The position numbers and the translations under genes were made by a program. From Fimbriosthenelais zetlandica (taxonomy: Eukaryota), in the NCBI GenBank assembly GCA_977030845.1, contig OZ365114.1, forward strand, positions 14,508,001 through 14,572,000: 64,000 nucleotides of DNA. Direction: 5' to 3'. Shown here one piece after another: positions 1 through 64,000 of the stretch. How positions within the stretch are numbered: the first letter of the stretch is position 1; every line of letters starts with the position of its first letter. A model generated the notes under the pieces. The model saw nothing but the letters and a program-made list of their open reading frames with translations, did no database searches and was not told where the DNA came from.

Positions 1-1560
1 AAAGAGTGAGATGGACAATTTCTATCTCAACTGCAAAGGGCCACTCGGAGCGCCATAGAAAACTGAAAACGTAGGAGGTCTTAAACATCGATAAAATATA
101 TTCAAAGTTTGAAGAAAAACATATGTATATATCATCTACAACAGCTGCCACGTTTAGCAACACGAATCATTTATTATAAAATGTGAAAAGGTCTGTTTTT
201 CACTCAAGGAATTTTGAGATTATGACTATAGGATCTTTACGTATTGAGAAGCGTTTCCACTCGCCTAAGTCTGAGTGTTTAACTTGAGAGAGGTTTGCTA
301 AAAGTTAACAGATTAGAAGAAATGCAGCGGAAATGACTTATTGTATTTCAGTGCCTAAGAATGTGTGCGTTCACAGCGCAGTTCTAACAATTCATAAAAT
401 GTAATTTTACCCCGTTAGATAGCTGAAATGAAACACAGTTGTTATGATACTTGGGTCAAGGTATGTGGTGAGGATATATAGGATGAGTTACAAATCAGAA
501 AGTGCTATGGGCGAATAAATTTGAATCTTTTGATATGAAAAATGCCGTGTTCTCTGCTATCTCTCCACTTTTCATAAAGTGAAAGTGTCCAGTTCAAATT
601 TGAAATACGCTATTTAAAAAAGTGAATGAGAAATACAAGAGATAAAAAATGTTACTTGTCCAAATTGAAAAGCTGCTTTATCACCGAAGATTTTTTGGTT
701 AAAACTTTGCCCAATATAAAGCCCCCAAGTAATAAAGCCTAGGGTCACCTTTCCAGATAATCTTACAAGATCCTTTGTCAGTAAGGAAGCTTATATGGCC
801 AGCGGTCCCCTATACATATTTCCCCTTCAGATCTATCATGGCAAGCGTGGCATATGTCTCCTGTTTTGTCACAGAAAACCAATGAGTATTTAACCAACAA
901 AATGACCAAGTAAACAACTGACAAAGATAATTGGAGTGATATTTTACATTAACTCTTTTTCACCCCCTCAAATCAATGCCAAGGCAACTTATGAAATTTA
1001 AAAACCTTGAAAACCCGAAAAAACACCATTACTGGATAGAAAAGAAAAGAAATGACCAATGAATTTATACTACAATAAAGACACAGGACGTCCATATATT
1101 GATCTAACAAAAAGAAGTGAACGGGAACACTTAATCCTTAGAGCTATAAAAAAATGCCATACAATTTTCGAACACTTTAGCAACCATAGTGTCACTGTGA
1201 CAAAGATTAATGTAAAGAACTTCTTCAGAGAATTTCGAGGACATGGTTCAAGACTGTCCAGATAATATCCTTATACCAGAAATCAATATTAGTAGCTTCA
1301 AATTATTTTTGCACTCAAAATCAAACAATGAATTTTAAAATACTTAAGAGGATTAGTATTCTGATTGGTTAGTGGATGAGTTCTGATAGGCTGAATTACC
1401 TTATCTGTCATGGAAAAAGCCAAAGCAAAAAACCAATTACAGCCTTATTTATTGATGGATGATAATTATAGAGAAATAACTATAGTGTCCCATCCAGAAG
1501 ACTTTTGGGTTTTGTTCCAGTTCTGGCATGCAGAGCAAGTGTTGCCATGCCTACACTCAC

Positions 1561-1735
1561 CATCTTCTGACAAGCATCATTGAGCGTCCGGTGGAGGTAG
1601 GTTTCGCCATCGTTGAAATGTTTGGGACAGGTTGGTTTGGTTGGGTCGTTGGAGTCGCAGACGATCTCCTGTGCTGAGGTAATCCGGTCACGGGAAATCT
1701 CTAATGTAATGCTGTAGTAGTCCGGGATGGGGTGT
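1561..1735 (-). CDS. Exon 5 (175 nt, phase 2-0): (R)HPIPDYYSITLEISRDRITSAQEIVCDSNDPTKPTCPKHFNDGETYLHRTLNDACQKM
   Basis: Acceptor gaattattccccgcag, donor ATG|GTGAGT at 1560, stop-free, with C-ending codons against an AT-richer background. Phase matches exon 4. The next exon was not confidently located. Confidence 0.85.
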
Positions 1736-3184
1736 CTGCGGGGAATAATTCAGGAGAAGCAATGTAAGCAGAGCTCTTCACACCTTATACAACGAATAGA
1801 TTGATTAGGCCTAAGGCTTAATTACACTCACAAGTTTTCTTAACAGATGATTTACAGTACACTGGCTATAACCATAGGTGAAATATATGGATTTATGTTC
1901 ATACTGATGCTATATCAAAACTGGATTTGTCCAATTACTTAAACTGCTTAGTCCCAATATTAAATCTCTACCTCCTTCAGATATAAAACTATCAACTTCA
2001 AGGACAATTTTCATGCACAGGAATCACGTCGAATAAAGAGAAGTTTACAATATTAGTGGAACAATACATGCCATATATTTGGGATATATTTGGACACTGA
2101 GGAAGTTAGCCGAGTAAAGGTATCACACTGAGTATGTAGTTGACAATGGGAATTTTTATATGAAGCATAATTCGGATTTATATTGTTTTATGTTATCGCT
2201 TGGCTGCAGTCTCTGGCATTTTATCGTCACAGCCTGGGAACACAACTGAGGCGAATAGCAGCACAAACTAAAGGCAATGGTCAGGCCTTGTGTTGCATAA
2301 TTAATGTGAAGACTAGATGCTAACCACTATAGGCTGTGATCTAGGAAGGTCTTGATTTGCTGCGGGGGAGTAGGGCATCTCTCAATGTACCACGATAAGA
2401 CTGAATAATGAATGTCCTACTTTTATCATATAGGCGCTTTGTCTCGGACCTTAATGATAATGTAGGACCATTCAAGCTCCATGATTAATTTTTGAATAAA
2501 GGCATTACCTGCCAACATGATCTTGTAGATTAATGGACTCTTTATGTTTTCCCCGTACTATTAAAATTACGACTGTTTCACAAGGATATTCTGTTTCGCC
2601 CAGGATTTAGTTGAAAATGGAATGGATGGATTCCAATTATGCCTGGACTGTAAGCAATGTAGCAGATACCACCTTTAACATCCCCTTAGTCTGAACCTTG
2701 GTCTTTTTGGAGCTTTTCTTAAGAATCTTCAAAGACTATATCACTAACCCAAGCCTCATCTGAGGCTAGATCCCAAAGGACTGCCTTTGGGTGTCTTGAG
2801 ATGTCATTAGTCCCCATATCTTTCTAAATGGTTCCGCAACGGTAGAAAAGGCAAAAGAGGACCAGGCACTGGCAGCCCCAGGGAGCCGTCTATCTCCCTA
2901 AGCTGAATCCCGGATGGGGCTGGAGATGGCATGGTGTCGTCATCAGACCCAAGCAGCGTCTGTCACGGCACAAGTAACACATTCATTACCAGAGGCGCCA
3001 AGCGAGGCGTTAACTGCAATTAACCTGTTCAAAAACATGCCAAAGCCGCGTTTCAAATACTTCCCTCGCTTTCAATGAAGAAGGGGGGAGACTGGGCTGG
3101 GAAGGGCAGGCAATTTCAAGCAGACAAACGGAGCATTAGCGTGCAGGTCTCATTAAATTCCAATCGCTTATCTCAATCACTCAC

Positions 3185-3461
3185 CGACAATAGTATTTAA
3201 CAATCTTCCTGAATTTGGTCTTGTCTTCGCTATTGTTGGGGTTTCCGAGCATGTATTTGTTATCGCTCTCATGATCGGTGTCTTCATATGTAGGGATAAC
3301 GTTCACGTCCATTATGCCTATATTTACACGAAGTCCAGACTCGCGGATCCAATAGAAGTCCACAGCCTGAGTGGAGTCAGTCACATAATATGTAGTTTCC
3401 AGGTTTCGCGTACTGTGCAGATTTTCCAGGAAGATGTTTTCGGATGCCTCGACTTTTAGCC
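3185..3461 (-). CDS. Exon 4 (277 nt, phase 1-2): GLKVEASENIFLENLHSTRNLETTYYVTDSTQAVDFYWIRESGLRVNIGIMDVNVIPTYEDTDHESDNKYMLGNPNNSEDKTKFRKIVKYYCR
   Basis: Core of ORF 3181..3486. Acceptor ggactaatctctcatttccag with a CTAAT branch, donor CG|GTGAGT at 3184, and protein-like composition. Confidence 0.85.
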
Positions 3462-3849
3462 CTGGAAATGAGAGATTAGTCCACAATCAGACCGCATCCT
3501 TTTCAGTACTGTAATGGAGATGAAAAATCATGAATGATGTTCAAAGCAGAGTATCTGATAAATACATCTAATGATCCAATCTATTTTAAACAAAATAGGT
3601 ATATTCTATACTGATAATAGACATAGCAGAATCTCTAAAAATCTAATCCCATTTTTACATAATCTAAGTTGATTGATTGATAAAAGGGCTCTTGTTAGTA
3701 GTTTCCTATCGTCTTAAGTGTATCTGGATGATCTATATATACACCACCTATTCTTATCTAGCTAATAATAATCCTTTGGATCTAGCTAACCCAGAAGCTA
3801 TATAAGGGACTCTGTGGTGGTCACTCTAGTGGCCAACCTTTGGTTACTA

Positions 3850-4110
3850 TATGGGCAGAAATAGACTACCACCTCATCGCGCGAGTTCAATATACTCTCA
3901 CCAATATTCCTATAAACTTGTGTCGAGAAGAGAAAGCTGGTAAAAGTGAATTACCAGCCTTAACACCGGGATGTGGTAAACGTCACAGACTTAACTCCGC
4001 CATGGAGCAGGGCTCAGACCATAGCTCACCTGGACGGCAGCCACCCTGGATGGATCAAGACTGACCCACCCTGGAGGCACCATCAAGCAGGGAGAACGTG
4101 GCCACTCCAG
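3850..4110 (-). mobile_element. Degenerate Ty3/Gypsy reverse transcriptase fragment
   Basis: Minus frame VPPGWVSLDPSRVAAVQ...LRLVIHFYQL resembles the Gypsy RT segment G..DP.KV.AI..W...YYR.FI. Interrupted by stops. Confidence 0.35.
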
Positions 4111-7100
4111 GCAGTTAGACAAAACTTACACACACTAATACTTGGAAAGATATATCAGACTGAAAAACGGGCAATATAGAACTTTACATGGAAAAATATA
4201 CTTATTGTTCTTCTCTGTATTCTCATCTCTCGATATATTTTTTTTCTTTGTATGTTAACAATTGGATAAGAACATTTTGATCTAAAAAAGGGGGAAAGAA
4301 AGAACGGCGCCAGATAGTAGTACACAGACTCGCTCTACGAGTGTAGGATGTGACTATGGCCATCTAGAATGGGTAGACACTGACAAGGGAAAAAAAGGAG
4401 GACACAATGCATAGTAGCCTTGCTAATTATATTAGCCGGCTGCTATAGTACAATAAGACGACCATAGTAACAAAACTGTAGTGATCTACTCCTAAAATGT
4501 CCAAAGCATGCAACAGAAAGGCATTTACAATGACAAATCCTCTTGGAGATCCAAATTAGATGAAAATTGCAACTGGATCAGTGAAAATACAGATGAAAGA
4601 TACTATTGGAATTGAATGAAAATTTTGAAATGTAAATTGCAATATCATTAAATTTTGTCATATGGTTGATTAAAATGAAGAGTATGACGGTTGGTACAAA
4701 CATGCATGTGTAGCCATCTTACACAAAAGTAGGGTACACATCTACCCCAGCCTGAATCAGAGTAAACAATGCATCTTTCACCACCAAAACCCTTAATGAC
4801 ACAATCATAATCTGAAGACCTTCATCTAAAATGTTTTCACTAAAGATCACAAGCAGAGTTCTTCCGGCTTGTTCCTGAACAAGAACCTATCCTCAAAAGG
4901 TCATCCAAGTAGGCCTACATGAGTGAAGTCTTTGTTGGCGGAGGTACTTTTTTTGGTACTAGATTATAGTGTAAATTTGGCATGGGGGTTATATTCAGTT
5001 CCGTTCACAGGAATTTTAACTGTATATCTATCGGCAATATTAATGTGTCATAGATCTGGACAGCGGCAAGAAGAATTGTGGAGGAGGATGCTCTGATGAA
5101 ATTTCCTATATATATTGGTTTGGATGAACAGCACTAATGATCTGATATGAGTTGTTATTAAAATGATGATAACTGCTAAAATAAATTCCACCAACACCGG
5201 ATATATAATAATCAGACTGAAGCCAAAGCAAGAGTTAAAATGAGAATAGGAAATGGCCAGAAGGATGTGTTCCCATGTTTTGTGTACAGATAACCAGCAG
5301 AGTTGGAATACAGATAAGAAAAGAGATTGAAACATGCGATAATACAGCCCTCTACCAAGCGCCCATCCCAAAGAGAAAGGCGAGCTGACAAAAGCCGGTA
5401 AGGATCAGCCAACAAGCGCGCACAACTATGCGAGTCAGGCATAGAGTACAAGCACAAATTCCAAAAGTTATTAAGAAAATGCACCAAGCGTCCATGAGAG
5501 AACGGCTTCAACATGTAAAAATAACTTGCTTTTACGCGTTTTGTGCACGGGCTTCTTCTTTCTCAGTGCTGCTGAAAGAACGGTCAAAAAAATCCGACAA
5601 GAGTATAATGCTCTGATTCTGAGTGCACAAAGGGCACGCTCACAGTCACAGAATGCTCTCTCATCAAAACTAAGAAAAAAAAGGGAACCAACCGAAATCT
5701 ACCAGACATTCATTGGGGATCGGAGTTTGCTCCATGCTTCAGGGTTATTGGGGGGTTCAGTACTGGGACTGTGTAGGACACAAGAAGGTATAGTGGAGAG
5801 GCCATAACCTGCTACAGCAGAGAGCTGCATTTGGTTTCCTAACCTATGGTCATGTGACCCTGTCAGGACACTTTGATTGGCTAATCTCGTAGCAGGTGAC
5901 ACTCAACATACATGACAAGGAAATGGTGGGTTCATCGGGACCAAGGCCGTAATAGAAAGGCATGGGCGGAACGTTGTACTTGTGATGTTTGTTGAGTGGG
6001 GAGGCGGGGAAAAGACCTAAACATGTAAATGTACAGTGACAGACGAAGACAAGAGACATGGACAGATACAGGACTGATCCAAACAACATACAACTCCCAC
6101 AGAAGCACACTGATGAAGGGGAAGAGAAGCTACTAGGTTGTTACCATGGAATGACTGCACTGTTTTAGAGGCTAAGAAAAGATGACATCCCCCTTGTTGG
6201 TCGTTAAATAAATAAAGCAAAGTGAAAGTTTTCCAGGCAGCTGCATGGGCGAGTCTGGCAGGCATGTCAGTATATGAGGCATTAAGCATTATAAGACTGA
6301 GTGTGTATAATATATGACACGTCAATGAGTGTCACTTGGCTGCAAGCATACATAGACCGACGAGTCCGCTGTCATTTGACATAATTTCTTTGTAGAAACA
6401 GTTTGATTCAGAGAAAGACACATTCATTCAGCAGAAGTCTTGAATAGACCTCCACAATGCATCCAAATTTAAAATTCAACTCCCTAATAATTTTACCTGG
6501 AATTAATATTCACCAGGATAAACACAAACACCTTACAGAAGGAGCAGGATTTTTTGACTTTGCTAAGCGTTTGCGTCAGCCTATCAATAAAGACCTGCAG
6601 CAGGTGGTGGGTTTTACAAAGGCACTGTATAAGAAACTTTCCTCGGTCTTCCTACTTTATCTTTCCACCATTGTGAGGCGCCATTGTTCCGATCCGGCCA
6701 CTGTCAATTAATGTGACCAGAGCTTCGAATGGATAGAAGGTGGACAGGATGGTCGCGAGAGTCAGGATAAATCCACGACAATCAGCCGTGCACATTTGAC
6801 TTGGGTACGGTTCTTTTTCTGCAATTAAGCATGATTCTGTCATAATTGGTATGGACAAAGCATATCAGAAGCAGAGCAAGTCACCTAAATCTTAGCTGGA
6901 TGGCGTTTTCTAACTTATTCATGCTACAGCAGACCTAGGCCTTTTGGGGCCGACCAGGGAATGCTTATTTATTCATAACCACCTCACTTAGGATGAGAAT
7001 CACTGAGATGCAGCTCAGCCCGGTTCTCCGGAAGCAGCAACAGCGCGTGCGCCTCGGCTAAATCTTGGCCTGCAGCAAGAAGACACTCAGCTTGCTGACA

Positions 7101-8099
7101 CTCTCATCAAAAGCGGAGAAATTTGAAGATACTGCATTAGCATAATTTACCTCTCACATGGTGATGGTCCCCTGTAGGGTGATACGCACAGGGCATGAGC
7201 CTTTTTGGAACACTTTTGCTTAACCTGCCTAGATCTAAGTCAATTTTATCCAACATGGCTTTAGAGTTCCTCCTTTACTCAATACCTAAACAGCTATTAG
7301 GTCTAAATACAATTCATTATCAGCATAGCAGATGGCCCATCATTCTTCCCTGCAAATTTAGTATCACGGTAATATTTCTCTGAAAGTAATCGTTCTCTTT
7401 AAGAGAGTCTTTTAATTTCTAGTTGCAAGTACAAAAAAGAATATGCATACAGTAAGGTGGATACTAGGACTTTGCTCAAGAGGGACCTGAAGGATTTAGT
7501 ACTGAAAAAAGAAGAATGGACTCGACATTAATGCTCTTCCTCCTTTTCTACCCCTGTCAAAAGATGGCCATTAAAAGAGGCTATCTGACCTGACCCTCCA
7601 GGGGGATCTATAGACTAGGCCCCGGCCCCTGGCATGGTGGGGATATATTAGCCATCAGATAGAGTGTATGTGGCAAATGTCCCCGTACAGCTCCCATTCA
7701 TTGCTACATGTGTCCTAACACTGCGTCTCAAGGAATTGTTTCCTTCCTTATGATGAGTTGCCGTCCAGACCGACCCCACAAGGACTCTCTTGTTAACCAC
7801 GGGTCGGTGCTTTTTCTATAAAATATGACTACGCCTGACCAATAGCCAATAGTTTTCATGGTTTTTTGCTTGGTCTAAAGCAAGCTATGTCTTCAGGCTA
7901 GATATAGTTACACTGACCTCACCTTACCTTACCGTGGATGATACATTTTACATAATTTCAATTTGCATTTCGAATCCGAAGATTAATTCTCAGTTTATCT
8001 TATTGGTATCAAGTAACTGGAAAAGCTTCTAGTGTAGCAGGAAAAAGCTTCTATATTCGTCAATGCTACATGCCTGCAGAAAATGAATTGCTGGTCTCG

Positions 8100-8700
8100 A
8101 AGATGTTTCGCCATCCAAACCACAAAGTTTGAATTCTGCCTAATCCTTCTCAGATCCACCACAGAACTAAAACCACATGCTCCAGCTTATTGACTCAGAA
8201 AGAAGTTACATTTGTCATAATCCTTTGACAAGAGAATGCCTGATATCCCGATACGGAGACTCAATGTTATGGTCAATGAAGTAAATACTGATGCAGGGCA
8301 TTTCGTTAAGTTACCATTTGTACATTTCAATGGCTTGAAAAATATTTACATTAGATATTGTGATATCCAGAGTGCTCGGAACTACTATTTTCAGACAGTA
8401 TTTTCTAAATTGGTATTGAACCACACCAATTCAGGAGTGTTCATTACATGCATCATCGTCATTATCATCATGCTGTCATGCGAAAGCAAACAGAGCATGC
8501 TTCTTTGACCTTCCTTGACCTTTCAAGATCATGGAACATGCTCCTAAAAGAAGGCAATTGCAAAGGCAACATAACACAAAGAACACATAATTCACACGCG
8601 AGTCTGGTACTTGTAGACAAAGACAGGACATACAGACAGAAATACATATATCATTTTGGACCGTTGAAACAGATGGCTGTAACATTATACTTTAACAAAA
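8100..8700 (-). mobile_element. Degenerate Ty1/Copia RNase H remnant
   Basis: Minus-frame motifs VNYVFF...RSKKHAL, NVNIFQAIEM and HNIESPYRDIRHSLVKG resemble Copia SGYVF/SKKQ..VA/DN.SAI/KHIDIRYHFIRE. Shares the 16-mer TTCCTTGACCTTTCAA with the 42.2 kb fragment in the opposite orientation. Confidence 0.5.
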
Positions 8701-8939
8701 CATATTTCCATGTACGAATAGTTAAAGAAAAGCAATTTCAAGAACATTACACTGAATCAAAAACCCCCAACGCTCTTCATCGAAATCCTAGTATAGATAA
8801 AGGCGTGTTTTCATTGGATAAAATTCCCATCTCATTTCCCGGGAACTCCTGACCATGAATACTTGTGATGAACTCGATGCCTCGGTGGCCACATGAAATC
8901 TTCATATGCTAAATTGCTATTGATGACTCCAAAGATTTA

Positions 8940-9570
8940 TTCACTGGGACGTAGATTTTATTAGGATGCAGTTTGCATTCGTTCTGGCACCCCACCGTCT
9001 GCTATTCCAATGGGATGAATGGAAGATAACACCAAAGTGGTTCAGCTGTAAGGGCTGAGACACCACATTTTGGTGGCAGCGAGAAGATACAATTGCCCTG
9101 GGCCTTGAATATACAGCTAAGGCGAATAGATCCCCGAGAAAATATTGACCGCCAACAGTGGATTTATTGGAAGGAATCAGCCTGGCAAAAGTCATCCATT
9201 ACAGTTACTTCCACTTGAATATTGCCAGGAATGAATTGTTCGATATTCATTCATTTACAGAGTTATATTCAGCGAACACGATCTGGAAAAGCAAAGTAGC
9301 CATGTCCCAGTTGTGTACTCAACAAAGATGGGACCTCTAATCTAATTCCATGGAAGATGGAGTTTTTTGAAGGGTTGAATGCAGACGGCCGTGGAGAGAG
9401 GATCTTGAGGGAGTGACTTGGTGGGCTGCTGATGCATTTTCTTGATTCTACCTGCGTGCCGTCTATAAAGGGTGGGAGTGATGTGTTACCCGATATAACA
9501 CTACAAGCTGGCGACTCGCAGTATTTATCTTTCCAGTCCATTAAGGTCCCATCAGCACAGGTAATAAACC
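8940..9570 (+). mobile_element. Possible L1-type LINE ORF2 C-terminal (zf-RVT-like) remnant
   Basis: Trp-rich plus frame with FWWQRED, FDIHSFTELY, IWKSKVA and VECRRPWREDLEGVTWW. Several stops. Confidence 0.35.
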
Positions 9571-12500
9571 TCCAGTTACTCACTCTAATCCTTCCCTAAC
9601 TCGACATTCTTTCCCAAATAATTGAGGGATTAAAAACCCGGTGCGGGATGGGAGGAAACGAGCTCAATGATCACTTAAAGTGGAACGCCCAACGCCTCTA
9701 AGCATGTCTATGTAGAAACTGGCCATTTAAGGCCAGAACGATGTAGAGAGATTGGGATTTTCAATGGTATCTACCTTTATATTTACACAACGGTTCATGC
9801 TAAGCGCATCATAAGATGAGCCGCAAGTCATTAATAACAGCCACATCTTTCCCATGAGAATATTGGGGTTATAACATGACTAATCAATAACAACATAACC
9901 CTGAATATTTCATTACAGTTACCTCCGAGCTCATCATCTTACCCAATAACAGTGTTTTTCCCACTGCCTTCTGTAATGAAATCCTGAGTTCATTTCACTA
10001 ATATAAATGGTGGTTTTCCATTCCTCGGGAGATAAATCCAGGAAAAATTACAGGCATGAGAGCATTGCAATAGTTTCAACTGCAGCTACTGCAAACAAAA
10101 AATACTGGATAGCAATTGGAATAACCATTCCCAGATATTATGGCATTTAGTTTGCGTTCTTATTTAAGAGACACTCCTGTGACATGGAAGGTGGGACACG
10201 CATGTTATGCGACAATTACGAAACATAGGGACCATCATGATACAGTATTAGAGAGCACGTTTCCTTTCAAAATACACATGATGTATGATGGCTGATACCC
10301 TAGAAAGCTTCGCGTGACGCAGGATATTTATCCTGTTGTAGGGACAAATGGGGGACGAGATCAGAAGCTCTTTCCCAGATGGTAAATAGCTTGGCTTTGA
10401 AATGATATTGAGCTTCTGAAGGAAAACAATGACTATGGTACAAGGTACTCTTTCTCTTATTGGGTAATTTTAGGTTGCTTTCATTCTCTGAAAGTCTACT
10501 GGATGAGCCATTGATTCAATCGAGAAATGTAATACTATTGTAGCCAAACCCATTCTATTCGTGTGAGGATGTATCATATATGATTAGATCATTTATGCAA
10601 GGTTCATTTTTGGTTTCCCGCAGCAGTACAAGACAAGAATGGATCATCCCGTGCTATACAATGATCGAGATTATAAAGAAGACAACATGTTGTGCAGATG
10701 GTATATACTTTAACTCCAAGTTCCAACCTCTCCTTGTCTGTCTCTCTTCTAATCCCTGATAAGGAATGATAGGTCAGGCAGAGTCTGTCTTATCATGCTT
10801 TATAGGTCTGTTTATCCCAAGCCACCTGACAACATTCCTCAGGCTTCATGAAGCCAGCGAGGCAATATTCTCTTCAGATGAAACCTCGAAATAGGTCTGA
10901 GTATGGGGGGCTGAGCGCAGCAGCAGCCAGCAATGACTTCTTTTTTAAACAACCATTATTCACCATGAGGTATATATATGTACACACAGAAACCGACCAA
11001 TGGTCATCTACTGGACAAAAACAGAACTAGGCACTGGGCCCTAATATGTCCTGGGGATGCTCACTAATTTCACCGAGGTTGGCAACACGCCTGAAAAGCA
11101 ATAACTCTACTTTCCTACCAACGGCATGACTCCTCGGTCAGAATACAGAATTTCCTTCATGGAAACTAGAATGACAAATCGAGGAAAGAGGGACATTGGT
11201 AACAATTTTCTCATGCCTCGGGCACTGGCATTGTTTATGGCCTGTCTGCGATGAATAGCCAACAACAATGCATTGGTGTGGCTGTTCTTCAGCCTGACCT
11301 CCCGTTTCCCCCTATTATCGGTAGTGCAAACACTGCCCATATGACCAGGCAGCAAAGAGGCTGCTATGGCTGATGGCAATGCAGCTGCATCACTCCTGGA
11401 CCTCTACGCGTCAATTTTCATTTGGACTGTATTCTACGCTGTTCTTCTTGGAATCCAGACAGAGTCGATGAAGTCAAGTACATATTTCACTCTGTGAATC
11501 CATTTTCCTTGGGCTAGCAGCAATGTTTAACACCCCAATATTGAAGCAAATACTGGTATTGGATCTCTGTTAGGAGGCGGCAGGCAGCATTCAATGAGGG
11601 AGGGTATATATAATAAAAATTCATACTGCATCTCTTTTGTTAACATCAGCAAAGAGGGTGAGATATATGGGCCTAGTCTATTCACCAGCATAAATCATAC
11701 TTACTGATTCGATTTACCATGTCTGTGAATTTAAAGGGGAGCATCTTATATATGCGGGCATGAAGCCTTGGGAGTGGAGGTGAACATTTATCTTTATCTA
11801 TAACGACAGATCTGTTTATTACCGAGTCCCAGATTTCAGTCTGCATCTATAAACTTGACCTAGGATGTGAATATACCTGCCAAGGCAAATCACCACATTA
11901 CTCGATAACAGAAGACAACCTGGGCCAAACATTCCCAGAGCTCCAACCACACTCATTGTTATTTGCAGTTTCATCCACAAGGCATATCTGGGTTCTAAGA
12001 TAAAGCACCACCAGCCATGGTCCTCAGCCAGCTCAAAAGGTGATATATTAATAAGGTGACCCCTAACTGCACGCTTGGTCAGCTGAGGGAACCAGGCGAT
12101 GGTTCGGGGGTACAGTGGTGAGCATCTCTCCCGCTAACTTGATTGGAATGCTCCACTACATCGCCACCTGACTGCTAAGTGCCATTCTAATTCCCAACAG
12201 TACCCCCTCTGGCGGGGCAGTGCACAGCACAGTCCGGGGTTTAATCCCGCAGGATGAGCCCCTCCACACCTTGGATTACTTTTTGTTCGACAAGGTGCCG
12301 TCCAGCCCAGTAATCAACTTAGAGGCTGACTTGAACCAACTTTCGGCAGAAAATGGGCCAATGTGGGCAGAAATGTTCTCAGGCTAGGGAGGAGGTGTGC
12401 TTGATGGAAGAGCCTCTAGAGTCAAAGCGACCCCTAATGGACTGGTAGGGAGAGGGTACAGTTACCAGTGCCCTCATTCTAGGGCTATGGTTCAGGGTGG

Positions 12501-14483
12501 GACGCCCAAGGATTATCAACTGCGATTATGCAAGTAACACAGAACCATTAAAAGGTGGACAAGGTTATAAAATGACTGATGACTCCCATGAGAAAATATA
12601 CATGTATGCATATTATGTTGATGGTTTCATCATCAATTGGATGTCCTTATATGCACTTAAATGTCACTTAAGTGTCCAAAAATATGAAGTGTAGCTCCAC
12701 TGGAATTTCTTCGGCAACTGTCGCATCTGTTGCTGTAGCAAGGGCTTATATTTGCGAGAGGTGTTGAAGATATACCGCAGATAAGCCATAGAGAAGTCTG
12801 CCAAAATCGCTAGCGGCAACAAAATCGCAAGGCAAAAGAAACCCAGTGGAGCTACCTCATTACAACCGTGATATTTTTTTTAGGTATTCCATATATGAGA
12901 AGCACCATCATCACAGCGACACTGACTCTAGAGTCACGTGCATCGGGCACTGTTATTAACCTCAGTACCACACTGAGACATCCCACAGATGCAGCCAGGG
13001 AACATGTATTATAAATCAGGGACGTGATCACGTGATTGATGACGTGTGATGCTCACGGTGGACAGTTAGAGAGGAGTTGAACAATCTATCATCATGAGGC
13101 ATGGCTGTGATGCTGCAGGTAGCTCGCACCTTGTGAATCACACGCTTCCCTACACAATGATAGTGTCAAATGGCCTCATGAAATACTCCCACCCTCTCCT
13201 TTTGAGAAGTCCTTCATGACCACGACGTTTGCTGACTTTGTGGGTGATGCCCAACTCTTAATACGAACCGGGCAGGACTGGCGTGAATAGGAAATTAAGC
13301 TAGCATACTAATATCCGGCCGAGGCCGAGCCTTGATGTTTGTATCCCGAAATAGGAGATGTGTATCGAGTTAATGGCAAAGGTAGCATGGTGTTTAGTTC
13401 CACAGCCATTCCTTTTAGCAGCCCGCGTTATGTTCACTGTAAAGTAGACTAAGAATGATTTATACGAATAAGTGTTGCCCTTTCCCCGCTAATGAAATGA
13501 CCGATATGTGATCTATGTGACAGTTTTTATTCCCAACCGAACTAGACTTCATTTGATTTTCCTTGATTATATGGGCAATGAATCTTCTGTGTCCATTTAT
13601 ATCTGGAAAAGATCTGATCAAATATGCATTTTATTGAGGTAAATGTGCTGGGAATAACATCAAGCCAGTGTCCATAAAACCCAAGACAACTTTGAATCCC
13701 CTGCATGTTAAAATCCCGTACAGACTTTGTTGTGTAAATTCTAACAACTTCTGGTGGAACATATTTGCACAGAAACATATGTATTAAAATCCTTGACTTG
13801 TTTCCTAAATAAGACTGGACCTCTGTATTTGGACTATCCAGATGAAGACTTAATTAAGGCATGACGCCTCACTACACTTCTCATTTTTATCTCTTTGGAC
13901 GGACCACGCTGAGATGTGCCACTTCCAATCTTGAACAATGTGCCAGCTGGCAAAAAGGCCCCAGTCACCTAATATGTCTTGGAGGCTGGTTGTCAGGTGT
14001 CCCTGTGGCTTATCAAGTATGGCCAAAAGCATAGTGCACTCAAGTAGCTGTCAGGAGGGCTTGCCGCACTTTGCCAGGAGGGAAGAGAGTGGACTTCACA
14101 TCAACTGAGCTGCCATAGGGTTGAGAATCCATCAGGGTATATCTGATATCTCTCTCCCCGGTAGAAAACCTGGCATGACAGAGTAGCCGGGAAATTGGAC
14201 ATATATGGGTGTTATCCATTATAAATTCCACCAGATAAACCTTTTCTTTCTACCTCATATGTTATATGGGTGAAATTCATTTTGGGTCAGGACCATGTAG
14301 GGACTCTCCCACTGCTGTATGAGGAACAGATTTCAGCCTGATATGCCTTTAGAAAATGTTCATAGGCAGAATAACCCGAGGGCGAGGCCAATTTAGTGAC
14401 CCTTTGTTCAATAAAGGAAGTTTCCAATATTGGATACAAAACTAAACTAAATCTAGCCCTTTTGGACTGATGACAAAATAATG

Positions 14484-14525
14484 AGCATGGTGCTTTCTCA
14501 TATAAGCATGGTGCTTTCTCATATA
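14484..14525. repeat. Perfect 21-bp tandem duplication (AGCATGGTGCTTTCTCATATA x2)
   Basis: Read directly: 14484-14504 equals 14505-14525. Confidence 0.95.
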
Positions 14526-14749
14526 TATGAACGTGGGATCTGAATTGTTTTCAAGGTTCATAAAAGGCATGTTAATGAGCAAATAATGTGAATAGATATT
14601 GGTCCACATCAGCGACAAATAAAGGATTGTGGAGTCAAATGGAGCAGTCCCTGCCTACACATCACCCTACACACCATTGATTCCTTCCCAGCCTCACACC
14701 ACAGTGACAATATCATGGGATGGAAAGAACGAGGCAGGAAAAAACTAAG

Positions 14750-17700
14750 GGAATCATCATTTGTCTGGGGTGGCATCCTGAGTCTGGGGCCTGAAGCTAC
14801 ATTGGTGGTCTAAAACGGGAGGCAGCAATAGTTTGTGTCATTGGAAAAGTAGTTTCCTTTACGTCTGGGCCTGTCCAAATGCGATAGTAACCCACACATT
14901 GCCCCTCATTTCCATACACAAGTTTATAAAGGCCTCGGGCATGCAGGAACAGAAATTGACAGGATAAGACCTGAATTCCATCTGGGAAATGGGACCCAAT
15001 GTAATGTTCCTGCCCCTAACCTTTATCATTATGAACACCACAGGCCCACAAGAAGTAATATAGACATTATAAAGGGGGCCAAATGCAATTGAACCATACA
15101 CGATACCTCATTCGAGCCTTTAAACACACCATTTGGCTGATCATTTTTGAATTAGTTAAAGACACCCTGATACAGTACTGATGTTGTATACCATTGTACC
15201 AGCCTCGGGTAAGAAGACATCGCGTTGCTGACGTTCGTATTTTTTAGCACATTCAATATACTCATTTACTGCAGAGGAAAGCAATTTATGATGCTTAACC
15301 ATGGTAAAGCGCTATAGGGCTGGCCGGGAGTAGCAGCAAAGTAGACTAAGCACCGGGCACAGAGCCAATAGGCATAAACAGTATAGGGAAATGGGAAATA
15401 CACTCAGGAAAGCATTAATGCTAAGTACTACAGATAAATGGCGCCCTTTAACAGGGTATTAACGCCAATCAGAAGCCAGTAGCAGGTTACTCAATCAGTA
15501 CGACTAAATAGAATATGTACACGAGGCAGGAATGTACATTATTTAACTATATTTTGTGAACATCCTATAAGGAGGACCAACCTTGAACCGAACATCTACT
15601 GAAAGAATTATTTATCCTCGAGATGTTGGTTATCATATTTCATTCTGATGAAACTTCATCCCCTCGATGCCTCAAGGCCGTATAGGATGTTTAGGCAGGC
15701 CTCTGGGGCCAATGGAAGGATTTGAAGCCTTCAGTAAAATAAGTACCCCTTAGGCCAGAGGCTGAAAGGGGGAAGATCTCGCCAGGAAGCACTTGAAATC
15801 CATATCAATTTCATGTTGCCTGCAGTTGCTGTATGACGGTAGCCTGATTGAATCAGAGGGTGTCGTGTCTGGGCGCCTCTCCTTGTTCATTGCTGGGCCA
15901 TGCTTTGGACCCCAGCATTGCAAACTTACCCCCATTCCAGCTCCACTAACTCGCTGATAATGAAGGCTGAAAAAGATAAGAAATCTCATAACCGCCGCGA
16001 AAAACACGTGTGTCAATCAAACCACAGGAGGTTAGTGCCTGAGTGTGCTCAGATGCCCACAGGTCGTTCAGGGAGCCGGACCTTCATTACCATGCTAACC
16101 AATATCAAATAGGACTCGGTAAAGTTATGGCCCCAAGTGATTTGATAATATCCCAGTGTTGCCTGGTTACCTCCGGATTATGCCCTCCCAAAGTATCTGA
16201 ATGGGAATTGATACATTTTTCCCGGATAGCACGAACTCCATCAGAGCAATTTTCAGGATGGTGGGGACGCCCAGCCTTTGGCCACACAACACCGACCACA
16301 GAAATCAGGAGTAAAGGCTGCTATGCTGTTCCCAAGGGTGGTTCAATACTCTTCAACCTTCCTTGTTAGGGCCTCTCAATTACCAGCCTATGAAAGCGTT
16401 ACGTCCATATGCAAGAGCCTTGTTACTGGATTGATTTCCAACGGGGCAGCAAACTACCTCCACCAGTGTCTGCATAATTGCAAACAGCCTGCTAGAGATA
16501 GGATACAGTGATCTGATCAAGGGACAAATTAGTAGGTACTGTGATGGTTTACACTGATTTGTCTACATTATGCTCAGCTCAGACCTAATGGCATGCAAGT
16601 AACATTGCAAGAAGGAGGAGTGAGAAGACCAAAAGGGTCCCACAGCGGTTTATCTGAATGTGTCTGTCTGCAACGTTTGGCAGTCTCAGACGTTCAAGTT
16701 ATTTACACCATTCTCGCTTCGTTGCCTGGACCAACAGCTACGACAAATTGGGCTAAAAGCTTGAGCAGCCGGCCAGGGGATTGAGCCAAGTGAAAAAGCA
16801 AGCTCACCTTCACACTGGCAGAGTCATTTCATCTGTCACACACACGCCAAGGCATCTTAAAAGGTGTGCAAGGGTCAGCAATGATCAGCATCTGTGGGTG
16901 GGAGGCTGACCAAGCTCCAGAGCTTCTGGATGACTTTCTCAGAGCTGATCAATCAATGACAAGCACCTGGTCTTACACTCTCCTCCTCCGTCTTCCTTTG
17001 AGCAACTGTCTGAAGAGCAGAAGTCTCCTGGTTCTTCTGGGGCTTCTACATATATGAGAGGACCAGCAGACTGATAGATGCTGACTTGTCTTATCTGATT
17101 ACTCGAATCTCAATGAGATAAGGATATTTGCCTGGAATATGTAATTATTATACATTTTTTTTTCACTTCATGGCAAGTACAGGCCCATTTATCTTTGATA
17201 TGCTTAAGGAGTCCCTCTAGTGACTTTAGATATTTGGGATACCTTTTTAGCACTGGATCGACTATGTAAGGAAATACGACAAAAGAGTACTTGATCTTCT
17301 GCAATTCATTGAGAAAAATTAATACCATGTGCCTTGCTAAAAAAAAATGAATTCATATATGTAACTGGTTACACTAGCTAGTGCCGCAAAAACATGACTT
17401 AAATAGTTTCGATTCTCACAGATACCTAATCCATCTGGTTAATGGGCTTTGGTTTGACGTCACTGACACCAGAAGTCAGTGACATAAGAGTAGGAAGGTA
17501 ATAATTACTGTCATTAGAGGGAAGAAGCGTGCTAATTAGTTTGCTTATAGAGGCTTATTAATTCCTTCACTTGCCCCGAAAGGCGATTCGAAAAGACAGC
17601 CTCTTAAACATCAGTCTTAACAGTTTCAATGAATTCCACTTCCTGAGTCCAGAGGACAAACATTCATTATCCATGTCACAGAGCTCCATGGAAATAAACA

Positions 17701-19200
17701 CAATATCCAAAACCAAAAAGGAACAAAATATGGCAATTAAGGTTGCTGCCTCACTTTATTATTGCAATCCAATTAGGCAGGGCTAATGAACCCACGTGAT
17801 TTGCATTGACTCTCAGTCACGGGCTGCCTTATGCATATTCCAACATTATTAACCCATCAAAACTAATGGAATTTCAGCCAGGCATAGTGGACATCAAGAT
17901 AACCACCATCATGTTGTTACATTACTTCACCTCTCACATAGATATAAAATCTGACCCATTTCGTTATTATGATGATGTAGGTCCGCCTCCAAATCTGTGT
18001 CCTCTATGGCTAGATTCTGAAGAAGCCCAGGCACCCCTGAGGCTGATATGGCCCTATATTAAGGTCACCTGCAGTGACGTTAACCACAGCTGACGTGTTA
18101 GGCAGCACCCAACAAAATAGTGACGTTCCAATAGGCTGGCTTGCATAGGCTGGCCTGGCATCGTATGTGTAAAGGCAGTTCTAAATGGTTCGCGCGTTGG
18201 CGTCAGGTTTTAATGATGTCATAAGTTAGGTCAGAGCCCAGCAGGAGACATTTCCTTGCCTCCCATGAGATGGACTTATCCCAGCTTGCACCAGTAGACC
18301 AATGGTCAATCTGCCCAACCCAGGCGTCTTGGTCAAAAGCACTGATACCTCATGCCATCCAATCAGGGTCAGGAACACAAACTGACATGACACTGCTGAA
18401 GATTGAATATATTTCCCACTCTTGCCCACCTCTCTTGCATTCAAATTGACTTCTATACAGTGATGATGACACATGATGCTCTCACTCACAATGCAGTAAT
18501 TGCCATCATTGCCCCATATTCTAATTCAACGCTTTCATCGTGGGGCTTACTTTGTGAAGATATATCATTATAACATAGCCACATATGGATGTAAAACGGC
18601 CCACTACGCCCTAGCCCAAGTAGAGCAGGGTGTAGAAGAGCTTCATAAACTCAGCCAATGTGTGTAAGAGGATCAAGGAATCTAGCATTTTTGGCATCAG
18701 AGTTGGTTCTGTTTCCTGATTTGATTATGGTGAGAATTGTCGCCAGGATCATGGAGTCTCTGCCTTCAGCCTGATGTGGTTTTGCCCAACATCAGCCCAT
18801 GACCTGGCCACAGAACCTGAAACGTGCGCAAATCAATCGCATCATCGGAAATTTAGGTCTTTTGTGACGACAGGGCCATGGTTGGAGCCCAACTCCAATC
18901 TGACCAAGGTCTCGGTGAGCCAAGTGAAAAGTTGTTGCTGATTAAGCCTTATTGATATACATAGCGCCTGATCCCAGTTCTGGTTTGGGGGAGGCAGTTT
19001 CTTGTCCTCGGCACCCAACTCTTGCAACCAAGCCCCAAATTCATTTAGTGACGCGTCTTTGTGAAATGGGCTTGTGGGAAGGAGCTCTGCTGCCCCCTGT
19101 GAGGCAGCTTTGTAACTTCGTTTGCAGGCATGTGGATCGATGGAGTTAGATTTTGAGGTACTTCTTCAGACAAGGAGGTGGAAAAGCATCGCATTTGGGC
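14750..19200 (-). mobile_element. Decayed near-full-length Ty3/Gypsy (chromovirus-like) element: gag-PR-RT-RH-INT-chromodomain
   Basis: Domains appear in Gypsy order on the minus strand: gag-like FAHVSGSVARSW...SWRQF...LAEFMKLF (~18600-18850), RT-like (~16700-16950), RH-like (~16000-16200), integrase tail KHHKLL...KKYERQQRDVFLPEAGTMVY (~15190-15300), and chromodomain-like EGQCVGYYRIWTGPDVKETTFP (~14840-14910). Many stops and frameshifts; no LTR pair found. Confidence 0.6.
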
Positions 19201-19314
19201 TTATCTCCATATAAATTGTATCTTGCTTGTGCGAGTATGAGACGGTGAAAAGCAAGGCCACACACCCTCTGGTTATTCATGTGTCTTGATGTGGTCGATA
19301 ACAACTCAGCCAAC

Positions 19315-19350
19315 GTGATGAATATCTCTTTGGGCAGAGATATTCATCAC
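19315..19350. repeat. Perfect inverted repeat, 15-bp stem with 6-nt loop
   Basis: GTGATGAATATCTCT (19315-19329) is the exact reverse complement of AGAGATATTCATCAC (19336-19350). Confidence 0.9.
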
Positions 19351-21099
19351 CTTTTGCATTCAGATGACAATGTTTCACTAGGCAATTATGCAAACATTGC
19401 CCACCAGAATCAGTATAGCTCCATCAAGTCAGTTATTAAGGTTGGACTGGATTGGAATAGATTTGGTGATAATGAAGTGTATAGGCACAAATATATGTGT
19501 GGATGACATCCAGCAGTCCAGAATCTTTGAGCAAAACAAGTCCATAACATGGTGGTGAAGATTAACAATAACAGGCACAGCATTGGTCTAAACAGTACAG
19601 TGCAGCAGGGTGCAAACAGGGAAGGCAGAAACCATCAATTATTCATCGGTGCGATAATGACTGATCCTAATTATGATCGAACATATTATTTATAGATCAC
19701 TTACGTCCCTTGATGAATCATTCCAGCTAGCAATGAATCGATCATCCACCTATATATTTGTTATCAGTCCTTGGAAAATGGAGTCGCATAAGAAGTCATT
19801 CATTCTCCTTAATTAAGGATGGCTTTCCCTCTGTGATATTTGCTGAGTGCCTGTTAATCTATTCTTTCACTTCTTTGCTCTCTTGGGTGTTAAAATCTCT
19901 ACACACGCACGAGCAGGATGATGACTGAACAGAAATGGAGAATGTTGATATATATGTTGATATGTTTAATGCCGATATGTTGACATATAGAACAGATTTG
20001 GGGTATCTGATATGCTGACATATAGCAAGATTCTAACATCAGATGCCTGAAGGTCCATACCTTTATTTACACCTAGGACTCTCTTTTGTACCACAACCTC
20101 AAAACAAGGTCAAATTCTTACTCATACCATGCATGAAATACGGCAAACATTATTACATGGCCGGATTCCAATATAAATCCTGTTAAGGCCAGTTGTGCTG
20201 TTATTGGGTATGACCTCATGATATGAACCGACTAAGTTATTACATCAAAGTCTGACGGACCTTCTGACAGCAGTGATGCACCCTGTCAAAGATTGCCATT
20301 GATCATGTAGGTGGCCATGTAGGTGATTTACACTCATCCTCATGGTGCTAATGTAGCAGCCTAAATCACATTCACTTGACATTAGCTTGAATTGGGAGCA
20401 ACAGTGTGTAAACCACTGTGGCAGAAGGGACTACTTTCATTGCTTTGACCTGCTATCCGCCCAGGAATTTTCATGTTTTATTTTGGTCCCACAATAAGCA
20501 GGGCGCCATTCACGAGGACATTCCCCTTGATTTGCTTTCACTTTTGCTTTGGCATCATATATATAAACATAAGCAGTGAATACGTAATGGAAGTTTCATA
20601 TATGAGGCATATTCCACCTCAAGCTCTATATAGGGGCCTGAACACAAGGAGATACATGAATAAAACATTCTGCATGTATAATTTCTCGATATTCAACTCG
20701 GCCACCCCTAACATACATATCTCTATATACTTGCCCCCTTGGAGTCTTAGTTAATATCTTCATCCATGTACTTTGGCATAACTATTCACTCCCTCTGGCC
20801 TTAGGGCCTCTTGGAAAATATGGTGGCCTGACGGGGCTGCTGTGCATTGACAAAAATCATCCAAATGGCTTTGTGGCGAGGCGCTTTAGTCATTAACATG
20901 GTTTTACTCTCATTGTCACTTGCTTAATGCTTAGCTTTTTCCAGGGGATGGGAAGTGTGTTTGAAGCCAGCAAGCTGTAAACTCCCCACTGCACATCCCT
21001 CTAGTTTCCGGCGTCCCTATGTTGGGTGTGTGGGTGCTGGGCTGTATTCTGCTCATGTCTGCTCAGCTTACGCTGGGAGCTCCTCTTAATGCCACCATG

Positions 21100-22000
21100 A
21101 TGCTTCCCTGATGATACGCTGTCACCCTGCCCAAGCCCGGAATTTTAACTATTTCCATAAGAGGCTATTTTAGCCCTGCCACGCGGCCTGATTGCTGATC
21201 TACTGATCTGACAGTGATGATACGCCCCTTTCTTAACAGATAAGATTGAACCTCCCTCATATGTCCCTTCCGTGGGTGGTTAAAAAAAGGCAAAACCAGT
21301 CCGTGACTGGCGTTTATAATGATCTGAGAAGATGAGGACATAGTGCAGTTATATGCCGAGAATGCCATTGACACTCTCTTATTATAGGCAAGTGTATGTT
21401 TTATGGGGGCGGTAATGTGGGAGTATCATTAATGGAACAGAATCCAATTTATCAATTTTGCATTTATAATCTGTCCGACAGAAGCATCTGAAGTGTGTGC
21501 TGCTAAAAGCCTCTAATATTGCTGGCTTTGAGCCGAGATCTCCTTCCTGGCGTTTGGAACAGGGTAAAGCCATTTGAATTAAACTACAATAATGTCGTGT
21601 CGGACCTGAGGAGAAAAAGGAGCTGGAAAATTTGAGGCGCATCAGCAACAACCATTAGTCTTGATTTAATTGGCAAGAGGAGGGATCAAGATCAAACTGA
21701 AGGGAGTGTTTTCAAAATTCCAAAAGGTCTGGAATGCCTTTATGCAGTGTGCAGGCATGTGAGTGGCCAAAGCCCTGGCTCGAGGTAAAAGCATTTAGGC
21801 AGGCTTCTATTTTCTAAGAAACCACATTAACATATGACCCTAAACGTCGTAATCACCTGAGAGGAGGGGACTTGGTTTTCACTGCTGGTTTATGGGCTTG
21901 CCTCTGGTACACCGTCCATGATAGCATGTGGGGGAGTCTCAGAGCATATCTCTATGAATACGAGCCTGGCCGGGGTCGTGGTATAATTATGGTGCTAGAA
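21100..22000 (-). mobile_element. Degenerate Ty3/Gypsy integrase fragment
   Basis: Minus-frame FKWLYPVPNA and VSMAFSAYNCTMSSSSQIIINASHGLVLP resemble SKW..A.P and FAYN.T.HSS...SPF..YG..P.LP. Confidence 0.45.
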
Positions 22001-22349
22001 GGTCCAAAGCTTTAGGGACAAAACAGGCTCTGCTTTTACAGGACAAGTTTTAGGGGCGCGTTTCTCAGGATAAACCATCATAAAGGTGGATTATTCCTAA
22101 CCTTGTTTAGTGCAGACAGCTTCTTTCATTTAGGAGATACCTATCAGAGTGTATGCATATTAACATAAAAACCTGAGCAGAATAGCACTTGAAATACGAC
22201 ATTGCTAATGCTCCCCCTGTGGCCCATTGTTGCCGCAGGTTGAAGTGATTTCATTGTATACAGCTCCCCATTTACATTCATAAAGTACTTCCATTATATT
22301 ACTATGAGCCCTATCAGCTCAAGGCATCATGCCTGAAGTCCACTCCCCA

Positions 22350-22850
22350 AGAAGTCACGTATAAAATCTATACAAAATTAACGGGAAAAATTATCTTTCC
22401 TGGAAAACGATGCCAACGGTTGGAAAATACATTATATGATATGAATTCGTAATTTGATGGAAAAGTAGGGAAACATGTAGAAGGAGCAGAGGAAAATTCA
22501 TGAATGTAAAGAAAAACACATAACATTGCTTTTGAAACATTTAGGACAAAACAGTTGACAAACACAGAGACATAGGCTAAAACATTTCCCGGGTAATGGG
22601 TGCATTAGGTTTGATGTTCACCCAAAAAACTGCTGAAAGACCACACTTTGTAATTACCAGGCCATTGTATAGGACATTTTCTTATTTCAATTTTGGACTT
22701 GAAGAACAAGAACAAAGACCTTCTCTTAGATTCCAAGGCTTCTGAAGTCTCCAAAACATCCATTGTATTTGTGACCATGTAAAGTAGTCTAAAATAAACT
22801 TACCTCCATCCTGAACTACAGCCTTACAGATCCATGTCAAAATTATGGTC
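22350..22850 (-). mobile_element. Degenerate Ty1/Copia RT-RNase H remnant
   Basis: RLLYMVTNTMDVLETSEAL resembles L.YL..TRPDI..AV..LS, followed by IHII.C...FCIDFIRDFL resembling P..I.CDN...HFIRE. Confidence 0.4.
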
Positions 22851-23609
22851 ATTTTTCTAAAGTGTCTTTTTTCTAATTTTGATGAAATAATTTCAATTAA
22901 TTAATATTTTTCTGGCCAAATTTGATTACCCTGATCGAATTATCTAATTGGATTTAGTAGACCATTTGGATATTTTTCATGATGATAATTACATAAAGAT
23001 AATATAAGATGAATACGTCCGTCTAGCACTATTTGTGACTAGACTAAGATCGTATCCCTAACACAATCCATGCAAGAAAATGAAATAAATAACAGCACTG
23101 CATGATAACATATTATGTAGAGTGGCATAGAATATAAATAGGCATTTCACTCACATTGCCAGCAAATCATTAGAATACACAATGTGGTTTAGAGGTATTC
23201 AAGATAAAAATAACACACCCCAGTTACTTTGTATTTAATAATAGCATATTAGTTCTACGAATCTGCAATACTATATAGATGAGATATGCATTTTAACCTT
23301 TTTGTAATATACATCAGCACGGTCTATTAGACTAACCATGTACATGATTACTTGCAGCAAGCAATAGCTTTCGTTAATTAACATCTATATTGTTAATCTA
23401 AAGCAAAACAGAGTGCATATTCTGCAAGTGTTGTCTAGCGTGAATTATTTTTCTTCATCCGTCTCGCGCTTGCTCTTTATATAATGCATGGTATTAGTTT
23501 AGCTTAAAGGGGGAACCCTGGGGCTTGGGAGTGTTGAGGGGGGATTGTGATCTATCCTCAAGTTCAGAGGTCAAAATGAGTTTGATGTTGGGCATGGGTG
23601 AGAACTTAC

Positions 23610-23666
23610 CCTCGAGGTATGTTGGGGTGGTCTTCTCCCCAGAGATCAGGAGTGGGTGGGCGGCAT
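23610..23666 (-). CDS. Exon 3 (57 nt, phase 1-1): (H)AAHPLLISGEKTTPTYLE(G), linker
   Basis: Acceptor gctaatgccatgcctgtgttttttccag (CTAAT branch plus pyrimidine tract) and donor GAGG|GTAAGT at 23609. Phase-compatible with exons 2 and 4. Confidence 0.75.
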
Positions 23667-24375
23667 CTGGAAAAAACACAGGCATGGCATTAGCATCTGC
23701 CACTCGGAAAAAATGGTTGTTGGCTGCATGGGCTTGGGAATGGTCACTACAGCATGCATCAGTCACTCCACAGCATCTAAATACACTGCTAGGGCAAAAA
23801 AGAGGCCATCAATTCAAGCTGTCTGGACAAAGACCTCTTCCATTTAAAGGATCTCTTTCACTGTTCAGAGCACTATATAACGGCTGAATTCTTTGCACTG
23901 GATTCTGATGTTGTCTACCATTATATTTCTAGGACTTAAATTACTCAGTACTCTTAAAGTCAGATTGATATGGTTTCTCTAAGAAAAAAAAGCCTCATCA
24001 GGTGAATAAAAATTTAATAACATCTTTACCAAAATAATGACCCAAACGAAAAACTTATTAACCTCCAAAATGTGGGTTATTGGAAACAATCAGAAAGCTA
24101 GAAAATGTCTCCAACATGATTTTTTGAAAAAAATAAGGACATAATCAGCCACACGGCCAAAATCCCTCAGTTTCCATGTGCATGAGGCAATTAAAAATTA
24201 AGCCAATTCCGATGTGAAATTTAATGTTTCGGTCATTATTTTGGTTTCTCCATGTACGCCATAATAACGAGGCACAAATAAATAAAGAAATCGAAAGGCA
24301 ATTCAGTCAAGTCATGTTTGAAAATGAGTGTTCTAAACTAGTTTGTATTGCTGTAATACTACTTGAAGTACTTAC

Positions 24376-24447
24376 GCATGCACTGCCTGTCAGTTGTTCC
24401 ACCACAGGGTCGTACTTCATACATTGACCCACTGCACTCGGTGCAGG
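24376..24447 (-). CDS. Exon 2 (72 nt, phase 1-1): (A)CTECSGSMYEVRPCGGTTDRQCM, second TNFR-like Cys module
   Basis: Acceptor ctaat...ttttatctgtgtttttcag with a CTAAT branch motif, and donor GTAAGT at 24375. Cys spacing is C-x2-C-x9-C-x7-C. It joins exon 1 in frame as DRVCV-A-CTEC. Confidence 0.85.
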
Positions 24448-26999
24448 CTGAAAAACACAGATAAAACACTCATTAGGTATTGATGACCATAAACAGCTTA
24501 ACTTCTATGTTAAAACAACCATTAAAAGCATCCAAAGCAGGCGTTACGACCTGAAAACGCCTAAAAGAAGTAGAAAAGTATAAGTTAGCATTGTACTAAG
24601 AGGATGGATGGGTCTTCGCGGAGGAACAGCAGTGAGGGAAATGGACCTATTTTTTCATCTCATGTGCCATGATATTGATTGCCTTCAAGGTTTATACTTG
24701 CAGCAGATTCTCTTTGTTGTGTATAGATGTAAGGGGTATATGTATATTGATGGGAATGATCGTATTAATACATCTGCATGAGACATCAAAAGGCCATTCC
24801 ATTTGCCATAATAGAAGCACGATCTTCTTCAATCATACACTGCTTATCCACCCAGGCCATTTCCATTACACAGAGTGATATATAATCCTATTAAAAATGA
24901 GCCGGACACTGAAGGGAAGCTTTATTTGTCCTTATAACATATAAGTTGGTTGATCCTCTAACAAATTCCCTTGATAACCTCAGTTTGGAATGCAAAGGAA
25001 GGATCAGCATTGACCTACTATATTTGTGCAAAGAGCCATAGCTACAACGAGGAGATGCAGATATAGAGCAAGGAGTGTGGAAAAAGGGGGAGCATTGGGG
25101 AGAATTGGGGGATGAGGGTACTATGGAAAGGGCCAGGTCCTATATAAATATAAATACAATATATACAATACTGAAAAACAGACAATAGCTTGCCTCAGCA
25201 ATGCTGAGTGCTTCTCTCAGAATAATATAAGGGTGTATTTATCTTTGGCAGAAATACAGTGATGGACTACATTATGCCTCCTGTAAATTGCTTCGAGTTG
25301 AGGTGAGCAGCTTCGAGCTATGGGACAGGCAGCAGCATACAGCTGGGAACAACATTATCCAGCTGTCATGGAAATCAGCGTTGACGATGTCTTTCTATCA
25401 GCATTAAGGGAGTTACACCCTTAAGGCAATATGGCCCTGCAAAGGTCTGTAACCTACATTTTCATATAGGTAAGGCTTAGTAGAAAAGCTTTCAGAAGGT
25501 AAAAGGCCCTGTGCATCATCACAATTAGGCTTACAGGCATTTCTGAAAGGTTTATCATCAAAAGCATAATCAGTGACGTTAATTTGTAAGGTTTAATTGT
25601 TCACAACCAGACTTTAATGCCAACAAAGCAAGGGGATACAAAAGAAATAGATATTCTTAGCTAAATTCACGTAAAACAATATTTTGAGCCCTGAGTAAAA
25701 TGTTCTCCCACTAACCTATTATAGTTGTAGAATATAAATATTGATGACACAACAAGGACACAGGACAAAAAGTATTCTCGGTAAGTATATTTTTGTATCA
25801 ATGAAGAAGTACCACACCCCCTTGGGTATGAATGGATTATCTCTTTGTTGGCTTGATACATTTATCATTGGATTATTTTTTACCTATAGTTTTGTCCAGG
25901 CCTCTGGTTTTTATTAAGTGTTCAGAGTAATAAAATATAAAGCTGCTTAATTACTTAGCTTTAAAACTTGTATATTTTGAACATTCATTTTATACTACGC
26001 TCTTTATGAATAGATCTATGATCTTTGCTTCAACTTTCATTTTATTTCTCTTTTGCTAGTCAAGAGCATCTGCGGATGGCCCTCAACAAGACATTGCGAG
26101 CCACCCACATCTGCCATCAAGAAACACTTAATTTTCGAGAAATAAAACCTCTTCTAATGGAGCTACAGTAAGTAATCTATTTGTGGCTTATCAAGACCAT
26201 AGGGAAGGTGTATTTCATAAACAGGTTTATTAATTGATTTTAACATTCTGGGGCTGTTTGATTTCCTTTCCCCTTAGTGATTTTAAAAGCGTTCATACTT
26301 CAATGTGCCGTGTCAACCTCTTTGTTCATCAGAGGCCATGATCATAAAACAAGATCGCCCGAAGAACATGCCAGGGAGTCTTTGTTTTTAAGAGACAGCA
26401 ATAGTCTACTGATCTGTATAAGGATTCACATGAGGATTGCCCATAAAACAAGTCCTATCAGTCTTACTGTTTTGGCAGAAAAGATAATTGAACTCGGCCT
26501 AGGCTGGAATTTTCTTTAACCGTCTGCTTATTTTTGGGTCGACTGCACAGACTTGGGAGCTTTTGATTTCTTTACAGCCGACTGGTGTGTATGTTAAAGG
26601 CATTGCACAATAGCCGTGCCAACAAGGCTGATATTTGCTGAGCATGGAACATGAAACGCGACTACAGAAGGGGCGGAAATACCCGCCTGCTCGCTGGCAT
26701 CGCCCGCGATTCATAGACCGGAAAACGCCACTTTGGCTCAGGAAATTATAGCATAGGGTGAAATAGTCCACTAGGAAATTGGCAGGTCTGGGTGATAGCG
26801 TAGTAATACCGAGAGCTCAGATAATGGTATCAAGCTGAGAAAGGGATGAAGGCAGGGCAGCGGTTGGTCATCCTTGCTAACACCCCTGACTCAATACTAT
26901 ATGGATGGAGGGCAGTGATTTAAGACCCAGAAGGGGGGAAAGACAGTGCAGCGGTGCAAGGTTTGGGTTAGAGAGGAATAGGCGATCTTATGAGTGATC

Positions 27000-29200
27000 A
27001 TCTCAAATGGTAAAACGCCTCCTGGTGGTTTCAAATGTGGCAGTGCATATACTGTACACATATACCAACCCACAAGCTTCACCATGCATTGCTGGAACTT
27101 AGACCCGAGCCCTAGCCTGCCTCTCCCAACTGCCTACTATACCTACCACTGCGATGTTGCCATGGTAACAGTATCCAGAAGCCCGCAGGAACTGTTGGCA
27201 ACCTCTATCAATCAGAAGAACAAATATGACGAGGGCATCAAATGGAGGCCCCCAGCCTGATGAGAAAAGATAGATTAAGATGTGATGATGCCGATAGAGT
27301 GGAGCCTTGGCCGAAGCCTTCCAGGCTCTTTAGGCTTTCCTTATCTTCATGTTTTACATTTATAGTCCCCTACACGTAAATTACAAGACAAGGGTTGATA
27401 CTCAAGTTGAGACCTGATCGATGACTGGAGCATTTTATTGGGTACCGGTATCAGGGTCGAGATGTACATCCTATCTAATATGGTACATAGCACTATACCA
27501 GATACCATCTGCAAAATGCTGTCTTTAAGTCTATCTAAGGCTGTATAATGTATGTTTATGGATTCCCACGGCTCGCATTCTGGGCCAATCAATAGCGCTT
27601 ACCGAAAGGGGACGAAAAATGACACAGCCTTGTAATGTATATCCAGACCAGCCTTTGCTGCTTCCTGAGTGGAGTCTCAACTCTTTTGTGTCGATATGAT
27701 AGCTACGAGACACACACATTCTGTCCACTAGTACATTCAATTTTGTTCACACAACTCAAAAAAGGACAGAAAATAGCTCTCAGCGGAGCGCAAATAGCCA
27801 CGATATATCCACCAATGAATAAACCCTCAGCCTATGTGTTCCCAGGCACTTTCATGTTGTTCCCCTTTTATGTCATATTTACGTATGGATACATTTCATT
27901 CCACCATGAAAATATCTCATCAACTTCTTTGTCAAGGGCCTTACCAAGCTCGAAGCAAATATTACCAGTGCCGCATCTCCCCCAAATTCCTTTATTATTC
28001 TCATCAAATATAATTTCTCCACCATACGTGTCTTAAAATTGCTATCACGATCAATACATGTATTTAAGGATCGGAAAATCAGCCCCCATGGACCTGTTCC
28101 ATCGTAACAAAATTCCCATAGACTTATCATTGTAAATAGTTGTTCTGAAACAGTCCCCAGATCACTTGATTCCTAATATGGACCCATTCATTACTTTTGA
28201 GAAATGCAATTATGAATGTAATTTATTGTCAGTGCCGTGTGGATGACATTACAGAAGCGATTCTGCGTCCTCTCTTGTATCAGATATTGTAAGCCATGAT
28301 ACATCCATCTAGAGATATGTCTATATGCTTGTACCCATGTTATCATCCTCAATAATGTGTCCCTTTGACGCCCATGGACCCCTCCCCATGGTGTCATTGC
28401 ACTCCTTATCTACGGCCAGCACGGGCACTCTTATCCCTCTGATCCCAACCTCCAGCCTCCAACGGTATATCCCTCTTGTTCCCCATTTACTCCACTCCAA
28501 GTTGTTACCATGGGCCAAGATGTCTGTCCCCCATTGAAGGAAGATAGGATGGAAGCATTCCCCCATGGGAGTATGGACTCTCTTGTCATCTGCTATAGCC
28601 CATATGACTATGGGAAAACATCTTCCTTATAACATTTGGATCACGCATTGTTGTCATTGATAGACCTGTAGATCTTTGTCGGACGACTGATATTACATTC
28701 TTACAAAGAAGAATCGTGCCATTCATCTTTTAGATGGTTGTAGTTGTCCCAGTACTTTTGGAAAAATGGTTGCAAATAATGTATAAGTCGATACTTTCCA
28801 TTCAGGACAAGACAATCATTCTAGACTGGTATTGTGAAATTGAGAAATCTAGATACCAGAACACAAAATTTAAATCACTTAAAGGAAAAAGGGTAAGTGC
28901 ACATGGTTCAGACACATAGTTGGCAAGAAGGTTTAAGAAACCTCACTTGGGCCAAAGTGGTTTGGCTCATCCAATGCATTGCCTTTTAGTGGGTGCTTCC
29001 AAGAAAGTGTTCAATTTTCTCAAATGCCTCTCTCTGGCAGATATGGGCATTGTTTTGCCTCCTGGTCCGGCCAAATCCTCCCATAAGAGGGAAATTTATA
29101 CCTCGCCTTTATCGTATTGAGCAAGAACTATATGTGTAGGTGAAATATCCACATGCAATCCAACAGCAAGCATTGCTGCCTCAGTGGACTTCAGTTCCCA
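27000..29200 (-). mobile_element. Degenerate Ty3/Gypsy RT(end)-RH-integrase
   Basis: QREAFEKIEHFL (~29000-29040), YRSINDNNA (RH end, ~28650), and integrase core IDRDSNFKTRMVEKL...LTKKLMRYF (ORF 27879..28130), in Gypsy order. Confidence 0.6.
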
Positions 29201-30400
29201 TAGGCCTTATCTCAATGGTGCCAGGTAGCAACTTGGGAAATACCTCATGGGGACACAGGAGGAAAGCCCTACTCTATATAGATGGCTTTTCATAGCGACT
29301 TCTGACTGCAGGAAAGGACATCACTTGGACCGAGTCCACATGGTTGATCTGCAGAGAGAGTGTGGGGAAGGTGACAGCAACGGGGGATGCGAGAAAGACA
29401 GATAAGCAAGACCCAGGTGATAATCTACAATGATAATATAGGCAAAGGATTAGAGCAGCCCGTTAGATCCGTCCCAAGAGGTGAACTGATAAGGTGTTAA
29501 TGTTATCAAACATGCCCAATTTGTCATCAATGAGAGAAAGTTGATTGATCATGGGCGCAGCGAGCTATAGGGTTGGCCATGCAAGCAGGGAGGCAGTGGG
29601 AGGCTTTGCTGCAAGCAATTTATGTATGGAGCTAATGTGCTAAGCCTGGTGGACTATCGATCAAAAGTGGCTGGTAGCATCGTTAGACTGCTTATTGTGG
29701 CCACAATACACTATGTTTGTGGCCACCAGAAATGTGTGGTTGGTGCAAATTTCTGTGTACTGCTCTTGGCCATGCTTGGTGACATTTCTTGCCACAAGCG
29801 TGTAACTCGAACTGCCGTTGTGAGGACAGCCTGTAAAAGCTGGCAGGACTGACGTCTCATCTGCTGTCAGTGTGCTGTTTCACTGCCGACAGAGGTCCGA
29901 CTGCTCTTTCTCACCTCAGCAGCAACCCAACACCTCGATGAGATCACGTCACACCCCTAGAGCTGAGGTCATGCCGGGAAAACAGAGCCGTGTATAGAAA
30001 GACAGCCATTGGTGCGTGATGCCGAATGCGGAAGTTACTGATCTGGTTGTTGGAGAAGATCAACAATACTCTACACCATGATATATTTATGAAGGCTCCA
30101 CATTGATGACTCTTCTTAAAGAATACCGCCAAAGCCTTCTGCCAGAGAATGCTAGCCCATCATGGGTCGAGCCCAGGCCTGGTAATTCAGTATGTGTAAT
30201 TAAATCTATGTGAGTTATAGCACATTAAAGGTCGGATGGCACCGTGATCATGTAGCATTACAGATTAAATATGCCCAAGAAGGACATCTGGGAAATCAAA
30301 TCATGCCAAATCTTACATCATGCATTAACGATACCACTCTCCAGCCCCAAAAGTCAGACAGATCTCCCCTAATGACATCGCCTGTAATTAGTTACCTCTC
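29200..30400 (-). mobile_element. Second degenerate Ty3/Gypsy RH-integrase N-terminal fragment
   Basis: WRYSL...VTSAFGITHQWLSF (RH, F.V.TDH-like), then GCPHNG...CTNHTF...CGHNK (HHCC zinc finger-like) and IVHQA.HISSI. Many stops. Confidence 0.5.
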
Positions 30401-33400
30401 CTTGACATCTCATTAAAGCCGTCTCATCAAGGCAGGCCCAATCAAGATCCACGACCAGAATATCCAATTTCTTCAATGTGATTAAGTCTACACCCATTCA
30501 GTGAGATAACCTGTTTGGGAGCAGTGCATGATTACACGTCCTATTGGACGTTACGGGGGGATCAATGGAGATAATTCCTTGAGCAACCTGGACAAATCAC
30601 AGCTTGAGGACCCAACAACAAACTCTCTCTATCAATATTGACAGTTTTTCTCCGAATCAGAATCAGTTGTCAGGTCTTTGATGGCACACATTGGTAAGAA
30701 GGCAGTGCTCCATTTTTTTTAGGTCCACTTTCTCGCTACGCTTCCCCATCCATCACTCAGGACCGTCGAATTAGCCATACCTTCTTATCAGCCAGTCAAG
30801 CCACAGCCTCCATGTTTGGCGTTGGATTACCAATATGGAACTAAATCATTATCTAGCGCCTCTTTCCCCTTTCCAAGCCCTTTCCCTACCGAGATGGCAG
30901 TACCCCTTGGTGACCTTTCACCTGGGTGGGTTTGATGAATGGCAACCACATTTGTGACCCGGGGCGGGTAGGCTGCGGGTCTCAAAGGCCAGCCTGTGAG
31001 GGGCCCACTTCCATGTGCTGGACTTTAAGAACAGGTCCGGATGTGACCTTGCACACATACGCCATGGACGCATCGATCACAAATGAATCAAGATGAATCA
31101 GGCTACTGACCAATTGTATCCAAGCTAACTAGGTGAATAGGGCTAAGTCTAAGTATCTAAAATAGGGTCTTGTTCTATCATTTCATATCATCTCCAGTAA
31201 AGTAGCTGGGTGAGCCCAATCTCCTGTAGAAGGGAGATGAATGAAGGCCTACCACGAAGGGGACATGTTCATCACCTGTAGTATCATTCAGACGTTGGCA
31301 TTAGATTGGCTGGTGGTGCTGGTCTATATTAGCTTTAGTAATATTGTGAAACCAGGCTCTGATCAACAACTCCCACCTTGACCTATCACTGCTAATTTAT
31401 GAGTTTCAGTCACAGGACCAAGGCGACACACTAGATCTTGAAGAGTGGTATAACTATGTCACAGCATATTTGTGCACACAAACATTAATATCCCTCCGGT
31501 GATGTATTAAATTGGGCAAACACGATCGGGACTATCAGCAGCAAAAACAAAGTCATTGAAGGATTTAAGCAACAATTATGATGACAATGATTTGATTTTA
31601 TTTAGTGGAAAAACATTGAGACGTTAATTGATGTAAATCAGATTTTCAATTCAATTCCTAGTTTCTTTTTGGTAAAAAAATACTTGTTACCTGTCTGTGT
31701 TCATGTTCAAATATGGAAATGCAATGGAAGGGTGGATTCTCCAAATTGGGAGTGAACTTTTCAAAATCCCTTCTCGACCATCACTTAAATCTGACTCCCC
31801 ATCTCCTTTACCACGGACCTAAAACAAGGGTACCCCGCAAAAAAGATTAATTATCAATCTGTTTTCCATAATTTGGTTGAATTCAAATGATTATGAGAGA
31901 ATGGAGCAATGCATTTCTTAATGGAGGCGAAGGATGCAAATGGAGGAACAGTAAAAGCATTTCTATTTCACGAGTCGTTAGTTCGCGAATTCCAGATCTG
32001 AGCAAATCTGTTTCGGCACAGCAAATGACATTCAGCAATGAGTTTCCCATTGGTATCCTACATCACTCTGGGCATTAATTTAATATTAACGACATGATTA
32101 AGATTCACTGCAAAAACGAATGGAAGGAGGCCATTTAAGGTTTTTCTCCATACGTGGGCCGTCCTGTGGCTATAAATTATCACCCAGAAGCAAGTAGATA
32201 TGACTGCAATACAATTGAATATTGTCATAGGAAAAAGACCATATTAAGGAAGAGAGTAGTGTCTTCAAAGTGAGAGTCTATTCTCCAAATTGAACAAGGT
32301 CTCCATAGATTCAAATGTATTTAATACGGCTCTTAAAAAAGGAGAATATATCACTGGTTATTGTTTTTTCATTTTATGGCAAGCTGCTTGCATTCACAGC
32401 TAAGTCCTTCATGGGAGGGAGATTTCCCATTTTCATCATGAAAGTGACATTAAATCAAGCTGTTTATTACAAATGGAGAAATCATCTAAGGCCAGGAATG
32501 GTTCCTTTTCTCCTCTGACTGAATTCATTAGAGTTGGTCATTTATCATAGACACAAAAACCCCTCGCCTGCTAATAACTACCTCCTAAACTACAGGCCAC
32601 AACTGTGCAGCTCGAATCATAGTTACCTCGACTTCGTTCTCCACCATGGACAAGAACGAAAATATTTGCGAAAGACGTTTACAAATTTCATTTCTCTAAT
32701 TAATTTATTCCGTAAATTAGTTACGATAATCACATGAAACTTTGATAGTGTGCAAAAAGAGGCCTGGGGCCAGTATGGTTTTTTGATCTATCCGTTTCAC
32801 ATAAACATATTAGATCTTCATCAATCTCCCAGCCTGTGCATCTCTTCAAGGAATTGGTGAATATTTAAACACGGGGAAGGCAATTACCCCGCTGATAATA
32901 TAATAAGGTCTGACGATAGGTCCAGAGGCCGCACAGCCTTTCGGTTATTTTCAAGTGAGATGTTTCTTGGGTGTAGATGGTGAGGGAATTCCTCATTGTG
33001 CGGGTGCCAGTAACCCTGGCCATAGCCGCCAGGTGGTCAGAGATATATTGTGGCCTGAGTGAGGGCACAATGGGCGGCCAGTGGTGAGATGGATTCCCTA
33101 CCAAGGTAATCAGATTCACGTCAGTGGTGATTGCACCCAGCTACATCTCTGATTCTTCTTCAAGACACTGCATCATCCAATCCCAGCTAATCTAGCTTTC
33201 TTCTACGAATGTCCGAGACAATGGGATATAATGTCCAATAGCCTCGGTCCGTTCTACCATCATTTTTCTCACCCATAGACCCACAACACCTCGGGTCATT
33301 GTCCCTTGACAAAATATCATCTCGATGAATAAGAAAGGGAATCTGTACCAGAGGAATCTCACTAACTTGGCAATTCTCTTCATGCCAGGGGACGAAGTGT

Positions 33401-34129
33401 TAAAGGCACGGAGTAATGGATTCTACATCTGCCGTCTCGGGCCTACCAGACTGCAATCTTCTCCCGCAAATAAAGCACTATTTTTTTCCTTTCACAATGA
33501 CCTGCATGAAAATTTAAGGCGATGGCGCAAGGGTAAAATGCGGCGAATATGCAGTGATAATCTTTGTGCTGAGATAATGAGTGTCCTGCTTTTTCCTGTA
33601 ATTAGGCTAGCTTTTGCCCGATTAGCCACCTCAATCAGAGCTTTACTGCCACCACACTGCACTCCGCTCCTATCCTAAACTGCCGGGTATGCCATCGCTT
33701 TGGCCATAAAGCCTGTGAAACGTATCACCGTCAGGGTGTAAAACACCTCTAAAACTGATTACTCCTCGCCCCTCCTCCAGCTTTGCAAACAGTTCGCGCG
33801 ACTTGTCATCGGGCTATCAATTATAACCTCACCTAACCGGAACTGATTGGCTGTGCATGCGTCCTGGAAGTGATCGGCTGGTCATGCCCCCTATCGGTCT
33901 CTCTGGAGGAAGCACTGCTGCTGCTCACTGATCCACTCCACGAGGAAGGCGAGATGCATCCGTACACATCGCTACTAAAGACAGATACCGAGACGCTGCA
34001 TGCCTTAACCATTATCTCTTGGCCAGGGCACGATAGTGGGATGGTACTGATGGTACAAAATACCTATGATATTATCCAATTTCATAAATATCTATATCTG
34101 GAATATATTGGAATTGGTATTCCTATGAA

Positions 34130-34570
34130 AGCATTAAGGGGCGATTTGAAATTTTCCATTGAGGTGCTTCCTTTTTGAGCAACATGAATTTCGGAGAACA
34201 TGCTAGGTGTTTGATCAACGAGTTTGGTTTGATATAACGTGGGTAGGATAAGATATGAGTATTATATATCCGGACGTAGTCTACTGTTATCATCTTAAGC
34301 AGTTCCATTAATTATCTCATTCGCCATGCAGACACCTTGCTCTTCTGATAAGAGACACTTGGGTATTTAACTGGAATCCTCTTTATTATTCATTATATCT
34401 GGAGCATGAGATAATTATCCATTTCACAGCTGCTTGCCAGCTTCATATAAACCAGAAAAGATAGCACTTGGTCATTGGTCAAGTCCCAAGTCGCCAAGGG
34501 ACAAATCTCAGTTTTCAAGGGGCTATGCCCTGCACTGACTGTGTAGGGAGGACTTATAATAAAAGTAAAG
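34130..34570 (-). mobile_element. Degenerate Ty3/Gypsy RT N-terminal fragment
   Basis: PYTVSAGHSPLKTEI (PYR.S...L..EI) and TVDYVRIYNTHILSYPRYIKPNSLIKHLACSPKFM (VDYR.LN..T..D.YP.P.I..LL..L) in ORFs 34393..34710 and 34123..34308. Confidence 0.5.
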
Positions 34571-36239
34571 GAATGTGAGGGGCAAAAGACGACCCTGAAC
34601 CATTCACTCATATAACAAACACTTCCCAACTGAGTTAAGCTTTGAGGAGCTATGGCCTTTTTGTGTCCTGCTTTGACACTGGAGACACGACACCCATTTC
34701 TCACAGCCACTCCCTCAACTTAACCTCGTAAACAAGAGGAGGTTCCTTGTAGGAGACCATTGAAGGCACAACTATGAGCTTTAAGGATTTAAACATGAGC
34801 CTTGGATGTGATTTAGAGTTAGTCTGTAGGGACTAATTAATGATAATTATGGCTTAACTTTAAAAAAAATTGTTCTAAATGTGGTAAGAGCCTAAATTCC
34901 CCGATTCCGATTTGTTCAGTTTTTTTGGTGAACTAAATCTGGTGCTGTAAGTGACGTTAGACCAGAAATCCCAGGAGAAATTTCAGTGCTTCACCGTCTA
35001 ATCACCTTGGCAGGTAAAATGGATATATGCCATTGGGAACACGCCTGGTTTTTAAATGAGCTCGGAGACTTCAATTAGAGAGATCCGCATCTGCTGGTGA
35101 TTTGTTTTGGGGACTATAACAATTAGATCACCACAGCTTGTGTTTTCCGATCTTAATTATGCCATAAATGGTTTGCCTCTAATAGAAGTTAATTTACAAC
35201 CTTAAACACTTTGGCATAAACACTTGTAAAATCATCATATGTACTCCAAAAAGACTTAAAATCAACAAGGTCGAATCTGATTAAATGTAGACAGCCAATG
35301 GATTTTGTAAAATGTGCTTGTCTCCAGCTCTGTTTAAATGGTATTTATTAGGCACATTTGTTCATAATCAACAATCTTGACGTAATTTCTTCAGGGGCTG
35401 TTTATAATTGGATTGAATTACTCCAATTAAGTTATGCCAGCTTAATTACGGCCCTGCTTCGGTTAAATATAGAATGAGGAAGAGGTGGATATTGCCTCAA
35501 ATCCGAAGACCTTATTCTGCTTCAAAATGCCTGTCAATGAATATCAGTATGAGAATTGGCCATTCTAAAAGTTGGTTAATTGAAGTTTATTCAAAGATGT
35601 TCCTCATAATTTATTCTACCGAGTCTGAGAACAGCCATGCCATTCATATGAAAGAATCGACATTATTGTTGAGGCTTGTTTGTACTTGATAAATTAATCA
35701 TGCATAATTATGAATTCCCACAAGAATAACACCAGATTTTTTACCTTTCGCGGGTCCCAAATTTTCAAGTGACCCAAATGTTTTTCTTCCTAAACTATAC
35801 GTGCAAAAGTTGAATAACCCTATAAGAGGTATTAAGTTCAGAATGTAGGCCTATATTAAATCATAAACTCTGGAATGAGTCCAGTAGGTTCTCTGCTAAT
35901 AATTCCAGCAGTGCCGTGTATTTTTGCCATACTTTTCATGGCGAAGGGCATATGAAATTACACGCCTTGTAGCCACCTCCATGTATGACTCAGGGAGCTT
36001 TTTGTGTCCCCCTGACACATACAATCAGGGTAGATCAGTTTTTTCTGCCTGTCAAACAGCAAAGAGGGGGCTTATAGTGGCTTTAGCCAGGTCATAATCA
36101 TGTATAAAATACTCGACTTCAACGGTACAAGCACTAGCACTTACTGGGGACTTGTGATGCACCAAAATACTGCCTCTTTTCTGCTTTAGAACGAGAAAAT
36201 CGGAAAGAAATGAAAGGTTGTTTGTGCAAATAAATGGCC

Positions 36240-37100
36240 TCTGGTGGTACTGTATTTGTACAGGGAAGACTCGGGCCTGGACAGCCAGGAACATTGTGTG
36301 TGGATGGAGTGTGAACGTATAGACAGAGGAAAATCGCGCCTCCAAGCCGAGCCACAGCAAGGTCTGACATCATATGTGTCAGATTGTGGGTGGAATTGCT
36401 GCATATGGGTTCATTATAGACTCTGGAGGGCAAGCTTTGCAGTTCCCGACCTTCACTATTTTGTATATTTAGCTGATGGGAAGCACAAGGCCAAAAGGCC
36501 AATTGCCAAAATCGTGCTAAGGTCCATTGCAGTTGTACACTGACTCGCACATCATTAAGATATTCAATGTTCCTTCGCATTGAAGAATGGGGTTCTCTCG
36601 ATGTTAGACATTGAAGCAATCTGTTAGAATGTATTTTCACAATTAGAACCTAATCAAATTGAATGTCGCATCTGTCATTTTGAAAGCTTTATAATGTATG
36701 TTGGTGACATTGTTTCAATCAATTTCACCATTTTTGAAACGGAACTAATCTGGATAGCTTTATATACATCTCGATGTATAATAAAAAGCCTTTCATGCAG
36801 CCATTCTACATAATGGAACAGGCTCCCTCTGATGGCTTTTCACATTAGATTACATTTCAAAAAGGATGGTTCACAAAAAGCCGGGGATGTAGGTGGATGT
36901 GACTCTATCAAAGTCCTCGGTGGAACATGATTAGCTCATCTATTAGATCAGAATGAGAGGCCTGTGCTATGTGGACTATTCACCATTGCGCCATGCCCGA
37001 CGGCTCATGCTAATATTTGACTGTATCCTTCATTACAATCTCTTCGCCATTTGATTTATCGTACTGAGCGGACTGCCAATGTAAAGAGTGAACATGCTGA
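36240..37100 (+). mobile_element. Possible Mutator-like (MULE) transposase remnant
   Basis: SDCGWNCCIWVHYRLWRASF weakly resembles the MuDR N-terminal Cys motif, and VGGCDSIKVLGGT.LAHLLDQNERPVLCG resembles IG.DGT.L..Y.G.LL.A..D.N...P. Weak. Confidence 0.3.
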
Positions 37101-39699
37101 GAATGCGTGACATAGAGGAGTCCAGCGAGCAGTTTATAAATCAAGACAACTCATGTAAAAATGATAATGCGGAGGGCATCCATCTTCCTCGGCAATCACA
37201 CTTGGGTCTTAACTCGAGACTATTACAATGATCAGATTCTGTGATTTAATCCGACAATCGCACAAAATCAAATCAAGAATTCATGAGATAAATCAGAATG
37301 CCATGCGTAGTCATATGCAGGCTGGGAGCCAGGGACGGAGATGGCACTGCCTCTATATATATGCATTACCTGGAGCCTGTCTGTATCGGTCCCATTTCAC
37401 AACTGTCATACCATATTAGAGGCTACTGTGCTCTAGCAACTGTGCTACAAATCGATAGCTGATTTATAGATCTTTAGGGCTGCTGTGAACGGGTGGAGGT
37501 AGTGGAGTGTTAATACAGACTTGTCACATCATCCACGCTTCTAATCCGCCTGCCGGCTTCCTATTGACGCACAGGCGTCATCACCTTGGGGCCCTCAAGG
37601 GCAGTGCCAGCATTCCATTCCGCTTCCATTCTTACAAGGTTCTGTCTTTTTCCCATCACCAGCTGGGTCCAGCGTGTTTCGTGCGTTACAAGGACTTGGA
37701 ACCTTTGAAGGCTTACATACAAGGTCCGTGGTGGGAGGCGGTCCAACCTGGGAGTCTCTCACAGAGGTAGTTCCTACCATATGAAGGACCTTGTGAACCA
37801 GCGACAGCCAGAGAAAAAAAGCCTTGTTCCCTCGGGGGCAATATCGAAATACAGCCTGTAAAGCTGGATTCCAAAACCTCAGACGACATATATTTGTTAC
37901 ATTATTTTTTTTGACAATTAATTCTTTATTGTCTTTTTCTTTTCAACAAAGCATCGAGAATGTGTCCTTTCTGAATATTTGTGAAGGCATAATTACATTT
38001 CCTTTCCTCTTTACAGGGAAAGCTTATCCCATTAATATTTATCGCTCTGCCTTCAACTCGAGGGCACACTTGACCCCGAAAGTTTCCAACTGAAAGGAAC
38101 ATCAGTGAGGTCGTTAAGACTGCTGATCTCTGACCCACATTGCAGTGTGGCAGACCGTCTTGTTCATTATCTCGTATATTTGCCTTAATCGTCCCTCTGA
38201 GGTGTTATAAAGTCAGAACCAGGGGCATTCCGCCCTATATTTAGCCTGCTGAGCCCAACGGTCAGAGGAGGGCACATTCACCAGGGAGCAGCAGCTGCAG
38301 TCGTTTGAGCAGAACATTTAAATAAACCAAGAAAAAGATCTCTTCCAGGCTTTATGCAGCTTGCATCAAAACGCTGCTAAAGGTGCACAGCATAGCACTA
38401 AAAAGCCACCCACCAAATCCCACCAGTTGACGTGCTTGACATGAACATAGCATTAATGTTTTAAGGCAAAACATGCTAGTTGGTGTTAACAAGGCTTTTA
38501 CTGCATGCTGGTACCGGACTACATCCTGAACACAACAGCCCACCAACCGTCAGTCTGCTGATCTTATCAATATTTACACCCGATTCACACTCCTCTAGGC
38601 CCACAATGCTAGCTGATGTACAATGCCATTATAGAGAGTTTCCCAACTTGATAACTCAAAAGAGGTGCTACAGATAAACGAATGGCAACTGACGTGAGAA
38701 ATTGTCTCCTGTGACACGGAAAGTGGCTACTGACTGTTGCCGTAGCGATCTAATCAAAACACCTTGCCACATTATGGCCCCGCTTTTCGACTATGATTCT
38801 TTGTGTCTGGTGGCCCTCCTCCTCTGCGCGACTTACTCCTCTTTTTTGACACCGGGGCTAAACCACCAGCATCTACTTCTGGTGCTTTCTGGTGCTCACC
38901 AGCAGCAGCCCAAACTGCCCCGGCCCCACTTAGTCAAGACTCACGTGGAATATAAACTAACCTTGAAATCGATGGTGGACCATAGGCGTTCTTTCGACCT
39001 AAATTCCAGTGTTATCTCCAAGGTCCTCCACAGTCGGTAATCAATAGTAAACCGTCGAGTGGATGCTCCACTTGGATCAAGGAGCCTGAGGGCATCGATC
39101 ATGGAGCAGTGTTTGGTAGGCTGGGATCAAAGCTAGCGGCCAGCATCCGTTATTGTTTTATTGTTTTACTTAGACCAATAAGGTCAGGGAAGTAGGGGGC
39201 ACCCAGAGGTATCAAAACCAAAGCCCAGAAACGACGAGCTGGCCCAGCTAAACACCAAACTGCCGTTTATTTTTTCGCTCTCCAACGCTGAGACTGGGGA
39301 ATCGATCCAACTCGGCCTGGGAAGAATTTTACATAGTAGACTATTGAATGGGCGTGTATAGTTTGCCCAAAACCACCAAGCACTGGCGAGAAAAAGGAGA
39401 AGAAAATTGGAAATATCACTTTGCTAGATGATTCACACTTACTGGTGGTGGGATCGTTATTGCCTGTCCCTCTTGCCAGTCTGGCCCTACATTATATGTG
39501 TCACCACTTCTGCCAGCATACTCAAAAGCAATATACCCAATGCATAGAGTGCTGGGCAACTATATAGTCTGCCTCTACCAAGGAGGCTACCAGTTGAATT
39601 GGTGAGATCTATATGGTAATTTAAATGTAAAAGACCCCAAAACCCAAGTGCGGTAGAATTGTCATCTTGAATGGAGTGTGTATGTAGGGATTTAGCTTT

Positions 39700-40260
39700 T
39701 TCAAGTAGAAACAAATCTCGAAACTAGATTTTAAATCCACAGACATGTTCATTCATGTATGCTTCGGGAGAATTCTCCCTGAATAGCACCAATTCTGATA
39801 GCACTTGCATCCGTCTGTTCAAACTGAAATCTCTCCGTGAGGCTGAATGACACAAGGTATTAATGAAGGCCTACACCTCAGTTTGCAAACAAAGTCATAA
39901 AACGATATGAGATTTTATATTAAGATGCATTTCAAGCAGGTTATTTTTAGCGCTTGCCTCTATTGAGCTCTATCTAGAATGAATAGTATGCATACAGCGA
40001 TAAAAAACCAACATATTCCAGGATAAACCTGCTGTCATGTATTGGAGAGTAACATTTTTTTGGAGCAATATTACATTTTTGACAATGGAATTGGTTTGAG
40101 GATGGAGAATGGAATGAGGACTATTAGGGGACATCAGACTGATAAAATGCTGCTTTTGTTTTTATTTTACCCACGTCATCTATCAAAGTGGAGCCTAAAC
40201 AGCCCCTGGTAGCCCTCAGGGTGGAGAGGAATCCTGAGCTCGATGACCAACATGACACAA
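39700..40260 (-). mobile_element. Degenerate Ty3/Gypsy integrase/RNase H fragments
   Basis: RGCLGSTLIDDVG...FISLM and HSILHPQTNSIV (integrase HPQTNG motif, ~40080-40125), plus FQFEQTDASAIRIGAI (RH TDAS motif, ~39790-39840). The order implies rearrangement or two elements. Confidence 0.5.
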
Positions 40261-40689
40261 AACATATTCATGCTGCTGCAGTGACACAGTGTCCAGAACC
40301 AAGATTATTATGCCTCCTTATAGAAGTGGGCATTAAGAATCTTGATAAGAGCAGAAGTTCAGCATTTCCAAGCTGGTGTAGCACTTCCTTAGACTATGAA
40401 CTGCCAGTGGTAGATCCCGGGAGGTGTTGGAGCTGCATAAAAATATTGATTGATAACAATTATTGAATAGTGAATACTGAATCGGTTTCCTGCCTGAATT
40501 CTGAATAGATTCAGTCTGTGATATTCAGTAGAACACATGATCGCCTAGCTTACAGAATTAACTTTTTATGGATTATGTCAGGCTGGATAGCATCGTATAC
40601 GAGACATCTAGAGTAATGGTATTAATGCTTTTCGTACGTAAGAGCCGTGACTTGAGTGAATATTAGAGTGGTGAATCTGGAGCCGCCCA

Positions 40690-40960
40690 TCTAGCGATAA
40701 TGAGATTACACATCGCCCATCCACGCATTGTCTCGTGATGCGGCGTTAAATGGCAAGAGAGCATTTTTATCACCACGCAGAGAGTTAGCTTGAACGGCAA
40801 GATAGGAGTGCTGCTGCTCTTGGCGAAGTTCTCTTCTTGAGAATTTTATTGCTTCAAGTGCTCGGTCTCGTCAGATTTTTATCTGAAATCTGTTGAATTT
40901 AAAGCGATATTCAAGTCTTATAAACATCTCCACAACGGCAAATAAGGATCGAATCGAAAT
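40690..40960 (-). mobile_element. Retroviral-type (probably Copia) integrase core remnant
   Basis: FQIKI.RDRALEAIKF...QHSYLAVQANSLRGDKNALL resembles IK.LRSD.G.EF...H..S..Y.PQ.NG..ERKN..L. Confidence 0.4.
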
Positions 40961-42049
40961 TCCTCTAAAACACACTTGCCACGACTATGATCGATCATCT
41001 GGTTCAATGGTAAAAAGGACCGTCTTTATATTAGATTGCACCGGACCAGTTAATTATTAAATTATCTAGTGTGCCTTTTAACGACTCTAACATTAACCAG
41101 TTCATTTACTCGCATCATTTTAACAGAACTCCTGTGTATGCCTCTTAGTCAGATTACTCAAGATGAAGTATGGAAAGATAAAATTCAGTAATAATGAATT
41201 TCAGATCCAATGAACGTCAACTGCCCCAAAATATTCTGATCATTGCTAAACAATTTTGAAAATAGAATATCTACATCCATATTGTAATCAATAGGAAACT
41301 GCCAGGTATCTGTTTCAGATTCTAACCACCTAGACCATTCATCCATTCCCCTGATTAAAGAACACAGAAACGTAATAGTAGCTCTAGTTATTGGTCTTTC
41401 ATTCACACACTTCTCATTAATTCAAAAACAATTAAGTTCAATTAATAATCTTGCAGTAACTGTACCCAATCCACCTCAGAAATCAATGTCCATGCAGTTA
41501 GAATTCAGCATCAAATATGATGTCTTGAGGATAATTATTTTCATCATCCAAGCAATGGTATTTCAATATGGTTCGGGATTCATAATCCTTGATCTGACCC
41601 GGGCAATTGCCTCCAAACTTCAACCTGCAATTTAAACTTACACGTTGTAACCGAAGGTATGGATTTTGTGCATTTTATAATTTTCCAACATCAAGTATGA
41701 AACCTTGAATGCAATGTGTCAGCTATCAAACAACACCATTAATAATTAGTGAAATGAAAGAAAAGACCGATTCAAACGGGAATTAAATAACAATGCCTAA
41801 TGGACGGGCGACTGATGTTGCAAAGAGTTTGCTTTATTACGGCAGAATGTTGAAGTGCTCAGCTTTTGAATTTAAGCACGCAGTTTGCAACTTGAATCTG
41901 GACAAAGGCAATCATGTCTTTGCATGATTTCCCTTAAAAGGCCATTAATCATCGAAGGTCCATGCACAAGAAGAATATAGTCGCTTCTTGCAGGAGGATT
42001 TTACCTTTTTTCTCAAGACCGCTCTGAATTCTCCCTCTCCTTGAGTCCC

Positions 42050-42520
42050 GGTCTTTTGTATTATGTTGAACAAATATTTCAAGCAATAGTAAACAAAGCA
42101 GGATGGATCCAAATTCCAGAATCCAATGCTGGAGACATCGTCTGACATTCTAGTCTCCAAAGGAAAACCACTGAGGCACACATATAGACACAAATGGAAG
42201 GTTTCATGGGGATTGTGTATTCCTTGTGAAATATTTCTACTCTTTGAAAGGTCAAGGAAAGCAAAAAAAGCACTGTGTTGTGAAACAATAATAAGAGGAA
42301 TATTGACTACACCAGACAGACTCCCACCTCTGCCTCTCTTTTGTTGATGTTGACTCAAACCCAGCTTTAATGATATTGTGTTTGCCACAAAAAGAACATA
42401 AACTCCACATCTCAAATTGGAGGTGGTCATGCGATCACCCTCGACCTCTGAGGTGTGCCAGACTAACATTGAGAACAAGAATGGGCCAATTTAAATGATT
42501 TAGATTTAGGCTGGATAGTG
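42050..42520 (+). mobile_element. Degenerate Ty1/Copia RNase H remnant
   Basis: Plus frame GLCIPCEIFLLFERSRKAKKALCCET...LPLFC.C.LKPSFNDIVFATKRT resembles GY.F...ISW.SKKQ..VA.ST.E and P..LFCDN...NP.FH.RTKH. Related to the 8.5 kb fragment. Confidence 0.5.
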
Positions 42521-44499
42521 TTTCTCAATCTAGCGTGCCCGGATTCTCTTCGGCTGCTGTAAATTTATTGATTTGGAGTATTTAGAGGGACGTACTTGGA
42601 AGAGCAAAAAAAGGAAGAGAAATTGAGAAAAAAACTTCCTCTACATCTTATTTGATGGAGCTTAGTCCAACTCTAATGCAATTCCCTGGAAGAGGCAGTG
42701 AGTTTGCACGTCTTTTGCTCCCTTATAGAATTTTGCTTTCAAACACTTATCTATGTTGTTGTGCCATCTAGCTTTCGTCAAAGCATATATTCAGATATTC
42801 ATGAGACACATGCTTTAGAAGACATGATTCAAAGATCTGTGGTGTAAAAATGAATGAATAGTGATTTTACGCCATGCCAGCTAGATATTTGGTATATAAG
42901 TCTATGAGAGACATTGCTAGGGTGGTGACCGGTGGATGTGTGCTGATTTGTACCATTAGCGTCAATCTCGTCATGGTATATAGCCGTGAGCACCTCAGTA
43001 AACTCCTGCCTACCACACCCTCACTACACCCTGCAACACCAGAAGAAGGGACGAGGAGGTGGAGGAGGAAGCAAAGTGGCTGCATCAAGAAACTTAGAAG
43101 AGGCTCGCGCAGAACATGGAATCAGGCTTTCGTCTGCCCAGAGGGCTGGCTGAGACATCACGGAATCTACCCATCCGATCTGACGGTGTGGCAGTGTCTA
43201 ACTACTATTAGCTCTTAATGCACGTGTTTCTCCTTTCACTGTTTCTTGGTAAGATTGGCCCGCGGGCATCACGCGTGTGCTCTAACCGCAGATCCCGTCT
43301 TTATCACTGTGTCGGCACAATTCACCAATCATTGCTCATACAGCTCTTGTCTGGTTCCAATATTATGCACCAACATCGGCCCGGGTTTCGCAGCACTGGG
43401 GAGAAGGATTAAAAATTACTGCGCATTATCGGTCCAGACCCACTCTGCTGCCTTTCACACGTCTGCGTGTATGGCATATATATAGGCTCGCTTATATTGT
43501 CCTCAATGCTCTGGGGTTGACTGGGCCCTTCAACATCCAGCTATGTGCTGATGGCGTGTGGAAAATCCACAACCAATGATAGGCCATTAGCGCCTACTTA
43601 CAATACACCAACCCACAACCTATCTGTCCAATAGAAAATAGGCCAAATGCAGACTCAAAGCATGCATGGCAGCTATTTAATGACAAACTCAACCACCATC
43701 AAGCAAAATCCTCGCAGAGGCAGCTTAATATAGTTACATTTTATACGGCTCTACAGTAGACTTTATCACATATATTTGAGCAGCTGGATATCCACGACAA
43801 CATTATCCAAATTGGCAGCGTCTGGAAAAGAAAAAGAAAAAAACAACCCGAGAGCCCAACAGTTGTGGCTATCAAAGGCACTGTAATTGCCCTTGCTTAA
43901 TGCCATTAGCAATTGGGATTAAAAACAGATAAAAAATATATGTCATCTTGTAAGTGGTAATTGGAAATCCTGTTCCCGATGGTTCATGTTAACGTGCCTT
44001 CGAGTGCTGAAGTGTTTTGTCCTTTCACTTCCACTTCCCACAAATCATAGTGGTAAAGCAGTGGTATTCAGCAAGCCATAGTGATTGATGATGGCTCTGT
44101 TAAAGAAACCAAAATCAAGGCACTTGAGATGTCAAGATGTATTCCTGTAGAGTCAAGCCCACTCGTAAATAATGCAAATAACTGACATAGTCTACTTTTA
44201 GTGCCTTTCCACTTTAGTGGAGAATTATATCGTCAAAAAGCATTCCAGGGGAGACCTACATCATATCTGTGTTTAATACCGACTAGTGCTCATCTCCGAT
44301 CAAAATGCCTTGTCTGGACAACACTCTGCTAAATGGTATTAGAGTCCATTTTTCAGTCCGTTATTTATTGGGTGCCTCCACTTTGCCAGAGCTATTCTTC
44401 TCATGGTTATGCTTTCCGCTGTAAGGCTTTCCTCATCCCGTTGCTTTACATTAGACCCAAAAGGAGGTATGGAATTGGAAAGAGGATCAAGCCAGACCT

Positions 44500-46400
44500 G
44501 TGGAAAACCTGGCTCCAAAACTCACATATATGTAGAGGTGGACACTTTAATGATGTAATAAAAAGCATAGAAGCCCCACATTAATGTGGACAAGTCATGT
44601 GATCCTCAATCTCGCCGTTTATTGGCACCTGGTTGGGGATGACGTCATAACTCATGGTCAAAGTGACGTCTTTGGAGGTGTCTCAGCAATTTTATCCTCC
44701 GGTGCATCCAGTCATGGATGTGACAGTCCACGCCAGGAGAATCGTGTAGGGGCAGACATGTGGCGACAGCCCATTGTTGCGATTTTTCATATGGTACAAG
44801 TGTGTTAAAATTCAGCCTAATGTGAAACAAGGAACAACACCCCTTTGACACTTTCTACTCCAAATTATAAGCTTTTGCTACATGATATTAGGGAAAAAAC
44901 AATGTGTTGCCAGTTTGTTGCACCAGTGGAGGATAGGACCTGAATGAGGCTACTCGAGGGTTTCGGTATGCTTGTATTGTGGTTCCCTCTGATCCTTCAA
45001 TGCCATTTTGAGAAAAGAAAAACAAATTCCCGCAGATTATGAGTACATAATCAATAGCACTAACTTATGAGCAGGTGATAATGTAGAATGACTTTAATTA
45101 GTTGTATTCAGTTGAAAGCAGTTCTTACTTTACGGGTGCATCGTTGAATTCCAAAGTCATTTTGCATTATTAACTTCTAATGCCCTAGCTGACATCAAAT
45201 TGTTGGTCCAACCAATACAGGATATTCAAGGGCATGAACAGCAGCTCTGTCTAATGCAACTGATACTGCAAACATCTTGTTCTGTATCTGGCGCAAGTCC
45301 GGGAGAAAGATTGGGTTCATTTTTATAGATTTCCATGCCTTATCTCTGAGTGCACAGGCTCGTTATGCCCACGCACGTAAAGTTTGCCTTCCTCAAGAAA
45401 TATGATGCTAAATGGGTCAGGAGTTCACCAATATTCTAACAGGTTTACAATTCGGGGAAGTACATTAATTTTATGTAAGCGGTCATTTGGTGAGGGCTCC
45501 AGCTTATATTTATTGAATGGAATGTTTGACATATAGAATGATGTCTTATAGACATTATATGGGAAACAATCCATGCATATTGCAAGAAGGAAATGGTGTA
45601 AGGGCACTTCCATGTTCACTTGACACACTATGAACAATGCATGTTAATGCCAAGGCTAAGATCATCCGACAAGGGGAGTTTTGATGGACTGGCATCCTCC
45701 ATAACCATACATTTTTTTCTGAGAATGGATCTCTAGTGCAAGCTGGGGCTGCACAATGTGTTGCCTTATAGAAGACATTCACTACGGAGACTAACCGCCA
45801 GCCCTGACTTAAAATCCCAACAGGAACAGCGAGAAATTTCTCACTAACAAACCAAGCAAAGTAGGGTCTCATCGATCAGGCCTCACTCGGCTTTACTTTG
45901 GCCCCACACCTAAGGCACTCAGGTTTCCAGAGGGACACAAGGCAAGGCCCCAAGCTTACAATACTCAACATGGCCGTGCTAAAACCACTCTGGCATTTGT
46001 CACTATTAAATTTCTATTCAGCTAGGATGGACATCCCTCCACTGTGTTGCATTTGTACCAACTTGGGAAATTCCCATAGTTTGAGGAATATGTATACCCA
46101 TCCCTCTGAGGTGAACGGTGCGATCCTGAAGTATCATGTATAGGCCTCATCAACTTCAAACCACAATAATAAAGTGAGTTCAAATAAAGGATTACACTTG
46201 CGATGTGACCAGACCATTTAATATTACTCAATTCAAATAGAAAGCTTGAAAAGAAGCCATTTGGTTTAGTGCGGCAAGGTCGAATAATTTGGTTGATATG
46301 TATATATATAGATGGAGCCTTATCAGGTTCCTCCTGGATTCTTTCAATTCCTTTCTGGAGTGCAAAATGAATGTTCCTTGCCACTGAGGGGACAGAGTGA
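44500..46400 (-). mobile_element. Degenerate Ty3/Gypsy RT-RH-integrase
   Basis: VLARPC.VL.AWGLALCP (RT), QPQLALEIHSQKK (W..EQQ.AFE.LK), YVKHSIQ.I.AGALTK (RH end) and EFVFLFSKWH (integrase), in Gypsy order. Confidence 0.45.
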
Positions 46401-49400
46401 GATTTATTCCATTGCCCAAGACAAATGCTGCAGGGCCTGATACTGATTAAGATAGTATCACGCTGCTAAGGTAATAAAGGCTGAGGAAGCGGGCAAGCAG
46501 TTTTTTGTATAACTTATTGGGTCGTGCCAATCGGATCCCGTTTTTATGTGGCATTCGGCAAGGATGCTAACGTGAGAAAATTACATGGGCGAGAAGGTGG
46601 CGGGGGTTGGGGGCACAATGGAGCTCAGCCCGCTATGTAGTCTCTCCGACTCAGTGAGGGACTCTACCAATACACCATTACAATAGCTTTTATGAGACAA
46701 CACCGCAACTGCTTTCATTTTAACTCATATCATTGTACTGGGGTTCCCTTTTCACCATTGAACATTACTTTGAAATTGCATTCTCTTAGGATATTAAATT
46801 CATAAAACAACTTTTCTCATTGCCATCCCTCTGGGAGTGCTCATAAGGTTTAGCCACTCCAACAGTACCAAGGAAGAGGAAAAAAGCCCCCAAACCCACC
46901 ATATTTATATCCCGAAAGGAACACCTTTTTCTTGCAACACTACCATACAGTCTCCCCACTCGGGAGTGCTCAGTGGATTCAATATGATGCATATGTTGCC
47001 TCGATGCATATGAAAGGCCAAAATGTACAGTCTGCACTGGCCACGTATGCCCCTCAACATTCGCTATCATCCATCAAGGAAGCACTAGTCTGACCAAGTA
47101 AGTCTAACAGGTCTTGCCAGTGCTTTCAGACAGCTATGAATTAAAGTCTAGTCTTCCTCTGAATAAGATATGAAAAGATCCTCTTGGAGCATCGCCAGGA
47201 CGGAGAAAAAGCTTCATGGCCCGCGGCAATTCATGAGGTGCCATACAGAATGTAACACATGGCTAGATAATGCTGAGGGTATTCCCAGATGTTATATGGC
47301 CTGCAAGTATAGATAAATGTCCTCTCATGTTCTGATAAATGACAACACATGGACAGAATAGGAGATCAATCCAGGGGTCCTAGCCTCTATACAAGACAAG
47401 TCCTAAAATAAAGAATAGGATTAGCAATGTTGGATACAATATACCAAGGTATGGATTAGAGCATAACTTTAACTTTCGGAAAGATCAACCCTTAAAACCC
47501 TTATGCAGACCAGCATACTATGCAGCCGGGTCAAACCAAAGACTTAAAAATTGGAACTAGTGGCTCCCTCACTTGGCATTCAACACTAACAGGAAAGTAG
47601 TAGGACTAGTCGGCCTGGTGTCTGGATAATGTGACTGGGTGAGGTATCACGTCATAGGACTCTCTGTCACAAGTAGGCAGCCTCAGGATATAACGGAAAA
47701 ATTGATGAAAGTGACATTAAAACCAATTAAACAGCAAACAACAAACCTTATTATGCTTGCTTGCTCTCTTCAAACATTATCAACCGATTGGAAATTGAAA
47801 ATGGCAATGGTCTATGTTGATTGCTGGCAGCCTGTTGCATTTAAATCACAGGCTGTGCCAGGTATTGACTGGTGATTGTGAGAAATAAGGGGGGACTATC
47901 CACATATCACGCCCAGCATGGCTATAGGTGTGAATAGTATGGACCAGTCCTCACCCTTCCCGCCCAACAATGCACCAGCTTTAGCCTGAGATGCAAGCAA
48001 AGGCGGCCACACAACTGAGCAAATAGGAGAACAGCCGGTACAATATGAAGCCCTATGAGCCAGAGGGCTTATGACCTCTTGCTGGCCAGGAACCGCTATC
48101 AATCACAGCTGGTCATGGAACCGGCCACGGGCTACGCTGGTTTACCGGTGTGCCTGCTCCCAAGGCCTACCATCTAGCCTAACCAATAAAGTGGCCCCCA
48201 ACCTCCGGGAGTCACGGGTGAATATAGTATATTCAATATGTCAAATGGCCATTAACCCTTCATGGAATTATCCTATTTATACAAATGCAGCTCTAAGCTA
48301 ATATGAACTTTCATGGGGCCGATCATTAACGCAAACCGACATGCCGCAAGGTAATTTAAATAGCGTGACAGAATCAGGTTATTGAGTCATATATATTCAA
48401 GAATTGCCCCAACTGAATAATGTAGAGCATTTATAATAGGTGGTATCAGTTTAGATGGATTAAATGTAGGCTAGGTATGATAATCAAGGATGCGGTTTCC
48501 TTCAACACAGAGTGAGAGAAGCTTTCTTGTGATGCTGCTTGTTATACGAGCACCTGCCCATTGGCTCGGCATTTTTATCCCCACATGGATTGAACACTGG
48601 AGACGGGCTCATATTGCAGAGAACAACAGAGAGGCAACGTGATATACGGCATGAAAAATGTGAACAGCATTAATACTGATTAATTCAGCTCCATAAAAAT
48701 GGGATAATCATCTTGCATCACAACAGATCCTAGATATTGCCGCCACTCAGCCTGGCTGGAGGGTGTAAAGAAGTCCTCACATGAAGGACATAAACATGTC
48801 ATATTTACGAACGTTATGAAAGGCAACATTATAGATATATATTGTATGAATATTGGAGCCTTGCAGGCTTTTATGCAGTTCTTGTATTCATTTAGCTCTA
48901 GGCCCTTTCATAAGCATCTTGATACAATGCATGAATCATGAATGTATACACTTTTACCATTGATTGTATTTATTGTTGATGGGCATGTATATCGCTAATC
49001 CTCTTGTTTAAATCTTGTTTCTCTTATTACACCTAGGTATGACAAGATATCAGAAACCCTAGGGAAATAAGCCACAACTGTTGAGAAATGCACTGCTCAG
49101 CAACTGATGGTTCTCCAGATTGTTTAGAAATGTGCCTTGTACAAAGTTCCCAAATACATTCAAAGACTAAAGCATTTGCAACAATGATGAAAAACACGCC
49201 TTTTTGTCAAACAGGACAGATTGTCCTAATGTTCCCTTCTAACATTCCTTTGAAAGGAACACAATTCACAGCATTTTCAATGACACTGTTACACTGGCAT
49301 CATCTGTTCCTTATAAATACTGTCTGGTACAGTATACAAGGCATTGTAATTATGGAGGCCAATGTTGCTCTTTTATGCTTCAGACATTTAGCGAGGGTTA

Positions 49401-49799
49401 AAAAAACATATGCAGACAAGCATTTTTACTCTGGTCTTTGAGCATAACACTGGCAGGTTCAATCATGGCTTAATATATACAACAGTGAGGGTTGGAGGGG
49501 GAGCAGGTGGCCGGTAAGGGACTGCTCCCTGTTCACTAACAACTCCCTGTAAAGGATTCAGAGCCAAGAGCACAGAAAACATATGTACTGTCAAAGCCCA
49601 TATAGGGGTAAAGGTATCTCTCTGTTTATAGCTAATAGAGCTTCAATGGTACATCATGTATGAATATACCCGCTTACACCTGTATTCTGAGCAGTGTGTT
49701 ATGCGGGGTCAAATCCAAGGGAAAAAGGGCAAAATAGAGATGAGATGTTAAAAGCCGACATGCAAATGTAGCATAAAGGTGTCAATATCACAGTTGAAC

Positions 49800-50450
49800 T
49801 TTAATGCAACAAAGATACAAAAACAAACAAAAGAAATGCCTTTAGCTAGTTGGGATTGGTATCAATATATAGGCTAATAGAGGTTGGAGGGAGGATAGGA
49901 GCACCTGATTCAAAAAATAAATAAATTCAAGACAGATTATCAAACAGATGGTTGAAAAATACATGTTTGTCTGTTGATGATTTTAAGGGCGGTTGAGACG
50001 ATATTTCACTAACGCCAGTAATAATTCTTTGATGCTTTTGAGCAGCACACCAACATAGCATCCCTCACAGGATGTGCACGCAATATTCTACTATAATGAC
50101 TAAAAACGTTCAAACAGACTTTGATGTTCTTCATTCCAGAAACCTCCCGTAGTATGCCCAAGGCTCTATTGGTAGTTTTTACTTTATAAGTTCGAAGAGC
50201 GCATTAAATTTTGATTGCTTTTAGGAATAGGCGTTGGTTCCTTTCACGTGGATTTCTCCTTGGACCAACTAAAAATGATCAACTGCCTACTCAATGTACG
50301 CTTGAAAGATGGATTGACCCGGCTCAAGTCCCACGTTGAGGTCCCAAGTGGAATAAAGCTACAAGTGGTATCAATATTGGCAAATTGCATCTTCTAAGCT
50401 TATCGGGAATATACTTGAGAGATAAGGAACACTCCTCCTCCATATTGTAA
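49800..50450 (-). mobile_element. Degenerate Ty3/Gypsy RT-RH fragment
   Basis: LYSTWDLNVG (FS.LDL.SG) followed downstream by ILPPTSISLYIDTNPN.LKAFL (L..PD..PF.L.TDAS..G.GA). Confidence 0.35.
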
Positions 50451-51249
50451 GCCTTTAGGTCGTTGGCCACGATATCAAACCAGAAGATATCATGTATTAC
50501 AAAAAAACTCAAGTTCTAATTGTACTTGTGCAGCTTGCATGTTCTTGTAATCATCAACATGACTGCTATGCCGCCTGCTCTAGAGCCGATTGGCATGCTT
50601 TTTACATGTCTGCGCTCTTTCTTCACCTTTCTGAACCTGTGAAGGTACAATCAAGCGATGTAGCATTGGGATAAACCTTCAGACACTTTTGAAGTTAGCT
50701 GAAGCTTCATGACTGAAAGATCAGATATGAAGGCAATTCCAATTAATGAACTGGGTCAAATGCAACCCTCTTCTGGAGCATGCTCCTTCAGTACACAAGG
50801 GGACCACTTTACTCTGATGAATTAGCTGGTCAAAACCTCAAAAAAAATGTGATAAAAATGAGTTTGATAATTTAGATTCACAGAAGGGAATCAAGCAAGA
50901 AAGATAGGAAGACAAACTTAGGAGAAAGCAATATTATAGGGGAATTGTTTCTGTGTCAGGAGTTACAATAGAAGTAAGCTGAGAATATCTAAAGGGTTGT
51001 TCAAAAACCCTCTTTGATCCCTCAGATCTATCCCCAGTGGACACAATATTGACGTACAATAGTGGAGGATAGAATTAGAGAGAAGAACAAAGGGAAAAGG
51101 GAATGTTTAAAGCAAATTACAACCCATGCTTCAGTATCGACAGATTCTGGGTTCGAAATAAATACGTCCGGTGTGAATGGAACATCTGGCACTTATAACA
51201 TACACTACAAATCAACCTTATAATCTCATGAAATATCAACAGCAAGGGG

Positions 51250-53000
51250 TATGAATCATTTAAAATTGCAATAAACAGAAGACAGAGGTGAAGGGAAATG
51301 GTCGCGGAGTGAGGTCGTCTCGAACGGAAAGGAAGGTTCTGAGAATGTAGTCATCTCGAGGGGTAAAAATGGCCGAGTCTCCTTCTCGGAATACTGGCTG
51401 GAGCACCTCGAAACAAAGTTGCCAGGCGATCCTGTAAATGTCAGCTCATCAGGGATGACATGGCGGGGGCCAGACAAGACCCCATAAACAAGCCGCAGTC
51501 TCTATCAGGTGTAAAATACTTCTCCAAGTAAGCTCCATTCTCACCAAGCACGTAAAGCCTTCTTAAATGGCATGGCATATTGGCCGAGTGGCCGGGTCCA
51601 CTGGGACATAAAACACACATGTATTGTGTGTAACGTTGGGAAGCATGCAGCCTGGGCCCCTAACGACTGACTCTTTCCCCCACTGGATAAACGAGGGGGT
51701 GTGTTATTTCAGCACATCAATGGAGCAGGGTGGAAAAAGCCAACGGAGAGCTAATCTTAGAAAAGGCTCGAGGCAAAAGGAGCAGCAGTTAAAAGGCTGA
51801 AAATGAAACAGGAATCGACATTCAAGTTACAACACCCTCGAAGAATGATAGCTGGATGAGGGTGTTACAAGAAGAAACACTTGTCTTTCTTGGTGGTATC
51901 ATAGCAGAACAATCGAAGCGAATAATACACTAATTAGTTCCAACCAAAAGCTTTTTTCTGGTTCTAGACAGCAAGAATGTCTAACAACTGCTCAATAAAA
52001 GCATAGACTTTGAAGGACAGCAACGCCAAGCATGTCATGCTTACATTGCTAAAGGCTTTTTCTCTTACAGTCTCAGTGCTATCTATGGCTTGCTTGTATT
52101 TATGTAAGAAAGAGTAGAAGGTGGCAATGAAATTGGATCTCGTGAGAAGGTACCCTTGCTGTTGATGGCAGGAACTGGTATAAAGGGGCCATGTAGCTAT
52201 CAAAAGAGAGCAATCAATTCTTTCTCATTATGTTATATTCCATTGATACCAACTTGATAGGCATAGTTATTAAGAGGTAAGGAGCCTCCATGATGGCCAA
52301 AAGCTATTGGTATGAGGCATGGATGGGCATATATTTTGGATGGCCGTTGCGCCCCTTTTGTGGCTTAATTAGGCATCGCCATTAGGGTTGATGAATGGGA
52401 GATAGGCGGGGCCATATCCCTTTTTAGTTTTATGCTAATCACCTGATGCCAGTTCCAAGATGGCAGAGCCAGCAAGATGTATAGCACTGCCTTAGATGGT
52501 GCTGTGCCACCAATGCCAGAGATAGATGATATATCAAGGAAAGTCCACAATATCTTTCATCATTTCTCCAAAGCACTCTGGATGTTTTAATATCTTTCCT
52601 TGGCGTGGTAGCAACATATTATATTGCCCACAGTATTCTCACTTCCCCCGAGCTGCACAGTGGTGCTGGCTAGACTGTCCAGTAAACAGCGCAGGTCTGA
52701 CACTCTCATGGATACAGAGATAAAAGTCTCGCTAAAAAGGCGTAAACAAGCGATTGTTTGGAATTAAAACCCCAGGATGGGCTGCTTTTGGGAGCTATAA
52801 GTCATTTACAAGGGTAACATTTAGGTTAATGGCAATTGCCATTTGCTAGAAATGACCTTAATTACGGCAGGCCACCCCATAGCACATAACATATATGTAG
52901 AGGTGTTCAACGAAAAACCCCCATTTCCTTTTTCAAATCCATTAAAACCTTCTTAGCTTTTCAATCATGGATCTGCCTTTGTATTCATAAATTTATTCAT
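51250..53000 (-). mobile_element. Degenerate Ty3/Gypsy RT-RH-integrase
   Basis: VTLVNDL (YLDD-like, ~52810-52830), LWTFLDISS (LRSFLG), WNWHQVISIKLKRDMAPPIS, LIPIAF...NEKELIALLIATW (RH), and GPRHVIPDELTFTG (integrase, ~51430-51470). Confidence 0.55.
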
Positions 53001-53899
53001 AAAACCGCAGCCTCGCTCATATACTCTTGACAGGTTATTCTTTGTCTCCGGGCAGAAATGACAAGAAAGTACATTCACTTTTTCCGCTCGTGTTATAGAG
53101 CAGCAAAAGGCACGTGACTTTTCTCATCCATATAGCAAGCCAGATATAATGTGAATGATAAATATTTGATTATGCTTGAAAGTCGAGGGAGTTCCATGTG
53201 CAAAAGAAGCATAATAACCCGCAGGGGGACACATAAATCTCAGATCGCTCATTTTAAGAGAGCTTCTTTGTCAAGTATAAACAACAGAGTAACTTTTAAC
53301 AGGGACTCCTCATTTATAATATATACATGCAGTTAATATGAACAAGATAGGGCAAGCGAGGAAATTGGCCTGTCCGACAAATTGCAGCCACTGCGGTACT
53401 GGCCAGGGGACCACTTTAAACGTGAACGCTACACTCAGCCGAGGCATAACTTCTGGTGGGCTTTTTCTTGGTATTCTATTCAACATGTGGAGACACGTAA
53501 ATCTTGACAGTTTCGTTTCTAAGTTTGGTTTAAAAGAGGCCAGAGTCGATGGTAAGTGTCGGAGCCGAGGTGGGCACGGCTCCGCTGGGGATTGCTCCCC
53601 TGCACTTTCTCATTACATAGCCCAGCTGGGTAGTAACTCATTTCTGACACCTTGCCCAGAATACAAAGCGTTTTAAATCAACCTTGAATAGTTGTCACTG
53701 AGTTATGTGCACTGCAAAAGGGACCTTTCTTCCATTTGAAGAGTATACTCCCAAGAAGTAGTAAGATCAAATGGTAGAGTACATGTATGGATATTTATTG
53801 TACCCACAATGTTCAAGCCTTTTTCATCATCACCGTAAATTAATAATACCCTTTTTCCTCCACACACTTATTAACTTCATGAATTGAGTGGGGGAATTA

Positions 53900-55000
53900 A
53901 TTGCAATAATACTTCCTTGTTGGAAAGGCTTGATGGATGTGTAAAAAAATAAGGGTTAATAGGATTTCTTGGAATGGTGTGTCTATGGTCCATGTTGCAG
54001 ATGCACCTCATCAAAAAGCGAACATTGCTATCTTTATTCCATCAATCAAGAATCTTTTATGGATGTTTGTGAAAGAGAAAAAACAACAAATGAGATGTCA
54101 TTCCCAGTTTATTTTTGCCGATTAGGGTTCTTAAATTGTAGTTTCAAATAACATAAAAAGAGACCCGGCAACCAAGGAGGCAATCATTGCTTGAAGGACG
54201 AAATCAATGGCAAGATGAGTGAACATTAAATTTAGATCCATATGGTTTTTTGCCACTCGCATTTCAATTATTCAGATCGATACAAATGGCTCAGTATATA
54301 ACGCTCAAGCCTGACATATTGAAACAGAATCCATGCTCAACACCTTGAAAGGCTTCATCATATTATTCCTCACCATTGGAGTGAAATGTACTTGAGATGA
54401 AGGCGGCGTATTGAGTGTCTCCTTTTAGAGCAACCATTTCTCAACTCTGACATTATCAAATTCAACCTTGACTCTTACCAGTTTTGTGGTTGTATAATTT
54501 TATAGTTCATCCAGTAACAACTGGCAGTCCTCCAGATGGTGTTGCAAATTTAATACCTTAGCCGATTTCCATTTACTTATAGCAGTAAATACTGGGATAT
54601 ATTCTATACAATGTATTAGACCCATCACACCAATCTAGTGAATATTCTGCTAGGACTGCATAACTGCTACAATCGTATTTGTGAGATTTCCCCACAGCCA
54701 AATACGATGGATACTTTGAACTAAGACCAGGGGATGCAGACTCCTTCTTTACCATACCATGGTCATATATTTTACTGCACATTTAATCCCTGGGGATGGC
54801 TGAGCTGGAGTGGGCTAAGATAGAGGGATAAGGCCTGGTGATCAGGCGTGGTGGCCTGCAATCGTCTGAGAACATTAGGCTAGACTGGGATAAGTACTAT
54901 ACTGCTACCACCACAACCACTACTCCATACATATACATACACTCTCTTTTTATAAGAGGATAGTGTAAGTAAGCCATTATTCCGATACTTAAGTAGCTCT
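53900..55000 (-). mobile_element. Degenerate Ty3/Gypsy integrase fragment
   Basis: WLWW.QYSTY...CSQ (zinc-finger region), IEYIPVFTAISKWKSAKVL (YIL.AVD.FSKW.EA) and PSSQVHFTPMVRNN. Confidence 0.4.
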
Positions 55001-55717
55001 TCCCTGTAGTAGATGGCTTTAGGCAATCATTTCTCTGGACATTCATGCATCTGGCTATATGTATATATTTCATATGACTTTCAATTCTCTGTAAACCAGG
55101 AGGTTTTGACATAGCAAATTCCTGTTGCTCTATTCAGGTTGTCCTTCGGGGAATAGCCTTTTATACACCTCTTCGGAGGAAATGAAAATTTCTTGCACTT
55201 GCGTCAATATCATGAGATTGTAGACTATCAGTGTGTTCGATGATAACTACAGTTGGCAGTTGTCCTAAAACGGATACTTACCTCGATACAGTCATTCTCA
55301 TGAGGTCCCCTATAAAAAGGACCCAGATGATAATGCTGGACAAGTTGATGATGAAGCCCTTACTTGTCCCAACTTAGAGAGACGCCTAAATAAACAGCAA
55401 TATTTTTCTGATTGATCTGGAAAATGCTTTGCATGGTGGCGGGGTATTAGAGAGACGGCTTATTTCTCTCTCTGATAACTTTATAGTTGCGCCTGCCGTG
55501 TGAAGAATGCATTTCTCTCCACTTAACAGCAGCTGCGCCGTCTTTTTAAGCAACAGCAGCTTTTTCCCTCACCAACGTGTATTCCCATTTGACAGCTAAA
55601 GATTCATTCCTCCATTTGATCTGTGCGGTATTAAAGACACCCACAAACGGGATGTCCACCAGCATGGAACTGCTGACATGATATTCAAATACAACAGAAG
55701 GACCTTTTCCTTTTGGT

Positions 55718-55762
55718 TGATACCCAATCTATACCTGATACCCAATCTATACCAATCTATAC
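55718..55762. repeat. 18-bp tandem duplication plus 9-bp partial copy (TGATACCCAATCTATACC x2, AATCTATAC)
   Basis: Read directly from the sequence. Confidence 0.9.
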
Positions 55763-57124
55763 AGTTCTGCCTCTCCGACCAACTGAATGTAACGCTTATT
55801 GCAAAATGCCAGGTCAATTGTTCCACCAATTCTTTTTAGCGGGGGGAAGTTGTTAAAAAAAAGAACAAGAAGAAAACAAGATAACGAGAACTGGGCAACC
55901 AGAGATAACAATTTGATGGACGAAAGAATTCCATATTAATTGCCTCCAAATCAAATCGTCTGGCCAATGCATGTCCTGCAAATAATCAACTATTGACTTG
56001 GGAGTTTGGAATGACAGCCAGTCGAAACGTGCGTGATGGTTGCCACCCAAAGGAATTCATGTAGAGTAAGGAAAACATTTCGCAAATGGATCACTCGGGT
56101 AATGTTCAATTGCAACTCTAGTTGCCAATAGTTGCTGATGTGGAGTGTTTCCCACTTCCTCTACCGCTAGCCAAGGAAGGGCCTGTCTGCCCAAGTCTTA
56201 CCATGCATGTCACTCACTTCTCAATACACAAGGGGCCGGATTGCCCCTGAGGGGCCAATGGGAATGTACAAATCACAACAATACCTCGTGATTAGGCTGT
56301 CACCACTGCTTGATAAATGGTCAATAGCACATCATTTTTTCCCATAATAAAGGGCGGGAGGAAATCAATAAAAAATAGCCCTTATTGGGATATACATAAA
56401 TGGCATGCAAGGGTTACAGGGGGAGTACTCTGAGCCCTCCATATCTATAATGAACATAGACTAATTGTTTCTAGTAAGGGGGACCTTGTCCATGGGGAGG
56501 AAATCTCGCTGAGGACATCTCTTCAATTAGATTTACCACAGCAGGGATTCAGGGACAAGGAGGGCGCTGCTGTGTCGCCAAGGATTGTTTTTATTCTTCT
56601 TCCTTGGGCTTTCATCGAGGGGACTCAGTCAATCGGCAATAAACATAAAAGGGACGTAATGATATTAAATGGCAAAGCGCTCGGTCTTGTACCTTCGGTA
56701 AAATGGACAAAAATAAGCTGGGGATGGAGATGGTGTGGCTTAAACATTCTGAGGTAGCTAACTTAAAGACGGAAAAAGATCCATCACAGGCTAATACAGC
56801 AAGGGACGGGTGAAAATCATTGGAGTATAGATAAGACATCCCTTTTAGACATAAAATACATGCAGTACATCAATAAATCTTGCTTAATAAAAGACTGAGC
56901 AAGTACTCCGACATAATACAATTTGCATAACAGATCAATACATCTGGGCATAAAAAGTCAGGAAGGTATAAAATATTGTTTATAACCTCTCATATGAGAT
57001 TTTTCTTGCATATTTCTTCGTATAAAACAAGCCATGTTTCACTAATATGACTTTATGACTGCGTATAAACTTGTTTAGTATCTATGGCTACATGCTATAC
57101 TATAATGTCAGAAAGTCTACTCAC

Positions 57125-57305
57125 CAACACAGACACGGTCTCCATTCGTCCCACATGGGCTTGCCTCGTACTGTCCAGGGGGACATCCAAAACTGCAGGC
57201 TGCAGTACAAGAAGAAATGCCCAGCATTATAACATATACAGTTGGCAACAACAGCTCGGCAGGCAACACAGTATGGGCAACCCGTAGCACAGACATCGTG
57301 TCCAT
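57125..57305 (-). CDS. Exon 1 (putative first coding exon) of a secreted TNFR-like cysteine-rich protein: MDTMSVLRVAHTVLPAELLLPTVYVIMLGISSCTAACSFGCPPGQYEASPCGTNGDRVCV
   Basis: Open frame from ATG 57305 (alternative ATG 57296). It has a hydrophobic core LLLPTVYVIMLGISS, then a Cys module C-x3-C-x9-C-x7-C, and ends at the donor G|GTGAGT (57124) in phase 1. An internal acceptor (ttcttcttgtactgcag|57199) could instead define a 75-nt phase 1-1 exon. Confidence 0.75.
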
Positions 57306-58810
57306 TTGTACGCGTTGTCCCAGGGATATCTTAGACAAAGCCCTTTCCTCTTTGGCATTACTGAGAGAAAAGTGTTACATAGTTCACTGAACTCATAGTC
57401 ATTGTTGTACAAGTACACCTAAATCCACCACTCCATATATATTGATGGAGACAACACATATGCTATGCCTATAGGGGAATTTTCTTCTCCCTACTAACAC
57501 GTAGTTAATGAAAGTTATAAGATGCAAGTAGTTGCAATATGTGAAACGATTAATGATGATTGACAGTATGGCAGTATAAGGAGTGAGTTATAATGTTTCA
57601 TCGCCAGTTTGTACCTCACTTGACCTTTTACCATGAACACATAACAGTGGGTATGGGTTAATCCCTGGTAATGTAACCTGAGGCTTCCTATGGCTCATCC
57701 TTAATCAATCTCCCCGATAGATTCACTGTTTATCTCCTCCGTACCGCGATAATACTCCATTCACATACTTATATAGCCTCATCAGCCAAAATGACCTCGT
57801 CAGGCAATACCGCTCCGCAAAAGCCTGTCAAAGCATCAATATAGACATACCAACAATGGCAAATGGTTACTCATTGAATACTGTCATTCATCAATGCATG
57901 GTGCCTAAAAATGAATATATAAAGGTGTGTACGTGTGGTTTGCTTTTTAGTGTATACCACCATCCGTTGCCTGCTCGTTGTTTGCCTTATTAGTAGTAAT
58001 GGCAAGTCCCGTGGGTTTTAAATTCCGTATAAGTGTAGGATAGTAGTATATGGAGTCCATCCTTATACTCAGGCGTCTATTAGCATGTACAGAGCCTGCT
58101 ATTTCCTCGAGACCGTGTCGGTGATTTGGAAGTTGTCCAAATTCTCTCACACAAGTGCTGTGGGTGTTGTTGATTTGCAACTGGCTTCAGCGTAAAGCTT
58201 TGCCTACTGTAACGGTGCCAAAGCCTTGATGGGTCGCCTGCTTGTAGATCTGCCTTATCTGTTGTCTATCTCCCTAACAAGTATTTCTTAAGAGGACCCT
58301 CCCATTCAGAGACCCCTGCCTATACCCTGACTATAACCTGGCCTGACTGCATCTAAAAACCTAACCTATCCTATTCCTTCACTCAAGATCTTTCACCCTT
58401 CGATAGTCCCCGCCCAGCCATCTTTATTGAAAGACACCCCCCAACTTATAACAACAGGGGCAGATCTACGACAGACAGTGCTGCAGTGTGGTTATGCCGG
58501 CCCAACTCCACCTCACTGATCCACCATTGACCGAAAAAGATGTCCTGAATGATAGTTGACTCTCTTGTAGACGTCGCGCCTAAAGGAGCCCGGACTGCAG
58601 GCACTCCTCTGGATCCTCCTTCCTGACTCCCAAACTCTCCTCTCGGTAACTCTCCGCCAAGGCGAGTCTGAGCTCCGGAAATGCGCCTTATGATGATCAG
58701 GACCCTGTCCTGACGTTCCTTCCTTCTATCCAGCAGCAGTACTCCGATGGAGGGATTAAGTCTTTTGCTTCTTCGTCCTCTTGTTGCTGCAGTTTTCTTG
58801 TTCTAAAGCT

Positions 58811-59050
58811 TCCACTACTTCTTCTCCTCCACCACCTCCACCTCCTCCTCCTAACCTAGTCCTCCTGCAGGCTGCTGTTGAGCCCTCACCTACTGGAGAG
58901 GAGTGCAGCTACAGCTCCCCACCTCATCCCAAGCAATCCTCTCCTCGGAATTGAATTGATTATGGTGGTTGGTTGGTTGGTTGGAGGCTAGCGGCTGTAG
59001 CGGTTCTCCCATCTACTACCACCACACCACCGCCACCGCCACCTCTACTG
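58811..59050. repeat. Low-complexity C/T-rich tract with (CCT/CCA)n runs and a (GGTT)4 microsatellite (58967-58984)
   Basis: Read directly from the sequence. Confidence 0.8.
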
Positions 59051-60199
59051 ACGGCTGCTTGCTGCTCCCCGATCCACCACTGCCATCAAGTTACCATTCT
59101 CCTTCCTCTACAGAAAGCCACCGTCATGCCACTGCTGCCGCCTAGCGCTCCGACAACAAGAGCCACAATTACTCCTACTTCTTTCCCGTACTCACATTAA
59201 TCCCCACTGCTTCCATGCCAATGTATTATAGGCAGCCTACTGCTATTCAGTCTTCAATATTTTCTCTATGCTTTATTGTCATCCGCATTTTGCCTTCGCA
59301 GTGAATGTTGTCCTGGCTCATGCACATGATATCTGCCAGATAATAGGCACAACCTTCTGCCTAAAGATACACTTGTAATTGTTCTCTGTGCACAATGTAT
59401 AATTTGTACTTTTGGGGCACATTAGTACGTAATATGAAACTTTTTTTCTTTTGGTTTTGCACTGTGAAAAAGATCCAATGAATCTTGGAATGAAAAGTGA
59501 TAATTGCTAGGGATGTATGCAACAATAAAATTGCTATCTCATGATGATTATTTTATAATGGGATAAAAGTCATACCGCCTCAGGGGTGCTGAGTAATATA
59601 TATGATCTCAATGTACCCTAACGAACCTTGCCTCTCAATATCAGGTACTCCATTTTGTGAGGTGTGTTAAAATATTATACATCCGACCTTCAATGCACTT
59701 GCCTCGTCTGACACAGGTAAGCTGTATTGTTAGGCGCTGCAGGCTATGTAACACCAGGGGAGACCCAAGGCTTTGTGTCATACTATTAGGGATTGCCTAG
59801 TACTGATGGCTTACCGTAAAAAAACTCGCAGGTATAGAAAATACAAATTAAAGCCTGCTGGAGGTGTTCCAAGTAAGTGAGGGATCAATATCGGTGTGGG
59901 TATAAATTTCAGACTAATATATTGGATAATGTTTTAATCCGATACAGTATGTACAGTGAACTATACCTACTTATACATATAGTTCATATATTATAGGGAG
60001 AGAGAGTGTTGGGGAGGCATTGGTCTTATTCAGCTCCCTGTGATTGAGTTCACGGTCTAGCGAGTTGATGCTTATACTCTAATACATCATAGCGTCATAA
60101 TGTCATCGCTACTACAGTGCTTTGACGGATTACGCCATTGGTGTTTCCACAAACTCTGGCCTTTCCATGTCGTCAACCTCGGTCGAATGAACAATCTCT

Positions 60200-60520
60200 T
60201 CCTACCTCCCAGCTCCCAAGATGAAGCATGTTATCTGACTATTTTTCTGTGCCACAGTAGCTGTCATCTGTCGGACAGATTCTCGGCAAGAGTTGGCCAG
60301 TCCTGGCTCCCTAAAGACCCGATGAATCAGGTAATTTGTCTAGCCATCTACACGCCCTCTTCTAAGCCATTCCCACTCTTAACACGCTGCTAACCTAAAT
60401 CTCGCAGGCTCAGTCCTTAATCTTCATTCACGCTACTGGATGGTGGGATGGCCTCACCGTCCACTAATCCTCACTTCTTTCTATACACAGAAGCACCGCC
60501 TTTCCACCGTCATTGCTAAA
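60200..60520 (+). mobile_element. Possible L1-type LINE C-terminal remnant
   Basis: PDESGNLSSHLHALF...LIFIHATGWWDG...RSTAF weakly resembles ES..HL...C and LW.IW..RN..IF. Confidence 0.25.
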
Positions 60521-62239
60521 CCAGCCTGTACCAGGCGCTTCATCAGAGGGACCACCCTACCTACTATACACCCACCCATCCCCCCACACCCACCCACTCT
60601 CCTGCTCCAGCCCTCGCCTCTGTTCCCTTTTCCCAATGCTCCTCCTTGCCCTAAAACAACCCTCCTTGGAAAGCCAATTCCCTGAACTAAATCCCTTACA
60701 AAACAAGTCCTATTAGATGCTCACCAAGGTGACCTTATATCTATCTTACCTCTGTTGTATTATGCAGTTAATCTGATGGTGGATTCACTTTAACCACAGT
60801 TAAGACCTTGCCGGGCCCCTCCCTGCCATCATGCATTAGCTAAATGACAGACTCTGTCTTCTAGTGGTTCCTCAATCTTTTTCCGAGCAGCACCTCCTTC
60901 CCCGTCCTCCGTTCCATTTACCTCCGATTCTCAAAAGAGGACAAAGGGAACGTTTGCCTGCAATGTGTGCTTCCTCCATCAGCCAGCCTAAAACTCATAC
61001 CTGCCACTTCATTACATCATTGATTGTTGTAAATGTTTTTATTCCCTTCAATTCCACACTTGTGCACCAATTGTAAACCCATGAAATCAATGACTTCACC
61101 GAAGGTGGTCCTGTCAAGAGCTGTCACCGCAATAAAAACGAGCACTTAACGGTACATAAACAGTTTCATGCCAGTAAAATGTGCTGCCAAGCCTAGTAAT
61201 TTCACACTGCCAGCCAGCAGGCTATTTTCTTAGCCAGCCCATTGTCTCCTGAGCAATTGGATCCAAATTGATCCATGGAGAACCATGTGCATGTACTCCA
61301 TGGCGAAGGTGCTTAGAAGAGGGGTTGGGAGGATCCCGACAATGCATAATTCATCAAAAATCACCCCATACTATCGTGACCATCTCTCTAGGCTATATAG
61401 CGCTTCATTAATTCTCCAGGAGAAAGGTGTCTGAAGTGGTTCTATTTAGTGATATAGAACACTGTTGTTTCCAACCTCCCGTAAAAATGTATGGCATTAT
61501 TATCCACTGGTTCTAGCAGGCATTGGGCATTCTTCATTCTGCGTATTGGGATGAGGAGCTTTCCGAATCATCCATTTCTGCCTGAGCCATTTGTTCATTT
61601 TCACATACTACTCACACTAACAGTTAACAGTGAAGCCACTCAGAATGAGAAGGATATGCCACATCTTAAATGACAATTGTGAGGAGCGGTGTGGTTGTAG
61701 AGGGGAGAGAGGGTGGACAGAGGTAGTAGTATAGGGCACAAGAACAGTAGCAGCTGCACCAACAGTATCATACAACCTGGTTATTCCCAATGTCAGAGTA
61801 CCATGGCGTGATCAGAACTTCTTCCAACATTTATGCTTATTTAAAACCTGTTTTTTCCTATTATATTTCCTGCCATGACCCTTGCTCATCCTCGGGCTTT
61901 ATTTCGTTTCATGACCTGACAGAAGGAGAGAGTTCCTCTGCTCTTGTGGAGTCTTCTTCTCAGTCTTGGTCTTGGTCCCTTTCAACCCAGGGACTGAGTA
62001 TGCATGCTAATGAGCCAGCCGACCAAGTCCCCGGATTTTCCTCTTAACTCCTCCTGAATGCGGACTCCTCCACCACCTTCTGTTTTCCCCATTTAGGGCT
62101 TCGTTCATAGTAACACCACTACTTTATTTCTCCCACTTTTTTCTTGGGTTCATTGAAAAAACATGGGTGAACGTAAAACTTGAGATCAAGCTCCAAATGC
62201 TCAACTAAGATGCAGAGGACACTGTGGAGAAGCTTTATG

Positions 62240-62580
62240 TTTCAGTTTTAATCATGATTCATGGCATCTCATTGACCAAGTTGCAAGAAGCTGGGCTGAA
62301 AACCTGGTTTTGGAGCCTTGGCGAGTGACAATCGACCCAGACAAACATCATATCGAACCTATACAAGATTCTAACAGTGTTTCTGTAGGTGAACAGACAT
62401 TTGGTACAAGGTTTTGATGCCAGGGGATATGTTCCTGTCAAGGCTAACGATTTATAGCATGGCAATACAGGCAATGTCGATTCTCATTCCTTTGCACTGT
62501 TGCAATGCCAACAAATTCGATGCTTTAATGGCTCTGATTCTGCAACAAGACCTCTGGTAACAATAACCTTGGAAATACCA
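62240..62580 (+). mobile_element. Degenerate Ty3/Gypsy RT fragment
   Basis: LTKLQEAGLK (L.EAGL.L), VNRHLVQGFDARG (FLGH.V...G) and QIRCFNG (EVRSFLG) in one plus frame with stops. Confidence 0.45.
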
Positions 62581-64000
62581 AAAAGGGAGGGTTAAAAAAA
62601 CCTCACTTTCAAAGCGCGTTTGCAAAGACGATGTTATTAATCATCATTTACTTCCATTAGAGATCCGTAACAGTTTGTTTACTCACCTAACAGGAAACTT
62701 AAAAGTGTTTTTTTCTTGTAATCCAAATAGACGGGGCTCTCAGGATAGAGTTCAGTTAAATGACAACCAAAGATTTGCTGACATAAGACGGGGTAATATT
62801 CACGCTTATCACTTATTACTCTAAATACCCACAGCAAATTTTCCAACAGACAACAGCGGCAATTAGTTCCGTCTTCAGGGCCGTATCAGCCGGCAACACA
62901 AAACGATCCTTTCAATTACACTAGAAGAGGACAGGAATAGTACCCACTACTAATGTTGACATTCTGAGAAATGTATGGCCTGGAGACTTCGTCTCTGTAA
63001 TAGGGACATATTGATTTACACCCAGGCCCATCAACAGTTAGTGCAATTTCATTAGAACTCAGTTAGCATTCCTTGGAAAAAGCAATGCATCATCGAGGGA
63101 TATATATAAGAAGGACGCTTGTAGCAGTCAGGAGGTGGCTCAGTATTAATCAGTCAAACCAAGTTTTATGTCTTATTACGTAGGACATTATCATACCCGA
63201 CTCCGCCAATGCTAATCCACGGATGCCACATTCATGTTGAACACACTGACCCTCTGGAATGAGCATTGACAATGGACGGGGATGGCATAATTAAATCAAT
63301 ATCTTTGAGCGCCTCCCTCCTGAAATGGGTAGCTCATACCTTTTAATTAACTATGACCACAACACTTAGAGTATAAAGGAGGATCTCACCATCTTTAATT
63401 ATTGGATGTCGGCGGGAGAAGCAATATATGTAATCAAAGGAAACAGTCGTAAAGTACCTTTTATACTGGCGCACATGCTGTGTTATAATGGGGCAAAATA
63501 CATCATAAGGGAGAATCTATGTGTTTTATGCTGCTATTGATAGTTCATTAGATCTAGTGGGAACCCTTTAAAGATGACTTGAGACTCATCTCGATTCATC
63601 AAAAAGACATTTCCAAGATATTGCTTGATTTGGGGACAGTGATTAGCCATTAGAGCTGATGGGAGATGAATGGAACGCACAATGTGTTGGAATATCAGCG
63701 AAGGACAAATACTTTAAAGCTTCCCAAATGCAGTCCTGCAGACAGTACAAGAATCAAGCCTTCCCTGTCTCCTGGTACTTGTGTGTACATAATGAACATT
63801 TGGGAGGAAATATTTACTTGCTTGCAAGTCTGTCGCTGTGGCCTGAAGCATCGATCAAGGGAGCTTATGATCAATATCGAGTGAAATATTGGGAGAATCA
63901 TCTCATATTGTGCCGCAGGGTTTCTTCTCTGTGATATCATATCCTGTATAACTCACAGGCAATGCCAGGCCAGGGCAGCCGTTTTGCAAAGGGCTGCCTT

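What the first reader, a model, noticed from the sequence alone, without database searches (positions are those of the whole stretch)
1561..57305. Hidden five-exon gene spanning 56 kb encodes a putative secreted protein with TNFR-like cysteine modules
Seen: five minus-strand segments, each bounded by GT-AG sites (three with a CTAAT branch motif 16-28 nt upstream of the AG). Their phases chain 1-1-1-2 into one 762-nt stop-free frame: MDTMSVLRVAHTVLPAELLLPTVYVIMLGISSCTAACSFGCPPGQYEASPCGTNGDRVCVACTECSGSMYEVRPCGGTTDRQCMHAAHPLLISGEKTTPTYLEGLKVEASENIFLENLH...KIVKYYCRHPIPDYYSITLEISRDRITSAQEIVCDSNDPTKPTCPKHFNDGETYLHRTLNDACQKM. The junctions read naturally (DRVCV-A-CTEC, YYC-R-HPIP). Inference: this is one gene. 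Exons of 57-72 nt separated by 20-33 kb of TE debris are easily missed or fragmented by annotation.
Basis: partly seen in the sequence, partly recalled or inferred. Interest (0 to 1): 0.8.

Follow-up and report, generated by a model that had tools for sequence, protein, structure and literature searches.

The report
Start of a fusogen-like membrane gene
The five scattered pieces are real exons of one conserved animal gene, but they are only the front eighth of a very large membrane protein whose outer part is predicted to fold like the proteins that viruses and gametes use to fuse membranes, and the proposed start and signal peptide are probably intron.

Summary
The exon chain is real. All five minus-strand segments have GT-AG borders and join into a 762-nt open frame. 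The joined protein aligns as one block (residues 36-254) to 1,570-1,860-aa annotated proteins of molluscs, annelids and a nemertean, for example 45% identity and E 2e-63 to Tubulanus. All four intron positions and phases match the Lottia gene. Exons evolve under purifying selection.

Two parts of the reading fail.
- The ATG and 'signal peptide' (57305-57200) are probably intron. Lottia has a phase-1 intron exactly at 57199, a strong acceptor sits there, conservation in a distant relative starts there, and the 35 upstream codons change neutrally.
- The product is not a small secreted protein. Relatives are multi-pass membrane proteins.

An AlphaFold model of the relatives' ectodomain (pLDDT 78) matches class II fusion proteins only: hantavirus Gc, EFF-1/AFF-1, HAP2 and archaeal Fsx1. 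Its nearest AlphaFold DB cluster is named 'HAP2-GCS1 domain-containing'. Exons 4-5 encode the start of that fold. No RNA data could be listed, and fusion activity is inferred, not shown.

The parts
57125..57199 (-). Conserved 75-nt phase 1-1 exon encoding (A)CSFGCPPGQYEASPCGTNGDRVCV, the first TNFR-type cysteine module.
   Evidence: 24 of 24 in-frame codons encode the same residues in relatives L003 and L004, and all differences are synonymous third-position changes (0:0:8 and 0:0:3). L003 nucleotide similarity is limited to 57218-57118. Lottia has a phase-1 intron at the same codon. TNFR_c6 scores 23.7 bits.
57200..57305 (-). Most likely this is the 3' end of the upstream intron (pyrimidine tract and CAG acceptor at 57201-57200). 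Less likely it is an alternative first exon.
   Evidence: Differences from L004 are spread 7:7:6 over codon positions, with 13 of 18 changed codons non-synonymous. The first ATG is GTG in L004. There is no nucleotide similarity in L003 upstream of the pyrimidine tract. Relatives do not align to residues 1-35.
24376..24447 (-). 72-nt phase 1-1 exon, the second TNFR-type cysteine module (CTECSGSMYEVRPCGGTTDRQCM).
   Evidence: TNFR_c6 scores 24.2 bits. It is collinear with relatives. The intron position and phase on both sides are the same as in Lottia.
23610..23666 (-). 57-nt phase 1-1 exon, a poorly conserved linker between the cysteine modules and the fusogen-like ectodomain.
   Evidence: It lies inside the single HSP with full-length relatives. 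Lottia has an exon of the same kind with the same phases. The matching model segment (residues 72-95) has pLDDT under 50.
3185..3461 (-). 277-nt exon (phase 1 to 2), the first beta-strands of the class II fusogen-like ectodomain.
   Evidence: 119 homologs were found, and fragment hits start at GLKV and end at YCR, exactly at the exon borders. The ortholog in L001 is 72% identical over the exon only, with differences by codon position of 17:8:53. It corresponds to model residues ~98-187, pLDDT 63-91.
1561..1735 (-). 175-nt exon (phase 2 to 0), continuing the ectodomain (HPIPDYYSITLEI... long beta hairpin). It ends in the donor GTGAGT, and the next exons lie beyond window position 1.
   Evidence: Relatives run straight on from exon 4 to exon 5 at the same residue. 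The phase-2 intron in YYC-R-HP is identical in Lottia. No further exon was found in 1-1560.
5511..5625 (.). Conserved non-coding element in intron 3, about 2 kb upstream of exon 4.
   Evidence: It is 78% identical to L001 8429-8541 in the same order and orientation. It has no conserved frame and is unique in the window.

Best explanation
The window holds five consecutive internal exons of a long-intron animal gene: 57199-57125, 24447-24376, 23666-23610, 3461-3185 and 1735-1561, minus strand. The gene belongs to an unstudied protein family found across Lophotrochozoa (gastropods, bivalves, annelids, a nemertean, and probably a flatworm).

Full-length members have 1,570-2,040 aa. From N to C they carry:
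- one to three N-terminal hydrophobic segments;
- a short juxtamembrane region;
- an EGF-like module and two TNFR-type cysteine modules;
- a roughly 560-aa ectodomain predicted to have the three-domain class II fusion-protein (fusexin) fold, ending in an Ig-like domain III and a stem;
- a membrane helix, followed by four more helices joined by long helical loops.

The window encodes the two cysteine modules, a linker, and the first ~150 residues of the fusogen-like ectodomain.

Shown: the exons, their junctions by homology, purifying selection, the family, and the membrane topology pattern. Predicted: the class II fold. Inferred: the protein acts like HAP2, EFF-1 or viral class II proteins. 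In that case the tip of domain II inserts into an opposing membrane, and domain III and the stem fold back to pull the two membranes together. The cysteine-rich cap and the 5-helix tail would serve in recognition or regulation. Gamete or somatic cell fusion is the most likely role.
For: Exon chain. Exon 4 finds 119 homologs.

Collinearity: a single HSP over residues 36-254 at 35-45% identity to annotated proteins of Tubulanus, Patella, Haliotis, Owenia, Lottia, Nucella, Bulinus and others.

Intron positions: same position and phase as the Lottia model for all four junctions, for the exon-5 donor, and for the extra acceptor at 57199.

Selection: third-position bias of substitutions against relatives.

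Transcript of a relative: a 5.7-kb contig with an uninterrupted 1,801-aa ORF.

Topology.

Fold: AlphaFold2 model of the ectodomain has pLDDT 78 and pTM 0.61.
- Foldseek against PDB: the top 50 are all class II fusion proteins, E 8e-10 to 8e-8, with 297 hits at E<=1e-3.
- AlphaFold DB clusters: the best hit is a 2,047-aa 'HAP2-GCS1 domain-containing protein', E 7e-36, followed by phlebovirus-G2-like and HAP2 entries.
- Swiss-Prot models: the top 11 are AFF-1, HAP2 from six species, and archaeal Fusexin 1.
- BFVD: bunyavirus, alphavirus and flavivirus glycoproteins.
- The protein-language-model neighbours of the Patella member are viral envelope glycoproteins, but weakly, 0.65-0.69.
Against: No RNA or DNA run holding this sequence could be listed, so no junction is shown by reads in this species.

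The fold is a prediction on a relative from a 20-sequence alignment. TM-scores to class II proteins are low (0.12-0.26), and rigid-body alignment recovers only the Ig-like domain III (Z about 9).

Pfam HAP2-GCS1 (PF10699) is not detected in any of 20 members. Sequence profiles find no HAP2.

The extra membrane helices, and an N-terminal anchor that may tether the ectodomain at both ends, are unlike any characterised fusogen. The C-terminal half matches no known fold.

No expression or functional data exist.
Confidence: 0.72

Rival explanations
1. Transcription starts upstream of 57305, ATG 57305 (or 57296) is used, and the hydrophobic stretch is a signal peptide or signal anchor. In this lineage that would be the main form or an alternative-promoter isoform. 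The rest of the large membrane protein still follows.
For: The frame is open for 54 codons upstream of 57199 and the ATG has a good context (A at -3, G at +4). Relatives L003 and L004 also keep an open frame with a Met and a hydrophobic stretch here, and their indels are multiples of three. The Nucella model P0095 also goes from a hydrophobic segment almost directly into the cysteine module. Patella and Haliotis have isoforms with different N-termini.
Against: Substitutions against L004 are neutral in pattern (7:7:6 by codon position), whereas the adjoining exon shows 0:0:3. The first ATG is GTG in L004, and nothing aligns in L003 upstream of the pyrimidine tract. An ancestral phase-1 intron sits exactly here in Lottia, and the acceptor signal is intact in all three species. 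The open frames of the relatives were found through an ORF database, which only holds open ones. All RefSeq models carry anchor plus EGF exons upstream.
Confidence: 0.18
2. The family only shares the class II architecture and is not a fusogen. It would be an adhesion or receptor protein whose beta-rich ectodomain and TNFR-type cap bind a ligand, with the 5-helix tail signalling or scaffolding.
For: There is no sequence-level link to HAP2. The TNFR-type modules are ligand-binding units in known receptors. The multi-pass tail and the N-terminal anchor are foreign to known fusogens. Fold similarity alone does not show function.
Against: Every one of the best structural neighbours in four libraries is a membrane fusion protein or its endogenous copy. 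Domain III is followed by a stem and a membrane helix, as in fusogens.
Confidence: 0.3
3. The family descends from a viral class II glycoprotein gene captured by an early lophotrochozoan, that is, a domesticated endogenous viral element, rather than from cellular HAP2.
For: The best viral hits (5e-11, bunya-like glycoproteins) are as good as or slightly better than HAP2 hits (5e-9). The language-model neighbours are viral envelope polyproteins. The string of ectodomains and membrane helices recalls a glycoprotein polyprotein.
Against: The gene is intron-rich, with intron positions shared between Lottia and this genome. It is present in several phyla. No viral hit comes closer than superfamily level, and the in-family AlphaFold DB neighbour carries a HAP2-GCS1 label. 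No retroelement or viral genes lie next to it in the window.
Confidence: 0.12
4. A chance chain of open segments, or a dead pseudogene.
For: None beyond the lack of RNA data.
Against: E 2e-63 collinear homology, conserved intron phases, and a strong synonymous bias of substitutions.
Confidence: 0.01

Closest known systems
HAP2/GCS1 gamete fusogens (fusexin superfamily)
   Same: The predicted ectodomain has the class II three-domain layout, followed by a stem and a membrane helix. Swiss-Prot HAP2 models of Tetrahymena, rice, Nematostella, Arabidopsis, Plasmodium and Chlamydomonas are among the top 10 structural hits. The nearest AlphaFold DB cluster is labelled HAP2-GCS1 domain-containing.
   Different: No Pfam PF10699 match in 20 members and no sequence-profile link. 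The family has an EGF and TNFR-type cysteine cap in front, hydrophobic anchors at the N-terminus, and four further membrane helices with long helical loops behind. It is two to three times longer than HAP2. HAP2 is single-pass.
EFF-1/AFF-1 somatic cell fusogens of nematodes
   Same: Class II fold. AFF-1 is the top Swiss-Prot model hit (2.8e-9) and EFF-1 is rank 2 in PDB (1.6e-9). Both are cellular, intron-containing genes.
   Different: EFF-1 and AFF-1 are single-pass type I proteins of about 600 aa without a cysteine-rich cap. There is no sequence similarity.
Viral class II fusion glycoproteins (bunyavirus Gc, alphavirus E1, flavivirus E) and their endogenous copies in nematodes
   Same: Best PDB and BFVD matches (hantavirus Gc 8e-10; bunya-like glycoproteins 5e-11). 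The ectodomain is followed by paired membrane helices.
   Different: This is a host gene with many conserved introns in several phyla. There are no companion protein (Gn, E2 or prM) domains, and no viral neighbours in the window.
TNF receptor superfamily cysteine-rich domains (e.g. DR5/TNFRSF10B)
   Same: Exons 57199-57125 and 24447-24376 encode TNFR_c6-type modules. The family profile matches DR5 repeats (E 3e-4), and relatives pass the Pfam threshold.
   Different: There are only two modules, used as a cap on a large unrelated ectodomain. There is no death domain or TRAF-binding tail, and nothing else of a TNF receptor.

Membership tests
Lophotrochozoan 'TNFR-Cys domain-containing / uncharacterized' 1,570-2,040-aa membrane protein family (e.g. 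Lottia LOTGIDRAFT_173315, Patella LOC126808473, Haliotis LOC124118669) | Collinear sequence similarity across the cysteine modules, the linker and the start of the large ectodomain | tested here: met
   A single HSP covers residues 36-254 at 35-45% identity, with E down to 2e-63.
Lophotrochozoan 'TNFR-Cys domain-containing / uncharacterized' 1,570-2,040-aa membrane protein family (e.g. Lottia LOTGIDRAFT_173315, Patella LOC126808473, Haliotis LOC124118669) | Shared gene structure (intron positions and phases) | tested here: met
   Five introns and the exon-5 donor are at identical codons and phases in Lottia L002 and in the window.
Lophotrochozoan 'TNFR-Cys domain-containing / uncharacterized' 1,570-2,040-aa membrane protein family (e.g. 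Lottia LOTGIDRAFT_173315, Patella LOC126808473, Haliotis LOC124118669) | N-terminal anchor and EGF exons, and the C-terminal 5-helix half | not testable with these tools
   These lie outside the 64-kb window. A profile of the N-terminal module finds nothing in the window, and no further exon lies in 1-1560.
TNFR/NGFR cysteine-rich region (Pfam PF00020) | Score above the Pfam gathering cut-off (29.4 bits) | tested here: inconclusive
   The window exons were scanned separately and give 23.7 and 24.2 bits, each covering profile positions 17/18-39. Relatives score 30-34 bits, and 18 of 20 members match.
Class II fusion proteins / fusexins | Three-domain beta-rich ectodomain (I, II, Ig-like III) followed by a stem and a membrane helix | tested here: met
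   This was tested on a predicted model of a relative. Foldseek gives probability 1.00 to Gc, E1, E, EFF-1, HAP2 and Fsx1 in four libraries. Domain III is at model residues 556-655, followed by a low-confidence stem and a membrane helix. Caveats: TM-scores are low, and VIA aligns domain III only.
Class II fusion proteins / fusexins | Membrane fusion activity; hydrophobic fusion loop at the tip of domain II; trimeric post-fusion hairpin | not testable with these tools
   This needs cell-cell fusion assays and a solved structure.
HAP2/GCS1 | HAP2-GCS1 domain (Pfam PF10699) detectable by sequence | tested here: not met
   No PF10699 hit at E<=1 in any of 20 family ectodomains. Profile searches find no HAP2. 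The only link is the label of the nearest AlphaFold DB cluster.
HAP2/GCS1 | Single-pass type I topology and male-gamete expression | tested here: not met
   The topology of relatives is multi-pass. Expression could not be tested.

The most novel reading that the evidence does not exclude
This family is the missing cell-fusion protein of spiralian animals (molluscs, annelids, nemerteans, flatworms). It would be a highly diverged HAP2-type fusexin that gained a TNFR-like recognition cap and a five-helix membrane tail, and that drives sperm-egg (or somatic) membrane fusion in phyla where HAP2 was reported as lost from 'most bilaterians' (PMC2766252).
Probability: 0.3. Interest if true: 0.85.

Novelty: new variant of a known kind. 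Interest (0 to 1): 0.6.

Why it matters
The membrane fusogen of fertilisation is unknown for most bilaterian animals. HAP2 was described as lost from most of them (PMC2766252), and reviews still treat the animal sperm-egg fusogen as an open question (PMC7688107).

A conserved, intron-rich, purifying-selected gene family across Lophotrochozoa whose ectodomain is predicted to be a class II fusion protein gives a concrete candidate. It can be tested with standard cell-fusion assays and knock-outs in spiralian models. Its unusual architecture (a cysteine-rich cap in front, five membrane helices behind) would also widen what a fusexin can look like.

For this genome, the practical result is a corrected partial gene model. 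It has five internal exons, the real 5' and 3' ends lie outside the window, and the proposed start codon should not be used.

Tried and rejected
- **RNA evidence.** Two run searches (the exon 4-5 stretch for RNA; exon 4 for any kind) listed no run, so read laying could not be used.
- **Atlas search with exon 4 alone.** It gave only weak beta-helix-type bacterial neighbours (0.55-0.65) and was discarded.
- **Weak Pfam hits.** MG1 for exon 4 and Pox_I6_C for exon 5 are chance level.
- **Further exons in 1-1560.** None is convincing.
- **Upstream anchor and EGF exons.** A family profile finds none in the window or in the relatives' loci.
- **tRNA, Rfam, tandem repeats.** Nothing relevant.
- **Transposon content of the introns.** No domain in the ten longest ORFs, no self-repeats, and no hits with a relative's retroelement ORFs.
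- **Prominin/Tweety-like reading of the C-terminal five-helix half.** I proposed this from topology. Foldseek gives no match (best E 4), so it is dropped.
- **ESM Atlas shape search of the ectodomain model.** Uninformative.
- **Sequence-level link to HAP2.** Pfam on 20 members, a profile against PDB sequences, and a profile search of 5.8 billion proteins were all negative.
- **Literature.** Searches for HAP2 or fusexin together with molluscs, Spiralia, Lottia, Schistosoma or TNFR found no paper describing this family.
- **Whole joined protein.** The 254-aa joined protein was not sent to the remote search or folding tools, because it has no reference. It was used only in local scripts.


Full report
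**1. The observation**

A script joined them as 181 + 72 + 57 + 277 + 175 = 762 nt and translated them to 254 residues without a stop. Every internal border is AG|exon|GT. Donors are GTGAGT or GTAAGT and acceptors are pyrimidine-rich. CTAAT lies 14-29 nt upstream of the acceptors of exons 2, 3 and 4. Exon 5 ends in GTGAGT, so the gene runs off the low end of the window. No convincing further exon lies in 1-1560.

**2. Is it one real gene?**

Exon 4 alone (91 aa) was scored against 1.84 billion representative proteins. It found 119 hits, 83 of them at E<=1e-10.

- Most hits are exon-sized ORF calls on unannotated eukaryotic contigs. Their similarity starts at GLKV and stops at YCR, which are exactly the borders of exon 4.
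- The long hits are annotated 'uncharacterized' or 'TNFR-Cys domain-containing' proteins of 1,570-2,040 aa. They come from Tubulanus (nemertean), from Patella, Lottia, Haliotis, Gigantopelta, Nucella, Batillaria, Bulinus, Biomphalaria, Aplysia and Plakobranchus (gastropods), from Sinanodonta, Solemya and Tegillarca (bivalves), and from Owenia and Helobdella (annelids).
- The joined 254-aa protein aligns to them as a single HSP from residue 36/37 to 254. Examples are 45% identity and E 2e-63 to Tubulanus residues 383-605, and 41% to Lottia.

I then mapped the Lottia gene model on its genomic locus L002. Its introns fall at the same codon and in the same phase as all four window junctions:

| Window junction | Phase | Position |
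|---|---|---|
| exon 1/2 | 1 | one codon before CTxC |
| exon 2/3 | 1 | after the last Cys codon +1 |
| exon 3/4 | 1 | – |
| exon 4/5 | 2 | inside YYC-R-HP |

The exon-5 donor (phase 0) also matches.

The exons are under purifying selection:

| Comparison | Differences by codon position | Synonymous / non-synonymous changed codons |
|---|---|---|
| exon 4 vs ortholog in L001 | 17:8:53 | 43 / 16 |
| 75-nt cysteine exon vs L003 | 0:0:8 | all synonymous |
| 75-nt cysteine exon vs L004 | 0:0:3 | all synonymous |

Nucleotide similarity to L001 covers the exon and stops at its borders. A 5.7-kb contig of a relative (L005) carries an uninterrupted 1,801-aa ORF, which means a spliced transcript with the same domain order.

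No sequencing run holding this sequence could be listed, neither RNA nor DNA. Junction reads from this species are therefore missing.

**3. The 5' end is probably wrong**

No relative aligns to residues 1-35. Lottia has one more phase-1 intron, one codon before CSKSCPDGYY. That corresponds exactly to window 57199, where the sequence reads ttcttcttgtactgcag|CC TGC AGT.

Two closer relatives were found through their ORF calls and fetched as L003 and L004.

- From A36/C37 onward they are 25/25 identical in protein. Upstream they diverge.
- For the more distant L003, nucleotide similarity is confined to 57218-57118. That is the pyrimidine tract, the 75-nt exon and the donor.
- For L004, the 35 upstream codons differ at codon positions 7:7:6, with 13 of 18 changed codons non-synonymous.
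- The first ATG is GTG in L004, and an in-frame TAG lies further upstream there.
- That 78% identity equals the non-coding background between these two genomes, which is 66-83% over 1.4 kb.

The hydrophobic 'signal peptide' is largely the translation of a T-rich intron end. I therefore read the unit as an internal phase 1-1 exon, 57199-57125.

An alternative first exon reading through this acceptor cannot be excluded without cDNA. I give it about 18%.

The upstream exons that relatives have (hydrophobic anchor, juxtamembrane motif, EGF-like module) are not in the window. With introns of 20-33 kb, that is unsurprising.

**4. What the protein is**

Exons 57199-57125 and 24447-24376 each give a sub-threshold TNFR_c6 hit. 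Relatives pass the threshold, and the family profile matches the DR5 cysteine-rich repeats. The TNFR-like reading of these two exons therefore holds.

The protein is not a small secreted one. Relatives have one to three hydrophobic segments before the cysteine modules, an ectodomain of about 750 aa, and then five further membrane helices separated by loops of about 50, 280, 130 and 150 aa. Pfam sees nothing beyond EGF and TNFR_c6.

I folded the ectodomain of the closest full-length relative (Tubulanus 361-1043) with a 20-sequence family alignment. The model has pLDDT 78.3 and pTM 0.61. The fold searches gave:

| Library | Result |
|---|---|
| PDB (Foldseek) | 297 hits at E<=1e-3. The top 50 are all class II fusion proteins: hantavirus Gc 8e-10, C. 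elegans EFF-1 1.6e-9, alphavirus E1, flavivirus E |
| AlphaFold DB clusters | One in-family hit, a 2,047-aa 'HAP2-GCS1 domain-containing protein' (E 7e-36, 17% identity, model residues 14-664). Behind it come nematode phlebovirus-G2-like proteins and HAP2 of a slime mould and a choanoflagellate |
| Swiss-Prot models | The top 11 are AFF-1, HAP2 of six species and archaeal Fusexin 1 |
| BFVD (viral) | Bunyavirus, alphavirus and flavivirus glycoproteins from 5e-11. None is closer than superfamily level |

Independently, the language-model neighbours of the Patella protein are viral envelope glycoproteins, although with weak scores.

The matches cover model residues from about 75-125 to about 655. 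An Ig-like domain (556-655) is followed by a disordered stem and the first membrane helix, which is the class II order.

Window exons 4 and 5 correspond to model residues ~98-245 (pLDDT mostly 70-94). They encode the beginning of that fold. Exon 3 is the disordered linker.

Caveats:
- TM-scores are low (0.12-0.26), as expected for hinged three-domain proteins.
- The rigid-body second look aligns only domain III (Z about 9).
- No sequence method links the family to HAP2.
- The model is of a relative, not of this protein.

The C-terminal half was modelled with low confidence (pLDDT 64). It consists of long helices plus five membrane helices and matches no known fold.

**5. Mechanism and rivals**

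The best-supported reading is a fusexin-type membrane protein. By analogy with HAP2, EFF-1 and viral class II proteins, the tip of domain II would insert into the opposing membrane, and domain III and the stem would fold back. The cysteine-rich cap and the helical tail would be lineage-specific additions for recognition or control.

This step is inference. I put about 0.3-0.4 on real fusogenic function, and about 0.3 on it being the spiralian gamete fusogen.

The rivals are:
- a non-fusogenic receptor or adhesion protein that only keeps the fold;
- an anciently domesticated viral glycoprotein, argued against by shared introns across phyla and by the HAP2-labelled in-family neighbour;

A chance chain or a pseudogene is excluded.

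**6. Novelty**

Family members sit in public databases as 'uncharacterized'. One AlphaFold DB cluster label already says HAP2-GCS1.

In the held library I found no paper that describes this family or a spiralian fusexin. Steele and Dana reported HAP2 as lost from most bilaterians (PMC2766252).

I rate it as a new variant of a known kind. It has a class II fusogen-like ectodomain in an unprecedented multi-pass, TNFR-capped architecture.

The finding as written is a real gene whose ends and product were misjudged. Whether annotation missed it cannot be tested here. The claim that the introns are transposon debris found no support.

Noticed in passing
window 58923-58988 (minus strand): A 66-nt element about 1.7 kb upstream of the cysteine exon is 80% identical to L003 7348-7413, in the same order and orientation. 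One frame reads NHNQFNS(E/D)ER(I/L)A.DE in both species. In the window it is flanked by stops and sits in G-rich low-complexity sequence. It may be a small exon, a UTR or a regulatory element of this or another gene.
   Followed up: partly
window 5511-5625: A conserved non-coding 115-nt element in intron 3, about 2 kb upstream of exon 4. It is 78% identical to the matching place in relative L001, has no conserved reading frame, and is unique in the window.
   Followed up: partly
window 58000-62000: A stretch with strong negative GC skew on the plus strand (-0.15 to -0.18) and higher GC (0.46), made of GGTGGCGGTGG-like low-complexity runs on the minus strand. It gives spurious weak protein hits to low-complexity tails of relatives.
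   Followed up: no
In relative L004 an in-frame TAG interrupts this stretch, so it is probably not coding.
   Followed up: partly
L001 16402-20366: In the relative, the intron downstream of the exon 4 ortholog holds a retroelement (RVT_1, RT_RNaseH). The window has none at that place, and its exon 5 follows after 1.45 kb.
   Followed up: partly
L005 (SRR21102237 contig) and proteins P0132, P0134, P0153: The long isoforms of relatives carry an extra N-terminal signal-like segment, a roughly 120-aa region and another membrane helix before the anchor. The shorter RefSeq isoforms (Patella, Haliotis) lack this part, so the family has alternative N-termini.
   Followed up: no
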